Shown: positions 1 through 64,000 of the stretch, piece by piece
How the letters are laid out: each line of letters starts with the position of its first letter
Position numbering within the stretch: the first letter of the stretch is position 1
Assembly (NCBI GenBank): GCA_037481835.1
Contig: JBBFKW010000006.1
Span: 64,001 to 128,000, forward strand
DNA length: 64,000 nt
Source of the DNA: Desulfosoma sp.
GTDB taxonomy: Bacteria > Desulfobacterota > Syntrophobacteria > Syntrophobacterales > DSM-9756
Direction of reading: 5' to 3'
The notes under the pieces: model-generated
Told to the model about the DNA's origin: nothing
Database searches by the model: none
Seen by the model: only the letters and a program-made list of their open reading frames with translations
Program-made: the position numbers and the translations under genes

Positions 1-733
1 AGGCATTTCGGGAGAGATAGGCTTCTACGGCGTGGGTGAAAGCGTCCATGCCCGTCTGGGCGGTGAGTGCCGGCGGCATGCCGACCATGAGGGTCGGATC
101 GTTCACGGCCATAAGGGGGATGAGCCGCCAGTCCACGAGGGTCAGCTTGGTCTTCCTTTCCACATGGGTGATCACGGCAAACCGCGTGACCTCGCTGCCC
201 GTGCCCGCGGTGGTATTTACGGCGATGAGGGGCGGCAGGGCGCGCTTCAGCTTGTTGATGCCCACAAAGTCCCAGAGCACGCCGTCGTGAGCGGCCAGGA
301 CGCCGATGGCTTTCGCCGCGTCGTGGGCGCTGCCGCCTCCCAGGGAAATGATCATGGCGCCCCGGTGGGCTTGGTACAGCTCGTAGCCTTCCCTCACACA
401 CGCCTCGGTGGGGTTGGCTACGACGCCGTCGAAGACTTCCACCTCCAGTTTCGCCGCCTCCTGAAGGACCTTGAGGACTTCCCGGGCGATCCCCGCCGCC
501 ACGATGCCTTTGTCGGTGCACAAAACGGCCCGTTTTTCGGGGAAAGCCCTAAGATACCCGGCAATCTTTCCAAGCGCCCCGACCCCGAAGAGGCTCACCG
601 GTTGGGCGAAAAAGTCCGCGAATCGCGCCGTATCGCCCATCCAGACCCGAGACCCCGCCGGGCCGCCTCCTTGCCACATGCCGCCGCCCCAAAGGCCGGT
701 TCCGGCACCCGGGCCTTTTCCCGTCTCCGCCAT
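1..733 (-). CDS. Iron-containing alcohol dehydrogenase (runs off the left edge)
   Basis: Manual minus-strand translation from ATG 733 (GGAGG upstream): VFDGVVANPT...IISLGGGSAHDAAK...NTTAGTGSEVT...GMDAFTHAVEAY. Absent from the ORF track because no stop lies in the window. Confidence 0.9.
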   Translation of the reverse strand, partial: MAETGKGPGAGTGLWGGGMWQGGGPAGSRVWMGDTARFADFFAQPVSLFGVGALGKIAGYLRAFPEKRAVLCTDKGIVAAGIAREVLKVLQEAAKLEVEVFDGVVANPTEACVREGYELYQAHRGAMIISLGGGSAHDAAKAIGVLAAHDGVLWDFVGINKLKRALPPLIAVNTTAGTGSEVTRFAVITHVERKTKLTLVDWRLIPLMAVNDPTLMVGMPPALTAQTGMDAFTHAVEAYLSRNA

Positions 734-944
734 GGCTTCCTCCCCTCCCGCTACGCGGCCGGATTTTTCCAATTCCCTTGGCCGATTCTCCCGTATCGCC
801 CCCGTCCCTTGCGTGTCAACCCCCTGGAAGCGAGGCGCTTTGGCTTTTTCCCCGATCCCTGATTTTTTTCGCTGATCGGCGGGTCGGAACGGCTATATTA
901 CCGGGGTTCGTCATAAACCCTAGCGATGGTGAGGTTCACAGGAC

Positions 945-2762
945 ATGAAGACGTATGCCCATCTTTTCCTGGAGCGAGCGGAGCATGGCGGTGAGAAAAG
1001 AGCCCTTTTGTACCGGCGGGACGACCGATGGCACGAGATGACGTGGCGGGTGTTTTTGGACCAAATTCGCCGGACGGCCCAAGCCCTGGTTTCTCTCGGG
1101 GTGGAAGCGCAGGACCGCGTGGCCGTCTGGAGCCATAACCAACCCCGATGGACCGTCGCCGACGTGGCCTGTCAATGCGTTCGGGCCGTTTCGGTGCCCA
1201 TCTATCCCACCAACACGGCCCGCCAAGCGGCCTACATCCTCAAGGATTCCGAAGCCGAGGTGATCTTCGTCGGCTCTGAAGACCAACTGGCCCGAGCCCT
1301 ATCCGTCGTGGGTGAACTGCCGCACGTCAAGGCCGTGGTCCGCTTGGACGATGCACCCGAGGAGGCCTATTCGGAAAAAGTCATGGCCTTTGATCAGTTC
1401 CTGGCTTTGGGAGACTCCGCCTCCCTGGGCGATGCGGTTTCGACGCGCCTTGCCGAAGGCCGCCCCGAGGATCTCTTGACCCTCATCTACACCTCAGGCA
1501 CCACGGGAGACCCCAAAGGGGTGATGCTCACCCAATCCAACGTGCTCTACCAGATGACGTCGCACGAGGAACGGATCCCCCCGTGCGGTCAGGCCGACGT
1601 TTCCCTGTGCTTTCTTCCCCTTTCCCACGTGTTCGAAAGGACCTGGACCTATTATGTGTTTCACAAAGGGATGACCAACGCCTACCTGGACGACCCCAAG
1701 CAGGTGATGCACGCCCTGGCCCAGGTGCGCCCGACCATCATGTGCACGGTGCCGCGCCTCTTGGAAAAGATTTACGGAGGCATCCACGAAAAAGTGCAGT
1801 CGGCCCCGCCGCTGAGGCGCCGCCTCTTCCACTGGGCCGTCTCCGTGGGCGACGATGTTTTTCGGCGCCAAAAGGACGGCTTGGACGTTCCGGCGCCACG
1901 ACGCATACAGCACGGCCTGGCGTCCACCCTGGTTCTGAAGAAACTCCAAGGACTCTTCGGCGGCCGCATCCGGTTCATGCCGTGCGCGGGAGCGCCCCTT
2001 TCGGCCGAAATCTAGCGGTTTTTCTGCGCCGTCGGGGTTCCCATCGTGTGCGGCTACGGCCTGACCGAAACCACGGCCACCGTCACCTGCCATGAACCCA
2101 GAGGATTCTCCTTCGGCACGGTGGGGCGGCCTCTTCCCGGCCAGGACGTGCGCTTGGACCGCCGCACCCAGGAAATCTTGGTCCGAGGCCCCAACGTCAT
2201 GAAGGGCTACTACAACAAGCCGGAAGCCACCGCCGCGGTCTTCACGGAAGACGGCTATTTTCGCACGGGGGACGCCGGCACTTTCGACGCCTACGGGGAA
2301 CTCATCATCACGGACCGGATCAAGGATCTTTTCAAGACCTCGGGAGGCAAATACATCGCCCCGCAGATGATCGAGACGCTCATCGGCGCCGACCCCGCCG
2401 TGGAGCAGATCGCCGTGGTGGGGGAAGGCCGAAAATGCGTCACGGCCCTCATCGTGCCCAGCTTTGAAAACCTGGAAAGTTTCCTGACCGAGAAGGGACT
2501 CCGGGGATTGCCCCGGGAAGACCTGGTGCGGCACCCGCTCGTCGTGGAATTCTACGGCCGCAAGATCGACGAGCTCACGCGCGAACTGGCGCCGCACGAA
2601 AAGATCGTGCGCTTTACGCTCCTGCCCAAGGAATTCTCTTTGGAAGACGGGGAGATGACCCCCACGTTGAAGCTCAAGCGCAAGGCCATCCTGGAACGTT
2701 ACGCCTCCGTCATAGAAGCCATGTACCGGGACATCGACCAATCCCGAGGAAAAGGCTCGTGA
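945..2762 (+). pseudogene. Long-chain fatty acid-CoA ligase interrupted by a single in-frame TAG at 2013-2015
   Basis: ORFs 945-2015 and 2046-2762 share a frame; AMP-binding motifs YTSGTTGDPKG, GYGLTET and FRTGDAG; reads GAPLSAEI*RFFCAVGVPIVCGYGLTET across the stop. Confidence 0.8.
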
Positions 2763-2968
2763 AGCCCACCCATGGATCCTTGGGCTCGCCCGCCGCGCGC
2801 CCACGGCGGGCGCCGTGCCCCGCAATCCATATCCATGCAGGAGCGGTCCTATCCGTTCTTGTCCCGGTTAAGGCCGCTTGTGCAGCCGCCCGAAAGAGCC
2901 GCTCTTTCCCCTTCCGGGCTCGACGATGGCCGAAGGAATCCCGAAAGGAAGCCGGATCTTTAAGGTTT

Positions 2969-3448
2969 TCATCCGGTATGGTCCGCCGCGTCCGAAACGG
3001 CGGCTTCAATGCCGCCGGTAAGGCTCAGAAGCTGCTCCACGGTGATGGGCACGGCGGAACGGTCGTTCCCGGCGGCGGCGTAGACGCGGGGAAACCGGCG
3101 CATGGCGCTGTCGATGACGATTTTGACCGAAGGCGGCAACAGGAAGGGACAGACGCCTCCGGGGGCATAGCCCGTGTAGCGCAGGACTTCGTCCTGCCCC
3201 GGAAGGCGCACCTTTCCCGTGAGCCCTGCCGCCTGCTTCAGCCGGGATCCCTTGATCCGCCGGTCTCCGCAGGTGACCGCCACCACGGGCTGATCCCCCA
3301 CGACGAAGAGGATGCTCTTGGCGATTTCCGCGACACTGCACCCCACGGCCTTGGCCGCCGTCTCCGAAGTGGGGGTGAGTTCCTCGAACTCCCGAACCTC
3401 AATGCCCTGCTTTATGAGGTAGGCTTTCACGTCCGCGATGCTGGGCAT
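2969..3448 (-). CDS. YbaK/EbsC family aminoacyl-tRNA deacylase
   Basis: IAKSILF, TGYAPGGVCPF and VYAAAG motifs; GAGGAG RBS. Confidence 0.88.
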   Translation of the reverse strand: MPSIADVKAYLIKQGIEVREFEELTPTSETAAKAVGCSVAEIAKSILFVVGDQPVVAVTCGDRRIKGSRLKQAAGLTGKVRLPGQDEVLRYTGYAPGGVCPFLLPPSVKIVIDSAMRRFPRVYAAAGNDRSAVPITVEQLLSLTGGIEAAVSDAADHTG

Positions 3449-4154
3449 GGTCTCCTCTTTCCTTCAGCCCCTGTTCGATTTGGGTCAAGATGTCCGCCGC
3501 AAGCCGCTGCGGATCTTCGGCGTCCCGGATGGGACGGCCCACGACGATGTGATCCGCCCCCGAGGCGAAGGCGCGGCGGGCGTCCACGGTTCGTTTCTGG
3601 TCGTCCACGTTGGCCACGGGACGGATGCCGGGAGCGACCACGAGAAAGCCGCCGCCCAACTCGCGGCGAAGCCTGGGGATTTCCAGCCCCGAAGAGATGA
3701 GGCCGTCGCAACCCAGGGCCAGGGCCCGCCGAGCCCGCGAGAGCACCAGGTCCTCCACCGAGCATGAAAACCCCAGATCGCGTAAATCCCCTTCATCCAG
3801 GCTCGTCAAAGCCGTCACAGCCAAGATTTTCACCGACCCCTTGGCTTCCACGGCCGCTTTGAGCATGCCGTCGTTGCCGTGCACGGTGGTGAAGGCCACG
3901 TTTCTCTCGGCCACCTGGGCCGTGGCCCGCCGCACTGTTTCGGGCACATCGAAGAGTTTCAGGTCGAGAAACACCTTGGCACCCCGGTTCTGGATCCATT
4001 CCACCATGGGGAATCCGCCGGCGAGAAACAGTTCGAAGCCCACCTTGAAAAACCCCACCTGATCTTCGAGCCGCTCAACCCAACGCTTGGCCTCTTCGGG
4101 CGACGGCAGGTCCAGGGCGAAAATAAGCCGTTCACGCAACGGAATGGTGTCCAC
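3399..4154 (-). CDS. pyrF: Orotidine-5'-phosphate decarboxylase
   Basis: LIFALD, FKVG, VFLDLKLFDVPETV, PGIRP and IVVGRPI motifs. Confidence 0.95.
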   Translation of the reverse strand: MDTIPLRERLIFALDLPSPEEAKRWVERLEDQVGFFKVGFELFLAGGFPMVEWIQNRGAKVFLDLKLFDVPETVRRATAQVAERNVAFTTVHGNDGMLKAAVEAKGSVKILAVTALTSLDEGDLRDLGFSCSVEDLVLSRARRALALGCDGLISSGLEIPRLRRELGGGFLVVAPGIRPVANVDDQKRTVDARRAFASGADHIVVGRPIRDAEDPQRLAADILTQIEQGLKERGDHAQHRGRESLPHKAGH

Positions 4155-5417
4155 TCACGCCTCCATGCCGAAAAAGTTCATAAGGACGAAATGCAGGCAC
4201 CGGCGCAGCACACCATAGGAAAAATGCCGGTGCGCCAGCCGGTAGTTGTGTTCCACCATGGCCCGGCACCGCTCTTCCGATTGGAGCACGTTCCGGATGC
4301 GGGCCACCAGCCGGCGGCTCACGTAGCCGTCCATGATGAGAAGGTCGAACCCCAGGGGCTCGATGTCCCGCACGAAGGTGGCGTAGCGGTTGACCACCAG
4401 GGGTTTACGGAAATAGATGGCTTCGAGAAAGGCGTTCCCGAACCCTTCGTAGAGGCTCGGGTACGTGATGAGGTCCGCATGGGGGTAGATGTCCCACAGG
4501 GCGATGCCGTCTTGGGGCGGAGGGGTTTCCACCCACGGGTCCACCACGTGGGTTCCCAGGAAGGTCAGGGACACCCCGTGCTGTCTCGCCTGGTTCTGGA
4601 GCCACGAGGCATAGTCCGGGTCCACCTCGCCCGCCTGGTGGGTGATGAGGAGTCGATAGCCCAGGTCTTTCAATGCCCCGGCGATTTCCACGGCATGCTC
4701 GATCCCCTTGCGGCGGATGACCCGGGTCGGCTGCACGATGAGCTTGTCTTCGGGGTCGAAGCCCAGCGTGCGGCGCAATTCCCGGCCCCCTTCCGGATCC
4801 GGCTCGGGCGGATGGTCGAAATCCAGCACGTTGGGAATGACAAAAGAAGAGACTCCGCGCCGATGGGCCAAGTCTTCGTGGGCGGCTGAACTGATGACCA
4901 CGTGCTGGATGGTGGGCAAAGCCGGCGGGAAAGCCATGGACAGGAAGTCCCGCACGCAGTTGACCGCACAGCGGCTCTGTTCCCAGTAGAACTCGTGGTG
5001 GTGGGCAATGGTGGGCAGTTTCCGCTCGGCAATGACTTCGGTGAGGGCCAGGCCCAGGGGGATGTGCAGGGGACTCGCCAGAGCGTTTTCCACGACGAGC
5101 AGGCGGATATCGAAGGTCTTGAGAAAGTCGCAGAGCCTTTGCTTGAGCAGGGAGCGATAGTCGTGGATCTTCTGGGTCAGTTCAGGGGAACGGATTTCAC
5201 GGCCGAAAGCGTGGGCCTGAATCCATTGGTTTTCCGGATGCAGGAAATGGGCTTCGGGAACCACCATGGACCGTGACGGATCCTTGTGAACTTCGCCCCC
5301 CCACCAGAAACATTCATACCCGCATTCGCGAAGCACATCCGCCCATTTGCCGGCTTCCATGGTCACGCCGTCGGCTGCGGTAAACCGGGTGGACACAAAA
5401 CCGATATGGGTCGCCAT
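4155..5417 (-). CDS. GT4 glycosyltransferase, mannosylglucosylglycerate synthase (MggS)-like
   Basis: Start MATHIGFVSTRF; DGVTMEAGKW, AHHHEFYWE, PTRVIRRKGIE and YPSLYEGFGNAFLEA resemble Thermotogales MggS as I recall it. Confidence 0.7.
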   Translation of the reverse strand: MATHIGFVSTRFTAADGVTMEAGKWADVLRECGYECFWWGGEVHKDPSRSMVVPEAHFLHPENQWIQAHAFGREIRSPELTQKIHDYRSLLKQRLCDFLKTFDIRLLVVENALASPLHIPLGLALTEVIAERKLPTIAHHHEFYWEQSRCAVNCVRDFLSMAFPPALPTIQHVVISSAAHEDLAHRRGVSSFVIPNVLDFDHPPEPDPEGGRELRRTLGFDPEDKLIVQPTRVIRRKGIEHAVEIAGALKDLGYRLLITHQAGEVDPDYASWLQNQARQHGVSLTFLGTHVVDPWVETPPPQDGIALWDIYPHADLITYPSLYEGFGNAFLEAIYFRKPLVVNRYATFVRDIEPLGFDLLIMDGYVSRRLVARIRNVLQSEERCRAMVEHNYRLAHRHFSYGVLRRCLHFVLMNFFGMEA

Positions 5418-5493
5418 AAAAACTCCCGCAGAAGGGTTGATCTGTGACGGAAATTGTGCCCATACTCGGCCCAAAAAGCAAGGACGGCTCTCC

Positions 5494-7107
5494 ATGGCGA
5501 GTCCACAAAACCTCATCGTCTTTCATTACCATCTGCTTCGGGGCGGGGTGCGCACCGCGCTCCTGCGAAGCCTCCAGTGCCTCGCCCACGAAGGGTGGGC
5601 CACCGGCCGGCGAATCACCCTGGCCGTGGGCCGTGCCGACGGGGCGCGGAGTTTCGCGCGCACCTTGGCGACGCTCGTCCCCGATGTGTCCGTCATCGTG
5701 GATCCCCGGCTGGACTACCGAGAGGAGCCGTGGCCCGACGCCGCGAGCTTTTCCCAAGACGTGCGGGCCTTGAGAGACGCCATGCTGTCCTGGGCCGGCG
5801 GGTCGGCTCTTTTTTGGCTGCACAACCCCACCTTGGGCAAGAATGCGGCGGTCACCGCCGCATGGAGGGACGCGGCCCGCAGGGCCTGGGCCGACGGTCT
5901 TGACTGCCGTTTCCTGTATCATATCCACGACTTTCCCGAATGCGGGCGCACGGCCAACATGGAACGGCTCCGGAACTGCTGGAATCAGGGCGGCCTCGTC
6001 GACCTCTATCCTGCGGTTCCCAACACGGCCTACGCCGTGCTCAATTCTAGGGACCGAAACCGGCTCGTGCGCTGCGGCCTGCCTCCCGAGCGGGTTTTTT
6101 GGCTGCCCAACGTGCTCATCCCTTCGTCGAGCCCGCCCGCTCCTCTCCAGGATACCCGCCGCAAAGCCATGGAAGCGGCCCTCGCGAACTACGCCCTGGC
6201 CCACGCCTACCTTTTCGACCCCTCCCGGCCCCGATGGCTTCTTCCCATCCGGCTCATCCGAAGAAAAAACGTCATGGAAGCCCTCCTTCTTTCGGCCCTC
6301 ACTCCCGAAGCCCCTCAGCTCCTCGTCACCTTGGATGCCACGTCGGCCCAGGAAAAACCCTACGCCGAAGCGCTCAAGCAGTTCGTCCGGCACAAGCGGT
6401 TGCCCTGCGTCATCGGCTTCGGCACCGAACTGGTCGGGACGGCCTTTTCCTTCGAAGAACTCATGATGTTCTGCGACGCCGTCGTCACCACCTCCCTCCT
6501 GGAAGGCTTCGGCTTCGCCTTCCTGGAAGGCCCGCTCCAAGGCCGCCCCCTTCTCGGCAGAAATCTTCCTGACGTCACGGCCGATTTTGCCGCCGTCGGG
6601 TTTCCCAGCCACCGCCTCTACGACACCCTTCCCGTGCCGCTGCAAGACCGCCACCGGATCCGCCTCTTGGACAAAGGCCGGCGGTTCGCCGCACGTTATG
6701 CGAAGATCGTCCGGACCCTTTCCCGGGAAGACCTGGATCGGTTCACATCGCGGCTTGAGGCCGTCTACGGCGGTGCTTCCGTGGATTTCGGCATGCTGGA
6801 TTTCGAGGCGCAGCGCGACCTTGTGGGAGAGGCCCTGATCGGGGGGCTGGATGGAGTTTTCCCCGAATCGATGGAGCCGGTCCGGATGGATGAGGAAGCT
6901 TCCAGGGCTTTTTTCGCCCGGTTCGGCCCTACGGCCCACGCCCGGCGGCTCACGGACGCCTTCAATGCTTTGTGGGCGGCGGATCGCACCACGCAGGAGG
7001 ACCGGCCCGCTCGGGGGGAGATCGAAGGCGAACCCGATGTGAATGCATGCGTGAGTGCCCTCTTTTTCGATCCCGTGTACCAGAGGCCGCTATTCGGAGG
7101 ATGGTGA
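5494..7107 (+). CDS. Glycosyltransferase, mannosylglucosyl-3-phosphoglycerate synthase (MggA)-like
   Basis: FHYHLLRGGV, WLHNPTLGKN, HIHDFPECGR, PIRLIRRKNVMEA and TSLLEGFGFAFLE; upstream of a gpgS-like gene. Confidence 0.7.
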   Translation: MASPQNLIVFHYHLLRGGVRTALLRSLQCLAHEGWATGRRITLAVGRADGARSFARTLATLVPDVSVIVDPRLDYREEPWPDAASFSQDVRALRDAMLSWAGGSALFWLHNPTLGKNAAVTAAWRDAARRAWADGLDCRFLYHIHDFPECGRTANMERLRNCWNQGGLVDLYPAVPNTAYAVLNSRDRNRLVRCGLPPERVFWLPNVLIPSSSPPAPLQDTRRKAMEAALANYALAHAYLFDPSRPRWLLPIRLIRRKNVMEALLLSALTPEAPQLLVTLDATSAQEKPYAEALKQFVRHKRLPCVIGFGTELVGTAFSFEELMMFCDAVVTTSLLEGFGFAFLEGPLQGRPLLGRNLPDVTADFAAVGFPSHRLYDTLPVPLQDRHRIRLLDKGRRFAARYAKIVRTLSREDLDRFTSRLEAVYGGASVDFGMLDFEAQRDLVGEALIGGLDGVFPESMEPVRMDEEASRAFFARFGPTAHARRLTDAFNALWAADRTTQEDRPARGEIEGEPDVNACVSALFFDPVYQRPLFGGW

Positions 7108-8063
7108 TGGAACGGTGGCGGGATTGGCTCTCAGCCCATGTTTCTCGAAAACCCGCACCCACGGCGGAAGCCGGCTCCGTGCCGCGTCTTGACCCCAAAC
7201 CCCGCGTGGTCCTTTTCGATATCTACGGCACGCTCCTCGCCGCACGGCACGGAGATTTGGAAGCCCAGGTGCGCAATCGCCCGGCCGAGGAAAGCTTTGT
7301 GGAAACGGCTCGTTTTTTCGGCTTTTCCGAAGAAGACGGCCTGGCGTGGGCGGAAGGCTTCTTTCGGGCGGTAAAAGAAGAGCACGAGCGGTGCCGAGCC
7401 ATGGGGATCGGACGGGCGGAGGTGCTCGTCGAACGCATCTGGGAAGAGCTCCTGCGGAGTGTGCCCGATCCGCCGCCCACTCTGCCGGATCCCTTGGATG
7501 CGGCCTTGTACCGGGAACTCAAGGCCAACCCGGTTTCGCCTTACGAAGGCGCCGCCGAGGCGTTGGCGGCCTTGCACAGGGAAGGCTACCTCCTGGGGGT
7601 GGCGTCCAACGCCCAGTTTTACACGGTGCCCATTTTGGAATATGCCCTCGGCGGCGAAGGGCGCCTTTTTCCCGGTGCCGAACCCCTCGGGCCCGCCGAA
7701 GGCGAGGGCGAGACGGCGGCCCTGACGTGGGAAAAGCCCCTCTCGGAGGGCGCTTCGGAAACCGCTCCGGAAGCCCTTTTCCATCCCGACTGGATTTTCT
7801 TCTCTTTCCACCTAGGCTTCGCCAAACCCGATCCCCATTTCTTCCGGCTCGTCGCCACGCGGGCACGGCGCTGCGGCTGGAACCCCGAAGAGGTGCTCGT
7901 GGTGGGAAACGATCCCGTCAACGACATGGAAGCCGCCCGATTGCACGGCATCCAAGCCGTTTTGTTTTCGCCCGCCCCGACCGCGACGCCGCTCGGCGCC
8001 TCGTGGTCCGGGCCGAGTGTGCATCGGTTCGACGCGCTGGTGCAGGCCCTGATCGGCCGCTGA
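7107..8063 (+). CDS. HAD-superfamily hydrolase (candidate phosphatase of the GG/MGG pathway)
   Basis: VLFDIYGTLL, SNAQ, AKPDP and VGNDPVND; TGATG coupling with the upstream gene. Confidence 0.85.
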   Translation: MERWRDWLSAHVSRKPAPTAEAGSVPRLDPKPRVVLFDIYGTLLAARHGDLEAQVRNRPAEESFVETARFFGFSEEDGLAWAEGFFRAVKEEHERCRAMGIGRAEVLVERIWEELLRSVPDPPPTLPDPLDAALYRELKANPVSPYEGAAEALAALHREGYLLGVASNAQFYTVPILEYALGGEGRLFPGAEPLGPAEGEGETAALTWEKPLSEGASETAPEALFHPDWIFFSFHLGFAKPDPHFFRLVATRARRCGWNPEEVLVVGNDPVNDMEAARLHGIQAVLFSPAPTATPLGASWSGPSVHRFDALVQALIGR

Positions 8064-8088
8064 GAGAGTGCTGGGAAAGGAGCCCTAA

Positions 8089-9456
8089 ATGTCCAATTTT
8101 GCCCAAAAGCATACAAAAATCGCCACCTTCTACCTGCTCACCCAGGGCCACTCCAAGATGAAGGAAGAACTCATCCACCATTCCCGGTGGAAGAAGACGG
8201 TGCTGGTGGTCCCCTTGCTGGCCAGCGAATTTACCGATCCGGAAAATCGCCCCGTTTTCGAAAACATCCTGGATGAGCTGCGCCACGCGCCGTACATCTC
8301 CCGCATCCTGTTCGGCCTGGACGGGGCGACGGAAGAGGAGGCGCGCGAACTGTGGGGCATGGCCCGCCACCGCGGCTTGCAGAACACCCTGGTGGTCCAC
8401 AATGACGGGCCGGGTTTCCGAGGCATCTACGATCAGCTGTCCCAGGCCGGTTTCGCTTTGGACGTGCGCGGCAAAGGCCGCAACATGTTCCTGTCCTTCG
8501 GGATCGCCATGGCTCTGGGCGCGCAGACCGTGGCCCTCGTGGATGCCGATATCCGAACCTTCACCTGCGAACAGCTGGATCGGCTCATCTATCCGGTCCA
8601 AGTGTTGAACTACCAGTTTTCCAAGGCCTTTTACGCGAGACTGAAAAACGGAGAGCTTTACGGCCGGGTCAAGCGCCTGCTCCTGGATCCCCTCCTCATC
8701 GCCCTCAAACGCAAGTTCACCGAAAGCCAGGAAGAAAAAGTCCTTCGCCTCGTGGATTTCCTCCTCACGTTCAATTACCAGCTTTCCGGCGAAGTCGTCT
8801 TCGACATGAGCCTCCTCAAGCGCATGCATTTTGCCATGAACTGGGGGGTGGAAATTTTCACTCTCATCGAAGTCTATCGAAAAGCCAACACCATCGCCCA
8901 GGTGGAAATTTCCCACGAACCCTTCGACCACAAGCACCAGCCCGTCTCCCCCGAGGACAAGGACCGGGGCCTGCACAAGATGGCCATCGATATCGTGACG
9001 ACGCTCCTGAGCGCTCTCGTCATCGAAGAGGGCTTGGAGATTTCCGACCACTTCATTCGCGATCTCACCCTCACCTACATCAACGTGGCCGATACGCTCA
9101 TCAAGATGTACGCGGACAACGCCGCCTTCTGCGGGCTGGACTACGACCCGGACCGGGAGGAAGCCATGGTCCACGGCGTGTTCAAAAACGCCGTCCTCTA
9201 TGCCGGCGACCTGCTCCTGTCCCCCTATCGGCTCGCGGACCGGTTCGCCTCTTTCGTGGGAAGCCAGCCGGCTTTCCAGCCCTATGTGGCCTCGGGGCTC
9301 ATCCAAACCATCCACCAATGCGCCCAGCAGGCCCGGACCCAGCTTTTTGAAACACCGCAGACCGTGTCCTGGGATCGGGTGCTCCGCAAGGTGCCGGGAA
9401 TCATCTACGACATCATCAACGTGGTGGAGACTGAAAAGCAGAAGTTCGCGCCGTGA
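8089..9456 (+). CDS. gpgS: Glucosyl-3-phosphoglycerate synthase-like glycosyltransferase
   Basis: GKGRNMF, VDADIRT, FSKAFYAR, LYGRVKRLLLDPLL, YQLSGE, WGVEI and FDHKHQ motifs. Confidence 0.75.
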   Translation: MSNFAQKHTKIATFYLLTQGHSKMKEELIHHSRWKKTVLVVPLLASEFTDPENRPVFENILDELRHAPYISRILFGLDGATEEEARELWGMARHRGLQNTLVVHNDGPGFRGIYDQLSQAGFALDVRGKGRNMFLSFGIAMALGAQTVALVDADIRTFTCEQLDRLIYPVQVLNYQFSKAFYARLKNGELYGRVKRLLLDPLLIALKRKFTESQEEKVLRLVDFLLTFNYQLSGEVVFDMSLLKRMHFAMNWGVEIFTLIEVYRKANTIAQVEISHEPFDHKHQPVSPEDKDRGLHKMAIDIVTTLLSALVIEEGLEISDHFIRDLTLTYINVADTLIKMYADNAAFCGLDYDPDREEAMVHGVFKNAVLYAGDLLLSPYRLADRFASFVGSQPAFQPYVASGLIQTIHQCAQQARTQLFETPQTVSWDRVLRKVPGIIYDIINVVETEKQKFAP

Positions 9457-10924
9457 GCCGCTCCAAAATGGCGCGACGCCCGGCGTAAAACGCCACGGCC
9501 ATGGCATCCACGACGGCGTCCACCTCGTTGCGGTAGAACGCTTCGGCCTGTTCGGGCGGCACGCCCAAGCGTTTTTGGACGGCGCGCACGGCGCCGTAGG
9601 TGCGCGCGCCCAACCGATGGAGCTTTTCCCGGCAAAATTCCAGGAAAGCGGCGGTGTACAAGTAGGTCAGGCAGTTCTTGACGGCCTCCAGCCGGCGGGT
9701 CGCCAGAAGATGGGCGAGGCTTTCGTAAAGGATGCGGATCCAAAAATCCCGGGTGATATCGAGAAAGACCAGCGGGCTTTCATCGTCCGTGGGGGCGCTA
9801 TGCAGTCGTTCCAGCCCATGCCGGACGGCTTCAAAGGTTTCCGGATCCAGGCTTTCCCTCATGGCCGCTTCGTAGCGGGAAAAGCCTGAAAGAAGCGTCT
9901 CCCGCTTTCGATCCACGTCGAACACATCCGTGGAACCGGGATCGATGAAGGCGATGCCCGTTTTGTCCGGGCCCCAGGTTTTCGGCCGTTTCAGGGGTTC
10001 ATCGGAGCCGAGCAGGCGCGTTATCCGGCCGTCTTGGTCTTCGTAGTGCAGGAGCCTCCCCAGGGCCGAGCCGATGACTTCCCCGGGCATGACGGAAAGT
10101 TTGGCTTCATCGGTGATGTCGTGCAGCTTGGCGCCCAAATAGACTTCGTAGATGTCCGTTTCGGGATCGGCGATGTTGTCGAAGGTCGTGGCGATATCCG
10201 TCCCGTAGCGGCGGCGGGCGTCGTCCCAGACGGCTTCCCGTTCGTGGCGGACCGCCCCCGCCGAAAGGACGATGTCTCCCGAAATGCCCCCGGGGACGTA
10301 GCAGCCCATGAGGGTCGTGAGCGGCCCCACGATGAAGCGGGTCAACGAGGCGTCCACGAAATGGCGGGCGTAGCGCGCCGTGATGAAAAAATGCCGCTCC
10401 GGGGCCGAAGCCCGATGACGGGCTTCCACGGCGGCGAAGGTGCGAAACCAAGGGCGAAAGTCGTTTCGAAGATCGCCGTCCAAAATGATCAGCGTTTGCA
10501 GGCTCGAGCAGTGGGCCGTTTCGTCGAAAATGAGCTTGAGGGCGCTGCCTTTTCCGGGCGTGCGGTCTCCCTTGTAGCCGTCGTAGGGGGTGGCGGCCAC
10601 AAGGAGCCGCTCCCGTGCCGATGCCGGCGCACTCCGAAGATAGTCGCACGCCGCCGAAAGGGCGGCTTCCACCGTGGAAACATCGGGCCGATCCAGCGTC
10701 AGGGTTCCGTCGGAGACGACGAAAGCGATGCGATCATCCGGGTAGGCGGCCAGGGCGGCTTCCATCCCACGGCGCAGTTCCGCCCCGATGTTGTCCGCAT
10801 TTTGAAACGTGGGGTGCCCCACGACGCGCCTCGGCACGAACCGCGCCAGAATCCCGCCCAAGGCCCCCTCTTCCACGGGAAATCCGCCGCGAAACACATT
10901 CCGATCCACCTGGGTCAATGACAC
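9416..10924 (-). CDS. GT-A glycosyltransferase, glucosylglycerate synthase (Ggs)/mannosylglycerate synthase-like
   Basis: VVGHPTFQNA, VVSDG, PGKGSA, LDGDLR, YARHFVDASLT, RYGTDI and LGAKLHD; probable GTG start at 10924. Confidence 0.65.
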   Translation of the reverse strand: MSLTQVDRNVFRGGFPVEEGALGGILARFVPRRVVGHPTFQNADNIGAELRRGMEAALAAYPDDRIAFVVSDGTLTLDRPDVSTVEAALSAACDYLRSAPASARERLLVAATPYDGYKGDRTPGKGSALKLIFDETAHCSSLQTLIILDGDLRNDFRPWFRTFAAVEARHRASAPERHFFITARYARHFVDASLTRFIVGPLTTLMGCYVPGGISGDIVLSAGAVRHEREAVWDDARRRYGTDIATTFDNIADPETDIYEVYLGAKLHDITDEAKLSVMPGEVIGSALGRLLHYEDQDGRITRLLGSDEPLKRPKTWGPDKTGIAFIDPGSTDVFDVDRKRETLLSGFSRYEAAMRESLDPETFEAVRHGLERLHSAPTDDESPLVFLDITRDFWIRILYESLAHLLATRRLEAVKNCLTYLYTAAFLEFCREKLHRLGARTYGAVRAVQKRLGVPPEQAEAFYRNEVDAVVDAMAVAFYAGRRAILERLTARTSAFQSPPR

Positions 10925-11012
10925 CTTGTCCCCCTTTCTTTCGCCCCCGCCCACCCTCACCCCCCGCCGTCTCATATCCCTTGCCCCAAAACGCCCCTTC
11001 CCGGGTGTATTG

Positions 11013-13247
11013 TTAGAACGCCGGGGATTTGGCGACCCGGCCCAAGTCGCCCCGAAGCCGATGGGCCAGCAGCGTGCATCGCTTCTGAATCCGGTCGTTT
11101 CGCACGGCCATGGCCAGGGCCTTTCGCGACCCCACCAGCACCACAAGCTTTCGGCCGCGCGTTACGGCCGTGTAGAGCAGGTTCCGCTGGAGCATCACGT
11201 AGTGTTGGGTGACGAGGGGCACCACCACCGCCGGGTATTCGCTCCCCTGGGACTTGTGCACACTCACGGCGTAGGCATGGGTGATTTCGTCCAGCTCCGA
11301 AAAATCGTAGGCCACCACGCGACCGTCCATGAGCACCCGGATTTCCTGGTTTTCCTCGTCCACCGCATGGATCCGGCCCAGATCGCCGTTGAAGACGTCC
11401 TTGTCGTAGTTGTTGCGTAGCTGCATGACCTTGTCGCCCACGCGGTAAACCCGCCCGGCCCGTTCCACGGCGCGCCCTCGGGGGTTGAGCGCCCTCTGGA
11501 GGGCCTCGTTCAGGTTCTGGGCGCCCACCGTCCCGCGGTGCATGGGGCTGAGCACCTGGATATCGTCCACGGGATCGAGCCCGAACCGGGCGGGGATGCG
11601 CTTCGTGCAGAGTTCCAGCACCACTTGGAGCACATCCTGGGGATCGTCCTTTTCGATGAAATAGAAATCCGACAGTCCCCCTTGGCGGGAACCGCCGTTG
11701 ATGGGAAACAGCCCTTCCCGGATCCTGTGGGCGTTGACGACGATGAGGCTCTTTCGGGCCTGGCGGAAAATTTCGCTCAGGCGCACCACGGCAAAGGCCC
11801 CCGAGTCGATGATGTCCTGGAGGACGTTGCCGGCCCCCACCGACGGCAGCTGGTCCACATCGCCGACGAAAATCACGGTGGTTTTGGGGGCCACGGCCTT
11901 CAGGAGGTGATGGGCGAGGAGCGCATCGAGCATGGAGGCTTCATCCACGATGAGGCAGTCGGCGGCCAGGGGCTTGTTTTCATTGCGCTGGAAGCCTCCC
12001 GCCTGAGGGCTGAATTCCAAAAGCCGGTGGATGGTGGCCGCCTCATGCCCTGTGGTTTCGCTCAATCGTTTGGCGGCGCGGCCGGTGGGGGCGGCCAGAG
12101 CCACGCGGGCCCCCAGGCGCTTGTAGGCGGCGCACACGGCCTTGACCAAAGTGGTCTTGCCGGTGCCGGGGCCTCCCGTGATGACCAGGACCTTGTCCGT
12201 GAGCGCTTTGCGGACGGCTTCCATCTGGAGCGGCGCCAGGGGAAAGGGCAGGCTCGCCGTGACGGCGCTCAGGGTTTCGTCGATCTTGGCGGGCGGGAAC
12301 CGTTTGGCGAAGGAGGCCACATAGGTCAGGCGGGCGGCCGTCTGCGTTTCCGCCGCATGGTAGCCTCGAAGATAAACGGCCGTCTCATCCCCCATGAGGC
12401 GCGCCGCCTCCTCGGGGAGCCGTTCCAGCACGGCGCGCCCGTCGGCGCTCAAGTTTTGCAGGCCCTTCGCCAAGACCTCCACGGGGGCTTCCAGAAGTTT
12501 TCGGGCGTCTTCCAGCAGCCGCTTTTTCGGCACGCACACGTGGCCTTCATCGGCGGCCTGAAAAAGCACGTAATGGAGGCCCGCTTCGGCCCGGAGCTCG
12601 GAATCCGGCCCGAAACCCAGGTTCCGGGCGATCTTGTCGGCGGTGACGAAGCCGATGCCCGCCACATCCATGGCGATCCGGTAGGGGTTTTCCCGGAGGA
12701 CCTTGAGGGATTCCTTGCCGTACTGCTTGAAGATCCGGGTCGCATGGGAGGCGCTCACCCCGTGGGTCTTGAGGAAGATCATGACTTCCCGGATTTCTTT
12801 CTGATCGTCCCAGGCCTTGAGGATCATGCGAAGGCGCTTGGGGCCGATCCCGTCCACTTGCAGGAGCCGCTCCGGGTCGGTGTCGATAACCTCCAGGGTG
12901 GCCGTCCCGAAGGCCTTGACGATGCGTTTGGCCATCTCAGGCCCGATGCCCTTGATGAGGCCCGAGCCCAAGTATTTGCGGATGCCTTCCACGGTGTCGG
13001 GGCTGAGGGTCTCGTATTGGTCGGCCCGGAACTGTTCGCCGTACTTGGGATGGCGGCTCCAGGCCCCGCGGAGCCGAAGCACTTCGCCGGGTGTGACCGA
13101 AACGAAGGACCCCACCACGGTCACCAGGTCGCGGCGGCCGCGCACCTTGAGGCGCAAGACACTGTAGCCGTCCTCTTCGCCGGCGTAGGTGATGCGTTCC
13201 ACTTGGCCTTCCAGGGTTTCCACGCTCGAAGCCCCTCGATCCTGCAT
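11013..13247 (-). CDS. recD2: ATP-dependent RecD-like DNA helicase
   Basis: HhH region GIGPEMAKRI; GGPGTGKTT, APTGRAAKR, VDEASM and HKSQGSE; start ATG 13247 or GTG 13223. Confidence 0.95.
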   Translation of the reverse strand: MQDRGASSVETLEGQVERITYAGEEDGYSVLRLKVRGRRDLVTVVGSFVSVTPGEVLRLRGAWSRHPKYGEQFRADQYETLSPDTVEGIRKYLGSGLIKGIGPEMAKRIVKAFGTATLEVIDTDPERLLQVDGIGPKRLRMILKAWDDQKEIREVMIFLKTHGVSASHATRIFKQYGKESLKVLRENPYRIAMDVAGIGFVTADKIARNLGFGPDSELRAEAGLHYVLFQAADEGHVCVPKKRLLEDARKLLEAPVEVLAKGLQNLSADGRAVLERLPEEAARLMGDETAVYLRGYHAAETQTAARLTYVASFAKRFPPAKIDETLSAVTASLPFPLAPLQMEAVRKALTDKVLVITGGPGTGKTTLVKAVCAAYKRLGARVALAAPTGRAAKRLSETTGHEAATIHRLLEFSPQAGGFQRNENKPLAADCLIVDEASMLDALLAHHLLKAVAPKTTVIFVGDVDQLPSVGAGNVLQDIIDSGAFAVVRLSEIFRQARKSLIVVNAHRIREGLFPINGGSRQGGLSDFYFIEKDDPQDVLQVVLELCTKRIPARFGLDPVDDIQVLSPMHRGTVGAQNLNEALQRALNPRGRAVERAGRVYRVGDKVMQLRNNYDKDVFNGDLGRIHAVDEENQEIRVLMDGRVVAYDFSELDEITHAYAVSVHKSQGSEYPAVVVPLVTQHYVMLQRNLLYTAVTRGRKLVVLVGSRKALAMAVRNDRIQKRCTLLAHRLRGDLGRVAKSPAF

Positions 13248-13252
13248 TGGTT

Positions 13253-13280
13253 TTGACAACGGCACGGTGATTGTTAGAAT
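13253..13280 (+). promoter_or_regulatory. Sigma70-like promoter
   Basis: TTGACA-N16-TAGAAT with an extended -10 TG, 40 nt upstream of ATG 13321. Confidence 0.6.
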
Positions 13281-13320
13281 AGCATTGAAATCTCGACGAT
13301 TCCAAGAAGGGAGGACGACC

Positions 13321-13557
13321 ATGGCTCTGTACATCAAAACCGATGATTACCGCAAATACGGCATCAGCAAGTATTCCACGCTGGAACAGGTGCGGGCCGT
13401 GGTCCAAAGGGAACTGAACATTCGACCGCTCTTCGTGCGGTTCGTCAATAAGCATGAATTCATCCGGGTGGATTTCCTGAAGCCCCAGGCCCGCCGCAAG
13501 AGGGATAGATCCCAGCCCAAGGCCGGCGAGGGAGGCCGTCGGCGCCGCCCCCGCTGA
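13321..13557 (+). CDS. Small basic hypothetical protein (78 aa)
   Basis: GGAGG RBS and upstream promoter; MALYIKTDDYRKYGISK... with an Arg-rich tail. Confidence 0.65.
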   Translation: MALYIKTDDYRKYGISKYSTLEQVRAVVQRELNIRPLFVRFVNKHEFIRVDFLKPQARRKRDRSQPKAGEGGRRRRPR

Positions 13558-13809
13558 ACCCCCGGGGGCTGTTCCGCCCACCCGGTCCAGCTGCCCCTCG
13601 GGGAGGGTCGCCTCCCCGGTCCCCGCGGGCGGGCGCGCCTCCCCCGTCCCCGCTGAAGACACGGGGGGCGCTTCCTTTTGGCCCGTCCCCGATGAAACCC
13701 AAGGGGTGGTTTTGCTCACCCGGTCCCCCTGAACCTCGGGGGTGGTTGCGTCTGCTCCTTCCCCGCGGGCGGGCGCGCCTCCCCCGTCCCCGCGGACGGG
13801 TTCGAGTTC

Positions 13810-14036
13810 ACCTTGCTCTCTCTACGGCTTTCCCGCTTCCGTCTCCCTCTCCCCCCCGGGCTCGCCGCTTCCGTCTCCCTCTCCCCCTGGTCTTGCGGAT
13901 TCTTAGCTCCCTCTCCCGCCACACTAACGGATTCCATTCTCCCGCTCTCCCCAGGTTCGGAGGCTACAAGCTCCCTCTCCCCCTTTAGGGGGAGAGGGCT
14001 GGGGTGAGGGGGCCAAAGGGCCGGGGTGAGGGGGCC
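13810..14036 (-). repeat. BoxC-like triplex repeat with decaying tandem array (left arm of DUF559 cassette 1)
   Basis: CCCTCTCCCCCTTTAGGGGGAGAGGGCTGGGGTGAGGGGG at 13973-14012, preceded by CTCCCTCTCCC-containing units. Confidence 0.9.
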
Positions 14037-14065
14037 AATTCAACAAGGATCGCCGGGAATCCACT

Positions 14066-14428
14066 ATGCACCCTCCGAGAAAACCAAAGGACATCACAAC
14101 AAAGGCCCGCTCTCTGAGAAAAAACCAAACCGACGCCGAATCGCTCCTCTGGCTTCATCTCAAGGGCCGACACCTGGCGGGAAAGAAGTTTCGCCGCCAG
14201 TACCCCATCGGGCCTTTTGTGGCGGACTTCGTCTGCGCCGAAGCAAAACTCGTCGTGGAAATCGACGGCGGGCAGCATGCCGCCCAAAACGAGCGGCAAA
14301 AGGATGCTCGGCGCTCAGAATACATGGAAGCTTTGGGATATCGGGTCCTGAGGTTTTGGAACAATGAAGTCTTGAATGAAACGCACGCGGTGTTGGAAGT
14401 CATTCGGCGGCATCTGGTAAGGGATTGA
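14066..14428 (+). CDS. DUF559 / Vsr-like endonuclease domain protein, copy 1
   Basis: ARSLRKNQTDAESLLW, KFRRQYPIGPFVADF, VVEIDGGQH and GYRVLRFWNNEV. Confidence 0.92.
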   Translation: MHPPRKPKDITTKARSLRKNQTDAESLLWLHLKGRHLAGKKFRRQYPIGPFVADFVCAEAKLVVEIDGGQHAAQNERQKDARRSEYMEALGYRVLRFWNNEVLNETHAVLEVIRRHLVRD

Positions 14429-14430
14429 CA

Positions 14431-14818
14431 CCCCCTCACCCTGCCCTCTCCCCCTAAAGGGGGAGAGGGGAACTGCATTTGAGGCTCTCTTCCCCCCAAA
14501 GGGGCAGAGGAGAACTGGATTTGAGGTTCTCTTCCCACAGTAAACTGGTAAACTTAAATCTGTTTCTCCCCCAAACTCGAAGCTTCCTATCTCCCTCTCC
14601 CCCCGGTCGTGCCGATTCCGTGCTCCCTCTCCCCCTGGGCTTGCGGATTTCGATCTCTCTCTTCCCCCTTGGAGTTCGCTGACTTCAAGCTCCCTCTCCC
14701 GCCACACTAACGGATTCCATTCTCCCTCTCCGCCCAGGTTCGGAGACTCCAAACTCCCTCTCCCCCTTCAGGGGGAGAGGGCTGGGGTGAGGGGGCCAAA
14801 GGGCCCGGGTGAGGGGGC
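14431..14818. repeat. Inverted pair of BoxC-like repeats with arrays between the DUF559 copies
   Basis: Forward copy at 14431-14470 and reverse copy from about 14755, with partial units between. Confidence 0.9.
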
Positions 14819-14848
14819 CAATTCAACAAGCATCACCGGGAGTCCACT

Positions 14849-15211
14849 ATGCACCCTCCGAGAAAACCCAAGGACATCACAACAAAGGCCCGCTCTTTGA
14901 GAAAAAACCAAACCGACGCCGAATCGCTCCTCTGGCTTCATCTCAAGGGCCGACACCTGGCGGGAAAGAAGTTTCGCCGCCAGTACCCCATCGGGCCTTT
15001 TGTGGCGGACTTCGTCTGCGCCGAAGCAAAACTCGTCGTGGAAATCGACGGCGGGCAGCATGCCGCCCAAAACGAGCGGCAAAAGGATGCTCGGCGCTCA
15101 GAATACATGGAAGCTTTGGGATATCGGGTCCTGAGGTTTTGGAACAATGAAGTCTTGAATGAAACGCACGCGGTGTTGGAAGTCATTCGGCGGCATCTGG
15201 TGAGGGATTGA
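14849..15211 (+). CDS. DUF559 / Vsr-like endonuclease domain protein, copy 2
   Basis: Protein identical to copy 1; 783-bp offset; three synonymous differences seen. Confidence 0.92.
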   Translation: MHPPRKPKDITTKARSLRKNQTDAESLLWLHLKGRHLAGKKFRRQYPIGPFVADFVCAEAKLVVEIDGGQHAAQNERQKDARRSEYMEALGYRVLRFWNNEVLNETHAVLEVIRRHLVRD

Positions 15212-15213
15212 CA

Positions 15214-15582
15214 CCCCCCTCACCCTGCCCTCTCCCCCTAAAGGGGGAGAGGGGAACCGGATTTGAGGCTCTCTTCACCCTAAAGGGGGAGAGGGGAACT
15301 GGATTTTGGGGCTTTCTTTTCCCTAAAGGGGGAGAGGGGAACTGGATTTCAGGATGTCTTCACCCCAAAGGGGGAGAGGGGAACTGGATCTCAGGGTTTC
15401 TTCCCCCTAAGGGGAAGGGGGGAAACGCCGGCGGCATCTGGTGAGGGACTGACACCCCCTCACCCTGCCCTCTCCCCCTAAAGGGGGAGAGGGGAACTGG
15501 ATCTCAGGCTTTGTTACCCCCAAAGGGGGAGAGGGAAGCTGGATTTGAGGATGTCTTCACCCCTAAAGGGGGAGGGGGGAAA
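15214..15582 (+). repeat. BoxC-like repeats with ~40-bp tandem units, including a re-copied DUF559 3' end
   Basis: Units like CCCTAAAGGGGGAGAGGGGAACTGGATTT...; CGGCGGCATCTGGTGAGGGACTGA plus a new head at about 15429-15494. Confidence 0.88.
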
Positions 15583-15679
15583 CGCAGCACGACGGCCCCT
15601 TCCCTTGAGGGCGACAAACATGCCGAAGGACGCCGCCGCTCCGGTAGGCGTTTGAGAGCCCTGCCGGTCGGGGGCCCAT

Positions 15680-15900
15680 TTGAAGGCGGTGCCGGTCCCC
15701 TGATTCTCAAAGGGCAGGGCCTGTCCCCAAATTATTAAGGGCAGGGCCTGTCCCCCAATTATTGAAGGGCGCAGCCGGTCCCCTGATTTTTTAAAGGGTA
15801 ATGCTTGTCCCCCAACGATTGAAGGGCGCTGCCGGGGCTCTAAGCATTGAAGGACACTGCTGGTCCTCCAGTCATTGGATGGCGCTGCTGAGGCTCTGAT
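15680..15900 (+). repeat. Separate ~27-bp degenerate tandem repeat (AAGGGCAGGGCCTGTCCCCAAATTATT)
   Basis: About 8 units; the two at 15710-15763 are near identical. Confidence 0.75.
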
Positions 15901-15974
15901 CGCCCGAAGGTTGTGCCGGTCTCCCGGCCCTCGCAGGCGGAATCCCGCGTCTGTCTCCTACGCTCGCAGATTTC

Positions 15975-16212
15975 AACCGTTCTCTGCCCAAGGCTAGCGG
16001 ATTCCTACCTCGCCCTCTCCCCAGCCTCGGGCATTCCAACCTCCCTCTCCCTACGGTCAGACCTTCCAAGCTCCCTTTCCCGCCACACTGGCGGATTCCA
16101 TTCTCCCGCTCCGCCCAGGTTCGGAGACTCCAAACTCCCTCTCCCCCTTCAGGGGGAGAGGGCCGGGGTGAGGGGGTCAAAGGGCCGGGGTGAGGGTGCC
16201 AAGGGGTCGGGG
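15975..16212 (-). repeat. Third copy of the DUF559 cassette left arm, with no nuclease gene following
   Basis: 16070-16197 matches about 14690-14815. Confidence 0.85.
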
Positions 16213-16307
16213 CAAGGGCGCAAAAAAATCTTGACATCCCCTCCCCGAAGAATTTATCCATAGCCTGTCTCAAAAGACGGCACCCAAAAAAGCGAAAGGC
16301 AAAAACC

Positions 16308-16403
16308 GTGCGCGCAGTGCAACAATCCCGAAATCTTCATTTCTGGTGGTGCTGGTGGTGGTGCGTTGCGCACGGGTGCGCCGACGGGGGTGCGTCGCTT
16401 TAG
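16308..16403 (+). CDS. trpL: trp leader peptide MRAVQQSRNLHFWWCWWWCVAHGCADGGASL
   Basis: GTG start with GAAAGG RBS; TGG TGG TGC TGG TGG TGG; TTGACA at 16231; directly upstream of terminators and aroF-trp. Confidence 0.85.
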   Translation: MRAVQQSRNLHFWWCWWWCVAHGCADGGASL

Positions 16404-16427
16404 ACCACCTGCACGAATGAAGCCATC

Positions 16428-16465
16428 AAGACCGTGGGCCACCCGGCCCACGGTCTTTTTGTTTT
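16428..16465 (+). terminator. Attenuator terminator 1
   Basis: AAGACCGTGGGCC-ACCC-GGCCCACGGTCTT followed by TTTGTTTT. Confidence 0.88.
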
Positions 16466-16471
16466 GGGGAC

Positions 16472-16504
16472 AAGGCCGTGGGATTTCATCCCGCGGCCTT
16501 TTTT
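16472..16504 (+). terminator. Attenuator terminator 2
   Basis: AAGGCCGTGGGAT-TTC-ATCCCGCGGCCTT followed by TTTT. Confidence 0.85.
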
Positions 16505-16549
16505 CATTGTACGCCATCCCTCAAGGGAACTCACAGGAGGACACCCATC

Positions 16550-17620
16550 ATGCTGGTCGTGATGCACAAAGGAGCCACACCGGAAGACGTGGCGCACGTG
16601 GTGCGCGCCATCGAAAGTCGAGGCTACAGCGCGCGGCCCATCCAGGGCGGCGAACGCATGGCCATCGGCATCCTCAACAATCGCGGCCCGGTGGATCCCA
16701 ACTGGGTGTTGGGCCTTCCCGGCGTCAAGGAAGCCATCCCGGTGACCCGACCGTACAAGCTGGTGAGCCGCGAATTTCACCCGCAGGACACGGTGGTGAC
16801 CGTGGGCGATGTGCGCATCGGCAACGGCACGGTGGTCGTCATCGCCGGGCCGTGCGCCGTGGAAAGCGAGGAACAGGCCCTGACCATCGCCCGCCACGTG
16901 AAGCGCGCCGGGGCGCATCTTTTCCGAGGCGGAGCCTTCAAGCCTCGCACCTCCCCTTACGCCTTCCAAGGACTGGGCGAACAAGCCCTGAAAATCCTCG
17001 TCAAGGTGCGCGAAGAAACGGGTCTTCCCATCGTGACGGAAGCCTTGGACCACACCGTCTTCGACCTGGTGGAAGAAGCCGCGGACATCGTCCAGATCGG
17101 CGCCCGCAACATGCAGAATTTCACCTTGCTTCGCCGCGCGGGGCATTCCTCCAAGCCCGTGCTCCTCAAACGAGGCATGGCCGCGACCCTGGAAGAATGG
17201 CTCATGGCCGCCGAATACATCCTGGAAGGCGGCAACCCCAACGTCATCTTGTGCGAACGCGGCATCCGCACCTTTACGGATCACAGTCGAAACACGTTGG
17301 ATCTTTCGGCGGTGCCCGTGGTGCGCAAGGAAAGCCACCTGCCCATCATCGTGGATCCCAGCCACGCCTGCGGCCGCCGGGATCAGGTGATTCCGTTGAG
17401 TCGCGCCGCCGTGGCCGTCGGCGCCAACGGACTCATGGTGGAAGTCCATCACCGGCCGGAAGAGGCTCTGAGCGACGGCGCCCAGTCGCTCTACCCCGAC
17501 CAGTTCCGAAGGCTGTGCGACGAAATTCAACCGCTGGTGCAACTGTACGCCCGGGCGCCCGAATCCCGAAGCGGAGCCGAGGCGGCCCGTTTCGACGCGG
17601 TGGCGGGGGCGTCGGTTTAA
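16550..17620 (+). CDS. aroF: DAHP synthase, type I-beta with N-terminal regulatory domain
   Basis: IAGPCAVES, GGAFKPRTSPYAFQG, QIGARNMQNF, LCERGIRT and VDPSH; AGGAGG RBS. Confidence 0.95.
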   Translation: MLVVMHKGATPEDVAHVVRAIESRGYSARPIQGGERMAIGILNNRGPVDPNWVLGLPGVKEAIPVTRPYKLVSREFHPQDTVVTVGDVRIGNGTVVVIAGPCAVESEEQALTIARHVKRAGAHLFRGGAFKPRTSPYAFQGLGEQALKILVKVREETGLPIVTEALDHTVFDLVEEAADIVQIGARNMQNFTLLRRAGHSSKPVLLKRGMAATLEEWLMAAEYILEGGNPNVILCERGIRTFTDHSRNTLDLSAVPVVRKESHLPIIVDPSHACGRRDQVIPLSRAAVAVGANGLMVEVHHRPEEALSDGAQSLYPDQFRRLCDEIQPLVQLYARAPESRSGAEAARFDAVAGASV

Positions 17621-17720
17621 GGGGCTGGAAGGATGCGGCCGCATCCCCCGCGACGGTTCCGGGGGGCAGAAGCCGGGCCGGAAGGTTCGGCATCCGGAGA
17701 TTCTCCAAAGGACGGACACG

Positions 17721-19349
17721 ATGAAACTGCGGTTTTTTCCCACACGGAAGGAATTCGCCGAGGGGCTCAGCCGGGGAAACCTGGTCCCCGTGTGCTGCGA
17801 CCTTTTGGCCGACACGGAAACCCCCGTGTCGGCTCTGGCCAAGATCCGTCGTCCGGGCCGTCCCGTTTTCCTCCTGGAAAGCGTGGAAGGCGGTGAACGC
17901 TGGGGGCGCTACAGCTTCCTCGGCGCTTCCGCGTCGCGGCATGTTCGGATCTTCCGGGACCGCGTGGACCTGGAGGAAAACGGCGTGCGGCGCAGCCTGG
18001 ACCACGGGGGCGATCCCCTCGCACTCCTGCGCGCGATCATGGCCCCCTACCGGCCCGTCACCATCCCGGGACTGCCTCGGTTTTGGGGCGGCCTTGTAGG
18101 GTGGTTCGCCTACGAAACGGTCTCCTTCTTCGAAAGGATTCCCCACGGGCTGCCGCCCGAAGAGCCCCTGGCTCATTTCGTCATGACGGATGAGCTCCTC
18201 ATCTTTGACAATGTGCGCCACACTCTCACCCTGCTGGTCCCCGTGTATCGGCAAAACGAGGCGGACGACCCGGGAAGTCTCTACGACGAAGCCGTCTCGC
18301 GCTTGGAAAAACTGGCCGAATCCCTTGGGCGGCCTTTGCGGGTGCCGGCCGTTGCCCTGGCCGAGCCCGCCTCGGCCCCTCCACCCCCCCAACCCTCGTG
18401 CCCAACAGGAAAAACGGCGCGCCATGAAGGACCGGGGCACAGCGGGCAAAACGGCGCACCGGCGGAGAAGCCGCACAATGTGCCGACCGGGGAAGTCGCC
18501 CAAGCCGGCGCGTTTGGCTCGACCATATCCCGAGACGCCTTTCTTGCCATGGTCCGCACCGTCAAAGAACACATCACGGCAGGGGACGTCATCCAAACCG
18601 TGATTTCCCAGCCGTTCGTGCTCCGGCCCGCCCCCGATCCCTGGTTCCTGTACCGCGCCCAGCGCTACGTGAATCCGTCTCCCTACATGTTCTTCATGGA
18701 ACTGGACGATCGGATCCTCGTGGGTTCTTCTCCGGAAACCATGGTTCGGCTGGAAAACGGTGTGGCGACCCTTCGGCCCATCGCCGGCACGCGCCCCCGG
18801 GGCGCCACGGAACAGGAAGACCGCCGCCTCGCCGACGAGCTCCTGAAAGACCCGAAAGAAAGAGCCGAACACCTCATGCTCGTGGATCTCGGCCGAAACG
18901 ACCTGGGACGGGTCGCTGAAACGGGCACCGTCCAGGTCACCGACCTCATGGTCGTGGAACGCTACTCCCACGTCATGCACCTCGTCTCCAACATCACGTG
19001 CGACCTTCGCCGGGACGCCGACGCGTGGGATCTCCTGCGGGCCACCTTTCCGGCGGGAACGCTCACCGGAGCCCCCAAGATCCGGGCCATGGAAATCATC
19101 GCCGCCCTGGAACCCGCGCCGAGGGGTCCTTACGGCGGCGCCGTGGGCTACATCGCCTTTACGGGCAACATGGATCTCGCCATCACCATCCGCACGGCAT
19201 GCCTCAAAGACGGCACCATGACCGTGCAGACCGGGGCGGGCATCGTGGCCGATTCCGTCCCCGAACGGGAATACGAGGAAACGGTGAACAAGGCCCGGGC
19301 CATGCTCAAGGCCGTGGCCCTGCTGCACAACGCCAACAAGAACCCCTAG
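17721..19349 (+). CDS. trpE: Anthranilate synthase component I
   Basis: LLESVEGGERWGRYS, NPSPYM, PIAGTRPRG, KERAEHLMLVDLGRND. Confidence 0.96.
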   Translation: MKLRFFPTRKEFAEGLSRGNLVPVCCDLLADTETPVSALAKIRRPGRPVFLLESVEGGERWGRYSFLGASASRHVRIFRDRVDLEENGVRRSLDHGGDPLALLRAIMAPYRPVTIPGLPRFWGGLVGWFAYETVSFFERIPHGLPPEEPLAHFVMTDELLIFDNVRHTLTLLVPVYRQNEADDPGSLYDEAVSRLEKLAESLGRPLRVPAVALAEPASAPPPPQPSCPTGKTARHEGPGHSGQNGAPAEKPHNVPTGEVAQAGAFGSTISRDAFLAMVRTVKEHITAGDVIQTVISQPFVLRPAPDPWFLYRAQRYVNPSPYMFFMELDDRILVGSSPETMVRLENGVATLRPIAGTRPRGATEQEDRRLADELLKDPKERAEHLMLVDLGRNDLGRVAETGTVQVTDLMVVERYSHVMHLVSNITCDLRRDADAWDLLRATFPAGTLTGAPKIRAMEIIAALEPAPRGPYGGAVGYIAFTGNMDLAITIRTACLKDGTMTVQTGAGIVADSVPEREYEETVNKARAMLKAVALLHNANKNP

Positions 19350-19403
19350 GTCGGGCAAAGCGCAGCGAACCCCGGTGCCTGCAACGCCCCAAGGAGGTCT
19401 GCC

Positions 19404-19979
19404 ATGATCGTCATGATCGACAATTACGATTCCTTTACCTACAACCTGGTCCAGTACCTGCAAGTGCTGGGGGCCGACGTGCGGGTCATCCGAAACGATG
19501 CGGCGTCGGTGGAAGAAATCCTGTCCTGGAACCCGAGCGGGATCGTCATCTCTCCGGGTCCGGGAAAACCCGAAGACGCCGGCGTTTCGGTCGCCCTCAT
19601 CCGCGCGGCCGCGCCCTCCGTTCCCATCCTGGGCGTGTGCCTGGGCCATCAGGCCATCGCCGTGGCCTTCGGGGGCCGCGTGGGCCCCGCCCGGTCTCTC
19701 ATGCACGGCAAGACCTCCATGGTCCAGCCCGACGGGCGAGGCATCTACCGGGGCCTTTCGGGTCCGTTCCAGGCCATGCGTTACCATTCCCTGGCCGTTT
19801 TCCGAGACGCCCTTCCCGACTGCCTGGAAATCAGCGCGGAAGCCGACGACGGCGAAATCATGGGGATCCGCCACAAGGCGTACCCGTGCGAAGGCATCCA
19901 GTTTCATCCCGAATCCATCATGACACCCGTGGGAAAGCGCCTCTTGCGCAACTTCCTCAACGGGCACGGAGGTCACTGA
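19404..19979 (+). CDS. trpG: Anthranilate synthase component II
   Basis: IDNYDSFTYNL, SPGPG, GVCLGHQ, QFHPES. Confidence 0.96.
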   Translation: MIVMIDNYDSFTYNLVQYLQVLGADVRVIRNDAASVEEILSWNPSGIVISPGPGKPEDAGVSVALIRAAAPSVPILGVCLGHQAIAVAFGGRVGPARSLMHGKTSMVQPDGRGIYRGLSGPFQAMRYHSLAVFRDALPDCLEISAEADDGEIMGIRHKAYPCEGIQFHPESIMTPVGKRLLRNFLNGHGGH

Positions 19980-19980
19980 C

Positions 19981-21009
19981 GTGTTTCGCGACTGCCTGCA
20001 AAAGATCGCCAAAAGGGTGGACCTTTCGGAAGAAGAGATGAGCGCCGTCATGGATGGGCTCATGTCCGGGGACCTCACCGACGCCCAGATCGGGGCCTTT
20101 ATGGCCGCTCTGGCCACCAAGGGAGAAACCTTTGCGGAACTGGCCGGGGCGGCCCGGACCATGCGCCGCAAGGCCCACCGCATCCACGTGAACGCCTCCA
20201 CGGTGGTGGACACCTGCGGGACGGGAGGCGACGGCGCCCACACGTTCAACATTTCCACCACGGCGGCCTTCGTCGTGGCGGGATGCGGCGTTACGGTCGC
20301 CAAGCACGGCAACCGGTCGGTGTCCAGCCGGTGCGGGAGCGCCGACGTGCTGGAAGCTTTGGGGGTGCGCCTGGATACGGACCCGGAAGTGGTGGAAGAG
20401 GCCGTGGGGGAAATCGGCATCGGGTTTCTCTTCGCGCCGCTCTACCACGGCGCCATGCGCCATGCCGCCAAAGCCCGAAAAGAAGTGGGCCTCCGATCCA
20501 TTTTCAACATGCTGGGCCCCCTCACCAATCCCGCCGGAGCCAACTGCCAGGTGCTGGGCGTCTACGCCCCGGAGCTGACGGAAATGTTCGCCAAGGCCCT
20601 GCAGCGTCTCGGGGCGCGCCGCGCTTTCGTCGTCCACGGTCACGACGGCCTGGACGAAATCACGGTGTGCGCCCCCACCCGGGTGACGGAACTCCAAGAC
20701 GGATTGCTGCGAACCTATGATTTGGACCCGGAACGGATCCTGGGCCGAACGGCCGACCCCGAAGCCCTTCGCGGCGGATCGCCCCAAGAAAACGCCAAAA
20801 TTCTGCGATCCATCCTGGAAGGGGCGGCGGGGCCGCGCCGGGACGTGGTCGTCTTGAACGCGGCGGCGGCTCTGGTGGCTGCAGGATCGGCGGAGGACCT
20901 GAAGGAGGGGGTGAGGCTCGCCGAACAGAGCCTGGATTCCGGCGCAGCCCGGGCCAAGCTGGACGCCCTGGTGCGCTTCACTCGGGAACGCGCTCCATCG
21001 GTGGGGTGA
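19981..21009 (+). CDS. trpD: Anthranilate phosphoribosyltransferase
   Basis: DTCGTGGDG, NISTT, KHGNRSVSS, GLDEI. Confidence 0.96.
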   Translation: MFRDCLQKIAKRVDLSEEEMSAVMDGLMSGDLTDAQIGAFMAALATKGETFAELAGAARTMRRKAHRIHVNASTVVDTCGTGGDGAHTFNISTTAAFVVAGCGVTVAKHGNRSVSSRCGSADVLEALGVRLDTDPEVVEEAVGEIGIGFLFAPLYHGAMRHAAKARKEVGLRSIFNMLGPLTNPAGANCQVLGVYAPELTEMFAKALQRLGARRAFVVHGHDGLDEITVCAPTRVTELQDGLLRTYDLDPERILGRTADPEALRGGSPQENAKILRSILEGAAGPRRDVVVLNAAAALVAAGSAEDLKEGVRLAEQSLDSGAARAKLDALVRFTRERAPSVG

Positions 21010-21029
21010 AGGGTTGCCCGCTCATCCGG

Positions 21030-21515
21030 CCCCCTCACCCCGGCCCTCTCCCCCTAAAGGGGGAGAGGGGGGCATTGAACTTCCGCCGATGGGTTGGGCC
21101 CTGTCCGCTGGATTCGTGCCACTTCTCCTTCGGGTCGGCTCCCCCCTTCCCTGGATCAGTTCCCCCTCTCCCCTTCATTCATTCCCCCTCTCCCCTTGAG
21201 GGGAGAGGGTCGGGGTGAGGGGTGATAGGCAAGGGGATAAGGGTAAGAAGTAGAGGGTAGGCAGGGAAGGGTAAGGGGTAAAGGATGAGCGGGGAAAAAA
21301 GCTCGGGGTCCGGATTCACGCTTCTATCGATGGGTTCCCCCTTGCCTCGATGGCACGCTCCCTGTCTCCTGGATTCGAGCCACTTCTCCTTCGGGTCGGC
21401 TCCCCCCTTCCCTGGATCAGTTCCCCCTCTCCCCTTCACTTATTCCCCCTCTCCCCTTGAGGGGAGAGGGTCGGGGTGAGGGGTGAAGCGTAAGGCGAGA
21501 GGGGTGAGGGGTGAT
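21030..21515. repeat. Three BoxC-like repeats, a ~118-bp direct duplication and purine heptamer runs between trpD and trpC
   Basis: Forward copy at 21030, reverse copies at about 21185 and 21445; 21108-21226 matches 21369-21487. Confidence 0.88.
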
Positions 21516-21546
21516 TCGTGAAGATTGAAAAAACGGAGTAGCCACA

Positions 21547-22539
21547 ATGGCCGATTTTCTTTCCCGAATTCTTCATGCCAAGAAGGCGGAAACGGCGGCG
21601 CAGGCGGCCCGGCGGCCCCTTGCGGAGATCCGCCGCGATGCGGAAGCCATGCCGCCGCCCCGTCCCTTCGCCGCCGCCTTGGCCCTCGGTCCGGATCGCA
21701 CCTCCCCCCTTCCGGGAAAAATCGCCCCCGTAGTCCCTGGGGTGGCGGAACCAACTTTGGCGCCCTCATCCTCCCCAAAGGCGCCCCTTCTGCCCGCTTC
21801 CGGTACGGACCGGAGGTTCGCGCTCCCAGAGGCCGCCCAGGGGGATGCGCCGAACGCTGGCCATCCATCCTGCCCCGTGCGGTTGATTGCGGAAATCAAG
21901 AGGGCGTCCCCGTCCAAGGGACCGCTCCGCCCCGACCTCGACCCGGCGGATCTGGCTCACGCTTACGCCAGGGGCGGCGCGGCGGCCCTTTCCGTCTTAA
22001 CCGACGGCCCTTTCTTCGGCGGCTCCCTGGAGGATCTCGCGGTCGCCCGAAGCGCCGTCTCCCTTCCGGTCCTTCGCAAAGATTTCATCGTGAGCGACTA
22101 TCAAATTTACGAAGCGAGGGCCGCCGGAGCCGATGCGGTCCTCCTCATCGTCCGGGCGGTAAGCCCCGCTTTTCTCCGGGACGCCCTGGCCTTGTGCGAG
22201 GCTCTTGGGCTGGGCGCCTTGACGGAAGTTCACAACGAGGCCGAAGTGGAAACCGCCCTGGCCTGCGGCGCCCAAATCCTCGGCGTAAACAACCGCAACC
22301 TTGAAACGTTTGAAACAAATGTGCACACCTCCATCCGCCTGCGCTCGCAAATCCCCGAAGACCGCATCATGGTCGCCGAAAGCGGCATCCGCGACCGCTC
22401 GGACATCGAGCGGCTTCGGGCCGTGGGAATTTTAAATTTCCTCGTTGGAGAATCCCTGGTGCGCGCTGCGGACCCGGAAGCAGCCGTGCGAGATTTCCTG
22501 GGCCCTTTCGGCCCCCTCACCCCGACCCTCTCCCCCTAA
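21547..22539 (+). CDS. trpC: Indole-3-glycerol phosphate synthase with a ~60-aa Pro-rich insert
   Basis: IAEIKRASPSKG, LSVLTD, LRKDFI, GVNNRNL, AESGI. Confidence 0.95.
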   Translation: MADFLSRILHAKKAETAAQAARRPLAEIRRDAEAMPPPRPFAAALALGPDRTSPLPGKIAPVVPGVAEPTLAPSSSPKAPLLPASGTDRRFALPEAAQGDAPNAGHPSCPVRLIAEIKRASPSKGPLRPDLDPADLAHAYARGGAAALSVLTDGPFFGGSLEDLAVARSAVSLPVLRKDFIVSDYQIYEARAAGADAVLLIVRAVSPAFLRDALALCEALGLGALTEVHNEAEVETALACGAQILGVNNRNLETFETNVHTSIRLRSQIPEDRIMVAESGIRDRSDIERLRAVGILNFLVGESLVRAADPEAAVRDFLGPFGPLTPTLSP

Positions 22540-22960
22540 AGGGGGAGAGGGAGATCTGGAAGGTTCCAATCCTCGAGGGGGAGAGGGGGATGGGGAGCGG
22601 GCCAATCCTCAAGAGGGAGAGGGGGATAAGGAACGGGCCCATGCTGAAGTGGAGAGGGGGATAAGAAGATGGAGAGCAGGCCGGTCCTGAAGGGGGAGAG
22701 GGAGAGGGAGGTGAGGAGCGGGCCAATCCTGAAGTGGAGAGGGGCAAAGGGAGATGCCGAACGTGTCAGTCCTCGAGGGGGAGAGGGGAATGCGGAGCGG
22801 GCCAATCCTGAAGTGGAGAGGGGCAAAGGGAGTTGCGGAAGGTTCGAGCCTTCAAAGGGGGGAGGGGGATGGGGAGCGGGCTGGTCCTAAAGGGGGAGAG
22901 GAGAGAGGGAGGTGAGGAGCGGGCGGATTCCGATGGGGGAGGGGGACGGCAGGGCCGGGG
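22501..22960 (+). repeat. BoxC-like repeat overlapping the trpC stop, plus a decaying ~33-36-bp array
   Basis: Head at 22512-22552; units like GGGGGAGAGGGGGATGGGGAGCGGGCCAATCCTCAA. Confidence 0.88.
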
Positions 22961-23140
22961 CGAGTCCACCGGGGAAAATGAGGCTTGACGGCTTTGACCA
23001 TGAAAAAGTGGCGACATTATGAATTTGAAGGGGCGAGCCCACGGGGAAAAATGAGGCGCGACGGCGGGGGGCCCATGGCAGGTTTGCTATGGCGCGGTTC
23101 CTGCCGAGCCAAAAGGCTCAGGGCTATGGGAGCCAATAAC

Positions 23141-23292
23141 CCCCCATCACGGGCGGCCCATCACAACGAAGGATGAAAGTCTCATAGTTACGGTCTGTTA
23201 CAGAGACTTTCATATACCCCCCATCACGGGCAGCCCGTGACAACAAAGGATGAGAGTCTCGTGGTTACGGGATGTTACCGAGACTTTCATAT
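23141..23292 (+). repeat. Two tandem copies of a ~76-bp double-hairpin element
   Basis: TCACGGGC-A-GCCCGTGA and ATGAAAGTCTC...GAGACTTTCAT stems; third copy at 41881. Confidence 0.85.
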
Positions 23293-23308
23293 CAACGGAG
23301 GCCTACCG

Positions 23309-23959
23309 ATGGACATTAAAATTTGCGGGATCACGACGGTGGAGGATGCGGCGGCCGCGGCCGCCCTGGACATCCAAGCCGTGGGGCTCGTCTTTTACCC
23401 CAAGAGCCCGCGGTTCGTGGACGAGGCGGCGGCCCGCCGCATCGTGGAAAGCCTCCCTTCCCGGATCGCCGCCGTGGGGGTCTTCGTGGATACGCCCGCT
23501 TCGGCCGTGCTCCAAACGGCTCGGGCCGTGGGCCTTCACGCCGTGCAGCTCCACGGGTCCGAACCCCCGGAGGACATTTGCCGCCTTCGCGACGCCGGCC
23601 TTCGGGTCGTCAAGGCCCTCTTCGTCAACCGCGCCCCCGGCCTGGACGCTCACACGGCTTACGCCCCCACGGCGTTTCTCGTGGAATGCGCGGGATCCCG
23701 GCGACCCGGCGGGAACGCCTTGACCTGGGACTGGTCCCGGGCCCGCGGGGCCATCCCCGCCGTGCCCATGATCCTCGCCGGGGGCCTCACCCCGGAAAAC
23801 GTCCGGGACGCCGTCCTCGCCGCAGACCCGAGCGGCGTGGACGTGAGTTCCGGTGTGGAAAGCCGCCCGGGTCGAAAGGACCCGGAGAAGATGCACCGAT
23901 TCGTGAACGCCGTGCGCCGCCTTCGGCCGCACCCATCCCAAGGAGGAATCTTCTCATGA
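23309..23959 (+). CDS. trpF: Phosphoribosylanthranilate isomerase
   Basis: [40 protein letters not shown]. Confidence 0.95.
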
Positions 23960-25188
23960 ACCCCACCGCAGCCTCATCTTACGCCTCGCCGCCGTCCGCC
24001 AAAGCGGCGGGCACCGCCGTGCCGGATGCGCGCGGCCATTTCGGTCCCTTCGGAGGCCGCTACGTGGCCGAAACCCTCATGCCGGCCCTGCTGGAACTGG
24101 AAGCCGCCTTCGAGGCGGCCCGGAAGGATGCGACCTTCCACGACGCCTTTCATCAGCTGCTCTCGGAATACGCCGGGCGCCCCACGCCCCTGTATCCGGC
24201 CCGGCGGCTCACGGCCCACTGCGGCGGTGCCCGCATCTACCTCAAACGGGAAGACCTGGCTCACACGGGCGCCCACAAGATCAACAACACCCTGGGCCAG
24301 GTCCTGCTCGCCCGGCGCATGGGCAAAACCAAGGTCATCGCGGAAACGGGCGCGGGCCAGCACGGCGTGGCCACCGCCACCGCGGCGGCCCTCTTCGGCA
24401 TGGAATGCCGGGTCTTCATGGGCACGGAAGACGTCAAGCGCCAGGCGCCCAACGTGCGCCGCATGGAACTCCTGGGCGCCCGAGTCGTCCCCGTCTCCTC
24501 GGGCACGGGAACCCTCAAGGACGCCATGAACGAAGCCATGCGCTACTGGGTGAGCGCCGTTCGGGATACCTTTTACGTCATCGGATCCGTGGCGGGCCCC
24601 CACCCCTACCCGGTGATGGTGCGCGACTTCCAGAGGGTCATCGGCGACGAAGCGCGCCGTCAGATCCTGGATCGGGAAGGACGCCTGCCGGACGCCCTCA
24701 TCGCCTGCGTGGGCGGCGGCAGCAACGCCATGGGCCTCTTCTATCCCTTTCTGGACGACCCCGTGGCCATGATCGGCGTGGAAGCCGCCGGAGAAGGGAT
24801 CGACACGGGAAAACACGCCGCCACCCTGGGCGCCGGATCCGTCGGGGTGCTGCACGGATCCAAGTCCTTCGTCCTCCAGGACCCTTACGGCCAGATCCGG
24901 GAAGCCCACTCCATCTCCGCCGGGCTGGACTATCCCGGCGTGGGCCCCGAGCACGCGTGGCTCAAGGAAAGCGGTCGAGCCCGCTACGTGGCCGTGACGG
25001 ACTCGGAAGCCTTGGAAGCCTTCCGGACCCTCTCCACCCTGGAAGGCATCATCCCGGCCTTGGAAAGCGCCCACGCCGTGGCCTACGCCATGGAAGAAGC
25101 GGCGCGAAGGGGCCCCGACGAGATCCTCATCGTCAATCTTTCCGGCCGGGGCGACAAGGACTTGGGCATCGTCTTTCGGGATCTCTAG
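23956..25188 (+). CDS. trpB: Tryptophan synthase beta chain
   Basis: [41 protein letters not shown]. Confidence 0.97.
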
Positions 25189-25241
25189 GAAGACGGGCGG
25201 TTCGCAGAGAAACCCATCACCTTTTTGGAAAGGATCCATCC

Positions 25242-26039
25242 ATGAGCCGACTGGCACGGCTTTTCGCCGATCTCAAGGAAAAACACGAAGGCGCCCTCGT
25301 GGGCTTCGTCACGGCAGGCGATCCCACGCCCGACGTGTCGTTTCACATCCTTCGGGCCATGGCCGAAGCGGGCGTGGACATCATCGAACTGGGGGTGCCC
25401 TTTTCCGATCCCACGGCCGACGGCCCCGTGATCCAGCGCTCGTCGGCCCGCGCGCTCGCCCAAGGCATGACCCTGGAAAAGACCCTGGATCTGTGCCGGG
25501 CGCTGCGCCGGGAAACCGACGTGCCGCTTGTCGTCTTCAGCTACTACAATCCCATCCTGGCCATGGGCGGAAGGCGCTTTTATGAAGAAAGCGTGCGAGC
25601 CGGAGCCGACGCCGCCCTCGTCGTGGACCTCCCGCCCGAAGAATCGCGGGAACTGCTGGACCAGTGGAGCGGGAACCGGCTGGATTTCATCCGGCTTGCG
25701 GCGCCCACGACCCCGACGGAGCGCATGGCGGCCATCGCCCGGGACGCCTCGGGGTTTCTCTACCTGGTGTCCATGACCGGGGTGACGGGAAGCGCCGGGC
25801 TGGATCTTTCGGAAGTGGCGGCAACGGCGGCGCGGTTGAAGGAGGTGACTTCCCTTCCCGTCTGCGTGGGCTTTGGACTTTCGCAACCCGAGCACGTTTC
25901 GGCGGTGTGCCGGGCGGCGGACGGCGCCGTGGTGGGAAGCGCCTTTGAAAGGCTCATCGAGAAAAACCTCGGGGCGAAAGATCTTCCCGAGCGGATCGCC
26001 CGCTACGCCCGCACCCTCAAAGCCGCCACCCGCTCGTGA
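25242..26039 (+). CDS. trpA: Tryptophan synthase alpha chain
   Basis: ELGVPFSDPTADGPVIQ, SYYNP, VSMTGVTG, VGFG. Confidence 0.96.
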   Translation: MSRLARLFADLKEKHEGALVGFVTAGDPTPDVSFHILRAMAEAGVDIIELGVPFSDPTADGPVIQRSSARALAQGMTLEKTLDLCRALRRETDVPLVVFSYYNPILAMGGRRFYEESVRAGADAALVVDLPPEESRELLDQWSGNRLDFIRLAAPTTPTERMAAIARDASGFLYLVSMTGVTGSAGLDLSEVAATAARLKEVTSLPVCVGFGLSQPEHVSAVCRAADGAVVGSAFERLIEKNLGAKDLPERIARYARTLKAATRS

Positions 26040-26044
26040 CTCCG

Positions 26045-26426
26045 GGCCGTGCGCCCCTTCCCCGTCGGGGCATGCCAGCCCCCTTTCCCCGCCGGGGAAC
26101 GCCGGCCCCCTCTCCTCCTTCGGCCACTTCCAGCCCCCTGCGCCGATTGGGGGATACCAGCTCCCTCTTTGCCGAATTTTCGGCCCCTTATCCCCCTTCC
26201 GGCAATTCAGCCCCCTCCCCCCTCTGGGCGATCTCAGACTCCTTCTCCCGTTTGGGGGACGCCAGCCTCCCTCCCCCCTTCCGCCAATTCCAGTCCCCTT
26301 CCCCCCTTGGGGGATCCTAGACTCTCTCTGCCCCCTTTGGGGAATCTCAGACTCCCTCTCCCCCCTCTGGGGAATTTTAGGCTCCCTCTCCCCCCTCTGG
26401 GGGGAGAGGGCCGGGGTGAGGGGGGG
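26045..26426 (-). repeat. BoxC-like repeat with a ~30-bp array decaying leftwards
   Basis: Head at 26384-26426; units like CTCCCTCTCCCCCCTCTGGGGAATTTTAGG. Confidence 0.88.
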
Positions 26427-26715
26427 CACACCCGCCGATCTCCCCCTAAAAATCCCCCTTCCCTCGGCGCGCGCCGCGGGTTATGAGCCGACACAAACCC
26501 CGCCGGGTTCGGTTCCGCCGGAAGGCCAGCCTTTTAACGGGCCGTCCCCGGGCTTTTCGACACCGCCTTCCCGCTCTCGTTTTTTTCGCACTCAGCGCTT
26601 CCGGAAGGCATCCGCCCTCTCCTTCATGCCACGGAAAGGAGGTGGGAACGCGTCAACGCCAATCCCTCGAGACCCTCTAAGACCTGGAAACCTTCATCTT
26701 CCACGGAGGAGCGAC

Positions 26716-27969
26716 ATGAAGAAATGGATCGGCCTGGTGAGTGTGGTCTTTTTCGCCGCAGGAGCGGCCCTTTACGCGGCAAGCCTGAGCGATGTGGAAG
26801 AACTGGGAAAACAGATCATGTTCGACCAAAAACTTTCCGTGCGTAACAACCAATCCTGCGCCAGCTGTCACGATCCCAAGGCGGGCTGGGCGGGCGGCGT
26901 GCCGGGGATCAATCTCAAGGGCGCCGTCTATCCCGGATCCATCCGCACGGCTTTCGGCAACCGAAAGCCCCCGTCCGCCTCCTACGCCACGGTGGCCCCT
27001 CGGCTTGATTACGATCCCGACGAAGGGCTTTTCTTCGGAGGCAATTTCTGGGACGGGCGGGCTACCGGCTGGGAGCTGGGGAATCCCGCGGCCGACCAAG
27101 CCCGGGGGCCTTTCCTCAACCCGGTGGAGCAGGCTCTGCCCTCTCCGGCCGATGTGGTCCAAAGGGTGTGCGCGTCCAAGTACGGCTGGCTGTTTATGGC
27201 GCTGTGGGGGGACGACGCCTGCGACAACATGACCAGGGGGTACAACGCTGTGGCCCTCTCCGTTGCCGCCTACGAGGCGTCACGGGAGGTGAACGCCTAC
27301 AGTTCCAAGTACGATGCCGTCCAGATGGGAAAAGCCGAATTCACGGACCAGGAGAGTTTGGGGCTGGAAGTCTTCGAAGGCAAAGGACGGTGCGCCGCCT
27401 GCCATGTCCTCGATCCCCAGACGGACGGCGCTCCTCGCGTTTTCACCGACTTTACCTACGACAACCTGGGCATCCCCAAAAATCTTAATAATCCCTTTTA
27501 CGCCACGGACCCGACTTTCGTAGACAAGGGCCTCGGGGACTTTCTCAGGAGCCTTGCCGGGGACGACTCCTGGAGGAGCGCTCCCTACGTGACGGAAAAC
27601 ATAGCCGCTCTGGACAACGAAACCTTGTACGAACTCGCCACCCAAAACGACGGCAAGTTCAAGGTGCCCTCTTTAAGGAATGTGGACCTGAGGCCCGGTC
27701 CGGGCTTTGTCAAAGCCTACGGGCATAACGGCTACTTCAAGTCCCTGGAATCCATCGTTCACTTCTACAACACCAGGGACGTGCTGCCGCGCTGTGAGAG
27801 CGACATGACCGACGCCCAAGCCATGAAAGCCGGCTGCTGGCCCGCTCCGGAATTTCCCGATAACGTGAACACGGACGAATTGGGCGACCTGGGACTTTCG
27901 CCCGAGGAAGAGGCCGCCCTCGTCGCGTTCCTGAAGACCCTCTCCGACGGCTACTTCAAACCCGAATAA
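26716..27969 (+). CDS. Di-heme cytochrome c peroxidase / MauG family protein
   Basis: Signal peptide; CASCH and CAACH; NFWDGRA; FKVPSLRNV; GGAGG RBS. Confidence 0.9.
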   Translation: MKKWIGLVSVVFFAAGAALYAASLSDVEELGKQIMFDQKLSVRNNQSCASCHDPKAGWAGGVPGINLKGAVYPGSIRTAFGNRKPPSASYATVAPRLDYDPDEGLFFGGNFWDGRATGWELGNPAADQARGPFLNPVEQALPSPADVVQRVCASKYGWLFMALWGDDACDNMTRGYNAVALSVAAYEASREVNAYSSKYDAVQMGKAEFTDQESLGLEVFEGKGRCAACHVLDPQTDGAPRVFTDFTYDNLGIPKNLNNPFYATDPTFVDKGLGDFLRSLAGDDSWRSAPYVTENIAALDNETLYELATQNDGKFKVPSLRNVDLRPGPGFVKAYGHNGYFKSLESIVHFYNTRDVLPRCESDMTDAQAMKAGCWPAPEFPDNVNTDELGDLGLSPEEEAALVAFLKTLSDGYFKPE

Positions 27970-27999
27970 GCCGACGGCCCCGCCTCCACCTCGTTCACT

Positions 28000-28304
28000 C
28001 CGCCCTGTGGGGGACTTCCGGCCCCACCTCCCCCCTCAGGGACATTTCAGGCTCCCTCTCCCCCTGTTCTGGAATCTTAGACGCCCTCTGCCCCTCTAGG
28101 GAATCTCAGACTCCCTCTCCCCTCGTTGGGGAATCCTAGACGCCCTCTGCCCCTCTGGGAAATCTCAGGCTCCCTCTCCCCCCTCTGGGGAATCCTAGAC
28201 GCCCTCTGCCCCTCTGGGAAATCTCAGGCTCCCTCTCCCCCCTCTGGGGAATTTTAGGCTCCCTCTCCCCCCTCTGGGGGGAGAGGGCCGGGGTGAGGGG
28301 GGGG
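28000..28304 (-). repeat. BoxC-like repeat with a ~30-bp array
   Basis: Head at 28261-28304; alternating GAATCCTAGACG and AAATCTCAGGCT units. Confidence 0.88.
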
Positions 28305-28370
28305 CCTTTCTCCTTTACGATTCCTTCTCAACCCTGAACCCATGACCCCCGCCGGAGGACCCGGCGCGCC

Positions 28371-28520
28371 ATGATCCCCCCGAGCCGCCTCTTCGCTGCC
28401 GGGCGCCGAACCGTTTCCCGGGATCTTCCCGACTTGGGCCGGTACATCCTCATCGGCCGCCTGAACACCGTCGTCGCCTTTTTGGGCAGCCGTCACATCG
28501 CCTTCTTCAGCAGAGGGGAA
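28371..28520 (+). pseudogene. Internally deleted GtrA-family remnant, copy 1
   Basis: AGRRTVSRDLPDLGRYILIGRLNTVV|AFLGSRHIAF aligns to both termini of the GtrA at 30230. Confidence 0.7.
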
Positions 28521-28596
28521 ACTTCCGGTGAAAGCCCCTCTTCTCCTGGAAGAGCGAAGAGCGGCGGCACGGTGAGGACGCAAGGAGGGGGGATGG

Positions 28597-29320
28597 CCCC
28601 CCTCACCCTACCCTCTCCCCCCAAAGGGGGGAGAGGGTAATAAACACAGTTAGACGCAGAGCCGCTCTTAGCCCCGACCGTTGCCTCTCGCTTCCCTTTG
28701 GGGGGAGAGGGTAACAAGCACCTCTCTCCCCCCTTTGGGGGACGAGGGCAATAAACACCTCTCGCTTCCCTTTGGGGGAGAGGGGAATAAGCACATTTAA
28801 ATGTAGAGCGGATCTTAGCCCCTACCTTTCCCTCTCGCCCCAATGTGAGGAGAGGGGGATACACACAGTTAGAGGCAGAGCCGCTTTTAGCCCCGACCGT
28901 TGCCTCTCTCCCCAAGGGAGAAGAGAGGGGCAAAGTTCATTATACGTAGAGCCATTATGAGCCCCTCCCCTTCCGTCTCCCCAAAGGGGGAAAGGGAAAA
29001 AGGGTGAGGTGGTGGAGCACACTCGCGGGCGGAGAAGTCATCCTCCCTCTCCCCCTTCGGGGAATCTTGGGCTCCCTCCCCCCTTCGGGGAATTCCAGCG
29101 CCCCTCCACCCTTTGGCCGATTCCAGGCCCCCTCTCCCCTCCTTGGGAAATCTTAGACCACCTGTCCCCCCTCTGGGGATTTTTAGGCTCCCTCTCCCCC
29201 TCTTGGGAATTTTAGGCTCCCTCTGCCCCTCTGGGAAATCTTGGGCTCCCTCTCCCCCCCTTGGGGAATCTAAGACTCCCTCTCCCCCCTCTGGGGGGAG
29301 AGGGCCGGGGTGAGGGGGGG
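28597..29320. repeat. Inverted BoxC-like pair enclosing ~70-bp and ~30-bp arrays; duplicated at 50877-51535
   Basis: Forward head at 28597, reverse head at 29278; unique core CACACTCGCGGGCGGAGAAGTCATCCTCCCT shared with about 51290. Confidence 0.9.
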
Positions 29321-29349
29321 CCTCGGTCCTCCGCCTGCTTCCCGGGGGG

Positions 29350-30060
29350 TTACGGCTTGTCGGCAAAACAGTACACCGTCAAGCCTGCCAAATCGTTTCC
29401 TTCGATCACCTTCAATTCCAACAAACACAATGCCTTGAAGAGCCCATTGAGGATCGGCGGCACCTCCCCAAGCTGAGACCGGGCCGTGTCTCGGCCCGCA
29501 ATTTTCCGACCCCACCGAGCCGCGGCAGCCATGGGCAGCACGGCGGCGAAATAATAGCCGGCTTTCTTTTCCTCCAACCCGGCATCCTTGACGACACGCC
29601 TCAATCCCGAAAGCGTATAGCGCCTCCGATGCCCCAAAAAGACATCATGGCCGCTCCAAAGGCGCGGAAAAGCCGGAACGGTGATAAAAAACCGTGTTCC
29701 CCTCTTGGCCCCGCCTGCAAGGCTCCTCAAAAAGGCAAGATCGTCATCCACGTGTTCGAGCACATCCATGAGAAGCACCAAGTCCCCTTCCAGCCTGTCC
29801 ATCCCGCGCCGGTAGTGGAGGACTTTGGGCCCGATGACCTCGTCGCACTCCGACGGATAGGCGGGATCAAGGCACCAGGCCTCCCGAGCCCCCGAGTGCT
29901 CGAGAAGATAGCGGGAGAAAAAGGCCGATCCGGCCCCCATGTCCACGATCGTTTCAGGGATTTTTCCTTGAAGAAGGACCATCATGGCCCGCGCTTTGGA
30001 CCCGTAATCCCAATGGTCTTCCAATCGCCCCTCCAGCAGGCCCGTTTCTTTGACGTCCAA
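29350..30060 (-). CDS. Class I SAM-dependent methyltransferase
   Basis: IVDMGAGS, LMDVLEHV, ITVPAF, WSGHD...GHRRRYT. Confidence 0.88.
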   Translation of the reverse strand: MDVKETGLLEGRLEDHWDYGSKARAMMVLLQGKIPETIVDMGAGSAFFSRYLLEHSGAREAWCLDPAYPSECDEVIGPKVLHYRRGMDRLEGDLVLLMDVLEHVDDDLAFLRSLAGGAKRGTRFFITVPAFPRLWSGHDVFLGHRRRYTLSGLRRVVKDAGLEEKKAGYYFAAVLPMAAAARWGRKIAGRDTARSQLGEVPPILNGLFKALCLLELKVIEGNDLAGLTVYCFADKP

Positions 30061-30229
30061 GGCTTCCCCCTCTCCTTACCGCTCAGGCCCGTGCCAGGCT
30101 CTTTCCAGGCCCCGACAGCGCAAAAGGGCTTTTGCCATGAAAACCCCGTTGCCCCGGCGTAAAAGGCACGCTACTTTGTTCCCGCAATGGATGAGCGCCG
30201 CCACATTTCTTTTAGCGAAAAGACGCCTC

Positions 30230-30670
30230 ATGGACTTCTTGATCCGGATCGTCACCGCCGGCCGCCGATGGGCAGCACGGGACATCCCTTCCTTCAATCG
30301 ATACGTGCTCGTCGGCTTGGTCAATTCGGTCGTCGGCTACGGGGTCATCTTCGGGCTCCTCAGCCTTGGAGCAAACCCCTACCTGAGCAACGCCTCCGGT
30401 TACGCCGTGGGCATCACCGTTTCCTACATCCTGAACAAGCGCTTCAGTTTCCGATCCCGAAAACCCGACCGCACGGCCTTTCCCCTGTTCGTCGCCTCCC
30501 TCGCCGTCGCCTATCTCGCCAACCTGGCCGTGCTTTTCGCCCTGCTCCGGTGGGGCGCCGTAAACCCCTACCTGGCCCAACTTCTCGCCGGCGGGGTGTA
30601 CACCCTCGTCGGCTTCCTGGGAAGCCGATACATCGCCTTCGGGTCCAAGCACGTACAAAATGCGCCTTGA
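30230..30670 (+). CDS. GtrA-family membrane protein (putative lipid-linked sugar flippase)
   Basis: Four hydrophobic segments; RYVLVGLVNSVV, SYILNKRFSFR, FLGSRYIAF. Confidence 0.88.
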   Translation: MDFLIRIVTAGRRWAARDIPSFNRYVLVGLVNSVVGYGVIFGLLSLGANPYLSNASGYAVGITVSYILNKRFSFRSRKPDRTAFPLFVASLAVAYLANLAVLFALLRWGAVNPYLAQLLAGGVYTLVGFLGSRYIAFGSKHVQNAP

Positions 30671-30792
30671 ATCTCCTTTCCCCGGGCGTGATTCACACCG
30701 CACCCGAAGGAAGACCTTCCCCGTAAACGATAAGTGAAGAAGGTCCTACGCACCAACATCAGCCATACACTTTCGACCAGGATACTCTGAAT

Positions 30793-32496
30793 TCAATCCC
30801 CCGTAAGCGTCTTCAGTCGGGATAACGCCTGGGAGATCCCCTCAGGCGCGCTGTGAGGTGATTCCCTCACAGGACTGGGCCTCAAAACCAGCCAGGGATC
30901 GTCCCAGTAAATGACGATGTGACGCCCGTCGTTAAGGATGCCCTCCAAAGCTTGGAAATACTCAGTGCGGTCAACGTTCAGAAAAGCATCGAAAGAAACG
31001 AGCATACCTTGGCGACGTGTCCGCCACTCATCCGGGTAATGGAGGTTGTGCGTGGTGGGCTGTAGATACAGGATGATATATTCAGCCTCATCAACACCTT
31101 TAGGGAAAGGGAAAACCCTTTTTACGTGAGTAAAATGTGCAGCCACGTTGCCCTGGACGGAGATGGTCGCTTCCTGCCCAATGATCTCGCGGATTGAATC
31201 CACACGAGGATCAGGCTTCAGGGTCAGACTCCAGGGCCGCCAGAGATTGAGCGACCCCGGCAAAGGAAGAGGCGCCATGATATACCCGACACCGATGTTC
31301 ACGGCCAGAATGGCCGCGGCAAAAACCCCTGGCCGCACGTTGCGAAGCATTTCGGCGTATCGCCGGCAGCCGTACACGGCGGCACAGGCCAACACCGGCA
31401 CAAGGGTGGCCGTATGGTAAGCGGCGATTCCCCTCGGCATGGGAACCGCCGAGAGCAAGTTGGCGGCCAAATCCGCACAACCCGGCAGAAGGAAAGACGG
31501 AGCGGCCAGGGGCGCTCCAAAGAACAAGAGCAAGAGTCCCATGAGATATTTCGCGCCGCCGAAATGAATGAAAACGGTCTTTAGAACAAAGGGTAATCTT
31601 TTCAGCGTCCCAAAGATTATTTCGCCGACGGAATGTCCTAGCCAACTATACCGGCTGAAGTGGCCCATTCCTTCCGAAAGCATCAAATGCCTGCCGGTGG
31701 GGGAAAATGCAGGAATGATCCGCCCGAAAACCAAAAAAATGTGGAAGGCACCGAGGGTCACCAAGACGCTCCCCCGACCCCACTCCCTCCAGCGGATACC
31801 CCACAGGATGCCGAAGCCCGCAACGCAGAGGCCGAAATGCTCCTTACATAAAAGGATCACAACGGAGCATAGCACTAACAAACCAAAGCGTTTCCTTTCC
31901 ACAGCGAGAAAACCTGCGGCGATAAAAGGAACGGCCAATGTCTCGGCATGGAACGCCCATGGGACGGCGCTCAGGACGTAAGGGTTCACGAGAACCGCAA
32001 GCCCCAGCATGGCGGCCGCGGCGCGAGAACCCAGACGAAGGAAGGCCAGGCGATAGACGGGGAGGAAGGTTACGGCCAGAGCAAAACCCTGCGCAAGAAT
32101 GAGCCATTCGGCTCTCGGGGATAAAGCGTAGATGGGGACAAAAGCGGCAAGTATGGGCATGGAATGAATGGCAAAGAAGTTGATCCCCAACGTTGTCTGG
32201 AAGAACCTTCCATGAAGAGTGCTCCACACCACGTGATCGAATAAGGCGATATCCTCGTAGTGCGTGAGGAAACTCCAATAGTACGCCAGGCCCGCAATGG
32301 AATAACCCGCAAAGAACAGAAGCACCACGCCCACAGGCACAAGGGCTTGTCTCTTCCCTCCGGAAAAAACCCAACCATGGTCGGCCGGGCACGCCGCTTC
32401 AAGATCAGGTGCCGCTTGAGTCGCTCCACGCATCGCCCACCTCTGAAAACCCTCACATTTCCTGCCACGGCTCATGGGAACAAGCCCAAAACGCAT
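30793..32496 (-). CDS. DUF2079-type multi-TM membrane protein (putative GT-C); start uncertain
   Basis: DIALFDHVVW, FAIHSMPIL, FHAETLAVP, LLCKE; looks more AT-rich than its neighbours. Confidence 0.72.
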   Translation of the reverse strand: MRFGLVPMSRGRKCEGFQRWAMRGATQAAPDLEAACPADHGWVFSGGKRQALVPVGVVLLFFAGYSIAGLAYYWSFLTHYEDIALFDHVVWSTLHGRFFQTTLGINFFAIHSMPILAAFVPIYALSPRAEWLILAQGFALAVTFLPVYRLAFLRLGSRAAAAMLGLAVLVNPYVLSAVPWAFHAETLAVPFIAAGFLAVERKRFGLLVLCSVVILLCKEHFGLCVAGFGILWGIRWREWGRGSVLVTLGAFHIFLVFGRIIPAFSPTGRHLMLSEGMGHFSRYSWLGHSVGEIIFGTLKRLPFVLKTVFIHFGGAKYLMGLLLLFFGAPLAAPSFLLPGCADLAANLLSAVPMPRGIAAYHTATLVPVLACAAVYGCRRYAEMLRNVRPGVFAAAILAVNIGVGYIMAPLPLPGSLNLWRPWSLTLKPDPRVDSIREIIGQEATISVQGNVAAHFTHVKRVFPFPKGVDEAEYIILYLQPTTHNLHYPDEWRTRRQGMLVSFDAFLNVDRTEYFQALEGILNDGRHIVIYWDDPWLVLRPSPVRESPHSAPEGISQALSRLKTLTGD

Positions 32497-32548
32497 CCAC
32501 GTTCGTTGGGCATAGCGTCGCCGTTTTGCTTTTCATTGGAACGTCGCT

Positions 32549-34111
32549 TCAAGGCGCATGGATCGGTTTGATTTCATGGCGGAGAATCAGACTTCGGAAC
32601 TTGGGAACGTCTTTCACAAGCACGGAATTGCTCTCGTCGTCGTAGACGAGGCGGAAGTCGCCCCGGGCGATGAGGAGCTGCCGGATGGGGGCGTTGCGCT
32701 CGCAGACGACGTAATCGATGCCGTAGGGGTCGAAGGCGTCCTCCCAGCCGGGCTTTCCACGGTACATGACGTCATATTCCTTCAAGAACTCGTCGCCGTA
32801 CATGTCCGCCCGACCGTCCACGAAAACCTTCTGATCCGGGTAAAATTTAAAGATCAGGTAGCCCCCGAAATGGTAGGTGTTGAAGACGCGGCCCCGGACG
32901 CCTTCCCGCTCCACGAACTCCACGGCGTCCACGGGAAGCAGGCTGTTCAGGCGGAGGGGTTCTCCCGCGGCCCACGTGGGGTAGAGACCGTAAGCCGCCA
33001 CCCCGGCGACGCCGAGGAGAATCCAGTTGAAAACGTATTCCAGGTCGCCCAGCTCCCGGCTTCCCCGACCTTTGCCCTGCTTGTAACGCTGCCAGGCGGC
33101 CTGGAGGGGGCGCAAAGGCCACGCGTCGTCAAAGCCCCGGCTGAGGCTCAGAGCGCAGTGGGAAATGAGCACCAAAGCGACCAAGGGCATGTGCCGGACG
33201 GCCTGGAAGCTCAAAAGGACCACCACCGCCGGGACGGCCAATTCCGTCACATCGGGCTTTTGCCTGTTGAAGACGAGGAAGACGACCCAAAGGGCGATGA
33301 GCCCCAGATAGCCTTTGTCCAGCAAGCCGTGAAAGTTCGGGCTCTGCCACTCGCTGATGAAATGCGTGGACGCCCACATGGCCGACACCTGAAAAGGATA
33401 GAGCCAATGCTCGATAAAATAGGGATTGATTGTGCTCGCCGCCGCCGCGGCCGCCGCGACCATCGCCAGGCGATACAGCCGCCCGCGATCCCCATGCGGG
33501 ACGGGGCCGTGGAGCCGCAAGCGCACGGCTTCGCACACCGCGAAGAGCCAGAGCAGCACAATTCCCATCATGTATCCGGCGTGGGCGTTCACCCAGGCCA
33601 CCATGAGAAGGGGGACGAGCCCCAGAAGGCGCGGTTTCCCCGCGTACTTTTCTTGAAAGAGGGCGTAAATCAAAAAAGAAAGGAAAACATAGGTCACAAG
33701 CTGGGGTCGCGGGGACACACCGACCGCCAAGTACACCATGAAGGGCAGCGAAACGAGAAGAACGGCGTTCTTGGAAGGCAGAAAGAGGCGGGCGGTTCTG
33801 CCGGCGAAAACGACGGCGGCTGCGGCAAGCCCGGCCATGAGGGCCCTGACCGCCCACGGCCCGCCCGCCCTGTGGACGAGATAAAGGATCACCTGGAAAA
33901 GCCATTCGTGGAGCACCCACGGGCTTCCCGGCCGGGTGAAGGAAAAGGGGTCCGTCTTGGGCAGCCGACCCTCGGCAAGGATGATCTCCCCGGTTTTCAG
34001 GTGCCAGTAGTAGTCGGGGTCCCGAAGGGTGCTGAAGACCGCAACCTTACCAAAAAAGACAAGAAGGCCCAGTCGGTACGTGTCCAGAATCTTCAAGAAC
34101 CGCATGTGCAT
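32549..34111 (-). CDS. Multi-TM membrane protein, putative GT-C glycosyltransferase
   Basis: DPDYYWHLKTG, DPFSFT, HEWL, RPQL, WVNAH, VFVDGRADMY. Confidence 0.65.
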   Translation of the reverse strand: MHMRFLKILDTYRLGLLVFFGKVAVFSTLRDPDYYWHLKTGEIILAEGRLPKTDPFSFTRPGSPWVLHEWLFQVILYLVHRAGGPWAVRALMAGLAAAAVVFAGRTARLFLPSKNAVLLVSLPFMVYLAVGVSPRPQLVTYVFLSFLIYALFQEKYAGKPRLLGLVPLLMVAWVNAHAGYMMGIVLLWLFAVCEAVRLRLHGPVPHGDRGRLYRLAMVAAAAAAASTINPYFIEHWLYPFQVSAMWASTHFISEWQSPNFHGLLDKGYLGLIALWVVFLVFNRQKPDVTELAVPAVVVLLSFQAVRHMPLVALVLISHCALSLSRGFDDAWPLRPLQAAWQRYKQGKGRGSRELGDLEYVFNWILLGVAGVAAYGLYPTWAAGEPLRLNSLLPVDAVEFVEREGVRGRVFNTYHFGGYLIFKFYPDQKVFVDGRADMYGDEFLKEYDVMYRGKPGWEDAFDPYGIDYVVCERNAPIRQLLIARGDFRLVYDDESNSVLVKDVPKFRSLILRHEIKPIHAP

Positions 34112-34217
34112 TTCTCCATGGGTGCGCCGTCGCTTTCTCCAATGCCCGAATCTTTTTTCCAAAAGCCCTGTGGTTCCCCGCAACAGGGCTCGGCCCGGCG
34201 GGGCCGCAAGCGCTTTC

Positions 34218-35285
34218 TCAGGGTGCCCCCTGCCTCTCATGGGCCGTAGGGGACGAAGGGGTGCGCTCCAAAAGGTCTGAAGAATGGGAATCCCGACCCG
34301 CGGCCGGGCGGTATTCCTTCACGAAATAAAGGGGGCGTCCCTTTGTTTCGTTGAAGACACGGCCCAGGTATTCGCCGATGATTCCCATGGTCACGAGTTG
34401 GACGCCTCCGAGAAAGAGAATCGTCACCATGAGCGAGGGATAGCCCGCGACGGGGTTTCCGTGGACGATCTTGTCGTAGGCGATGTACGCGGCATAGAGG
34501 AAGGCGAAAGCGGCCACGGCGAGGCCGAGGATCGTGGCCAAACGCAGGGGGGCCGTGGTGTGGGACGTGATGCCTTCCACGGCGAGGTTCCAAAGGCGCC
34601 GGTAGTTCCATTTCGTTTTTCCCGCCCATCGGGCATCCCGGCGATACCGCACTTCCTTGGCATCGAAGCCGACCCAGTGGAAAAGTCCCTTCATAAAGCG
34701 GTGGTGCTCCCGAAGGGTCTTGAGGGCGTCCACGGCCCTGCGGCTGAGCAACCGGAAATCTCCCGTGTCGGCAGGAACTTCCGTTCGCGAGGCAAGGCGC
34801 AGAACACGGTAAAAAATGTAGGCCGTCAAGCGTTTGAAAACGCCTTCGCCGTCCCGGGCGATGCGCCGGGCGTAGACCATGTCGTAGCCTTCCCGCCATC
34901 CGGCGATCAGTTCGGGGATGAGTTCGGGCGGGTCCTGAAGATCCGCGTCGATGACCACCACGGCGTCTCCCCGGGCATGGTCCAAGCCAGCCGTGAGGGC
35001 GATTTCCTTGCCGTAGTTTCGGCTGAGATCCACGATCCCCACGTGAGGGTCGGACGCCCGCAAGGCGCGCATCTTCTCCAGGGTCGGGTCCGTGCTCCCG
35101 TCGTTGACGTAAAGGATTTCGTAGGTCAAATGGATCCCCTGGAGCACTCGGGACAATCTTTCGTGAAAGGCGTCGAGGACCGCCGATTCGTTGAAGGCGG
35201 GAACGACGACCGAAAGCGTTGGGCGGGAAGAGATGCCGGAAGGATATTCTTCTCGGCCGGGGGCTGTCGGGCTGTCCATGGGCAT
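34218..35285 (-). CDS. GT2 polyprenol-phosphate glycosyltransferase (GtrB-like)
   Basis: VVVPAFNE, VNDGSTD, SRNYGKEIALTAG, IDADLQDPP, TGDFRLLSR; two C-terminal TM segments. Confidence 0.92.
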   Translation of the reverse strand: MPMDSPTAPGREEYPSGISSRPTLSVVVPAFNESAVLDAFHERLSRVLQGIHLTYEILYVNDGSTDPTLEKMRALRASDPHVGIVDLSRNYGKEIALTAGLDHARGDAVVVIDADLQDPPELIPELIAGWREGYDMVYARRIARDGEGVFKRLTAYIFYRVLRLASRTEVPADTGDFRLLSRRAVDALKTLREHHRFMKGLFHWVGFDAKEVRYRRDARWAGKTKWNYRRLWNLAVEGITSHTTAPLRLATILGLAVAAFAFLYAAYIAYDKIVHGNPVAGYPSLMVTILFLGGVQLVTMGIIGEYLGRVFNETKGRPLYFVKEYRPAAGRDSHSSDLLERTPSSPTAHERQGAP

Positions 35286-35396
35286 CTTCCAAATGTCCTC
35301 CTTGGGGAGAACCGATCTTTCTGCACGGCCGAGGGGCCTCGGCACCCAGCTCTTGGCCTAAACGGGCCGATTCTTCCCAATCGCCAGGTCCCGGCA

Positions 35397-35468
35397 GGCG
35401 GGCGTAAAGCCCGCCCCTACGAAGACAGACGGACCTGTTGAGCGGGGGTGGGGTTTATCCCCGCCCGC
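35397..35468. repeat. GTAG-type REP plus a degenerate inverted partner
   Basis: Reverse complement of 35397-35420 is GTAGGGGCGGGCTTTACGCCCGCC; GGGGTGGGGTTTATCCCCGCCC follows at about 35445. Confidence 0.6.
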
Positions 35469-35518
35469 TCATCGCAAGGAGATGAAAAGAATACAGCAAA
35501 AGAATCGCTCCATTGAGG

Positions 35519-35535
35519 AGCAAGTTCCGTACCCA
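35519..35535 (-). promoter_or_regulatory. Candidate sigma54 promoter facing the glycosylation genes
   Basis: Minus strand reads TGGGTACGGAACTTGCT (GG-N10-GC). Confidence 0.55.
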
Positions 35536-36050
35536 TGAAGGCCGCCCACTTTCTGGAGGTCTGTCGTTTTTTCAGGCCCCCCCGGAAGGGCGTTCCCGTA
35601 GGATGGCTCTTTGCGGCCCGGGCGTCAAGTTCGAGGGCCCGGAGGTTGAGCGGGTTCGGCCGTCTTCCGAAACCCCGGTGGGGCTGGGAAAGGCGGCCTG
35701 CGGGGGGAAAATCCCCCGGCCCCGCTCCGGGCTTTCCGCGGGGAAACCTGCACGGGGCAAAATAGCATGGAAGAACCGGTGGTGCCACGCTGCAAAAAAA
35801 CTGTTGACTTCCTCTTGTGGTGCCGATGTAGATTATGGGCAACTTTGCGCCTTTCGAAACGCGCACGGGGGGGTCGAGGCGCCGGCCGGAAGAACCGGCT
35901 CGGGCGCGAGTCCCCATGATTCCAACGGCAAAGGATTTCCCCTTTCCCCATGACGGTTTTCGACCCCCTGAGAACGCAGCCGGCACATCCCCCGAAAGAC
36001 CTTTCCTTCCTTAACGGGCGAAGAGCGGCCTCACCGCAAGGGCGCCCAAG

Positions 36051-36113
36051 TGTGCAACGAACCTCACACACCGATGCAAAACCCTGCACACATTTGCGCA
36101 ATGCATTGCACAC
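36051..36113. promoter_or_regulatory. Three tandem dyads, candidate enhancer-binding-protein sites
   Basis: TGTGCAACGAACCTCACACA, TGCAAAACCCTGCACA and TGCGCAATGCATTGCACA, about 180-240 bp upstream of the sigma54 site. Confidence 0.55.
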
Positions 36114-36292
36114 CCCATGGAGGAATGGTGCGCCTTGGGCCGAGCCGGCCCGGGGCGCGGGAGGTGCACGGCCCCCAGAAGGGGGCTTTCGAGTTTGGGA
36201 GGGGTGGGCATGGAGATTTTTTCGGAAGAAGGACAAAAGATTCCAATGGCTTAGGGACATGGCGGGGCTCGGAGGCCGATTGTCCCGGCGCC

Positions 36293-36309
36293 TTGGCACG
36301 GAGCTTGCT
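36293..36309 (+). promoter_or_regulatory. Sigma54 promoter of the flp/tad locus
   Basis: TTGGCACGGAGCTTGCT matches the TGGCAC-N5-TTGC consensus. Confidence 0.85.
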
Positions 36310-36378
36310 TTTGTTTCGTGCCAACGCGGTTTTGGTGCAGCAGTGCAACACCCAACAACAAATCGAAAGGAGTACGGC

Positions 36379-36555
36379 ATGGAAAGAATTAAAAGGTTTC
36401 TGAAGGACGAGGAAGGGGCCACGGCGGTGGAATATGGAATTATGGTTGCCGGCATTGCGGTGGCAATCATCGCCATCGTCTTTGCGCTCGGTGATAAGCT
36501 AAACGTACTCTTCACAAATGTGGACGCTAAAGTAGGTGACAGAGTGCCAAAATAG
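36379..36555 (+). CDS. flp: Flp family type IVb pilin 1
   Basis: FLKDEEG/ATAVEYG plus a hydrophobic helix; AAGGAG RBS. Confidence 0.93.
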   Translation: MERIKRFLKDEEGATAVEYGIMVAGIAVAIIAIVFALGDKLNVLFTNVDAKVGDRVPK

Positions 36556-36629
36556 TGGGCTTTCGGAAAACGTGTACGAGCAAATGAACAGAAATTAAGG
36601 CACCGGTCAGAAACCTATTGAATGGACCA

Positions 36630-36653
36630 TATGGGGCGGGACGCCGCCCCATA
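36630..36653 (+). other. Stable hairpin between the two pilin genes
   Basis: TATGGGGCGG-GACG-CCGCCCCATA; no U-tract. Confidence 0.6.
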
Positions 36654-36734
36654 CTCCAGTATGGGCTAAAGTTGAACCCTTAAGCGGCTCAATCGGCGAT
36701 CCGGTGCTGCGTCCTCAATGAATGAAAAGGCATC

Positions 36735-36932
36735 ATGTGTGACGTTATGCCAGCGATTTGTAAAAGACTCTCAAAGTTCCGGCACACCGAACAGGGAGCC
36801 ACCGCGCCTGAATATGCCATCATTGCCAGTAGCATTGCGGCGGCCGTTGCCCTCGCGGTGAAGGGACTGGGGACTAAAGTCAACGCTCTCTTTTCGAATT
36901 TTTACGACTTGCTCATTTCACTCATAAAATGA
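36735..36932 (+). CDS. Flp family type IVb pilin 2
   Basis: EQG/ATAPEYA plus a hydrophobic helix. Confidence 0.8.
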   Translation: MCDVMPAICKRLSKFRHTEQGATAPEYAIIASSIAAAVALAVKGLGTKVNALFSNFYDLLISLIK

Positions 36933-36971
36933 TTCTTGGGCCCGGGGTCTTGCGTGGCGGACCGACCTGAC

Positions 36972-37502
36972 ATGAATCACGACATAGCCTTGAAGACGAT
37001 TGCCGGACTCATCGCTTTAGCCGCCGCGGTGAGTGATCTCCGTACCCACCGGATCCCCAACCCGCTCATCTGCACGGGAACACTCCTGGGGCTTCTTTTT
37101 CATGCCCATGCCGACGCTCTCACCGGGCTCCTTTTTTCCCTCAAGGGGCTGGGCGTGGGGCTCGGCATTTGGCTCATCCCTTACGCCTTGGGGGCCATGG
37201 GGGCGGGGGACGTGAAGCTCATGGCGGCGGTGGGAGCCCTTTTGGGAGCCCGGGACGTGGTCCACGCCTCCCTGTACGGCGCCCTGTTCGGCGGTATGTA
37301 CGCCCTGGGCGTTTTTTTATGGCGAAAACCCTACCGGGAACGGTTCGGGCTCATGATCGCGACGTTTTTCCGAACCGGCCGGTTTCTCTATATCCCCGCC
37401 GCCGCAACGGACGAGAAGGTGCGGCTGTGCTACGCCGTCGCCCTTGCGGCCGGAACGTTCACCCACCTGGGCCTGGATGCCCTGGGATTTCGTCTCTTCT
37501 AA
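36972..37502 (+). CDS. cpaA: Prepilin peptidase, A24 family (CpaA/TadV)
   Basis: SDLRTHRIPN; MGAGDVKLMAAVG. Confidence 0.92.
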   Translation: MNHDIALKTIAGLIALAAAVSDLRTHRIPNPLICTGTLLGLLFHAHADALTGLLFSLKGLGVGLGIWLIPYALGAMGAGDVKLMAAVGALLGARDVVHASLYGALFGGMYALGVFLWRKPYRERFGLMIATFFRTGRFLYIPAAATDEKVRLCYAVALAAGTFTHLGLDALGFRLF

Positions 37503-37618
37503 AAAATTTTTGCTTGATTTTTCTCAGCATTATTTTGAAAAATTCCGATCAATTCCTGTGAGCCGGGTTTCACGGGTTTTCCGTTTTCTGCACCCCAAAC
37601 CGTGAAGGGGGAGTCCTC

Positions 37619-38509
37619 ATGGGTCGATACCGAGCTTTGATCCCTCTTGTTTTGGCGCTGGTGGTCGCCGTTTTGGGAAGTTACGCCATCTACCAGTGGC
37701 TGCGACAGCGGCCGCCCACCGTCGTGGAATCCACCCGGGCGGACACCCAGAAGGTGGCCGTGGCCGCCGCGGACCTCCCCTGGGGCACCAAGCTCACCCC
37801 GGAAATGATCAAGACGGTGCCTTACCTCAAGTCCAGCGTCCCCAAGGGTTCTTTCAGCGAACCCAAGGAGTTGGCGGGCCGCGTGCTCGTGCAGCCCGTC
37901 AAGGAAAGCGAACCCATCCTGGAATCGCGACTCGCCCCGACGAGCATCCAGACGGGCGGCATTTCGGCCGTGCTCAGCGCAGGCAAGCGGGCCATCGCCG
38001 TCCACGGGGACAAGGTCGTGGGCCTGGCCGGGCTCATCGCCCCCGGGAACCGCGTGGACGTCCTGGTCACGGTCAAGGACCCCGACCTGGAGATGGAAAC
38101 GACCAAGATCGTCCTGGAGAACGTGCCCGTGCTGGCCGCCGGGTCCAAGCTGGAAAAGGGCAAAGACGGGGAAGCCCATCCCGTGGACGTCTACACCCTG
38201 GAAGTGACCCCGGAAGAAGGGGAACGGCTGGCCCTGGCGTCCACCCAGGGAAAACTCCAGTTCGCCCTGCGCAACGTCACGGACCAGGACACGGTGCTCA
38301 CGGATGGGGCGACGCTTCCCGAGGTCCTGGCGGCTTTTCGGCCGGAAACCTCACAGCGCAGGCAGGCGGGCATGACGGACAAGGAAATCCTGGAAGCCCA
38401 GGCCATGCTGGAACGGCAGGCGGCGTCCATGGGCCACAGGCGCGGAAGCGGCCGCAGCATCGTCTTCATCCGCGGAACGGACGTGACCACCGTGGAGGCG
38501 GGCCGATGA
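37619..38509 (+). CDS. cpaB: Flp pilus assembly protein CpaB/RcpC
   Basis: N-terminal TM, SAF domain, GLIAPGNRVDV, LENVPVLA. Confidence 0.92.
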   Translation: MGRYRALIPLVLALVVAVLGSYAIYQWLRQRPPTVVESTRADTQKVAVAAADLPWGTKLTPEMIKTVPYLKSSVPKGSFSEPKELAGRVLVQPVKESEPILESRLAPTSIQTGGISAVLSAGKRAIAVHGDKVVGLAGLIAPGNRVDVLVTVKDPDLEMETTKIVLENVPVLAAGSKLEKGKDGEAHPVDVYTLEVTPEEGERLALASTQGKLQFALRNVTDQDTVLTDGATLPEVLAAFRPETSQRRQAGMTDKEILEAQAMLERQAASMGHRRGSGRSIVFIRGTDVTTVEAGR

Positions 38510-38547
38510 ACGGACGGAGCACAAGGCAGACAAGGGAGGGGTTAAGC

Positions 38548-39153
38548 ATGAGAGCAGCGGCGCTGGCGGTGGTGGTGGCGGCGGTCCTCGCAGGGTGTGC
38601 GCCCGTTCCGAGGCCCGCCGGGCATGAGTTGAGCTACCAGAGGAAGATGCAATCCGCCCGGCATTGGGAACAGCTGGCCCGGGAGGTGGCCGTGGAGGTT
38701 CAAAAGACGCTGCCGGTCCAGGGGGTGAGCGGTATCCAGCAGATCACCGTCTCCGCCGACGATCGCTCCGACTTCGGCATCGCCTTCCGCCAATTTCTCA
38801 TGACGCGGCTTCGGGACGCGGGCTACTGGGTGACCGACGATGCGGCCAACCCCACGGTCCTGCGCTGGCGCACCCAGAAGGTGGTCCACGAAGGGGACCG
38901 GCCCTGCGCCATGAACCTCCCCTACCTCGTGGGGAGCCTCCTCACCCTGGGCATGGACTACGGCGGATCGCTCCCCCGCTCGGAAATCATCCTCACCGTG
39001 GAACTCAAACGGTCCTCGGCGGTTTTGTGGAACCGATCGGCCGTCTTCTACGTGAACTGCGAAGACATGAACCATTACGGGTCCCAAGGGCCTGAGGTGG
39101 CCGGGGCGCCCGCGCAGGCGCTCGGCCGCACTTACGGCGTCGTGGGCCGCTGA
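38548..39153 (+). CDS. Hypothetical lipoprotein
   Basis: GGAGG RBS; lipobox VLAGC; QRKMQSARHW motif. Confidence 0.75.
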   Translation: MRAAALAVVVAAVLAGCAPVPRPAGHELSYQRKMQSARHWEQLAREVAVEVQKTLPVQGVSGIQQITVSADDRSDFGIAFRQFLMTRLRDAGYWVTDDAANPTVLRWRTQKVVHEGDRPCAMNLPYLVGSLLTLGMDYGGSLPRSEIILTVELKRSSAVLWNRSAVFYVNCEDMNHYGSQGPEVAGAPAQALGRTYGVVGR

Positions 39154-39169
39154 TCCTTGGAGGAGGGAC

Positions 39170-39742
39170 ATGGAGATGAGGCGCTTGTCTGTGCTGTGTG
39201 TCGTGCTGGGGATCGCGGTCGCCGCGGCGGGCTGCGCATGTCAGCGTCCCTGCGGGACGTCGGTCGGGGCTTTCGGGCCGGTGGAGGCCGGCGGCAACGT
39301 GGTTTCGGCCGCCTACCGGATCGCCGACGCCATGGCGGGAAACCTTCGCGACCCGGTCGGGCCCGACCGGACGATTCTCGTGGCCACCTTCGTGGACGTG
39401 AACGATCTCACCAAATCCTCCCCCTTCGGCCGCATCTTCGGGGAACACGTGGCGTCCCGGCTGGCCCAGAAGGGCTACCGCGTCATGGAACTCAAGCTTC
39501 GCCAGAACTCCATCTTCATGGAAAACACCAAGGGCGAGTTCCTCCTCAGCCGGGATGTGAAGGACGTGAGCACCACGCATAACGCGTGGGCCGTCGTCGT
39601 GGGGACCTACGCGGCGAGTTCCGACCGGGCGTACGTGTCGGCCCGCATGGTGCGCGCCGCCGACGGCGTGGTCATCGGCGCCTCCGACGGCGCGGTGCTC
39701 ATGAGCCCGAGGGCCCTTGCCGCCATGATTCCGTGGGAGTGA
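39170..39742 (+). CDS. FlgO-family outer membrane lipoprotein
   Basis: AAAGC lipobox; ILVATFVDVNDL, SPFGR, GEFLLSRD, VVVGTY. Confidence 0.75.
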   Translation: MEMRRLSVLCVVLGIAVAAAGCACQRPCGTSVGAFGPVEAGGNVVSAAYRIADAMAGNLRDPVGPDRTILVATFVDVNDLTKSSPFGRIFGEHVASRLAQKGYRVMELKLRQNSIFMENTKGEFLLSRDVKDVSTTHNAWAVVVGTYAASSDRAYVSARMVRAADGVVIGASDGAVLMSPRALAAMIPWE

Positions 39743-39794
39743 CGGCACGAGGCGGTGGTGCGGCCGCGTTTGCTCAGGGAAAGGACGAGAGGCC

Positions 39795-41315
39795 ATGGGA
39801 GAGCGCATGGAACGAAGAAGCGGCGGGGGGAACATGGGCTTGGGAAAGCTATGGCGCGGTCTCAGGGCCGCTTTGCATAAGGGCGGGATGGGTGCCGTCC
39901 CCATGGGGAGGCGCCGGGGATGGGTCGCCGTGTTGATGTGCGTCCTCGTGGTCGCGGGGGCTTCAGGGGCGGCGGGGGCGGCGGGCCCCGACCCCAACCC
40001 GGCCCCGTCGGGTCGGATCCGGCTCACCGCGGGCACTTCGGCCACCATCCCCATCCCCGAAAAGACCCTCATCGGCCGGATCGCCGTGGCGGCTCCGGAA
40101 GTCGCCGACATCCCCCATTACCCCGAGGGGACGTTTCCGCCCGAACGGCACGTGTACATCACCGGCAAAGCCCCGGGGCTCACCACCTTGACCCTGTGGG
40201 ACGACAAGGACCGGATCTTCAAGGTCTATGAAATCGAAGTCGTCCCCGACGTGTCCCGGCTCCAGGCGGTGCTCAAGCAGCTCATGCCCGACGAAAAGGG
40301 GGTGAAGGTGACGGCCGTCCATGACGCCGTGGTGCTCACGGGAACCGTGTCGGGGCCGGCCCGCATGAGCCAGATCCTGGAACTGGCCGCATCCTACGCG
40401 CCGGGCAACAAGGTCATCAACCTCACCCAGGTCTCCGGCGTCCACCAGGTCATGCTGGAGGTGCGGGTGGCCGAAATGTCCACGAGCCTCATGCGGCGGC
40501 TGGGGTTCAATTTTGAATACCTGCGGGGCACGGACTTCGTCATCAGCCGTATCGGGAGCCTCATTAATGTGGATGACCAGAGGATCACCTTTTCGGATTC
40601 GGTGAGCGCCCTCTTCCGGTTCAACAAGGGCAACGCCACCTGGACGGGCTTCATCGACGCTTTGAAGGAAGAAGGGCTGGTGACGATCCTCGCCGAACCC
40701 AACCTCATCGCCCTGAGCGGCCAGACGGCGGATTTTCTCGCCGGCGGGGAATACCCCGTCCCGGTGCCCGACGATGAAGGGGACATCACCATCGAGTATA
40801 AAAAATACGGCGTGAGCCTGGGCTTCACCCCCACGGTGCTCCAGGACGATCTCATCAGCATGCGGGTGTCCCCGGAAGTTTCCGAACTGGATTTCGGCAA
40901 CGCCTTGTTGCTGGGAGGCTACGTGGTGCCGGCCCTGACCACGAGGCGGGCGACCACCGTGGTGGAGCTGCGAAGCGGGGAAAGTTTCGCCATTGCAGGG
41001 CTCATCAAGCAGAACGTGCGGGAAGCCGTCTCCCGGTTCCCCCTGTTGGGGGACATCCCCATCCTGGGGGCGCTCTTTCGAAGCAGCAGCTTCCAGAAGC
41101 AGGAAAGCGAACTCGTCATCATCGTCACGCCCCACTTGGTGAAGCCCATGAAGAGCCTGGCGCGCCAGCCCCTTCCCGTGGACCGGTTCACGGAGCCGAG
41201 CATGACGGAGTTTTTCCTCTTTGGGTTGCTCCAGGGGCAGAAGGGGCCGGAATCGGCGGCCGTGGGGCGGCCTCGGGGGTTGTTTGACGGGCCCTTCGGG
41301 CATGTGGTGCCGTGA
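39795..41315 (+). CDS. cpaC: Tad secretin CpaC/RcpA (start may be later)
   Basis: QVMLEVRVAE, LAEPNLIALSGQTADFLAGGEYPVP, PLLGDIPILGALFRS. Confidence 0.93.
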   Translation: MGERMERRSGGGNMGLGKLWRGLRAALHKGGMGAVPMGRRRGWVAVLMCVLVVAGASGAAGAAGPDPNPAPSGRIRLTAGTSATIPIPEKTLIGRIAVAAPEVADIPHYPEGTFPPERHVYITGKAPGLTTLTLWDDKDRIFKVYEIEVVPDVSRLQAVLKQLMPDEKGVKVTAVHDAVVLTGTVSGPARMSQILELAASYAPGNKVINLTQVSGVHQVMLEVRVAEMSTSLMRRLGFNFEYLRGTDFVISRIGSLINVDDQRITFSDSVSALFRFNKGNATWTGFIDALKEEGLVTILAEPNLIALSGQTADFLAGGEYPVPVPDDEGDITIEYKKYGVSLGFTPTVLQDDLISMRVSPEVSELDFGNALLLGGYVVPALTTRRATTVVELRSGESFAIAGLIKQNVREAVSRFPLLGDIPILGALFRSSSFQKQESELVIIVTPHLVKPMKSLARQPLPVDRFTEPSMTEFFLFGLLQGQKGPESAAVGRPRGLFDGPFGHVVP

Positions 41316-41366
41316 GGGGGGGAGGCTTTCTTGACATGTTGGCTGATTGCCCCCTTGGCCCCTTAT

Positions 41367-41870
41367 CCCCCCCCCTCACCCCGGCCCTCTCCCCCAGAGG
41401 GGGAGAGGGAGGATTTAGTTTTCCCCAGAGGGGGAGAGGGAGGATTTAGTTTTCCCCGGAGGGGGAGAGGGGGGATTTAGTTTTCCCCGGAGGGGGAGAG
41501 GGGGGATTTAGTTTTCCCCAGAGGGGGAGAGGGGGGAGTGAATTTCCTTCGGACGGGGAGAGGGGGGAGGAACTCCCACGGAGGGGGCAGATGGGGGATG
41601 AACTCCTACGGAGGGGAAGAGGGGGTTAGGATTTGCCCGGAGGAGGGCGGCTTGACTGGGAGAGGCAGCGGTTGAATTTACCCGCGGGGCAGGAGGGACG
41701 CTCAGCCCCCCCTCACCCCGGCCCTCTCCCCCACAGGGGGAGAGGGGGCATTTAATTTTCCCCAGAGGGGGAGAGGGGGGATTTAGTTTTCCCCGGAGGG
41801 GATAAGGAGGATTTAGTTTTGCCCGGAGGGGGAGAGGGAGGGTTTAGTTTTCCCCGGAGGGGAGGGGCCC
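41367..41870 (+). repeat. Two BoxC-like heads, each followed by a decaying 31-bp array
   Basis: Unit CCCC(A/G)GAGGGGGAGAGGG(A/G)GGATTTAGTTTT; heads at about 41367 and 41706. Confidence 0.92.
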
Positions 41871-41880
41871 TGGGATAAAG

Positions 41881-41955
41881 CCCCATCACGGGCAGCCCGT
41901 GACAACGAAGGATGAAAGTTTCATGGTTGCGGTGTGTTACCGAGCCTTTCACATA
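41881..41955 (+). repeat. Third copy of the ~76-bp double-hairpin element
   Basis: CCCCATCACGGGCAGCCCGTGACAACGAAGGATGAAAG...CTTTCACATA. Confidence 0.85.
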
Positions 41956-42004
41956 AAGGTTAAAGAAGCGGCAGGGACGGACCGATGGATAGGGTGAGGA
42001 GAAG

Positions 42005-42295
42005 ATGATGGGACGGATGGCGGCTGTGGTGGTCGTGGTGGCGGTGATCCTGGGGGCGTGGGCGGGGTCGAGCCCGGCCGAACCCGGGGACAATCAGGCG
42101 GTGGGCCAACAGTTCGGGGATGCGGTGGCCGTGGCCAAGGCGGTGCAAATCGTGCGGCCGGAACAGCCCCGCAAGGAGACGGGCCCTCCGGGCATCGCAG
42201 GCAAGAACGCCGACGCCGCCATGGAAAAGTACTACGAGAGTTTCCGCAAAACCGCTCCGGCGCCGTCCACGGTGAACATTTCCATCGGTCGATGA
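42005..42295 (+). CDS. Small exported Tad-associated protein
   Basis: Signal peptide; FGDAV...QIVRP; lies between the secretin and cpaE. Confidence 0.7.
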   Translation: MMGRMAAVVVVVAVILGAWAGSSPAEPGDNQAVGQQFGDAVAVAKAVQIVRPEQPRKETGPPGIAGKNADAAMEKYYESFRKTAPAPSTVNISIGR

Positions 42296-42337
42296 GCGCC
42301 CCCTGACGGGCCGCGCCCGACAACATCGAGGATCCCC

Positions 42338-43486
42338 ATGGAAGCTGAGGTGATTTCCGTTCAGATCCAGGTGCAGAATCGAGAAGCCCGCCGGGTTTTG
42401 GAAGAGACGGTGGCGGCCACGGAAGGGTTCAAGCTCTACCGGGAAGGCCAGGCGGTCGCCACCGACGTGCTCATCATGGAAATCGGTCCAGAGCCCGATC
42501 GCGACTTCGATTTCATCCATACCCTCCTGGAGGCGGGAACGGTGGGCGCCGTCTTCCTCACCTCCGCCGAAACCGACCCGGCGCTCCTCATGCGGGCCAT
42601 CCGCGCAGGAGCCCGAGAGTTTTTCCCGCAGCCCATCGACCCTCAGGAGGTGCGCCAGTCGCTCCTGCGCTTCAAGGCCCAGCGCCAAAAGCTCATGAAC
42701 CACGGCCAGCGTCGCAAAGGCGTCATCCTGCACGTCATGGGCGCCAAGGGCGGTGTGGGGACGACCACCCTGGCCGTGAACCTGGCCACCATCCTCGCCC
42801 GCGGCGCCGAACCCAACGCGGTCGCGCTCATGGACATGAATTTCCTCTTCGGGGAGGCGGCCGTCTTCCTGGATGCGGAAACCACCTTTCACTGGGGGAA
42901 AATCACCAAGAACATCTCCCGGTTGGACGCCACGCTGCTCATGAGCGTCCTCACCCAGCATCCGTCCGGCGTGGCCCTGCTTCCGCCGCCGGCCCAGTTG
43001 GACGGCTACAGCGGCGTGACCCGTGACGTCCTCCGCCGGCTCCTCACCCTCATGCGCACCATGTTCGACTACATCGTCGTGGACGGCGGCCAGCTCGTCA
43101 ACGACGTCAACATGCAGATCCTGGAAATGGCCGACGAGATCCTCGTGGTGGCCATCCTGAGCCTGCCGTGCCTGGCCAATGTGCGGCGGCTCCTGAAACT
43201 TTTCCACGACACGGGGATCGAAGAAAGTCGCGTGAAAGTCGTCGTCAACCGATTCCTGAAAAACGCCGATATCAGTCTCGAGGACGCGGAAAAAAGTATC
43301 GGGAAACGGGTTTTCGCAACCGTGCCCAACGACTTCCGAACGACCACGACGGCCATCAACCGGGGAAAGCCCCTCATTGAACTCGCCCCCAAAAAACCCG
43401 TCACGGAAGCCGTGGTGAACCTCGCCGCGTCCCTGGCCCAGGTGGAACCGCCCAAGCGGCGGGGTTTTTTCGGATTTCGGTTTTGA
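42338..43486 (+). CDS. cpaE: CpaE/TadZ (receiver-like plus MinD-like ATPase)
   Basis: AIRAGAREF; GAKGGVGTTTLAVNLA. Confidence 0.92.
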   Translation: MEAEVISVQIQVQNREARRVLEETVAATEGFKLYREGQAVATDVLIMEIGPEPDRDFDFIHTLLEAGTVGAVFLTSAETDPALLMRAIRAGAREFFPQPIDPQEVRQSLLRFKAQRQKLMNHGQRRKGVILHVMGAKGGVGTTTLAVNLATILARGAEPNAVALMDMNFLFGEAAVFLDAETTFHWGKITKNISRLDATLLMSVLTQHPSGVALLPPPAQLDGYSGVTRDVLRRLLTLMRTMFDYIVVDGGQLVNDVNMQILEMADEILVVAILSLPCLANVRRLLKLFHDTGIEESRVKVVVNRFLKNADISLEDAEKSIGKRVFATVPNDFRTTTTAINRGKPLIELAPKKPVTEAVVNLAASLAQVEPPKRRGFFGFRF

Positions 43487-43516
43487 ATCGAAATGTTTTG
43501 AGAAAGGACACAACCC

Positions 43517-44860
<1,344 letters not shown>

Positions 44861-44891
44861 GGACAGGTTCTGTGCTTAAGGAATCGCCTTT

Positions 44892-45869
44892 ATGAGCACC
44901 TATGTGTACATCGGCGCGGCGGTCTTCGTGCTCGTCGTCGTCGTCATCGAACTGATCGCCTACGCCCTGGCCCTTTACAAGAACCCGGAACGGGGCCGGG
45001 TGCGCCGGCGCCTGAAGGTGGTGGCGATCGACGACGCGGATTCCACGGCTCCGGTGACGAGCTTGCTGAAAACCAGGGTGTTGAGCGAAATTCCGTGGCT
45101 CAACCGCATCCTCACCCGCATCCCGGGGCTGCAGAAACTGGACGCCCTCCTGGAGCAGGCGGACATCCGGCAACCCTTGGGGTTTTTCGTGCTCTTGACC
45201 TTCCTGTGCGCGGCCCTGGGCTTCCTCGTGGGGCTGCTCTTTTTCAAGGGGCGCCTTGTTCCGTGGCTTTTGGGCGGTTTGGCGCTGGTCGGGCCGTACC
45301 TTTACATCCTCATCAAGCGGGAACGGCGCATGGCCGCCTTCGAACGGCAGTTTCCCGACGCTTTGGACCTCATGGCCCGGGCCCTCAAGGCCGGCCATTC
45401 CCTGAACACGTCGTTCAAGCTCGTCGCCGACGAGTTCGACGAGCCCATCGGGCGGGAATTTGAAAAGGTCTTCGACGAGGTGAACTTCGGCGTGGGTTTG
45501 GCCGAAGCTTTGAATCGGCTGCGGGAGCGCATCATCAACCCCGATTTGGACTTTTTCGTGGTGGCCGTGGTGTTACAGCGGGAAACGGGCGGCAATCTCG
45601 CCGAAATCATCGAAAACATCGCCCGGCTCATCCGGGAGCGGTTCAAGCTCCGGGGGCAGATCAAGGCCCTGGCCGCCGAAGGGAAACTGTCGGCTCTGGT
45701 CCTGGTGCTTTTGCCCTTTTTCATGTTCCTGATCCTGCGCATCGTGAACCCCAAGTACGTGGGGCTCCTTTTTTCCGACCCCATTGGGCGGCCCATGGTC
45801 GCCGGCGCCTTGGTTCTCATGGTCCTGGGCGTCATTGTCATGAAGCGCATGATCGATATCCGCGTGTAG
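44892..45869 (+). CDS. tadB: TadB inner-membrane platform protein
   Basis: QFPDALDLMARALKAGHS; QRETGGNLAEI. Confidence 0.93.
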   Translation: MSTYVYIGAAVFVLVVVVIELIAYALALYKNPERGRVRRRLKVVAIDDADSTAPVTSLLKTRVLSEIPWLNRILTRIPGLQKLDALLEQADIRQPLGFFVLLTFLCAALGFLVGLLFFKGRLVPWLLGGLALVGPYLYILIKRERRMAAFERQFPDALDLMARALKAGHSLNTSFKLVADEFDEPIGREFEKVFDEVNFGVGLAEALNRLRERIINPDLDFFVVAVVLQRETGGNLAEIIENIARLIRERFKLRGQIKALAAEGKLSALVLVLLPFFMFLILRIVNPKYVGLLFSDPIGRPMVAGALVLMVLGVIVMKRMIDIRV

Positions 45870-45882
45870 CGAGGCCGGAGGC

Positions 45883-46863
45883 ATGCCCACGCCGAACGTT
45901 GAGGTTCTCCCATTGGTCGCCGCCGGCGCCGTCTTTCTTTTCGTCATCCTCGCCTACCTGGGTCTTTCCGCCCTGGCGGGCGCCCGGGCCGAACGCCGCC
46001 GTTTCATCGAAAAGGTGAAGGCGGGGTCGGGCTACGAGGACGAAGGGGATGAGGGCGAAGCGGAAATGCCTTCTCTCATGCGGGAACAGAAGGGCCTGGG
46101 GGCGGCGGTGGCCCGGCTCGGCGATGTGGTGGCGCCGTCGGCCCGCATGGACACCCCCACCCGGAGAAAGTTTCTCCAGGCCGGGTTTCGCAGCGAAACC
46201 GCCGTGGCCGTTTACTGGGGCATGAGGGTCCTGCTCGCGGTGGCCTTGTGCCTGGGGTTTCTCGCCCTTCGCGTGGCGGTCTTCAAGCTCATGCCTGCCG
46301 CATGGACGACGGTGATCGCCGTGCTCGCAGCGCTGGTCGGGTTCTATCTTCCGACGTTGTGGCTGGCGCTGCGCATCGCCTGGCGCCGGGAAAGGATCCA
46401 CCGGGGCCTTCCCGATGCGTTGGATCTCTTGGTGGTGTGCGTCGAAGCGGGCTTGGGCCTCGATGCCGCCCTGGCGCGGGTCGGGGACGAACTGGCCCTG
46501 ACCAACAAGGTCTTGAGCGACGAATTCAAGCTCTACGGGCTGGAACTGCGGGCGGGGAAACCCCGGCGGGAAGCGTTGAGGAACCTCAGTCTCCGAACGG
46601 ATCTTCCCGACATGAAGAGCCTCGTCACGCTCCTTATCCAGACGGACAAATTCGGGACGAGCGTGGCCCAAACTTTGAGGGTCTATGCGGATTCCATCCG
46701 CACCACGAGGCGGCAGAAGGCCGAGGAGATGGCGGCGAAGATCCCGGTGAAGCTCGTCTTCCCGCTGATACTTTTCATTCTGCCCGCTTTGTTCGTGGTC
46801 TTGGCGGGCCCGGCGGCTATCAGCATCTTCCGGGCCCTCATGCACGTTGCCGGCGGCCGCTGA
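45883..46863 (+). CDS. tadC: TadC inner-membrane platform protein
   Basis: LPDALDLLVVCVEAGLGLDAA; KLVFPLILFILP. Confidence 0.93.
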   Translation: MPTPNVEVLPLVAAGAVFLFVILAYLGLSALAGARAERRRFIEKVKAGSGYEDEGDEGEAEMPSLMREQKGLGAAVARLGDVVAPSARMDTPTRRKFLQAGFRSETAVAVYWGMRVLLAVALCLGFLALRVAVFKLMPAAWTTVIAVLAALVGFYLPTLWLALRIAWRRERIHRGLPDALDLLVVCVEAGLGLDAALARVGDELALTNKVLSDEFKLYGLELRAGKPRREALRNLSLRTDLPDMKSLVTLLIQTDKFGTSVAQTLRVYADSIRTTRRQKAEEMAAKIPVKLVFPLILFILPALFVVLAGPAAISIFRALMHVAGGR

Positions 46864-46919
46864 CGGAGGGCCCCGGCTCTGCAGGAGCCGGCATGCGGCC
46901 ACCGCCGCCGCCCCGCCGG

Positions 46920-47310
46920 TTTCCCCCCTCTCCCCCTTGAGGGGGTGGAGATCAAGCTTTCCCCTCTCCCCCTTAGCGGAGAGGCCATCGCTTTTCCCCT
47001 CTCCCCCTTGATGGAGAGGAGATCATCGTTTTTGCCCTCTTCCCCTCGAGGGGGTGGAGATCAAGCTTTCCCCTCTCCCCCTTTTGGGGAAGAGGCCATC
47101 GTTTTTTCCCCTCTCCCCCTTTAGGGGGAGAAATCAAGCTTTCCCCTCTCCCCCTTTAGGGGGAGAGGGCAGGGTGAGGGGGCAAGATCCTAAATTTTCC
47201 CCCTCTCCCTGGGGGGACGAGACCTTACTTCTTGCTCTCCCCCTTGATGGGGAAGAGGCCATCGTTTTTCCCCTCTCCCCCTTTAGGGGGAGAGGGCAGG
47301 GTGAGGGGGT
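46920..47310 (-). repeat. Two reverse BoxC-like heads with ~33-bp arrays
   Basis: Heads at about 47143 and 47270; units like CCCCTCTCCCCTT...GAGATCAAGCTTT. Confidence 0.88.
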
Positions 47311-47517
47311 GAACCACCCATGCCGTATTTTCCACCGACCATATCCCCGACGGGCGCCCCGCCCCGCCGCCGTGCGCCCATGGGATGCACGGCCCCCGCA
47401 GCGCTCAGCACCGCGCCGTTCCCGGTCCGATCTCCCGATCCGCGGGCGTCCCGTCTCCACACCGCGCCGGCCCAGGCCTTGCTGTCCCGCCTCGGCCTCA
47501 TCCCCCGCCGGTCGGGA

Positions 47518-48627
47518 ATGCTCCTTTTTTCCCTGGCGTTGGCCGCCCTGCTCTCCGGCTGCGCCACATCCGGAAACCCTCTCGCGCGCCGCTCCGAGGG
47601 CCTTGCGGCATACAAGGAGATCGTCGCCTACCACCAGAAAAAGAGCCAGGCCGAAGCCCAACCCGTCAAATCCGAAGAGGTGGATCACGAACGGTTGGGC
47701 GACGTCTATTTCGCCCAGGGCAACCTGGACCTGGCCTTCCTCCATTACGACAAGGTGCTTCGGGCTCACCCGGAAAGATTGGACATCCGCTGCAAGAAGG
47801 GCCTGGTCTATTACGCCCGCGGACTCCACCAGGAGGCGCTGGCGGAATTCCAGGAAGTCCTGAAGGCACAGCCCGACCATGGGCTGGCCAACGAAGGGGC
47901 GGGCCAGGTTTACCTCAAACTGCAAAACCATGACGCCGCCGAACGGCACCTCAAGGCGGCTCTGGCCGCCGACCCCAAGTTGTGGAAAAGCCACATGCTC
48001 CTGGGAATCCTGGCCAATCTGAAAAACCGCCCCAAGGAGGCCGCGGAATCCTTCAAGGAGGCCCTGGCCCTGAACCCCACGGCCCATTTCATCCACAACA
48101 ACTTGGGGGTCGCCTACATGCTGGCGGGCGATTACGACAAGGCGACGGCGGAGTTTCGAAAGGCTCTGGTGGATGAAGGATCCCAGAAGACCGCCCTGAA
48201 CAACATGGGCATCGCCCTGTTCCGCTTGGGGCGCCGTGCGGAAGCCCTGGACGCTTTCATTGCGGCGGGAACGGAAGCTTCCGGGTACAACAACCTGGGC
48301 GTCCTTTTCTGGGAAGAGGGCAACGTGGAAGAAGCCGTGCACTGCTTTGAAAAGGCCGTGGAACTGGATCCGGGATCCTTCACCAAGGCGGGGACCAACC
48401 TGCGCACCGCCCGGCTGCAGCTGAACCCGGCGGCGCCTTCCGCGGCGGAACCGCCGGAGACGCCCGCGCCCGCCGCCTCGGGAAAAGCCAAGGCGGCGCC
48501 CAGGGCCCGCTCCAGGGTCGAAGCCGCGGGCCCCGTCATCCGGCCCGTCCATATCGAAGAAAAGCCCCTGCCGCAGCCCGCAGCGGGCGTTTCGGTGCAG
48601 GAGCCATCCCGGGGCTCTTCGGACTAA
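47518..48627 (+). CDS. TPR lipoprotein (TadD-like); start uncertain
   Basis: LLSGC lipobox; repeated NNLG TPR motifs. Confidence 0.85.
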   Translation: MLLFSLALAALLSGCATSGNPLARRSEGLAAYKEIVAYHQKKSQAEAQPVKSEEVDHERLGDVYFAQGNLDLAFLHYDKVLRAHPERLDIRCKKGLVYYARGLHQEALAEFQEVLKAQPDHGLANEGAGQVYLKLQNHDAAERHLKAALAADPKLWKSHMLLGILANLKNRPKEAAESFKEALALNPTAHFIHNNLGVAYMLAGDYDKATAEFRKALVDEGSQKTALNNMGIALFRLGRRAEALDAFIAAGTEASGYNNLGVLFWEEGNVEEAVHCFEKAVELDPGSFTKAGTNLRTARLQLNPAAPSAAEPPETPAPAASGKAKAAPRARSRVEAAGPVIRPVHIEEKPLPQPAAGVSVQEPSRGSSD

Positions 48628-48762
48628 CCCCGGCGGCAGGCGCCGCCTTGCCGCCTCCCGGCGCCGGACGGGGCCTACCCGAGAGCCATGATCGTTCGGG
48701 GGAAAGACTCGGGTGAGGCGGCACCGGCCTCACCTGAAAAGGCAACGTCACAGGCATCGCTC

Positions 48763-48800
48763 CCTCTTCCCCTTTGGGGGAGAGGGCTGGGGTGAGGAGG
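48763..48800 (-). repeat. Solo BoxC-like repeat abutting the tadE start
   Basis: CCCTCTTCCCCTTTGGGGGAGAGGGCTGGGGTGAGGAGG. Confidence 0.85.
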
Positions 48801-48808
48801 TCAAAGAC

Positions 48809-49297
48809 ATGGAACGGCAGCCCAGGTTCATCACCATGAAACCCGGCCCCGCTTTCCTTCGCCGCCGCGACGGCGCCTCAGCCGTGGAATTCGCCATCGT
48901 GCTTCCGCTTCTGCTCATTCTCGTTTTTGGGATCATCGAATTCAGCATCGCCCTCTACGACAAGGCGGTCATCACCAACGCCAGCCGGGAAGGCGCCCGC
49001 GCCGGCATCTTATGGGACATCAACCCTAGAACTCTGCAGAGCATCACGAATATTGTCACCGCGCGGGTCAATGACTACTGCTCAGGACGGTTGATCACCT
49101 TCGGGTCCAGCAATACGGCGACGATTCAAGTCAGCATCGATCAAACGGCAGGCGGCGACCCTTCGAAAATCGACTCCGGGGATCTTCTGACGGTGACCGT
49201 CGACTACAATTACGGCTTCCTTGTCATTCCCAATTTCATCACCTCTATCACCGGCCCGCTGCAGCTTAGGGCGACAACAATTATGCGGCTGGAATGA
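48809..49297 (+). CDS. tadE: TadE-like pseudopilin
   Basis: RDG/ASAVEFAIVLP; ASREGARAG. Confidence 0.9.
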   Translation: MERQPRFITMKPGPAFLRRRDGASAVEFAIVLPLLLILVFGIIEFSIALYDKAVITNASREGARAGILWDINPRTLQSITNIVTARVNDYCSGRLITFGSSNTATIQVSIDQTAGGDPSKIDSGDLLTVTVDYNYGFLVIPNFITSITGPLQLRATTIMRLE

Positions 49298-49311
49298 GGG
49301 GGGAGGTTCCC

Positions 49312-50580
49312 ATGAATGACGACAGACGACATTTCGAGGAATATCGAGCCGGGACGGGCAGCGTGGCCGTCATCGTTGCCGTCTGCATCGCCATGCTCAT
49401 CGGTTTCGGCGCCCTGGCGGTGGATATCGGGCATCTTTTCATGGCCAAGAACGAACTCCAAAACGCCGCCGACGCGGGAGCCCTCGCCGGGGCCCGAGTT
49501 TTGTACAATGACAACGGGACGATCAACGCCGGTGCCAATCAAGTCGCCTATGACACAGCGACGGCCAACAAGAGTGAAAAACAGCCGGTCGAAGTCATCG
49601 CCGGATTGGATAGCAATACGGGTGACATCCAAAGAGGACATTGGAACCCACTGACACGGACATTCACCCCTAATGCCTCATTGGACCCCCCGGATCTTTC
49701 CGATCGAACAGACGAAGAGATTCACAACGATGTCAACGTCATTGATGCCGTGCGCGTCCGAACCCGCCGGGAGGCCACCCCAATCGTGGCCTTTCTCGCC
49801 CGAATCTTTGGCTACGAAGGGTTCACGTTGAGCGCGGAAGCCGTTGCCTGGTGCGGGCCTCCCGGACCTTTGCCGGCTGAGTCCGTAAATCAAATCATAG
49901 CCATCTGCGCGCAGAGCATCAAAGTTAACGATCGATACAGTTGCAATATCGGCCGAATGATCAACAGCGGATCCCAACAGAGCTCACACAATACCGCCGG
50001 ATGGACGGATTTCCTGCAAAACGAAGAATGTAACGGTGTGAACGCAAATGATTTGAAAGCCCTGCTTCAGGGGTGTAAACCGACAAACAAGACTCCCATT
50101 TATCTAGGCAAGGACATGGAAACGGGTGGTGGTGCCGACGCGAGCGTCTTCAAAGCTTTCCGAGACTGCTGGATCGCGGCGAGCGATAACAGAACGAAGC
50201 CTTGGAAATTGGCTCTTCCGGTGATCGATTGTCCGAGCAACAACGTCGCTAATTGCTCGGAAGTGAGGGGAGCCGTTTACGTGGACGTGGTTTGGGTTAC
50301 AGACGTCGGAGAAGACCCAAAGTACAAAGACGCGCCCAGAAAAATGGCCGGAGTTCCCCCTTATTATTCCGCCTTTGACAACTCTACAGTAGAGGACGGC
50401 AAGACTCGTTGGAACAACTTCGTGAACCACTTTGACTTGAAAAATGTGGATAATCAACCGGCACCCTACGACAAGATGTCCATCTACTTCCTTCCCGACT
50501 GTACCGTCAATGAACCCATCGGGGGCACAGGAACGGAGTACTTCGGAGTTAAGGCGAAGATCCCTGTGCTCGTAAAATGA
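49312..50580 (+). CDS. TadG-like Cys-rich pilus tip protein
   Basis: G/SVAVIVAVC, LAVDIG, ELQNAADAGALAGA. Confidence 0.85.
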   Translation: MNDDRRHFEEYRAGTGSVAVIVAVCIAMLIGFGALAVDIGHLFMAKNELQNAADAGALAGARVLYNDNGTINAGANQVAYDTATANKSEKQPVEVIAGLDSNTGDIQRGHWNPLTRTFTPNASLDPPDLSDRTDEEIHNDVNVIDAVRVRTRREATPIVAFLARIFGYEGFTLSAEAVAWCGPPGPLPAESVNQIIAICAQSIKVNDRYSCNIGRMINSGSQQSSHNTAGWTDFLQNEECNGVNANDLKALLQGCKPTNKTPIYLGKDMETGGGADASVFKAFRDCWIAASDNRTKPWKLALPVIDCPSNNVANCSEVRGAVYVDVVWVTDVGEDPKYKDAPRKMAGVPPYYSAFDNSTVEDGKTRWNNFVNHFDLKNVDNQPAPYDKMSIYFLPDCTVNEPIGGTGTEYFGVKAKIPVLVK

Positions 50581-50604
50581 AGACTAAGACTTCATGGCGT
50601 ATCG

Positions 50605-50633
50605 AAGCCCGGGACGCGCCCCCGGGCTTTTTT
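50605..50633 (+). terminator. Intrinsic terminator of the tad locus
   Basis: AAGCCCGGG-N7-CCCGGGCTT followed by TTTT. Confidence 0.8.
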
Positions 50634-50876
50634 GGGCTCCCGGCCGTGGCCGGCAATCTTGTCGACCTCGGAGGAGAGCGGCGGGCGTGGTTTGCGAAAC
50701 GCCCGAGGGCTGCAAAGTTTTCAGCCGGCGCCAAGGCCGCCCGCTTCTTCCATGAGAACGATCTTGACGGGTTTCGCGCATTTTTCACGGGCCCTCCTTT
50801 GACCCGCCGTATAAGAGCACTTGGGAGCAAGGCCGGACGAGACGAGGCGGTGCTTGGGAAGTCGTTTGCCGTTTCG

Positions 50877-52446
50877 CCCCCCCCTCACCCCGCCCTCTCC
50901 CCCCAAAGGGGGGAGAGGGGGATGAGTTCAAATATCCGTAGAGTGGTTCTTAGCCCCTACCGTTCCTCTCTGCCAAAGGGGTGAGAGGGGGATACACACA
51001 GTTCGACGCAGAGCTGCTCCTAGCCCCGACCGTTGCCTCTCGCCTCCTTTGGGGGGAGAGGGGAATAAACACATTTAAACGTAGAGCGGATCTTAGCCCC
51101 TACCTTTCCCTCTCGCCCCAATGTGGGGAAAGGGGGATTGTTAGACGCAGAGCCGCTCTTCATCCTGACCGTTGCCTCTCTCCCCAAGGGAGGAGAGAGG
51201 GGTAAAGTTCATTATACGTAGAGCCATTATGAGCCCCTCCCCTTCCGTCTCCCCAAAGGGGGAAAGGGAAAAGGGTGAGGCGGTGAAGCACACTCGCGGG
51301 CGGAGAAGTCATCCTCCCTTTCCGCCTTCGGGGAATTCCAGCGCCCCTCCTCCCTTTGGGCCATTCCAGACTCTCTCTCCCCCTCTAAAGAATTTAAGGC
51401 TCCTTCTCGCCCCCTTGGGGAATTTCAGACGCCCTCTCCCCTCCTTGGGAAATCTTAGGCTCCCTCTCCCCCCTCTGGAGAATTTCAGGCTCCCTCTCCC
51501 CCCTCTGGGGGGAGAGGGCCGGGGTGAGGGGGGGCCTCATTCCTCCGCCTGCTTCCCGGGGGGTTACGGCCTGTCGGCGGAACAGTACACCGTCAAGCCT
51601 GCCAAGGCGATTCCAGGCTCCCTCTCCCCGTTGGGGAATCCTAGACCCCCTCGGCCCCTCTGCGAAATCTTAGACACCTTCTGCCCCTCTGGGAAATCTT
51701 AGGCTCCCTCTCCCCCCTTTGGGGGGAGAGGGCCGGGGTGAGGGGGGCCTTCCTCCTTTACGATTCCTTCTCAACCCTGAACCCATGCCCCCCGCCGGAG
51801 GACCCCGCGCGCCATGATCCCCCCGAGCCGCCTCTTCGCTGCCGGACGCCGAACCGTTTCCCGGGATCTTCCCGACTTGGGCCGGGACCTCCTCGTCGGC
51901 TGCCTGAACACCGTCGTCGGCTTTGTGGGGAGCCGTCACATCGCCTTCTTCAGCAGCAGGGAAAACTTCCGGTGAAAGCCCCCTCTTTTGCTGGAAGAGC
52001 GAGGAGCGGCGGCACGGTGTGGGCGCAAGGAGGGGGGATGGCCCCCCTCACCCTGCCCTCTCCCCCCTTTGGGGGGAGAGGGGAAAAGGGCGGGTATGGG
52101 CACGGCCCCGCGGGGGGAGGGGTGCGTACCCTGGCAGGAGGTGAGCCTCCGGGTGAGAAGGGGTGTGCCCCCGGCTGAGGAGGTGAGCGTCCGGGTGAGG
52201 AGGGGTGCGCCCCCGGAGAAGGATGGGCCGGGGGGTTAGATGTCGAAGTAGAGCATGAACTCGTCGGGGTGAGGGTGCAAGGAGGGGGGATGGCCCCCCT
52301 CACCCTGCCCTCTCCCCCCTTTGGGGGGAGAGGGGAAAAATGGCGAGCATGCACACCGCCCCGCGGGGGGAGAGGGGGAAAGGGCGGGCATGGGCACGGC
52401 CCCGCGGGCAGGAGGGGTGCGCCCCCGGAAAGGGATGGGCCGGGGG
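50877..52446. repeat. Composite repeat region: five BoxC-like heads, arrays, a permuted copy of 28110-29391 and a glnA 3' duplicate
   Basis: Direct sequence matches described in the findings. Confidence 0.9.
51814..51960 (+). pseudogene. Internally deleted GtrA-family remnant, copy 2
   Basis: Close match to 28371-28520. Confidence 0.65.
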
Positions 52447-53859
52447 TTAGATGTCGAAGTAGAGCATGAACTCGTAGGGGTGGGGGCGCAACCGCACCGG
52501 GTCCACTTCGTTGGACCGCTTGTATTCCAGCCACTTGGCAATGACGTCTTCCGTGAACACATCGCCTTTCAACAGGAAATCGTGATCCTGTTCCAGGGCC
52601 TTGAGAGCCTCTTCCAGGGATCCCGGCGTCGAAGGCACGTTGGCCAGTTCTTCGGGCGTCAGGGCGTAGATGTCCTTATCCAGCGGTTCCCCCGGGTCGA
52701 TGCGGTTTTCGATGCCGTCCAAGGCGGCCATGAGCAGGGCGCTGAAGGCGAGATAGCCGTTGCACGACGGATCGGGGAAGCGGATCTCGATGCGTTTCGC
52801 CTTGGGAGAAGGCGAATACATGGGAATGCGGATGGAGGCGCTTCGGTTTCGGCTGGAGTAGGCCAGGTTCACCGGGGCTTCGTAACCCGGCACAAGCCGC
52901 TTGTAGGAATTGGTCGTGGGGTTGGTGAAGGCGCACAGGGCCGCCGCATGGCGAAGGACGCCCCCTACGGCGTGCAGGGCCATTTCGCTCAAGCCCGCGT
53001 ACCGGTCCCCGGCGAACAGGGGTTTCCCTTCCTTCCAGATGCTCAGGTGGGTGTGCATGCCCGATCCGTTGTCGCCGAAAAGGGGCTTGGGCATGAAAGT
53101 CACGGTCTTCTTGTGTTTGCGGGCCACGTTCTTGATGATGTACTTGAACCACATGAGCTGGTCGCCCATCTTGACCAGGGGCGCGAAGCGCATGTCGATT
53201 TCCGCCTGGCCGGCCGTGGCCACTTCGTGGTGCTGGCATTCCACCTGGATGCCCACCTGCTCCATCATGAGCACCATTTCCGTGCGGATGTCCTGCTGCG
53301 CGTCGGTGGGCGGCACGGGAAAGTAACCTTCCTTGTGGCGCGGCTTGTAGCCCAGGTTGGGGTTTTCTTCCCGGCCGCTGTTCCAGATGCCTTCTTCCGA
53401 ATCGATGAAGTAGTAGCCGTAATGGGCTGCCGAAGCATAGCGGATGTCGTCGAAGATGAAAAATTCCGCTTCGGGCCCGAAGTAGGCCGTATCGCCGATG
53501 CCCGTGAACTTCAGGTAGGATTCGGCCTTGTGGGCGATGTAGCGCGGGTCGCGCGTGTACCGTTCCTTGGTCACCGGATCCACGATGTTGCAGATGAGGG
53601 TCAAGGTGGGCACCTGAAAGAAGGGGTCCATGACGGCCGTGTCCGGATCGGGGATGACCAGCATGTCGCTGGCGTTGATGGGCTGCCAGCCGCGGATGCT
53701 GGACCCGTCGAAACCGAAGCCTTCTTCAAAGGACGACTCGTCGAATTCGCTGATGGGCACCGTAAAGTGCTGCCAAATGCCGGGAAAGTCCAAGAAACGA
53801 AAATCCACCATCCGGGCGTTGTTTTCCTTGGCGAAAGCCATTACTTCCTGAGGGGTCAT
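52447..53859 (-). CDS. glnA: Glutamine synthetase type I
   Basis: [41 protein letters not shown], adenylylation loop DKDIY. Confidence 0.97.
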
Positions 53860-53914
53860 GCAGTGTCCTCCTTATGAGAGTGGTTTGGGGTGCATCGTGT
53901 CGGTTCCAGGAATG

Positions 53915-53931
53915 AGCAATTTCCTTGCCAA
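53915..53931 (-). promoter_or_regulatory. Sigma54 promoter of glnA
   Basis: Minus strand reads TTGGCAAGGAAATTGCT. Confidence 0.82.
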
Positions 53932-54020
53932 AGCGTGTTCGAGGGCCGCGGCGTTGGCCCGAACCTCCGAGAGCCGCCGCCACGTTCTCCCTGCGGGCAC
54001 AGGCGGTTTCGGTTTTTGAG

Positions 54021-54074
54021 GACAAAATTGTGTCGGCGGGAGGGCCGGGCGGCCTTTGTGAGACAATTTCGTCT
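54021..54074. promoter_or_regulatory. Two 14-bp palindromes, candidate activator sites
   Basis: GACAAAATTGTGTC at 54021-54034 and AGACAATTTCGTCT at 54061-54074. Confidence 0.55.
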
Positions 54075-54186
54075 TTTCCTTTCCTTTGGGCTCAAAACCT
54101 GCGGATCCGGCCCGGCAAGGATGGCAACCGAAACCCTGCGGTCATAAAAAAACCGGTTCCGCGGCGGCATGGGCGGGAAGGCTCTC

Positions 54187-56823
54187 CTAGCCTTGGCCCT
54201 TGGATCGGGGGACGTCCCAAGATCGGAGGCATTCCAGGAGGCGCTCCTCGATGAGCCCGTGCCGTTCGGGATCCTGAATCTTGCCCCCATCCAAGTCCGT
54301 GACGTAGAAGACGTCCACCACCTGGGCGCCGGGCGTGGAAATTTTCGCCAGCTGGATGTTCAGCCCCAGTTCGAACAGGGTCTGGGTCATGGCATGGAGC
54401 ACGCCGGGCCGATCCCACGTGTAAACTTCGATGACCGTGTAAAAGTCCGAGGCGCTCTCATCCAGCACGACCCGGTCGGGTTTTTTCGGCCCCAGGACGG
54501 CCTTGCGGGGAATGGGCGGCCGGTGTCGTTCCTTCAAGGCCGTCAAGGCGTCCGGGTCCCGGACGCACCGGCTGAGGTCGCTGCGCACCCTCTCCCAGGT
54601 TCCCTCGGGGTGGAGCGGGTCCGGGACGTCTTCCACGATGAGGATGTCCAGGGCGATGCCGTAGGATCGGGTGTAGATGTCCGCCGAAAGGATGTTCAAG
54701 CCGTGGAGCCACAGGACGCCGGTGATGGTGGCGAAAAGGCCCGGCCGATCCCGGCAGGCCGTGGTCACCTGCCACAGCCCTCCGTCCATGGGGCGGGCGT
54801 CCAAGGCCAGGCCCTTGTGGGGCACCTCCTTTTCCATGGCGAAGTGGCGAAGAATTTCCGAGGACGGCTGGGACAGGATGTAGCGCAACGAGAGATTTTC
54901 CAGCCAGCGCGCCACGGCGCCGTGGTCCTCCGCCGGGCACAGGGCAAGGACCTGGGCCTGGATCGCTTCCGCCCTTTCCGTCACGTCTTCCGGCCGCCAT
55001 TCGCCCCTCAGGAGCACCCGGTCCACTTTGCCGTAAAGTTCATCCATGAGGGATGCCCGCCAGGTGTTCCACGCCCCGGGGCCCGTGGCCCGGGAATCGG
55101 CCACGGCCAGGAGATACAAATGTCGCAGTTTGGTTCGGGTTCCGATCTGCATGGCGCAGCGCACGATGGGCTTTTCATCGCTCAGGTCCCTTTTCAGGGC
55201 CGTATCGGGAAGGAGCAGGTGGTGTCGGATGAGGAACTCCAGCAAGGCCTTCTCTTCGGGATCCAGCCCCAGGCGGTCGGCGATGGTGCGGCTCATTTCC
55301 GCGCCGCGCACCGAGTGGTTCTTGCCCTGCCCCTTGCCCACATCGTGGAGGAGTGCGGCGAGATAGAGGATGCGCCGGTCGGGGAGATCGTGGAACAGAT
55401 GCCGGCAGTCCACCTGGGGCTCCAGGGAGGGGACGCCCTGTTCCAACCGGTGCATTTCGCGCACGGTGCGAAGGAGGTGTTCGTCCACGGTGTAGAGGTG
55501 GTAGACGTCGTGCTGGACCCGGTAGCGCACGGAGGCCAGTTCGGGGATGAAGCTCTGGAGGAAGCCCGTTTCCATCATGACCCGAAGGATCCCGAAGGAC
55601 CGGGTGGGATTCAGGAGGATGTCGAAGAATTTGGCCACGACGGCCGGGTCGGATCGCACGGCGTCATTCACGGCCCCCAGGTTTTCCCGGACGATCCGCC
55701 CCGTCTGGTGGTGGAAATGGGCCCCCCGCTTGGCGGCTTCCCAAAAGAGGTCCATGAGCCGTTCGGGCCGTTCCCGGATTCGTTCCGGTTCCATGAAGGA
55801 CAGATGGTTGTTTTCCAGGAGGAACGGCCCGGCAAGGACGGTCCTTCGCCTCGCAAAGCGCCGATGTTTTTTGGTTTCATGGGCGAGGCGGTCCAGGAGG
55901 AAGCCGGCGATGCGGCGGATGCGCGCCGTGTGGCGGTAGTAGAGGTGCATGAAGGCTTCCACGGCGCTTCCTTCCGTGCCGTCCAGGAAGCCCAAACGCT
56001 TGGCCAGGACTTCCTGGTCCGCCATGAGCAGTCGGTCCTGGCGCTTGCCGTTCAGGTGGTGGAGCTGCAGGCGCACGCGCCACAGGAAATCTTCCGCCTG
56101 TTCCAGCCACAGGGCTTCTTCGGCGGAAAGCCAGCCCGCGTCCGTGAGGGCCTGAACCGACGGCGCTCCCAAGAAGATGACGCCGATCCAGCGGATGGTG
56201 TGGATGTCGCGAAGACTGCCGACGCCCTCTTTCAGGTGCGGCTCCAGGAGGTAGCTGCTTTCGCCGTAGCGGCTGTAGCGGCTCTTTTTGTATTCCCGGA
56301 GGTTTTCCAGGAATCGGGCGCGCTTGCCTGGGGTGAAGGTTCCAAGGAAGCGTTCACGCCATTGGCGGTAAAACTCCGGGTCGCCCCCGGCCGGGGCCGC
56401 CTCCACGTAAGTGGTCTGGACACTGAAGTCCCGGCGCATGAGGTCTTGGAGGTCCTTCGGGGAAGTGACCATGTGGCCCACTTCGAACCCGGCGTCCCAC
56501 AGGCCGGGGACCACGCGGCGGATGGCGGCTTCCAGAGCGGAAGGCAGGCGCCGTTTGTGGAGAAAGACGAGGTCCAGGTCGGAGGCGAAGCTCAACTGCC
56601 CGCGGCCGAAGCCGCCCACGGCGGCGGCGCACCAGCCGTCGGAAGCGCTGCCGGCCTCCGCGGTGATGAGTCCGCGCAGTTCTTCCAAGAGCCGTTGCGC
56701 GTAGGTGCGGGCGGCCATCACGCCGGGAACGTCGGAACCGCACGCCTTCCTGAAGTCCTCTCGAAGCTGCACCAGAGTTTTGCAGTTCATGGGAGATCCG
56801 TCTTCGCGCTCGGTCACATCCAT
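54187..56823 (-). CDS. glnD: [Protein-PII] uridylyltransferase
   Basis: AVGGFGR...SDLDL, HLYTVDEH, LLHDVGKG and two ACT domains (DRPG). Confidence 0.94.
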   Translation of the reverse strand: MDVTEREDGSPMNCKTLVQLREDFRKACGSDVPGVMAARTYAQRLLEELRGLITAEAGSASDGWCAAAVGGFGRGQLSFASDLDLVFLHKRRLPSALEAAIRRVVPGLWDAGFEVGHMVTSPKDLQDLMRRDFSVQTTYVEAAPAGGDPEFYRQWRERFLGTFTPGKRARFLENLREYKKSRYSRYGESSYLLEPHLKEGVGSLRDIHTIRWIGVIFLGAPSVQALTDAGWLSAEEALWLEQAEDFLWRVRLQLHHLNGKRQDRLLMADQEVLAKRLGFLDGTEGSAVEAFMHLYYRHTARIRRIAGFLLDRLAHETKKHRRFARRRTVLAGPFLLENNHLSFMEPERIRERPERLMDLFWEAAKRGAHFHHQTGRIVRENLGAVNDAVRSDPAVVAKFFDILLNPTRSFGILRVMMETGFLQSFIPELASVRYRVQHDVYHLYTVDEHLLRTVREMHRLEQGVPSLEPQVDCRHLFHDLPDRRILYLAALLHDVGKGQGKNHSVRGAEMSRTIADRLGLDPEEKALLEFLIRHHLLLPDTALKRDLSDEKPIVRCAMQIGTRTKLRHLYLLAVADSRATGPGAWNTWRASLMDELYGKVDRVLLRGEWRPEDVTERAEAIQAQVLALCPAEDHGAVARWLENLSLRYILSQPSSEILRHFAMEKEVPHKGLALDARPMDGGLWQVTTACRDRPGLFATITGVLWLHGLNILSADIYTRSYGIALDILIVEDVPDPLHPEGTWERVRSDLSRCVRDPDALTALKERHRPPIPRKAVLGPKKPDRVVLDESASDFYTVIEVYTWDRPGVLHAMTQTLFELGLNIQLAKISTPGAQVVDVFYVTDLDGGKIQDPERHGLIEERLLECLRSWDVPRSKGQG

Positions 56824-56886
56824 TGGCGGGGTTTCGCCGTTCGGCCCCGAGCTCCGGCGCGGTCTTCACCGGGTCCTTTGGCGGTT

Positions 56887-58870
<1,984 letters not shown>

Positions 58871-58946
58871 GCGCCATCCGTCGCCGCTTTTGAGGTCATT
58901 CCCGCGCCGGGATTCAAAGCAAAACTTATACCAAGAGGCCCGGGAC

Positions 58947-60494
58947 TCACGGCGATTCCTCGGCATCGGCGGCGCGGCTTCGGCCCGCGAATCGGCGCGG
59001 GTCGATGCCGTATTTGCGCACCTTGTACTGGACGATGCGCTTGGTGGTCCCAAGGAGGCGGGCCGCCTGGGCCTGGTTTCCCCGGGCGTCTTTCAAAGCG
59101 TCCAGGATGATGTCCCGCTCGAAGGCTCCCACCAAGGCTTCCAGTGTGCCCCGGGATTGGCGCTGGAGTTCCATGGGTTTCATCTGGAGCGTGGGCGGCA
59201 GGTGGCGGGCCTCGATGGCGTCTCCGGGGGCGAGGACCACGGCCCGTTCGATGCAATTTTCCAGTTCGCGCACGTTGCCCGGCCAGTGGTAGGCCATGAG
59301 GAGGTCGATGGCCGGGGTGGAGATGCGGTTTACGGCCTTTCCCAGGAGCTGAGCGTACTTTTGGACGAAGTAATCGGCGAGAAGGAGAATGTCCGGGCCC
59401 CGGTCCCGCAAAGGCGGCAGGAAGATGGGAAAGACGTTGAGCCGGTAGTAGAGATCGGATCGAAACCGGCCGTGAGCCGTTTCCTGTTCCAGGTCTTTGT
59501 TGGTGGCGGCCACCACCCGCACGTCCACCTTGACCACCCGAGACGATCCCAAGGGCTGAAACTCCCTTTCCTGGAGAACGCGCAGGAGCTTGGCCTGGGC
59601 CACGGGAGAAAGTTCCCCGATTTCGTCCAAGAAGATGGTGCCGCCCTGGGCTTCTTCAAACCGGCCCCTGCGCCGGGCCACCGCCCCCGTGAAGGCGCCT
59701 TTTTCGTGGCCGAACAGCTCGCTTTCCAGGAGCGTGTCCGGCATGGCGGCGCAGTTGACCCGAACGAGCGGCCCCGAGGCCCGTGAACTGTTGTCGTGGA
59801 TGGCCTTGGCCACCAGTTCCTTGCCCGTGCCCGTTTCGCCGTGGATGAGCACGGTCGTGTTGGTGTCCGCCACCTGGTCGATGAGGCGCAAAACATCGCG
59901 GATTTCCTTGGACCGGCCCAGAATTTGGGTCTTGGGCCGACGGGCCTCGGCGAGGATTTCTCGAAGTTTGCGGTTTTCCTCTTCCACGGCACGAAAATGA
60001 ACCGCCTTGCCCAGGAGTTCCGCCACGGCTTCCAGGAGTTCCACTTCCCTGGCCAGATCCTCCACATCGCGGCTCAGCTTGTCCGCCGAGAGCACGCCGA
60101 CCACACGCCCTTGGTGAAAGATGGGCACGCAGAGGAAGGCCAGTTCCCTGCGGTTGAGCTTCTTGCGGGCGCCCGTGCGGTCCAGGAAATGGGCTTCTTC
60201 GCCCAGATCGGCGATGGCCATGGGCCGGCCCGTCTGGGCCACCTTGCCCGTGATCCCTTCCCCCGGCCGGTAGATGACGCTGCCGGAACGCACATCCATG
60301 CCCAGGGCCACATCGAGCCAGGCTTCGCCGGTTTTGTGGTCCAGAATGGAAATCATGCCGCGCTGCATGCCGAGCCGAGTGCTCAGGACGGCCAAGACCT
60401 GCTGGAACTGGTCCTTGAAGTCGTCCGGGCGGGCCAGAACGCGGGCGATTTCGTGCAAGGCGCTGAGTTCTTTAAGGCTGTATTTTTCGTCCAT
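58947..60494 (-). CDS. NifA-like GAF-AAA+-HTH sigma54 activator
   Basis: GAF domain (GEGITGKVA); [22 protein letters not shown]; Fis-type HTH. Confidence 0.92.
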
Positions 60495-60526
60495 TGCTGC
60501 ACATCACGGTTGCCGGGTTTGCGGGT

Positions 60527-60985
60527 GCCCCCCTCACCCTGCCCTCTCCCCCCGAAGGGGGGAGAGGGAAAAATCTGCAACTGCCTGCAGTCCCCCGAAG
60601 GGGGGAGAGGGAAAAATCTGCAACTGCCTGCGGTCCCCCGAAGGGGGATCGGGTAAATTCGGCAGCTGCCCGCGGTCCCCCGAAGGGGGAGAGGGAAAAA
60701 TCGGCGGCTGCCGATAATCCCCCCAAAGGGGAGAGCGGGAAATATCTGCAGCTGCCGATAGTCCCCCAATAGGGGGGGAAAGACAAGTGGGCCGCTGCCG
60801 GCGGCCTCCCGAAGGGAAAACGGGGTGGCAGTCAGCAGTTCCCCTGGAGGGGGAAAGGCAGCGGCGGTCAGCGGTCCCCCCAAAGGAAAACGCCGCGGCT
60901 GTCAGAAGTTCCCCAAAGGGAAAACGACGCCGCGTCCCCTAAAGGGAAAATATGGCAGGTGCCGGAAGTCCCCCAAAAGGAAACA
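60527..60985 (+). repeat. BoxC-like head with a 43-bp array of about 11 units, decaying rightwards
   Basis: Unit CCCCCGAAGGGGGGAGAGGGAAAAATCTGCAACTGCCTGC(A/G)GT. Confidence 0.92.
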
Positions 60986-61091
60986 TGTTGCCGGCGGCGG
61001 GATCCCGCGTCGCCGCTGCCGCCCTTTTGGCGCAAATGGGGCGCCCGCCGGGACGCAGGGGCCGGAAGGCGACTTTTCGGCACAGGCTTTG

Positions 61092-62675
61092 TCATGAGCC
61101 GTCTCCGGTATCCCTGGGCTGGTGTTCCGGGCGCAGCAGGTCCAAAACGGTCTTCACCGGGTTGAAGGTCACCGATGGGACTTCCACGAAAACGGTGTTC
61201 CACAGCGCCATGGACCCGTTCCAGAGGCCGGGTAGTTCCAGCGCCTTCAACGGGCGGCCTTCCAAGGATTTTTTCGTGATGATGACCGCATCCGGATCCC
61301 GGTAGCGCAGCAAATCGTAAGGAGCGCCCTCGGGATCCCGCACGGCGCACACCAAGTCCACGGGATTGAAATGGGTCGCCCGCTCCCACACGGCCCGCTG
61401 ACGCGGATCGGCCATGTTCACCTGGGCCTTTTCCACGATTTGGCAGGTGAGGCGCCCTTCCCGGTCCCAGGCCCAGAAGGGGCCGCCGCCGGGTTCACCC
61501 ACGTTACGCACCATGCCGCACACTCGAAGAGGGCGGTTGAGCACGTGGAGGAGCAAGTCTCTTTGGGCGATCAGGGCCCCTCCGATGGCGCACGTGCCGC
61601 CCCAGAAGGTCGTCTGCACGAAGCGGCGCACCTGCTCCACCGTCTCCGACGACAACCGGGTGCGCAAAGCCTTGATCTGGCGATGGATGCGCTCCTGCAT
61701 GAGGATGGCCAGCCCGCCCAGGATTTTCTTCCAGCGGATCGTTTCCGGCTTGAGGTAATCCGGCACCACGTTGTCGATGTTCTTGATGTAGACCAGGTCT
61801 CCTTTGAGGCGGTTCAAATTGTAGAGGAGCGCGCCGTGGCCGGCCGGTCGAAACACCAGGCGGCCGGAGGCGTCTCGGAACGGCCGGTTGTCTTCGTCCA
61901 CGGCCAGGGTATTCGTTGCGGCGCTTTGCTCGGACAAGGTAATCTGAAAGGAACAATCCCAGAGGGCCTCGTGACGCGGGCGCACTGCGGCGATGTGTTC
62001 CAGAAACCGCTCCTCGTGCTCGGGGCTCACCGTGAAATGCACGGGGCACACCCCGTTGGGCAGGCGGACAATGCGGGCTGCTTCCGCCAACTGCTCTTCC
62101 AGGGCCGTGCGGGGCCCGTCTTCATAGCGATGGAAAGGGATGAGGGCCTTGGGAAGCCGCCCGTAATCCAAGCCTTGGGCCGTCAAAAGGGCCTTCAGGG
62201 CCCGGTCGATTCTCCCGGCGCGCAGATCCCCCTCCAGGTCGGCGCCGGAGCGGCCCGCGGCCTCCAGCCACGCCTCGTAAAAAGCAAAACGCCGGGCGTT
62301 GTCGAAAAACACCCGAACACGGCGAGCCGCCTCGTCCCCGGCTTCGGCCGAGGCTTTGATTTGGGAAAGATCGGGCACGGGGTTTCGCCCCAGCACGGCG
62401 AAAAGGTCCTGGAACATGCGCGTCGCCGCGCCGGAAGCGGGAACGAATTTGACGAACCGCCCCTTTTTGAGCCCCTTGGTGTAGGCGTCCATACAGGCCC
62501 TTTCCAGCTGGGCATCCACCCCGAGGATGCCGTCTCCCAAGGTGCAGGGCCTGTGGAGTTCCACGCTGATGTTTTTCTTTTCAAAAAGGGCCAGCTGCCG
62601 TTCCACCTCCCACTGAGGGATCCCCAGCTGCTTCATCTGCTCCAGATCCGCTTCGTCAAACCACTTCTCATCCAT
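61092..62675 (-). CDS. DUF4301 family protein
   Basis: KFVPASGAATRMF, HFTVSPEH, RPAGHGALL, IKNIDNV, GEPGGGPFW, FNPVKT; GGAGG RBS. Confidence 0.85.
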   Translation of the reverse strand: MDEKWFDEADLEQMKQLGIPQWEVERQLALFEKKNISVELHRPCTLGDGILGVDAQLERACMDAYTKGLKKGRFVKFVPASGAATRMFQDLFAVLGRNPVPDLSQIKASAEAGDEAARRVRVFFDNARRFAFYEAWLEAAGRSGADLEGDLRAGRIDRALKALLTAQGLDYGRLPKALIPFHRYEDGPRTALEEQLAEAARIVRLPNGVCPVHFTVSPEHEERFLEHIAAVRPRHEALWDCSFQITLSEQSAATNTLAVDEDNRPFRDASGRLVFRPAGHGALLYNLNRLKGDLVYIKNIDNVVPDYLKPETIRWKKILGGLAILMQERIHRQIKALRTRLSSETVEQVRRFVQTTFWGGTCAIGGALIAQRDLLLHVLNRPLRVCGMVRNVGEPGGGPFWAWDREGRLTCQIVEKAQVNMADPRQRAVWERATHFNPVDLVCAVRDPEGAPYDLLRYRDPDAVIITKKSLEGRPLKALELPGLWNGSMALWNTVFVEVPSVTFNPVKTVLDLLRPEHQPRDTGDGS

Positions 62676-62855
62676 CAAGCCGCCCTCCGGGGAACATGCC
62701 GTGGTTACGCCCGTCTTTGATACCCGCTCGTTCTTTGTCACATAACACAATCCCCGCCGAGGCAAAAGACTCCCTTTGCCGTTGACAAGATCCCGCGGGG
62801 GCGACTTAAATGGCGCTTCGCGGACGAGCACTCCCCACGACAGACGGAGGACGGT

Positions 62856-63638
62856 ATGGGACTGAGGCATGGGCTTTTGGTGAAATGGGTGACGGCGTGC
62901 GCCGTCGGCGCCCTGGTGTTTTCGGGGTTGGGAAGCGCCGTCTTTTTCTCGGCGCATCATGGATCGGCGGCATGGGCCCGAACACAAGCGGAAGAGGACG
63001 AAAGCTACCTGGAAGATCCCTTTGCGGAAAAGGAAATCACGGTGGCGGATCCGCTGCAGCCCATCAACCGAGCCTTTTTTCATTTCAACGACAAGCTCTA
63101 TTTCTGGGTGCTCAAGCCCGTGGCCACCGTCTACAAGACGTTCATCCCCACCGGGGTGCGCCTGTGCGTGCGCAACGTTTTCGATAACTTGATGGCGCCC
63201 GTTCGGATCGCCAATAATTTGTTCCAGCTCAAATTCCAGCGAAGCGGCGTGGAACTGGTGCGGTTCGCCCTGAATTCCACCCTGGGGGCCGGCGGCATGT
63301 TCGACCCCGCCGAAAAGGAATTCGGCCTCAAAGCCTACGACGAAGATTTCGGCCAGACCCTGGGCCGTTACGGGGTCGGAAACGGCATCTTCTTCATGTG
63401 GCCCGTCTTCGGGCCGTCCACGCTGCGGGACACCGCGGGGATCGCCGGGGACTATTTCTTGGATCCCCTGAGCTACCTGTCGTGGACGGATTGGGGGGTC
63501 GTCGAAGGGACCAAGGCCGTCAACCGGACGTCTCTCACCATCGGCCAATACGAGGACTTTAAAGCCAGCGCCTTGGACCCTTACCTCTCCATGCGCGACG
63601 CCTACATCAAATACCGACACCGGCAGGTGCAGAAGTAA
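62856..63638 (+). CDS. mlaA: MlaA/VacJ family lipid asymmetry protein
   Basis: DPLQPINR, RFALNSTLG, EDFGQTLG, GPSTLRD. Confidence 0.9.
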   Translation: MGLRHGLLVKWVTACAVGALVFSGLGSAVFFSAHHGSAAWARTQAEEDESYLEDPFAEKEITVADPLQPINRAFFHFNDKLYFWVLKPVATVYKTFIPTGVRLCVRNVFDNLMAPVRIANNLFQLKFQRSGVELVRFALNSTLGAGGMFDPAEKEFGLKAYDEDFGQTLGRYGVGNGIFFMWPVFGPSTLRDTAGIAGDYFLDPLSYLSWTDWGVVEGTKAVNRTSLTIGQYEDFKASALDPYLSMRDAYIKYRHRQVQK

Positions 63639-63668
63639 GGCACCGAGCCCGAGGGAACGGGATTGCTT

Positions 63669-64000
63669 ATGTTTGTCTATGTGACGGCCGTCGTTTTGGG
63701 CGCCGCCGCCCTGGTGTGGGGGGCCGATCGGTTCGTGGACGGGGCGGCGGCGTTGGCCCGGCGGCTTGGGGTTTCCCCCATCATCATCGGGCTCACGGTG
63801 GTCTCCTTCGGCACGTCCCTTCCGGAGCTCCTGGTGAGTGTGTCCGCAACGGTCATGGGCCATCCGGACGTGGCCGTGGGCAACGTGGTGGGCAGCAACA
63901 TCGCCAACATCGGCCTTATCCTGGGCGCCGCCGCCGTCTTTCGCCCGCTCAGGGTCCACGGTTCCCTCGTGCGCCGCGAATATCCCCTGCTGATCTGCGT
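63669..64000 (+). CDS. Calcium/sodium antiporter (runs off the right edge)
   Basis: Manual translation: GADRFVDGA...IGLTVVSFGTSLPEL...AVGNVVGSNIANIGL. Confidence 0.9.
   Translation, partial: MFVYVTAVVLGAAALVWGADRFVDGAAALARRLGVSPIIIGLTVVSFGTSLPELLVSVSATVMGHPDVAVGNVVGSNIANIGLILGAAAVFRPLRVHGSLVRREYPLLIC

What the first reader, a model, noticed from the sequence alone, without database searches (positions are those of the whole stretch)
13973..15494. Candidate new system: DUF559 nuclease bracketed by inverted triplex repeats that are spread through the window
Seen: each DUF559 gene lies between a reverse and a forward copy of the same ~40-bp element, with the CTCACCC tails facing the gene; the right copy starts 2 nt after the stop. 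About 25 full copies occur in intergenic spaces from 13973 to 60568, often as inverted pairs. Knowledge: this layout parallels RAYT genes flanked by their REPs. From recall, the motif resembles E. coli BoxC/intrastrand-triplex elements, and the E. coli DUF559 gene ycjD lies beside fabI where BoxC was described. Inference: DUF559 is the cognate nicking enzyme that spreads or amplifies the repeat. I know of no described mechanism for this.
Basis: partly seen in the sequence, partly recalled or inferred. Interest (0 to 1): 0.9.

Follow-up and report, generated by a model that had tools for sequence, protein, structure and literature searches.

The report
DUF559 nuclease genes nested in triplex repeats
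A small nuclease gene of unknown function sits between two inverted copies of a known short repeat (BoxC, the "triplex" repeat), here and in bacteria of many phyla, so it is the first candidate partner enzyme for a repeat family whose origin has been unexplained since 1992.

Summary
Two identical 120-aa DUF559 (PF04480) genes at 14066-14428 and 14849-15211 each lie between a forward and a reverse copy of a ~40-bp element: a C-rich arm, its G-rich complement, then a third G-rich block facing the gene. The window holds 24 full copies. The element is the known BoxC/PIT/TM_ECO intrastrand-triplex repeat.

What I could not find in print is the link to DUF559.
- **Broad sample:** in 80 DUF559 loci from many phyla, 61 have such an element within 150 bp, and 41 of 74 have one on both sides. 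The density is 32-fold that of the farther flanks.
- **Control:** none of 343 neighbouring ORFs has the forward-before, reverse-after bracket (0 of 343).
- **Second sample:** 28 of 30 loci have an adjacent element.
- **Co-variation:** repeat subtypes vary with the protein lineage, even among copies in one genome.
- **Gene-less pairs:** inverted pairs of the same subtypes, without a gene, are scattered through repeat-rich genomes.

Best reading: a compact REP/RAYT-like module whose Vsr-fold nuclease acts on its own repeats. Activity is untested. Twelve of 34 repeat-rich genomes lack an intact DUF559, so the enzyme is not needed for the repeats to persist.

The parts
13973..14011 (+). Forward triplex-type element (TM) upstream of DUF559 copy 1: CCCTCTCCCCCT-TT-AGGGGGAGAGGG-C-TGGGGTGAGGGG. 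A second GGGGTGAGGGGG block follows at 14023-14034.
14066..14428 (+). DUF559 gene, copy 1 (120 aa; Vsr-like PD-(D/E)XK fold family).
   Evidence: PF04480 E 4.4e-40. PDB 3HRL E 1.4e-26. Residues invariant among 10 relatives include D54, E65, D67, H71, D80, R83 and R96.
14431..14469 (-). Reverse TM, starting 2 nt after the stop codon of copy 1.
14470..14755 (.). Spacer between the two cassettes. It holds degenerate half-elements (…AAAGGGG[C/G]AGAGG…AACTGGATTTGAGG units) and C-rich CTCCCTCTCCC units.
   Evidence: read directly
14756..14794 (+). Forward TM upstream of DUF559 copy 2.
14849..15211 (+). DUF559 gene, copy 2. Its protein is identical to copy 1.
15215..15253 (-). Reverse TM after copy 2.
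15428..15493 (-). Extra copy of the last ~24 nt of the gene (15428-15451) joined to a further reverse TM (15455-15493). E. coli ycjD has the same kind of 3'-end-plus-repeat duplication.
16137..16176 (+). Third forward TM with its upstream C-rich array but no gene. It abuts the conserved TTGACA promoter region of the next gene.
13552..16329 (.). Segment holding the whole repeat/DUF559 complex. In three same-genus genomes it is replaced by 306-851 bp of unrelated sequence.
21030..60568 (.). Eighteen further full TM copies. Reverse: 21030, 22512, 28598, 41372, 41709, 50880, 52043, 52295, 60529. Forward: 21186, 21447, 26384, 28261, 29278, 47144, 47271, 51492, 51706.

Best explanation
The unit 'forward TM - DUF559 ORF - reverse TM' (about 450-500 bp) is a compact selfish or domesticated genetic module. 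DUF559 is a small Vsr-fold endonuclease. I propose that it recognises the TM elements at its own ends: a hairpin plus a mirrored G-rich third block.

On this reading, the solo TMs and the gene-less inverted TM pairs scattered through the genome are non-autonomous partners of that enzyme, as REPs and REPINs are for RAYT.

Inferred mechanism, not shown: the enzyme nicks or cuts at or beside a folded or duplex TM. Repair from another TM-bearing copy, by gene conversion or template switching, then copies, amplifies, inverts or deletes the DNA between and beside TMs. That would account for the local tandem arrays, the duplicated gene 3' ends and the known instability of TM loci.

The ORF carries no room for its own signals. 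The third block of the upstream TM sits where a ribosome-binding site would be, and the ORF usually runs into the downstream TM.

Shown here: the anatomy, the enrichment, the orientation, the co-variation and the co-occurrence. Inferred: binding, cleavage and any role in spread.
For: 1. Window anatomy.

2. Broad sample: the 80 best DUF559 loci out of 596 confirmed, from many phyla.
- A TM lies within 150 bp upstream in 50 of 78 loci, downstream in 52 of 76, on both sides in 41 of 74, and on either side in 61 of 80.
- The nearest pair is (+,-) in 31 loci and (-,+) in 7.
- Density is 5.07 per kb near the gene against 0.160 per kb in the farther flanks.
- Control: of 343 other ORFs in the same loci, 22 have a TM at either end, 3 at both ends, and 0 have the (+,-) bracket.

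3. Test without any motif: in 67 of 74 loci the two flanks form an inverted repeat scoring above the 95th percentile of the controls. Most of the loci my finder called 'no TM' carry imperfect or expanded TMs.

4. Second sample: the top 30 PF04480 hits among 401 genomes of the window's phylum. 22 are (+,-), 5 are (+,none), 1 is (none,-) and 2 have none. Density is 7.33 against 0.31 per kb.

5. Co-variation.
- Divergent DUF559 copies in a single genome each carry their own TM subtype (G021; G063, G348, G103).
- Orthologues in two genomes share a subtype (L162 and L168).
- On the protein tree the subtype label changes 26 times (upstream) and 18 times (downstream), against 37.2 and 34.4 for shuffled labels; 0 of 500 shuffles were as low.

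6. Unit boundaries: four G021 copies are 75-84% identical, and the likeness ends at the outer TM edges.

7. Gene-less inverted pairs of the same subtypes.
- E. coli has one at 164547-164631 with a 16-bp spacer.
- In G063, 18 of 26 type-C TMs have a type-B partner within 45 bp. This is my hand count; the sequences are.
- G000 has three doublets with 21-bp spacers.

8. Co-occurrence: the canonical TM is present in 73 of 90 DUF559-positive genomes against 78 of 311 DUF559-negative genomes. Of 34 genomes with 20 or more TMs, 22 have DUF559. Three same-genus genomes have neither.

9. Signs that the gene works: catalytic-type residues are invariant. In strain variants, 8 of the 11 listed differences are synonymous.

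10. A DUF559 protein (Caulobacter VsrA) causes DNA damage in vivo (PMC12907096; passages read).

11. 'DUF559 domain-containing protein' is enriched (odds ratio 14.3) among targets of predicted inversions (PMC9881135; table passage read).

12. The family is rare on plasmids (39 of 72,556 records) and phages (2 of 50,697), as RAYTs are said to be.
Against: - No binding or cleavage data exist, and a PD-(D/E)XK nuclease alone has no known strand-transfer activity.
- TM-rich genomes without a strong DUF559 match exist: 12 of 34 with 20 or more TMs. Of the five richest of these, 2 have no trace and 3 have only fragments.
- E. coli ES5 has 11 TMs and no PF04480 match on its chromosome.
- 17 of 90 DUF559-positive genomes have no canonical TM, although variant subtypes were not counted there.
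- G021 has five copies of the gene, and its 10 canonical TMs are too few to be much more than the gene flanks.
- Copies within a genome are old (75-87% nucleotide identity or unalignable), so there is no sign of recent bursts.
- Seven of 80 loci have the opposite (-,+) arrangement.
- Genomes in the co-occurrence counts are related to each other, so the odds ratio overstates the independent evidence.
- Both locus samples are the best-scoring stand-alone DUF559 genes. Fused DUF559 domains were not examined.
Confidence: 0.55

Rival explanations
1. Free-standing homing endonuclease. TM doublets are spread and kept by some other process. DUF559 cuts the empty spacer of a doublet and is copied into it by repair, using the roughly 35-40-bp TMs as the homology arms. 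It plays no part in making or spreading TMs.
For: - With the profile of alignment A1, the second-best solved relative is 3R3P, 'mobile intron protein', at E 7.4e-4. The review PMC3424549 groups VSR, DUF559 and DUF2726 and lists a group I intron homing endonuclease in that group (table row read).
- Empty doublets with tails facing and 16-42-bp spacers exist.
- The ORF fills the spacer exactly.
- There is no target-site duplication: 2 of 31 loci against 1.8 expected.
- Several genomes have multiple copies.
- TMs persist without DUF559.
Against: - No pair of filled and empty alleles at one locus was found. The same-genus 'empty' sites carry no TM, and the E. coli eef allele has no TM at the junction.
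- Copies within a genome are diverged rather than freshly homed.
- The strong co-variation of subtype with protein lineage, and the excess of TMs in DUF559-positive genomes, are not required by pure homing, though they are compatible with it.
Confidence: 0.2
2. Ordinary Vsr-type repair or methylation-linked nuclease. DUF559 works in trans on mismatches or unmethylated sites elsewhere. The flanking TMs are only cis elements of the gene (ribosome-binding site, terminator or insulator) or hitch-hikers.
For: - Caulobacter VsrA, a DUF559 protein, is SOS-induced and causes damage when the ScmA cytosine methyltransferase is missing. Its authors propose very-short-patch repair (PMC12907096; passages read).
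- The third block of the upstream TM lies a median 10.5 nt before the putative start codon, like a Shine-Dalgarno sequence (n = 40; the choice of start codon is heuristic).
- The downstream TM is a hairpin at the end of the gene.
Against: - It does not explain why the same subtypes are scattered through the genome in tens to hundreds of copies, and as gene-less doublets.
- It does not explain why genomes with the gene have more of them.
- It does not explain the partial gene-end-plus-TM duplications.
- Among the 43 window ORFs scanned, no C5 DNA-methyltransferase domain turned up. The only methyltransferase hit, Methyltransf_23, lies 15 kb away.
Confidence: 0.12
3. Invertible switch. The inverted TMs are recombination sites that flip the promoterless DUF559 segment relative to outside promoters, giving phase variation.
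For: - DUF559 is enriched (odds ratio 14.3) among genes targeted by predicted programmed inversions (PMC9881135; table passage read).
- The cassette is symmetric, so either orientation keeps a G-rich block in front of the ORF.
Against: - No recombinase gene is linked to the cassette in the window.
- No inversion joint appeared in the contigs that were laid on the region, though contigs drop rare variants.
- It does not explain the dispersed solo TMs.
Confidence: 0.05
4. Passive cargo or hot spot. TM pairs trap or carry arbitrary short DNA, and DUF559 is just the commonest passenger.
For: The window holds two copies (94% identical) of a different ~300-bp segment bracketed in the same way, at 28261-28637 and 51706-52082.
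Against: - 0 of 343 neighbouring ORFs are bracketed (+,-), against 31 of 80 DUF559 genes.
- The passenger is a nuclease with conserved catalytic-type residues, and the same arrangement holds across many phyla.
- The repeat subtype tracks the protein lineage.
Confidence: 0.05

Closest known systems
BoxC / PIT / TM_ECO intrastrand-triplex repeats (Bergler 1992; Hoyne and Maher 2000, 2002; Holder et al. 2015, PMC4666352)
   Same: It is the same element. There is a pyrimidine arm, a complementary purine arm and a third purine-rich block that mirrors the second: in 144 distinct asymmetric elements the mirror fit was better in 95, the direct fit in 2, with 47 ties. The blocks GGGAGAGGG / GGGTGAGGG are identical to those of E. 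coli. As in E. coli, there are inverted pairs of two subtypes and unstable loci.
   Different: Those papers report no associated enzyme. Holder et al. state that they never found transposase or integrase remnants near TMs and saw no functional class among the neighbouring genes (sections read). In the window the arms are longer (11-12 nt), and 31 of the genome's 67 elements sit on one contig.
REP / REPIN with RAYT (TnpA_REP)
   Same: A small single- or low-copy chromosomal nuclease gene is bracketed by inverted copies of the genome's dispersed short hairpin repeat. Repeats occur as inverted doublets. Several enzyme lineages in one genome each have their own repeat subtype. The gene is rare on plasmids. 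There is no target-site duplication.
   Different: The enzyme is not an HUH/Y1 transposase but a Vsr-fold PD-(D/E)XK protein. The DNA element has a third mirrored block. Nothing is known of its chemistry. My description of RAYT features comes from abstracts listed and from my own knowledge.
E. coli Vsr, and Caulobacter VsrA (a DUF559 protein)
   Same: The same fold superfamily (PMC3424549, table row; PMC1189080, passage). VsrA shows that a DUF559 protein is an active source of DNA damage in vivo.
   Different: The window protein matches PF04480 and PF18741. PF03852, the Vsr family, was not among its hits. No cytosine methyltransferase gene is linked to it. Neither Vsr nor VsrA has been connected with flanking repeats.
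I-Bth0305I-type homing endonuclease (PDB 3R3P)
   Same: Weak but significant profile similarity (E 7.4e-4). It is a selfish nuclease of the same fold group.
   Different: That enzyme sits inside a group I intron. DUF559 here is free-standing, between repeats.
IS200/IS605 and MITEs
   Same: A tiny element with structured sub-terminal hairpins, no target-site duplication, and gene-less derivatives. In G063 the doublets carry conserved flanks beyond the TMs, like MITEs.
   Different: There are no near-identical copies within a genome, and the enzyme class is different.

Membership tests
BoxC/PIT/TM_ECO repeat | Three blocks: a pyrimidine arm, its purine complement, and a third purine-rich block that mirrors the second. 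| tested here: met
   24 full copies in the window. Mirror against direct fit: 95 against 2, with 47 ties, of 144.
BoxC/PIT/TM_ECO repeat | Block sequences as in E. coli (GGGAGAGGG, 2-4 nt, GGGTGAGGG). | tested here: met
   52 canonical copies in G000. The same blocks occur 20 times in E. coli K-12.
BoxC/PIT/TM_ECO repeat | Forms an intrastrand triplex in vitro. | not testable with these tools
   Shown for the E. coli motif according to the abstract of PMC4666352.
DUF559 (PF04480) | Pfam model score above the gathering threshold. | tested here: met
   136.4 bits against a cut-off of 20.6, for both copies.
DUF559 (PF04480) | Conserved acidic and His residues of the Vsr-like active site. | tested here: met
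   D54, E65, D67, H71 and D80 are invariant in 10 sequences. That these are the catalytic residues is inferred from the family, not tested.
REP-RAYT / REPIN system | The enzyme is an HUH (Y1) transposase-like protein. | tested here: not met
   The only Pfam hits are PF04480 and PF18741.
REP-RAYT / REPIN system | The gene is flanked by inverted copies of the dispersed repeat. | tested here: met
REP-RAYT / REPIN system | The repeat subtype is specific to the enzyme lineage. | tested here: met
   Related genomes share labels, so the strength is moderate.
REP-RAYT / REPIN system | The enzyme binds and cleaves the repeat. | not testable with these tools
   -
Classical insertion sequence | Near-identical copies and a target-site duplication. 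| tested here: not met
   Copies are 75-87% identical or unalignable. Target-site duplication of 4 bp or more in 2 of 31 loci, against 1.8 expected by chance.
Vsr very-short-patch repair | Vsr family model (PF03852) and a linked C5 cytosine methyltransferase gene. | tested here: not met
   PF03852 is not among the hits. No DNA C5-methyltransferase domain in the 43 window ORFs scanned.
Homing endonuclease | Filled and empty alleles of one site; location in an intron or intein, or free-standing beside its target. | tested here: inconclusive
   Empty doublets exist elsewhere. No matched pair of empty and filled alleles was found.

The most novel reading that the evidence does not exclude
Stand-alone DUF559 proteins are the long-missing partner enzymes of the BoxC/PIT triplex repeats throughout bacteria. 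This would be a second, independently evolved REPIN-RAYT-like partnership. It would be built on a Vsr-fold nuclease that reads a folded hairpin-plus-third-strand DNA structure, and its cutting would be the cause of the instability reported at TM loci.
Probability: 0.4. Interest if true: 0.9.

Novelty: new variant of a known kind. Interest (0 to 1): 0.82.

Why it matters
BoxC/PIT/TM repeats have been known since 1992 and occur in hundreds of genomes. Nobody has named a gene that could make, move or maintain them, and the main survey says none was seen.

DUF559 is a very large family with a solved structure and no known function.

Tying the two together gives both a concrete, cheap test in E. 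coli K-12: YcjD against BoxC. It would also supply a second example of a repeat family living with a dedicated nuclease, to compare with REPIN-RAYT, and a possible natural protein that recognises triplex or hairpin DNA.

There is a practical side as well.
- Annotated DUF559 ORFs often run into the repeat, which gives them spurious Pro/Ser/Gly-rich tails.
- These cassettes break short-read assemblies. In the runs laid on this region no listed contig piece spans it, and many end at the repeats.

Tried and rejected
- **Rfam:** no family reached its threshold anywhere in the window.
- **Sequencing runs:** no RNA holder was listed. All four runs laid were contigs, which break at the repeats. They show strain variants with shorter upstream arrays and possibly one gene copy, but no excision, circle or inversion joint. 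Contigs cannot show rare events.
- **Empty-site comparison with same-genus genomes G001-G003:** the intergenic DNA is unalignable and holds no TM, so no insertion boundary could be defined.
- **E. coli ycjD against the eefRABCD allele:** the two alleles diverge about 40 bp beyond the BoxC, and the eef allele has no TM at the junction. No mechanism could be read from it.
- **Target-site duplication:** not found.
- **The ~300-bp segment between the TM pair at 28261-28637:** it has no relative in the genome except its copy at 51706-52082. I did not scan its short ORF against protein families.
- **Not used, as unnecessary:** structure prediction, complex prediction and the large protein searches. 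A solved structure (3HRL) already matches at E 1e-26.
- **Supplements of PMC4666352:** not opened. They include Table S2, the genes flanking each E. coli TM, and could show whether ycjD was listed.
Full report
**What is in the window**

The window is chromosomal DNA of a 3.63-Mb genome in 38 contigs with 60% G+C. The genes around the finding are ordinary. A RecD2-type helicase gene lies at 11013-13337 (-), and trpC, trpB, a Tad pilus cluster and NAD synthase lie further on.

Between the helicase and the next conserved gene lie two identical 120-aa ORFs, at 14066-14428 and 14849-15211. Both match Pfam DUF559 at E 4.4e-40. They are the only DUF559 matches in the genome.

Each ORF is preceded by CCCTCTCCCCC-loop-GGGGGAGAGGG-CNG-GGGTGAGGG on the + strand and followed by the same element on the - strand. 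The third block therefore faces the gene on both sides. The downstream element begins 2 nt after the stop.

Further pieces lie downstream of copy 2:
- a further copy of the last ~24 nt of the gene joined to a reverse element (15428-15493);
- a third forward element without a gene (16137-16176).

In three genomes of the same genus the whole segment 13552-16329 is replaced by 306-851 bp of unrelated sequence. Those genomes have neither a stand-alone DUF559 nor the repeat.

**Is it more than chance?**

The hairpin core gives 50 matches against 0.01 expected, and the tail motif 50 against 2.08.

I wrote a finder that asks only for structure: a C-rich pyrimidine arm, its exact complement after a loop of 2-10 nt, then a G-rich block without C within 6 nt. 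It returns 24 full elements in the window and 67 in the genome. Of those 67, 31 lie on this one 216-kb contig.

**What the repeat is**

It is the BoxC / PIT / TM_ECO element.
- Holder et al. 2015 (PMC4666352; abstract and sections 15 and 18 read, with passages of the introduction and discussion) describe a G/C-rich intrastrand triplex motif. It has 23 copies in E. coli K-12, always intergenic, sometimes as inverted pairs of two subtypes, and it is linked with unstable loci.
- They write that they never found transposase or integrase remnants beside it.
- E. coli K-12 carries 20 copies of the same two G blocks.
- Across the related loci studied here the third block is the mirror image of the second arm, not a direct copy. 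Among 144 distinct elements with asymmetric arms the mirror fit was better in 95, the direct fit in 2, and 47 tied. That is what a purine-motif triplex requires.

**Is the link with DUF559 general?**

E. coli:
- ycjD (DUF559) ends in a degenerate element, with its stop codon in the hairpin loop.
- It is followed by a partial duplicate of its own 3' end and then a full BoxC.
- BoxC was first reported in the paper on envM (= fabI), the neighbouring gene. I saw this only as a reference entry.

Relatives of the window's genome:
- Stand-alone DUF559 genes occur patchily.
- Each is bracketed in the same way but by its own variant: CCCTCTCCC, CCCTCCCCC, CCCCTCCC or plain C runs, each with matching second and third blocks.

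First broad sample. This was the 80 best of 596 confirmed DUF559 loci from genome contigs, at 46-68% identity to the window protein. They come from Proteobacteria, Desulfobacterota, Chloroflexota, Nitrospirota, Planctomycetota, Deinococcus, Elusimicrobiota and others.

| Measure | Result |
|---|---|
| Element within 150 bp upstream | 50 of 78 |
| Element within 150 bp downstream | 52 of 76 |
| Element on both sides | 41 of 74 |
| Element on either side | 61 of 80 |
| Nearest pair (+,-) | 31 |
| Nearest pair (-,+) | 7 |
| One side only, (+,none) / (none,-) / (none,+) | 8 / 9 / 2 |
| Same orientation on both sides | 4 |
| No element | 19 |
| Density near the gene | 5.07 per kb |
| Density in the rest of the loci | 0.160 per kb |

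Controls and the second sample:
- Of 343 other ORFs of 100 aa or more in the same loci, 22 have an element at either end, 3 at both ends, and none has the (+,-) bracket.
- Without any motif model, the two flanks of the gene form an inverted repeat above the control 95th percentile in 67 of 74 loci.
- Most of the 19 'no element' loci in fact carry elements with a stem mismatch or with an extra hairpin inserted in a loop.
- The second sample was the 30 top PF04480 hits among 401 genomes of the window's phylum. It gave 22 (+,-), 5 (+,none), 1 (none,-) and 2 with none. Density was 7.33 against 0.31 per kb.
- A cyanobacterial plasmid copy is flanked by short C5/G5 versions. The Neisseria gene, whose homologue gave structure 3HRL, keeps a degenerate element upstream.

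**Co-variation and unit boundaries**

- Where one genome holds several divergent DUF559 genes, each has its own element type. This holds for G021, G063 (six copies), G348 and G103. Orthologues in different genomes share a type.
- On a FastTree tree of 131 domain sequences the element class changes 26 times (upstream, 88 labelled) and 18 times (downstream, 86 labelled). Shuffled labels give 37.2 ± 1.5 and 34.4 ± 1.6, and no shuffle out of 500 was as low. Related genomes share labels, so this is moderate support.
- Upstream and downstream elements are often of two different subtypes, like left and right ends.
- Four G021 copies are 75-84% identical over a stretch that ends at the outer edges of the elements.
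- There is no target-site duplication: 2 of 31 loci against 1.8 expected. The inverted repeat typically extends 2-3 bp further, as …CT / AG….

**Gene-less partners**

- E. coli has a tail-to-tail pair with a 16-bp spacer.
- G000 has three pairs with 21-bp spacers.
- G063 has 89 type-B and 26 type-C elements. By my hand count from the listings, 18 of the 26 type-C elements have a type-B partner within 45 bp in inverted orientation. Eleven are hairpin-to-hairpin with 14-15-bp spacers and seven are tail-to-tail with 20-42-bp spacers.
- The sequences show conserved spacers and conserved flanks, that is, MITE-like composite elements.
- C upstream and B downstream is also the pair that brackets DUF559 genes in several genomes of that phylum.

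**Co-occurrence**

| Genomes of the phylum sample | Result |
|---|---|
| Genomes searched | 401 |
| With a DUF559 match at E ≤ 1e-20 | 90 |
| DUF559-positive with at least one canonical element | 73 of 90 |
| DUF559-negative with at least one canonical element | 78 of 311 |
| Genomes with 20 or more elements that have DUF559 | 22 of 34 |

Against the hypothesis:
- 12 repeat-rich genomes lack a strong DUF559 match. Of the five richest, three have only fragments, some at contig ends, and two have nothing.
- An E. coli strain of the eef type has no PF04480 match on its chromosome and still has 11 elements, against 20 in K-12.
- The repeats therefore persist without the gene.
- These genomes are related to each other, many are fragmented, and the cassette itself breaks assemblies, so both directions of error are likely.

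**The protein**

- The nearest solved structure is 3HRL, 'endonuclease-like protein', at E 1.4e-26.
- With a profile of ten relatives, the next is 3R3P, a mobile-intron (homing) endonuclease, at E 7.4e-4.
- The PD-(D/E)XK review groups VSR, DUF559 and DUF2726 together (table row read).
- Acidic and His residues are invariant in the ten relatives.
- In strain variants seen in other runs, 8 of the 11 listed differences inside the ORF are synonymous. The tool left 61 further differences unshown.
- The only functional study I found is on Caulobacter VsrA, a DUF559 protein. It is SOS-induced and is responsible for DNA damage when a solitary cytosine methyltransferase is missing (PMC12907096; passages read).
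- A systematic survey lists 'DUF559 domain-containing protein' among gene products enriched as targets of predicted programmed inversions, at odds ratio 14.3 (PMC9881135; one table passage read). That fits genes whose annotated ends overlap inverted repeats.
- The family is rare on plasmids (39 of 72,556 records, mostly very large replicons) and in phages (2 of 50,697).

**How it most likely works**

Shown: a nuclease-family ORF fills the space between two inverted structured repeats, and the repeat type tracks the protein lineage. The same repeats, alone or as gene-less pairs, populate the genome, more so where the gene is present.

Also seen:
- The upstream third block ends a median 10.5 nt before the putative start codon, in the position of a ribosome-binding site (n = 40; the choice of start codon is heuristic).
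- The ORF usually reads through the downstream element.

Inferred: DUF559 recognises and nicks or cuts its own repeat type, and repair from other copies then spreads or reshuffles TM-bounded DNA.

This works like REP/RAYT, but it is not a member of that family: the enzyme is not an HUH protein. A pure homing reading, in which the gene invades pre-existing doublets, is the main rival. The present data cannot separate the two.

**Novelty**

Six full-text searches found no paper that links DUF559 or YcjD with BoxC, PIT or TM repeats. The terms were DUF559; BoxC; intrastrand triplex; ycjD/COG2852/PF04480; PIT/TMECO; and REPIN/RAYT/Vsr. The library lacks most subscription journals, and I did not read Hoyne and Maher 2000 and 2002 or any supplement. 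The repeat and the protein family are each known. The partnership appears to be new.

Noticed in passing
window 28261-28637 and 51706-52082: A different ~300-bp segment, in two copies 94% identical and found nowhere else in the genome, is bracketed by a forward and a reverse TM exactly as the DUF559 genes are. It holds a short ORF (MIPPSRLFAAGRR…) that runs into the reverse TM.
   Followed up: partly
window 28010-28260, 29040-29277, 51330-51700: Long tandem arrays, with a period of about 31-33 bp, of degenerate half-elements (CTCCCTCTCCCCCCTCTGGGGAATTTTAGG-like) lead up to full TMs. The regions 28010-29400 and 50880-52340 are rearranged segmental duplicates at 76-91% identity.
   Followed up: partly
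G000 contig C6 (the window is C6:64001-128000): 31 of the genome's 67 TMs lie on this one 216-kb contig, and 26 of them in the window, close to the only DUF559 genes. Such clustering around the gene was not seen in G006, whose copies are spread along its chromosome.
   Followed up: no
L003 (E. coli K-12 1351000-1351800) and L171: The ~590-bp ycjD cassette with its BoxC, and the 8-kb eefRABCD efflux operon, are alternative occupants of the same fabI-sapF gap. 3375 of 5426 complete E. coli genomes have at least 80% of the fabI-ycjD-sapF arrangement.
   Followed up: partly
L179-L184 (G063), L185-L188 (G348): Hairpin-to-hairpin TM doublets have fixed spacers (14-15 bp in G063, 22 bp in G348), and the flanks are conserved for 20 bp or more beyond the TMs. 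In these genomes the dispersed unit is therefore a larger MITE-like element.
   Followed up: partly
L029, L031, L049, L054: Some DUF559-flanking TMs carry a second hairpin or a ~55-bp insert inside loop 1 or loop 2, identically on both sides of the gene. The two ends appear to be kept alike (concerted change).
   Followed up: no
window 16230-16370: A conserved AAAAATTTTCTTGACA promoter-like box and a TTCTGGTGGTGCTGGTGGTGGTGCG start region are shared with the three same-genus genomes. They lie directly downstream of the variable repeat segment.
   Followed up: no
many loci, e.g. L004, L005, L006: Annotated or open DUF559 reading frames extend into the downstream TM, giving Pro/Ser/Gly-rich tails (…PSPRPSP*, …PLPPGEG…). 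E. coli YcjD ends …SPSP* in the same way. These tails are probably by-products of the repeat.
   Followed up: partly

Follow-up and report, generated by a model that had tools for sequence, protein, structure and literature searches.

The 64-kb stretch of Desulfosoma sp. DNA analysed here (the window) holds, between trpA and glnA, a glycosylation and Tad pilus interval set between two related repeat loci. On the trpA side, a 27–30-bp array (26054–26426, + strand) that ends in a triplex-motif head (26384–26422) separates trpA from mauG. Downstream of mauG, locus 1 opens with a 30/59-bp array of half-head units (27998–28260, +). The array is followed by a 'reverse head' with a rightward tail (28261–28303, +; a hairpin plus the third block GGGGTGAGGGG), by segment A1, a gtrA-like pseudogene with an internal deletion and an ORF from 28371 (28305–28596, +), and by a 'forward head' with a leftward tail (28597–28637, −), which is both the end of A1 and the start of B1 and is the proposed exchange site. 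Block B1 (28638–29320, +) consists of 37/72-bp hairpin units, a unique middle (about 28990–29040), a 29–30-bp array and a terminal head (29278–29316). Tail t, which is the duplicated part (29321–29391, −), comprises a linker and the last 42 nt of a methyltransferase gene (Pfam Methyltransf_23; 29350–30060, −). Beyond it lie an intact gtrA (30236–30670, +), a module encoding a DUF2079 membrane protein, a 563-aa ORF without family and a GT2 glycosyltransferase (30793–35345, −), and the Tad/Flp genes flp, cpaA, cpaB, cpaC (secretin), tadZ, cpaF, tadB, tadC, a TPR gene, tadE and tadG (36394–50580, +). Pfam recognizes the full tad set (Flp_Fap, Peptidase_A24, RcpC, Secretin, AAA_31/ParA, T2SSE, two T2SSF, TadE and Tad/Tad_C). 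Locus 2 runs from a forward head at its left end (50877–50919, −) through block B2 (50920–51535, +; 73-bp units, a unique middle, a 30-bp array and a head at 51492–51530), a linker with a truncated methyltransferase-tail copy, t' (51536–51605, −), a 29–30-bp array (51606–51705, +), a reverse head (51706–51747, +) and segment A2, the second gtrA pseudogene copy (51748–52041, +), to a forward head at its right end (52042–52082, −). An approximately 252-bp tandem duplication of head, G-rich spacer and the last 35 nt of glnA (52036–52491, −) precedes glnA itself (52447–53859, −); the extra tail copy lies at 52237–52271, the true end at 52447–52491, and the duplication joint, GCAA joined to GGAGG, at 52271/52272.

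This region is variable within the genus. All three congeners searched (glnA 95–98% in amino acids) join trpA to glnA, through 169 nt, about 1.2 kb and about 1.9 kb. Because these congeners link the two genes within 0.17–1.9 kb, the 26.4 kb at the Desulfosoma sp. site is, by this comparison, evidently lineage-specific. An earlier sequence-only reading had suggested checking whether relatives join mauG directly to glnA; they join trpA to glnA instead, so that mauG, too, belongs to the lineage-specific DNA. The three congeners gave no methyltransferase, CpaF or MauG match, and spacer content between trpA and glnA differs in each of the four species. Tad presence is patchy among relatives, and the Tad adhesion-pilus locus of this island is the only one in the genus among the genomes searched. 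The organism is placed in hot-spring samples by its sequencing runs. Absence from relatives would suit an integrase-driven genomic island, an ICE or a prophage, but this interpretation was rejected on the recombinase gene and on tRNA/att features. No tRNA gene occurs in the window, and the extra glnA tail, only 211 bp away from the genuine end, is not at the far border, unlike the pattern of insertion at a tRNA gene or gene 3' end with short att repeats at both outer borders. The scanned ORFs (36 + 39) gave no hit to any recombinase or transposase family. The genome-wide recombinase search covered the tyrosine recombinase family PF00589, and none of its six hits is on the contig of the window.

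To judge from its block structure, the head, a 41-bp hairpin, is a known intrastrand-triplex motif of the BoxC/PIT/TMECO type. In it, a 12-bp hairpin precedes a near-mirror repeat of the hairpin's own G arm; the folded head has a 3-nt loop, and its Watson–Crick hairpin is predicted at −17 to −18 kcal/mol as DNA. Three blocks in the order CCCTCNCCC, GGGNGAGGG, GGGNGAGGG, searched by regular expression on both strands with a first spacer of 3–12 nt and a second of 2–4 nt, have 53 matches genome-wide, 24 of them in the window, which is a hot spot of this GC-rich motif. The strict TMECO spacing (N3–6, N3; PMC4666352) is fitted by 7 of the 53 matches, two of them in the window; the rest have stems that are 1–3 bp longer. 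All 24 window heads, 12 on each strand, lie between ORFs with Pfam hits, and the head at 50882–50919 overlaps the end of a 135-aa ORF without family. Half-motif units from the head form tandem arrays, of which block B is made, and the window has at least 12 separate head-seeded arrays. A second head-bounded duplication, with a 783-bp period, occurs at 13903–15558. In the text of Holder et al. (2015; PMC4666352), triplex-motif loci are rearranged more often than control sites by a mechanism that stays unclear. The heads share with TMECO type B, as described there, the order of the three blocks and even the CCG second loop (CCCTCTCCC...GGGAGAGGG CCG GGGTGAGGG), and with BoxC/PIT/TMECO in general an intergenic position on both strands at loci that differ between close relatives, whereas their stems measure 10–12 bp rather than 9 (PMC4666352). 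In this genome the motif also seeds half-motif arrays, and the permuted 1.3-kb duplication ends exactly at copies of it; neither feature is part of the published description drawn on here.

The duplication is defined by three plus/plus blastn matches between locus 1 (27950–29500) and locus 2 (50750–52600). Segment A at 28166–28637 corresponds to 51614–52082 (91.6% over 474, E 0), block B at 28758–29235 to 51036–51509 (85.5% over 484, E 2e-142), and the B array with methyltransferase tail at 29167–29391 to 51379–51605 (88.2% over 228). All are direct repeats, ordered A–B at locus 1 and B–A at locus 2 and offset by 23,445 for A and by 22,214–22,280 for B. In sequence, therefore, A1 and A2 enclose B1 and B2, and these nested direct repeats surround the 21.5-kb glycosylation and Tad pilus interval. 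The blastn matches and alignments bear out the direct, permuted order given by the sequence-only reading, whose coordinates are correct within a few bases; its diagnostic 17-mer, GTTGGGGAATCCTAGAC, has exactly two exact copies in the window, at 28125 and 51630 (0 expected from 100 shuffles). Across the whole genome (38 contigs, 3.63 Mb), the A body, B middle, methyltransferase tail and glnA tail each have two full-length matches, both in the window, and it is the head alone that is dispersed (65 HSPs over 10 contigs); the 44 HSPs of the 30-bp array query are confined to the contig of the window. A 1471-bp locus-1 query found only head-sized matches (up to about 55 nt) in 6 of 30 relatives and no match in any of the three congeners.

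Alignment shows that A homology extends rightward exactly to the final base of the hairpin in the forward head (28637/52082) and that B homology starts at the first base of a forward head (28597/50878). The source at locus 1 has one such head (28597–28637), and the copy has forward heads at both ends (50877–50919 and 52042–52082), as had been claimed. The head is the sole sequence found at both ends of the locus 2 copy, which amounts to one unit plus 41 bp. The single new joint, ...GCCTGCCAA followed by GGCGATTCCAGG..., fuses the methyltransferase tail to an array unit at 51597–51606.

The ORF of segment A matches residues 66–97 (E 1e-9) and 178–197 (E 5e-5) of the neighbouring GtrA-like ORF, which marks A as an internally deleted gtrA pseudogene. 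A2 differs from A1 by 17 substitutions in 280 nt, and within the ORF seven of eight differences alter residues (six residues changed, by our reading of the alignments). On this evidence A is neutral DNA. The intact gtrA is probably the ortholog of a gtrA that lies between trpA and glnA in one congener, G002 (68% in amino acids, 71.5% in DNA). The gtrA identity of A and the known triplex-type nature of the head were both missed in the sequence-only reading.

Metagenome contigs bear on these structures directly. One 336-nt contig from run X4, placed at 51720–52054, is a hybrid. Up to 51930 its left part has the A1 type at 11/11 sites, and its right part, from 51957, has the A2 type at 6/6 substitutions and 2/2 indels; X4 contigs that cover 52058–54000 have 0 differences from the window. 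This one contig supports recombination between A1 and A2 in nature. A contig from run X2 at higher depth is A2-type at the four left sites that it covers, which our preferred explanation neither predicts nor forbids. The joint of tail and array is bridged by a 241-nt, 100% identical contig (51509–51747); this contig is from run X1, and the assembly itself may come from that sample. Because k=31 contigs stop at heads, the joins from the tadG side through a head to B2, and from A2 through a head to the glnA side, come from the genome assembly alone. It is highly improbable that locus 2 is an assembly artefact, in which an extra unit, truly tandem at locus 1 or belonging to a second strain, was threaded via identical heads to the glnA side. 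The heads are near-identical 41–45-bp repeats at which the independent k=31 contigs break, and word depth in X1 is 21.5 for locus 2-specific contigs, about half the 42–45 of the flanks, and likewise 17 for an array contig inside the interval. However, copies that differ by 6–15% cannot be collapsed or duplicated reads, the independent X1 contig set contains the tail–array joint, and each head flanking locus 2 differs in tail and loop from the head at locus 1. Moreover, X4 contains the glnA-side sequence at 100% identity, and its hybrid is A2-type in the right half.

We lean toward the view that locus 2 arose when a single copy, in the form of a circle or tandem, was exchanged at a head, and that the nested repeats can delete the interval. 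The stretch copied, a single time, would be 1.28 kb of locus 1: it would begin in an array unit near 28110, take in gtrA pseudogene A, the head at 28597–28637 and B, and reach 42 nt into the methyltransferase gene. The two ends of the copy would have been joined at a 5–9-nt microhomology to form a circle or tandem dimer; the outcome would be no different with serial template switching. Exchange of this form, head against head, with a head between tadG and glnA would produce the rotated order (B–tail followed by array–A) with a head at each end. The 252-bp tandem duplication at the glnA end is later, as the sequence shows, and was made at a 12/13-nt microhomology. A single event is preferred because A and B are equally diverged (17/280 = 6.1% for A; 15/243 = 6.2% for B-middle plus tail; Fisher p = 1.0), with one microhomology joint and a head at each end. 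Equal divergence is also expected if both pairs are alleles of two strains. The head-against-head exchange would proceed without a known enzyme, because the contig has no tyrosine recombinase and the scanned ORFs have no recombinase domain; for RecA, a match of 41 bp is short. It seems quite improbable that head–B–tail and array–head–A–head reached the glnA side in two or more independent local duplications, through replication slippage or through template switching where forks had stalled, and that the permuted order is accidental. Small duplications are frequent in the window, to judge from its at least 12 head-seeded arrays, and the 252-bp glnA-tail unit and the 783-bp unit are further head-associated cases. 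Yet the pieces abut exactly (51605/51606), share one head in the source and have the same divergence, and two events would need to land adjacently at the same time.

Under the preferred single-copy reading, the simplest product of a crossover between A1 and A2 would be loss of the intervening 23.4 kb, by host general recombination, which is invoked because no recombinase gene lies nearby. Hybrid A could also be obtained by gene conversion without interval loss. A rather unlikely alternative is Campbell-type gain of the entire 23.4-kb segment, in which a circle from a related strain that carried array–head–A–head (474 bp) crossed over with a resident copy beside glnA. A1 and A2 would then be donor and recipient alleles, B1 and B2 an older duplication in the incoming DNA, and the X4 hybrid, whose left is A1-type and whose right is A2-type, exactly the empty site or a precise excision product. 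The interval is flanked by direct repeats of the crossover segment and is absent from congeners, and the identity of the X4 glnA side to the window despite a 6% A1/A2 difference is easy to explain if that difference predates insertion. Against such a gain, equal divergence of B1/B2 and A1/A2 would be a coincidence, and fusion of the truncated methyltransferase tail to the array would need a separate illegitimate event. Because the intact gtrA looks orthologous to that of G002 at the same site, at least part of the interval would be resident rather than incoming. The sequence-only reading had offered two interpretations, which survive and are compatible with each other. A circle integrated at a forward head fits every junction and the equal divergence, but no circle joint was found in any contig or read, and an identical scar is expected from a tandem dimer or from serial template switching. 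The deletable unit has its sole direct support in the X4 hybrid contig, which gene conversion could also yield.

Several known systems resemble parts of this locus. REP-mediated duplications were reportedly described by Shyamala, Schneider and Ames in 1990, and Nunvar (2010) and Ton-Hoang (2012) reportedly studied RAYTs. Like REP/BIME, the heads are clustered short palindromes between genes, and duplications are joined at them. Unlike REPs, which start with GT[AG]G, heads have no such initial tetranucleotide, and the genome's only Y1_Tnp-like gene (contig C8, 27.9 bits) is flanked by the palindrome GTTGGGGTGAGCGAAGCGAACCCCAAC, with no head near it. A REP/RAYT system was rejected since the repeat does not flank the Y1 transposase gene. 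In IS26 units and integron cassettes, a circle with one short site enters beside another copy, which leaves a site at both ends in direct order; the integron site is a folded hairpin. The locus 2 unit likewise has a site at both ends in direct order and content permuted relative to its source, but the locus and its surroundings contain neither a transposase nor an integron integrase, and the cargo is non-coding leftovers rather than a gene. Tad/Flp was reportedly named a 'widespread colonization island' by Planet et al. in 2003. The interval similarly carries a full tad set from flp to tadG that is patchy among relatives, although here it is joined to a GT2/DUF2079/GtrA/methyltransferase module. 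Recombinase-free genomic islands in E. coli, as outlined in PMC5426353, have short flanking direct repeats and are lost independently of RecA. They share with the present interval an accessory block without its own recombinase, bounded by direct repeats able to delete it, but the repeats that flank this interval, at about 470 and about 640 bp, are long, and they are 6–15% diverged, nested and permuted.

Tentatively, and with considerable doubt, triplex-motif heads might be true exchange sites, at which DNA structure (hairpin or triplex) rather than an element enzyme moves circular or looped-out segments between heads. If so, the motif would run cassette-like traffic of neighbouring DNA without its own recombinase, comparable to integron attC hairpins or IS26 units, and the arrays of half motifs would be scars left where forks halted within the motif and then resumed. 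The locus would then show at single-base resolution how such widespread repeats cause the instability reported in 2015. GC-rich repeats of the triplex type occur in hundreds of bacterial genomes, with a statistical link to rearranged loci. The locus described here supplies exact break points at the foot of the motif hairpin, a microhomology joint, half-motif arrays and a natural recombinant, because of which the rearrangement mechanism becomes testable by PCR and a plasmid assay. Recombination between the repeats would turn genes for attachment and surface glycosylation on or off at strain level without a mobile-element gene.

Two loci of the window, locus 1 (28110..29391) and locus 2 (50877..52082), share a repeat whose parts are permuted: segment A precedes block B at locus 1 and B precedes A at locus 2, with all matches direct. 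This order, first proposed in the sequence-only reading, is recovered by a repeat search and by blastn of 27950-29500 against 50750-52600, which returns three long matches: 28166-28637 with 51614-52082 (91.6% over 474 nt), 28758-29235 with 51036-51509 (85.5% over 484 nt) and 29167-29391 with 51379-51605 (88.2% over 228 nt). The 17-mer that the reading regarded as diagnostic occurs exactly twice in the window, with zero occurrences expected by chance. Searches of the whole 3.63-Mb assembly (38 contigs) give two copies apiece, all within the window, for the A body, the B middle, the methyltransferase tail and the glnA tail. A 30-bp array query gives 44 HSPs confined to the window's contig; the one dispersed component is the 41-bp hairpin motif termed the head (65 HSPs on 10 contigs). 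Against 30 relatives, a 1471-bp locus-1 query has head-sized matches only, in six genomes, and no match in any of three congeners (G001-G003). The two-copy limitation and the head-sized matches in relatives therefore set the pair apart from generic repeat similarity, which the sequence-only reading had named among the grounds for refuting its claim.

Segment A (A1, 28305-28596 at locus 1; A2, 51748-52041 at locus 2) carries an ORF that matches residues 66-97 (E 1e-9) and 178-197 (E 5e-5) of the adjoining 206-aa GtrA-like ORF. These residues correspond to the start and end of GtrA itself and the middle is absent, which makes A an internally deleted gtrA-like pseudogene. Within this ORF, A1 and A2 show eight differences, and seven of them alter six residues, as fits neutral decay. 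Block B is non-coding and consists of 37/72-bp units with a degenerate hairpin in each, a unique middle, a 29-30-bp array and a terminal head. It is followed by a linker and the final 42 nt of the methyltransferase gene (29321-29391), whose copy at locus 2 is a stump joined to an array unit. Pfam gave nothing for short ORFs in A or locus 2, and Rfam over 25800-53000 gave only sub-threshold chance matches. CRISPR was ruled out for the arrays, which have no unique spacers, and MITEs were ruled out for A and B, with no target-site duplication visible at inverted heads.

The interval between the loci begins, according to Pfam, with the methyltransferase gene (29350-30060, minus strand), followed by GtrA, DUF2079, a 563-aa ORF without a family, a GT2 glycosyltransferase and then a complete Tad/Flp set (flp, CpaA, CpaB, secretin, TadZ, CpaF, TadB, TadC, TPR, TadE and TadG). 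Pfam places a MauG-type peroxidase on its left and glnA on its right, with the trp operon farther to the left and glnD, nadE and an NtrC-like gene farther to the right. Within the glycosylation module, two 563-aa ORFs overlap fully on opposite strands (32549-34240, minus; 32558-34249, plus); neither has a Pfam match.

The head belongs, as far as its sequence tells, to a known intrastrand-triplex type of motif. Its layout is identical to that of the TMECO type B sequences, such as CCCTCTCCCTGTGGGAGAGGGCCGGGGTGAGGGC, and of their consensus, CCCTCNCCC-N3-6-GGGNGAGGG-N3-GGGNGAGGG, given by Holder et al. 2015 (PMC4666352). The strict consensus has seven matches in the genome; a pattern relaxed for the longer stems of this genome has 53, and 24 of these lie inside the 64-kb window, a stretch that makes up 1.8% of the genome. 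Predicted folding gives the head hairpin a 12-14-bp stem and a 3-nt loop, and array units fold no better than shuffles. The same paper reports that motif loci were rearranged more often than control loci between E. coli strains and leaves the mechanism unexplained. The spacers around the other window heads also exceed their congener counterparts in length, for example 13503-16340 versus 400 nt in G003, 20981-21886 versus 312 nt and 22490-23298 versus 139 nt. The heads at 52056-52082 and 52308-52334 have a left tail but a TTT loop, as if the loop had been flipped or an exchange had taken place within the palindrome; the remaining left-tailed heads with 12-bp stems in the genome have AAA-type loops.

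The right end of A and the left end of B coincide with heads to the base. For A, homology extends through the final base of a forward head, i.e., one with its tail to the left (28637 and 52082), beyond which lies B at locus 1 and glnA-side sequence at locus 2. For B, it opens with the initial base of a forward head (28597 and 50878). At locus 1 a single head serves as both A end and B start and locus 2 has one at either end, so that the copy amounts to one unit plus 41 bp. The sole new joint is that of the methyltransferase tail with an array unit (51597-51606), at 5-9 nt of imperfect microhomology. Substitutions are equally frequent in the A body (17/280, 6.1%) and in the B middle plus tail (15/243, 6.2%; Fisher p = 1.0). 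Copying of the whole 1.28-kb block in one event that needed two joins, one end to end and one by exchange of head against head, would explain the permuted order, the head ends, the single joint and the equal divergence. The circle integrated at a forward head that had been suggested from the sequence fits every junction and the divergence, but the same scar would be left by serial template switching or by a tandem dimer that then looped out.

No tyrosine recombinase was found on this contig, with six matches elsewhere in the genome; recombinase and transposase families were absent from 75 ORFs scanned, and the window has no tRNA genes. Events of A with A and B with B can be ordinary homologous recombination, and we infer the head-against-head exchange with no enzyme assigned to it. 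The arrays are composed of the head's left arm, loop and first four G's, and this make-up, together with the triplex and hairpin potential of the head, suggests that forks may stall and restart at the motif. The genome's single Y1-transposase-like gene (L014, contig C8, 139441-142740; 216 aa, 27.9 bits) is flanked by a palindrome other than the head, with two copies of the 27-nt GTTGGGGTGAGCGAAGCGAACCCCAAC about 400 nt from the matched part, possibly a REP/RAYT pair unrelated to heads.

Further duplications occur nearby. At locus 2, a 252-bp tandem duplication takes in the glnA tail. It has a joint of GCAA with GGAGG, and a 12/13-nt match of the A2 end to glnA coding sequence forms its bounds; we read it as a later, microhomology-mediated event. 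The 13 nt GGTG.GGG.GCAA at the A end were considered as a glnA vestige, which would make locus 2 the original site of A; this was dropped, since that 12/13-nt match already accounts for the 252-bp duplication by having caused it. A second head-bounded duplication (13903-16202), in the spacer after a RecD2-like gene (2.8 kb here versus about 400 nt in G003), has two 300-nt units that lie 783 nt apart and are 96% identical, a third partial copy (16067-16202) and 42-bp head-seeded arrays between copies. More tandem arrays lie at 22535-22924, 46925-47168, 41390-41862 and 60549-60816 (periods of 36/79, 35/73, 31 and 42-43 bp), each unit being a partial head hairpin plus about 20 nt; CRISPR was rejected for these as well, with no unique spacers.

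The glnA flanks of the three congeners, whose glnA shares 95-98% amino-acid identity, were fetched and aligned with the window. In all three, the trpA end (window 26033) is followed by the glnA end (window about 52440), across a gap of 169 nt in G001, about 1.2 kb in G002 and about 1.9 kb in G003, versus 26.4 kb here. The suggestion that relatives might join mauG directly to glnA is thus not borne out: they join trpA to glnA, so that mauG also belongs to the extra DNA. There was no match to mauG in five relatives searched (E 1e-20) or to the methyltransferase in the same number (E 1e-10) or in eight of eight same-family genomes; the best methyltransferase match elsewhere in the order is 42% over 116 residues. 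Among relatives searched, CpaF matches only in G006 (70% identity), in a Tad locus far from glnA; as a query against genome contigs, its best match is 73%, in other phyla, and no donor was found. Metagenome contigs yielded methyltransferase relatives at no more than 53% identity and no strain variants. In 43 of 48 long metagenome loci (L104-L183) with such a relative (44-53% identity), its immediate upstream neighbour on that strand is a GT2 gene; here DUF2079, the 563-aa ORF and gtrA separate the two. An intact gtrA, oriented as here, is also present in the G002 spacer and matches the intact gtrA at 30236-30670 at 68% (amino acid) and 71.5% (DNA), whereas segment A reaches only 47-50% identity with either. 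The intact gtrA is therefore probably resident, and the region is probably a mosaic, with A as a paralog that is either older or foreign. The G002 trpA-glnA spacer (L011, about 13400-13700) also has its own palindromic repeat, GGGGCGGACCGATGTGTCCGCCCC-like, with two good copies upstream of gtrA, and spacer repeats seem species-specific. At the same site, G003 (L012, about 12690-13850) has an ORF of many near-identical IDETNNRIDAVRQELT-like repeats, apparently encoding a coiled-coil protein.

Part of 45000-54000 is present in six sequencing runs, and four (X1-X4) were placed as k=31 contigs on 34001-54000. Contigs of X1, possibly the assembly's source sample, tile this range at 100% identity, and one of 241 nt (51509-51747) bridges the joint of methyltransferase tail and array. 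The k=31 contigs break at heads, so the joins flanking locus 2 lack independent bridging. Locus-2-specific X1 contigs have half the flank depth, as does an array contig inside the interval, which we take as a property of GC-rich repeats. An apparent X1 joint from 51605 back to 34001 was discarded, since it marks where a 12-kb contig leaves the mapped range for locus 1 and cross-matches the copied tail. X2, from a different study, reproduces 34001-50921 with 0-1 differences per contig.

In X4, a 336-nt contig over 51720-52054 has 11 other letters and one gap. From 51752 through 51930, all 11 are A1 letters; from 51957 on, all six substitutions and two indels separating A1 from A2 are A2-type. 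An ancestral single copy would not be expected to show a single clean switch among 17 substitutions, and the contig is a recombinant of A1 and A2. Crossover at this point would delete the intervening 23.4 kb and leave exactly this hybrid beside glnA; the competing explanation is gene conversion. Over 52058-54000, the X4 contigs are identical to the window. In 25 bins from 34001 to 50675, X4 depth is 0 in nine and at most 1.85 in 14 more, with higher values at cpaF (44006-44672, 23.5) and an array (46674-47340, 9.21), and 6-16 on the glnA side; this pattern is consistent with loss of the interval, although missing contig cover is not proof of absence. Interval contigs have depths of about 19 in X2 and about 5 in X3, and glnA contigs, with about 2% variant letters, 60-73 and 14-26, respectively, which hints at co-occurring strains without the interval, though word depth is not a share of cells. 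The earlier proposal of a deletable unit draws support from the nested direct repeats and from the A1/A2 recombinant, while gene conversion competes with deletion as the source of the latter.

The repeat is real. Its components are a pseudogene, the stump of a gene and satellites of the triplex motif, and a single permuted copying at a head is the best reading of it. Loss of islands through repeats and instability of triplex-motif loci are both already known in kind. No description of permuted duplications at triplex motifs was found in a non-exhaustive literature search, and the supplements of Holder et al. 2015 (PMC4666352) may include similar examples; relative to the literature covered, the new detail lies in a copy that is permuted and bounded by heads, in arrays made of half motifs and in break points placed to the base. 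In this Desulfosoma genome, a strain-variable block of pilus and glycosylation genes now lies inside the nested direct repeats that the two loci form.

What the first reader, a model, noticed from the sequence alone, without database searches (positions are those of the whole stretch)
41367..41870. Locus-specific tandem arrays grow from the repeat hairpin and decay with polarity
Seen: at most loci the hairpin side of a head is followed by units made of the loop and purine arm plus local flanking DNA. Periods differ by locus: 31 bp here, 43 bp at 60527, ~40 at 15214, ~33-36 at 22512 and 46920, ~30 at 26384 and 28261, ~70 at 28597. At 41367, 60527, 26384 and 28261 the head-proximal units are near identical and distal ones degrade. 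Inference: new units are added at the head by repeated nick-and-copy events, leaving a chronological record like leader-end growth in CRISPR but with self-derived spacers.
Basis: partly seen in the sequence, partly recalled or inferred. Interest (0 to 1): 0.8.

Follow-up and report, generated by a model that had tools for sequence, protein, structure and literature searches.

The report
One-sided minisatellites beside BoxC triplex hairpins
Short tandem repeat arrays sprout from one side only of a known unstable DNA hairpin element (BoxC/PIT/triplex motif), which here forms the ends of a small DUF559 nuclease gene cassette; they look like slippage products, not a CRISPR-like record.

Summary
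The arrays are real. TRF finds 31-bp units at 41390-41625 and 41735-41862. Each array starts at a "head": box CCTCACCC, 1-5 nt, then a CCCTCTCCCC / GGGGAGAGGG hairpin. Genome-wide, 35 of 63 heads carry an array on the hairpin side and 8 of 63 on the box side.

Polarity holds at the four named loci. Of 20 arrays, 15 show falling neighbour identity. Collapsed to 14 unit families, the count is 9 falling and 5 rising, p=0.42.

Evidence against strict head-end addition:
- Nine of 20 arrays are dominated by 2-3-unit repeats.
- Paralogous arrays differ by unit indels near the head and far from it.
- The unit's left edge varies from 0 to about 11 nt.

A roughly 99% identical strain lacks two of the first three units at 60577-60661.

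The head is the published BoxC/PIT/"TM" intrastrand triplex motif, linked to local instability in E. coli (PMC4666352). The best reading is stall-and-slip minisatellites seeded at that motif, with turnover raised near the head but not confined to it. DUF559-driven nick-and-copy is untested and less likely. The DUF559-to-motif link itself looks new and robust.

The parts
41367..41409 (+). Head 1. C-rich box with CCTCACCC (41367-41382), GG linker, pyrimidine arm 41385-41395, 3-nt loop, purine arm 41399-41409. Matches the BoxC/PIT/TM type with a CCGG linker on the G-rich strand.
   Evidence: Sequence. DNA fold gives an 11-bp stem, -13.4 kcal/mol. Pattern hit at C6:105374-105409. Same architecture as TM type B in Table 1 of PMC4666352.
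41390..41625 (+). Array 1. About 7-8 units of 31 bp. Each unit holds a 4-5 nt C-run, the loop, the purine arm and a 12-13 nt T-rich spacer. The first four units are near identical and later ones decayed.
   Evidence: TRF period 31, 7.7 copies, 87%. Stacked units. Neighbour identities 0.97 0.97 0.97 0.74 0.81 0.87. Logan contigs of X1 (record 1: 41428-41904, one other letter) and a contig of X2 that covers 41487 with the same other letter.
41626..41705 (+). Degenerate tail of array 1 and spacer before head 2.
   Evidence: Sequence. Units fall below 0.6 identity to the consensus.
41706..41746 (+). Head 2, a tandem copy of head 1 lying 337 bp downstream.
   Evidence: Pattern hit at C6:105711-105746. 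41369-41526 aligns to 41706-41862 at 91.8% identity.
41735..41862 (+). Array 2. About 4 units of 31 bp, with a weaker gradient (0.90 0.84 0.84). Units 2 and 4 are the most alike pair.
   Evidence: TRF period 31, 4.2 copies, 86%..
39795..41315 (+). Upstream gene: CpaC/RcpA-type secretin of a Tad pilus operon. The repeats lie in the gap between this gene and the next operon genes.
   Evidence: Pfam Secretin 3.7e-45 and T2SS-T3SS_pil_N.
42338..43486 (+). Downstream gene: ParA/MinD-like ATPase (TadZ/CpaE-like), followed by the T2SSE ATPase at 43517-44860.
   Evidence: Pfam AAA_31, CbiA, ParA; T2SSE 2.8e-64.
14066..14428 (+). DUF559 (Vsr-like nuclease fold) gene, copy 1. An inverted head lies at 13973-14009 and a direct head at 14434-14469. 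In both, the box faces the gene and the hairpin faces outward, and decayed arrays run outward on both sides.
   Evidence: Pfam DUF559 4.4e-40. Heads. Sequence.
14849..15211 (+). DUF559 gene, copy 2. The protein is identical to copy 1, with 3 synonymous differences seen by eye in the ORFs. Flanked by heads at 14756-14792 (-) and 15218-15253 (+). The right-hand array is 15236-15424.
60532..60816 (+). Head (60532-60568) with an array of 42-43-bp units. Units 1 and 2 differ at one position. A related strain lacks 60577-60661.
   Evidence: TRF.. Contigs of X2 (depth 69.5, 1560 nt) and X3 (depth 20.7, 4200 nt) join 60576 to 60662.
26211..26421 (-). Array of 30-bp units with its head at 26384-26421, downstream of trpA.
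28028..28298 (-). Array of 30-bp units with a 59-bp two-unit higher-order repeat. Head at 28261-28298.
   Evidence: TRF period 59, 4.1 copies, 87%. Units 2 and 4 are identical.
29043..29315 (-). Array of 29-bp units with head at 29278-29315. It is a paralog of 51314-51529, with homologous flanks on both sides.
51314..51529 (-). Paralogous array with head at 51492-51529. It is two units shorter than 29043-29315.

Best explanation
The "head" is a copy of the published BoxC / PIT / TM element. This is a homopyrimidine-homopurine hairpin with a third-strand segment (the box) that can fold into an intrastrand triplex. In this genome it forms the two inverted ends of a small DUF559 gene cassette, and it also occurs as many solo or tandemly duplicated ends.

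The arrays are minisatellites seeded at the outer, hairpin side of that element. The proposed route (inferred) has three steps:
1. A replication or repair polymerase stalls in the folded hairpin or triplex. The nascent end, which pairs with the loop-proximal C-run, re-anneals to a C-run 20-70 nt back in the flank.
2. Re-copying duplicates the segment C-run + loop + purine arm + flank. This fixes a period set by the locus.
3. Once two units exist, further slippage or unequal exchange adds or removes 1-3 units. This happens most often next to the intact head, which is the strongest structure and sits beside the most alike units, but it also happens inside and at the far end.

Units that stop taking part decay by point mutation, which produces a frequent but not universal gradient. 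Whole head+array blocks are in turn duplicated in tandem and dispersed.

Shown here: the anatomy, the one-sidedness, the variable unit edge, the multi-unit steps, the indels between paralogs and between strains, and the identity with BoxC/PIT/TM.
Inferred: the stall-and-slip steps and their direction.
For: One-sided arrays: 35 of 63 heads on the hairpin side against 8 of 63 on the box side.

Sequence identity with a known unstable motif. The head has the same architecture as E. coli TM types A and B in Table 1 of PMC4666352. That paper reports higher sequence variability within 1-500 nt of TM loci than at control sites across 56 E. coli strains. It proposes stalling or slippage, and states that the mechanism remains unclear (sections 19-20). 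[quoted passage not shown]

No fixed cut site. The unit's left edge varies from 0 to about 11 nt into the pyrimidine arm, and the part kept is always the loop-proximal part.

Multi-unit steps:
- Lag-2 identity exceeds lag-1 in 9 of 20 arrays.
- TRF finds higher-order periods of 59, 85, 88, 93 and 109 bp.
- The strain difference is 85 nt, i.e. 2 units.
- The paralog difference on C6 is 60 nt, i.e. 2 units.

Non-polar events:
- One whole unit differs at the distal end between arrays 29277 and 51491, bounded by a repeated 12-nt stretch.
- Indels between paralogs lie from the head junction out to about 245 nt.

Hierarchy of tandem duplication: 38 of 63 heads have a same-orientation head within 600 bp.

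Raised head-proximal turnover: the first neighbour pair is the most alike in 10 of 20 arrays against 4.43 expected, p=0.005. The polymorphism points the same way.

The head hairpin is far more stable than the unit mini-hairpins: -13.4 to -15.2 against -4.7 kcal/mol.
Against: A symmetric hairpin alone does not explain why arrays avoid the box side. That asymmetry needs either the third strand (triplex) or an enzyme acting on the outer end of the element, and I could not tell these apart.

Arrays flank both ends of the intact, apparently selected DUF559 cassettes.

This genome combines an unusual number of heads with an unusual number of arrays. The strict pattern gives 50 matches here against 0-3 in each of 40 relatives. 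Only about 7 of 86 DUF559 loci from other genomes have hairpin-bearing arrays. This could point to an activity specific to this genome.

Purine arms are somewhat better kept than spacers, 80% against 72%, in 16 of 20 arrays. That measure is biased by how units were anchored.

In vivo triplex formation was not detected in E. coli by the authors of PMC4666352.

No experiment or read-level data here shows stalling or slippage.
Confidence: 0.55

Rival explanations
1. The DUF559 nuclease nicks at the head, and repair synthesis copies the head-proximal segment. New units are therefore added at the head, and the array is a time-ordered record.
For: Arrays lie only on the outer side of the element ends, and on both sides of the two intact DUF559 cassettes.

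The two DUF559 copies encode identical proteins, with only synonymous differences seen by eye.

The DUF559-hairpin link is conserved across phyla. A hairpin lies in 67 of 77 downstream flanks and 65 of 78 upstream flanks, against 14 of 378 control windows. The protein therefore probably recognises these ends.

Head-junction changes occur between strains and between paralogs.

Heads and arrays are both unusually many in this genome.
Against: No constant unit boundary.

The most alike units are often not at the head. Pair (1,2) is the best pair in only 4 of 20 arrays. Units 2 and 4 at 28260 are identical. The youngest-looking units of C6:165632-166010 are distal.

There are distal one-unit indels between paralogs.

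Steps of 2-3 units are common.

Family-level polarity is not significant: 9 falling against 5 rising.

No nuclease activity, nick site or dependence was tested.
Confidence: 0.17
2. There is no ongoing polar process. Head+array blocks were copied as blocks by segmental or tandem duplication or by mobility. The apparent gradients are largely inherited from a few ancestral arrays, plus a boundary effect: a sharp head edge against a fading far edge.
For: Six of the 20 arrays analysed form one unit family and supply most of the signal. At family level the split is 9 negative and 5 positive, p=0.42.

There is paralogy of kilobase segments: 28166-28637 matches 51614-52082 at 91.6%, and 28758-29235 matches 51036-51509 at 85.5%.

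38 of 63 heads have a same-orientation neighbour within 600 bp.
Against: Paralogous arrays have changed in unit number since they were duplicated.

A near-identical strain differs by two head-proximal units.

Gradients also occur in unrelated unit families: 60531, 22514, C4:122244 and C8:76244.
Confidence: 0.15
3. The arrays are selected functional elements. They could be rows of binding sites for a protein that recognises the purine arm or mini-hairpin, or structured RNA or attenuators inside operons.
For: Purine arms are kept better than spacers: 80.3% against 72.4%, higher in 16 of 20 arrays.

The arrays sit between genes of the trp and Tad operons.
Against: The arm-versus-spacer measure is biased, because units were anchored and selected on the arm.

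There are no Rfam matches in the window.

No terminator-like or promoter-like sites lie in 41367-41870. One terminator-like site was found in 41200-42100, at 41263-41275 inside the secretin gene, against 1.4 expected.

Orientation relative to flanking genes is mixed.

PIT elements showed no promoter or terminator activity, according to PMC4666352.

Strict heads were found in none of the three same-genus genomes searched.
Confidence: 0.08
4. Assembly artefact: the arrays are mis-assembled short-read repeats.
For: The genome is a draft assembly with runs of N. Logan contigs break inside the near-identical units, at 41428 and 60578.
Against: The decayed parts of the arrays are covered by contigs: X1 record 1 spans 41428-41904 with one other letter, and an X2 contig from a different study covers 41487 with the same letter. 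Contigs also run through the array at 60547 in X2 and X3. About 35 arrays share the same anatomy.
Confidence: 0.03

Closest known systems
BoxC / PIT element / G/C-rich intrastrand triplex motif (TM, TMECO), Holder et al. 2015, PMC4666352. Read here: abstract, Table 1, sections 19-20, and passages of the introduction and sections 15, 17, 18. Supplements not seen.
   Same: The three-part sequence is the same: a CCCTCTCCC-type arm, a short loop, a GGGAGAGGG-type arm, a 2-4 nt linker (CCGG, or TTA/CA) and a GGGTGAGGG-type third strand. It is multi-copy and intergenic. It occurs singly or as inverted pairs. It is associated with local sequence instability between strains.
   Different: The paper's main text does not mention tandem duplication next to the motif: "duplication" occurs 0 times, and "tandem" is used only in general repeat terminology, for inverted TM pairs and in reference titles. 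It also does not mention DUF559, ycjD or any endonuclease (0 occurrences each). Here 35 of 63 copies carry a one-sided minisatellite, and the motif forms the inverted ends of DUF559 cassettes.
Bacterial intergenic minisatellites / VNTRs such as mycobacterial MIRUs (recalled; only a search listing was seen)
   Same: Head-to-tail units of tens of bp, sited in gaps between operon genes, with copy number differing between close strains.
   Different: Here every array is anchored at one end to a specific structured element, and all arrays have one orientation relative to it. MIRU arrays are not described as anchored in that way (recalled).
Polar mutation of human minisatellites, with gains biased to one end under the control of a flanking element (recalled from the work of Jeffreys and colleagues; no paper read here)
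   Same: Array change is biased to one end and governed by something in the flank.
   Different: That is a meiotic recombination or gene-conversion process in eukaryotes. Here the process is bacterial, the bias is only partial, and the flanking driver is a hairpin/triplex element.
CRISPR arrays
   Same: Short partly palindromic repeats at regular spacing, and the idea of growth at one end.
   Different: The "spacers" are copies of one another, not foreign DNA. Repeats decay along the array. No cas genes are adjacent. The genome's true CRISPR-like arrays, with about 36-nt repeats and 72-bp periods, lie on contigs C12 and C20.
REP/BIME clusters with RAYT transposases, and IS200/IS605 ends (recalled)
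   Same: A small nuclease gene is flanked by inverted hairpin-bearing repeats that also occur as many gene-less copies and clusters.
   Different: The associated protein is DUF559 (Vsr-like PD-(D/E)XK fold), not an HUH tyrosine transposase. The clusters here are direct tandem units that include flank DNA.

Membership tests
BoxC / PIT / TM intrastrand triplex motif | Homopyrimidine arm, short loop, homopurine arm forming a 9-11 bp hairpin | tested here: met
   11-12 bp stems with a 3-nt loop, -13.4 and -15.2 kcal/mol. 63 copies match box + hairpin.
BoxC / PIT / TM intrastrand triplex motif | Third-strand segment resembling the arm (GGGTGAGGG-type on the G-rich strand), joined by a 2-4 nt linker | tested here: met
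   Sequence at 41367-41409 and 60532-60568, compared with Table 1 of PMC4666352. The CCGG-linker and CA-linker forms parallel types B and A.
BoxC / PIT / TM intrastrand triplex motif | The isolated strand actually folds into a triplex | not testable with these tools
   Needs CD, NMR or a melting experiment. ViennaRNA models hairpins only.
BoxC / PIT / TM intrastrand triplex motif | Raised local variability between close strains | tested here: inconclusive
   One clear case: an 85-nt difference at 60577-60661 in contigs of X2 and X3, which come from one study. No control loci were compared.
CRISPR array | Constant repeats separated by unique spacers that are not derived from each other | tested here: not met
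   Whole units, spacers included, are 60-97% identical to their neighbours.
CRISPR array | Adjacent cas genes | tested here: not met
   Pfam scan of 194 ORFs of the window found no Cas family.
CRISPR array | New units added only at one (leader) end | tested here: not met
   Distal and internal unit indels and multi-unit duplications.
Minisatellite / VNTR | Head-to-tail units of 10-100 bp, with copy number differing between close relatives or paralogs | tested here: met
   TRF. Strain difference. Paralog differences.
REP/RAYT system | An HUH Y1 transposase (RAYT) gene flanked by the repeats | tested here: not met
   The gene flanked by inverted heads is DUF559. No transposase family was hit in the window. 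The rest of the genome was not scanned for RAYT.
MITE-like non-autonomous element of a DUF559 cassette | Both terminal inverted repeats joined without the gene | tested here: inconclusive
   Seen in relatives G029 and G004 at 4 loci. It would also fit the type A + type B inverted pairs reported for E. coli. Target-site duplications and mobility were not shown.

The most novel reading that the evidence does not exclude
DUF559 is the missing enzyme partner of the BoxC/PIT/triplex elements found across bacteria. On this reading, a Vsr-like nuclease cassette is bounded by triplex-hairpin inverted ends, and the nuclease nicks at the outer foot of the hairpin. Repeated nick-and-repair events there generate the one-sided, head-anchored minisatellites. 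Array homogeneity near the head would then report recent nuclease activity, and BoxC-associated genome instability in E. coli and other bacteria would be enzyme-driven rather than purely structural.
Probability: 0.17. Interest if true: 0.8.

Novelty: new variant of a known kind. Interest (0 to 1): 0.45.

Why it matters
[quoted passage not shown] The authors of PMC4666352 state that the mechanism remains unclear.

This genome offers an unusually rich natural experiment. It has about 35 arrays, all on the same side of the motif, with differences between paralogs and between strains. These show what the instability looks like at base level: duplication of the hairpin top plus the flank.

Two testable leads follow:
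1. The third-strand box, or an enzyme acting on the element end, makes the instability one-sided.
2. The motif is the terminal repeat of DUF559 cassettes in many phyla. That gives a candidate function to a widespread domain of unknown function, and a candidate origin for the paired type A + type B BoxC elements of E. coli.

If the arrays are only slippage products, the finding is a well-documented but ordinary minisatellite phenomenon.

Tried and rejected
- **No close strain from two searches.** The DNA search of 40 relatives gave no match in the three same-genus genomes for 40700-42500. The metagenome-contig scan with the secretin protein gave at best 55% identity. The only strain comparison is therefore.
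- **Joints I did not use.** I judged 47182 to 52447, 51072 to 51708 and 51733 to 51036 to be paralogous segments, repeats or other organisms. The uneven X2 depth along 41-61 kb was not interpreted.
- **Rfam** gave no family at gathering score in the window.
- **Terminator/promoter scan** of 41200-42100 found nothing inside the arrays. The terminator-array idea was dropped.
- **, TRF-bounded polarity test.** Four of 20 rows were set aside because my segmentation started upstream of the head. Their rho values were positive (0.50, 0.95, 0.38, 1.00), driven by the mis-phased first "units". They were re-analysed anchored at the head.
  - In one search, arrays with fewer than 4 units (8 of 28) were left out of the counts.
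  - The 90-bp repeats on C22, whose unit contains the whole head, were skipped.
  - For C6:165990 only the head-near TRF rows were used. The full array, seen, shows no decline.
- **, ungapped leftward extension** is thrown off by 1-nt phase shifts. I used it only qualitatively, together with the stacks.
- **, arm versus spacer conservation** is biased by anchoring and by G-richness, so I gave it little weight.
- **Indel placement inside arrays is ambiguous.** MAFFT and local alignment place the proximal indel of 29277 versus 51491 differently. Only the distal one is fixed by unit matching.
- **Many pairs are overlaps of one sequence with itself** (identity 1.00) and were ignored.
- **Direction of the 85-nt strain difference** (gain here or loss there) could not be polarised, because there is no outgroup.
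Full report
**What is at the coordinates**

The stretch 41367-41870 lies in the gap between a CpaC-type secretin gene (39795-41315) and the next Tad pilus genes. It holds two "heads", at 41367-41409 and 41706-41746. Each head is a C-rich box containing CCTCACCC, a GG linker, an 11-nt pyrimidine arm, a 3-nt loop and an 11-nt purine arm. As single-stranded DNA the head folds into an 11-bp hairpin of -13.4 kcal/mol.

Each head is followed by 31-bp units. TRF reports 41390-41625 (7.7 copies, 87%), with a core at 41392-41568 (5.7 copies, 92%, score 270), and 41735-41862 (4.2 copies, 86%). No Rfam family matches anywhere in the window.

**Genome-wide anatomy**

The window is C6:64001-128000 of a 3.63-Mb draft genome of 38 contigs. 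A pattern of box + hairpin, allowing one mismatch per part, finds 63 heads, 33 of them on contig C6. The 9-mer GGGAGAGGG occurs 250 times on both strands, against about 65 expected from base composition.

TRF over the whole genome, read without reference to heads, gives 39 tandem loci whose unit contains the arm. When the units are stacked, nearly every array begins directly at a head and runs 3' of the purine arm.

Counting from the heads, 35 of 63 have an array of at least 2.5 copies on the hairpin side. Eight of 63 have one on the box side, and those are mostly the array of a neighbouring head or repeats whose unit contains the head itself. The one-sidedness is therefore real and strong. 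Heads and arrays occur in both orientations along the same contig, so the side is set by the head and not by the direction of replication.

**What the units are made of**

In most arrays the unit also keeps the loop-proximal 2-11 nt of the pyrimidine arm, so each unit is a weak mini-hairpin. A 41411-41441 unit folds at -4.7 kcal/mol. In a few arrays no pyrimidine part is kept; examples are C6:166049, C18:101837, and 21185 and 21446 in the window. The left edge of the repeated segment thus varies between loci, and no common cut position can be mapped.

"Locus-specific" is also only partly right. The arrays at 26383, 28260, 29277 and 51491 share one ~30-bp unit family, as does 51705 by eye. 41373 and 41710 hold a related 31-bp unit. 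There is kilobase-scale paralogy: 28166-28637 matches 51614-52082 at 91.6%, and 28758-29235 matches 51036-51509 at 85.5%. In addition, 38 of 63 heads have a same-orientation head within 600 bp. This means head+array blocks are themselves tandemly duplicated.

**Polarity**

I tested polarity in two ways.

*First test.* I used array bounds set by TRF and units cut by alignment to the array consensus. Of 16 head-anchored arrays with at least 4 units, 15 had a negative rank correlation between unit index and neighbour identity. The mean rho was -0.50, and none of 2000 within-array shuffles reached it. Mean identity was 0.84 for the first pair, 0.75 for middle pairs and 0.73 for the last pair. Four further rows were set aside because my segmentation began upstream of the head. 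Their rho values were positive for that reason.

*Second test.* I anchored every array at the purine arm of its head and chained units by similarity to the previous unit. This gave 28 arrays with at least 3 units and 20 with at least 4. Of those 20:
- 15 had negative and 5 positive rho, with a mean of -0.28;
- the first pair was the most alike pair in 10, against 4.43 expected if its position were random (Poisson-binomial p=0.005).

These arrays are not independent, however. Grouped by spacer similarity they fall into 14 families, and six arrays form one family. At family level the split is 9 negative and 5 positive (two-sided p=0.42).

The fourth, 60527, is independent and clearly polar. The full array at C6:165632-166010 shows no decline, and its most alike units lie far from the head. 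Polarity is therefore real at the named loci and a genome-wide tendency, but it is not a rule.

**How the arrays change**

Several results speak against ordered single-unit addition at the head.
- Lag-2 identity exceeds lag-1 identity in 9 of 20 arrays.
- TRF finds higher-order periods of two or three units at many loci: 59, 85, 88, 93 and 109 bp.
- The most alike pair is units (1,2) in only 4 of 20 arrays. At 28260, units 2 and 4 are identical while units 1 and 2 are 90% alike.

Paralogs serve as internal replicates. The arrays at 29277 and 51491 have homologous flanks on both sides and differ by two one-unit indels. One is fixed by unit matching at the distal end (unit 8 of 9) and is bounded by a repeated 12-nt stretch. 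The other lies in the proximal half, and its exact place depends on the aligner.

Three tandem paralogs on C6 (heads at 165990, 166416 and 166902, minus strand) share the head. At least two of them also share the distal flank. They carry about 0.5, 1.5 and more than 6 copies of a two-unit (60-nt) repeat, and the 60-nt difference between two of them sits exactly at the head junction. Other indels between paralogs lie from 40 to about 245 nt from the head.

**Strain comparison**

Five public runs hold all or part of the stretch, three of them half its words or more. I laid Logan contigs of four runs on 41000-60999.

Contigs of X2 (depth 69.5, 1560 nt) and X3 (depth 20.7, 4200 nt) join 60576 to 60662, with at least 255 nt on the shorter side. 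These two runs come from the same study. They carry 4-6 other letters in each of the 338-766 nt flanking pieces. That strain therefore lacks 85 nt, which is two of the first three units of the array at 60547. Whether this genome gained the units or the other strain lost them cannot be said.

X1 is the probable source of the assembly. Its contigs stop at 60578 and start at 41428, which is what repeated 31-mers would cause. The copy number of the identical head-proximal units therefore remains unverified. X1 record 1 covers 41428-41904 with one other letter, and an X2 contig from a different study covers 41487 with the same letter. The decayed part of array 1 and array 2 are thus seen in X1, and at least the 41487 region is seen in an independent study.

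**What the head is**

A full-text search for the two arm motifs led to Holder et al. 2015 (PMC4666352). Table 1 of that paper lists 23 "TMECO" elements of E. coli K-12. They have the same three parts as the head here read on its G-rich strand: a pyrimidine arm, a loop, a purine arm, a CCGG (type B) or TTA (type A) linker, and a GGGTGAGGG-type third strand.

According to the paper, the element was earlier called BoxC and then PIT. [quoted passage not shown] TM loci are more variable than control sites among 56 E. coli strains, especially within 1-500 nt. The authors discuss stalling, slippage and error-prone repair, and state that the mechanism remains unclear.

Its main text does not contain "duplication", "DUF559", "ycjD" or "endonuclease". 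"Tandem" appears only in general repeat terminology, for inverted TM pairs and in reference titles. I did not see the supplements, which may show flank changes in more detail. Two further searches found no paper that links these elements to DUF559 or describes anchored polar arrays: DUF559 + repeat returned 18 papers, of which I saw 15 listings, and I also searched on triplex/BoxC/PIT terms from 2015 onward.

**The DUF559 context**

The genome has two DUF559 genes, both in the window, at 14066-14428 and 14849-15211. The two proteins are identical, and the ORFs differ at three synonymous sites by eye. Each gene is flanked by inverted heads with the box toward the gene and the hairpin outward, and decayed arrays run outward on both sides. 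A third, gene-less copy at about 15425-15480 retains the last ~30 nt of the ORF in front of its head.

The head type with a four-letter linker (CCGG, or CTGG beside the gene itself) matches the upstream end of the cassette. The type one nucleotide shorter matches the downstream end.

In 80 DUF559 loci from many phyla, a perfect hairpin of at least 7 bp with homopyrimidine and homopurine arms lies within about 220 nt in 67 of 77 downstream flanks and 65 of 78 upstream flanks. The same is true of only 14 of 378 control windows placed 450-1500 nt away. A box-like copy of the arm is found on the gene side in 42 of these flanks and on the outer side in 11.

In relatives G029 and G004, four loci show the two ends joined without the gene. 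E. coli ycjD, which is annotated as DUF559, lies about 170 nt from TM no. 9 of the paper's table, with a duplicated fragment of the gene's 3' end in between.

The strict head pattern occurs 50 times in this genome and 0-3 times in each of 40 relatives. None was found in the three same-genus genomes searched. Hairpin-bearing arrays next to DUF559 occur in about 7 of 86 loci from other genomes.

**Most likely mechanism**

My best reading, at about 0.55, is that the arrays are minisatellites seeded by the known instability of the BoxC/PIT/TM element. A polymerase stalls in the folded hairpin or triplex. The nascent end slips back to a C-run in the flank, and re-copying duplicates the C-run, loop, purine arm and flank. 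This sets a period that depends on the locus. Further slippage or unequal exchange of 1-3 units follows, most often beside the intact head, while inactive units decay.

This reading fits the following observations:
- the variable unit edge;
- the retention of the loop-proximal arm only;
- the multi-unit steps;
- the distal indels;
- the hierarchy of duplications;
- the partial polarity.

The stall-and-slip steps are inferred. Nothing here shows them directly. The weak point is the strict one-sidedness, which needs either the third strand or an enzyme acting at the outer end.

It is favoured by the conserved cassette architecture and by the unusual load of heads and arrays in this genome. It is disfavoured by the lack of a fixed boundary and by the non-polar events.

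I rate the remaining rivals as follows:
- inherited gradients without an ongoing polar process: about 0.15;
- selected function: about 0.08;
- assembly artefact: about 0.03.

**Verdict**

The CRISPR-like chronological reading is not supported. The head belongs to a known family, and anchored one-sided minisatellites are a new variant of its known instability. The link between DUF559 cassettes and BoxC/PIT/TM ends appears unreported in the searched literature and is the most valuable lead.

Noticed in passing
window 13970-15480; loci L055-L134, L043-L049: DUF559 genes are bounded by inverted BoxC/PIT/TM-type hairpins, with the box toward the gene and the hairpin outward. This holds here and across many phyla: 67 of 77 downstream flanks and 65 of 78 upstream flanks, against 14 of 378 control windows. 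The arm sequence co-varies with lineage (CCCTCTCCC, CCCCTCCC, CCTCCCCC, CCCCCC types). I found no paper that reports this link.
   Followed up: partly
L215 (E. coli K-12 NC_000913 1351039-1351760): ycjD (DUF559) is followed by a degenerate hairpin that overlaps its stop codon, then a duplicated fragment of its own 3' end, and about 170 nt downstream by TM no. 9 of the table in PMC4666352. That paper also notes that the E. coli inverted TM pairs always combine one type A with one type B, which would fit the two ends of a DUF559 cassette.
   Followed up: partly
window 41875-41955, 23139-23292; also C14:82899-83188, C15, C1, C5, C17: A separate ~77-nt repeat family lies just upstream of gene starts, in tandem copies at some loci. 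Its first ~40 nt is 88-97% identical to many copies in same-family genomes G005 and G008. No Rfam match at gathering score.
   Followed up: no
L016, L018, L020 (G029), L013 (G004): Gene-less double-head elements of about 100 bp are nested between inverted repeats of the flanking sequence, 15-18 nt long. Two loci have similar flanks and one differs. They are either inserted into existing palindromes or form part of a larger composite repeat.
   Followed up: no
window 17721-26039 and 35950-50580: Heads and arrays fill the gaps between genes of the tryptophan operon (between trpD and trpC, between trpC and trpF, and after trpA) and of the Tad pilus operon. More than half of the genome's heads lie on one contig, C6.
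   Followed up: partly
G000 C12:27455-33502 and C20:414-10596: Two long CRISPR-like arrays with ~36-nt repeats and ~72-bp periods, unrelated in sequence to the head arrays.
   Followed up: no
G000 C12:14695, C12:67572, C13:102193, C14:47298, C8:171001, C10:84156: Another palindromic repeat family, with arms built on GGGGT/ACCCC runs, also occurs in short tandem arrays of 47-65 bp. One copy sits immediately upstream of a head at C10:26852.
   Followed up: no
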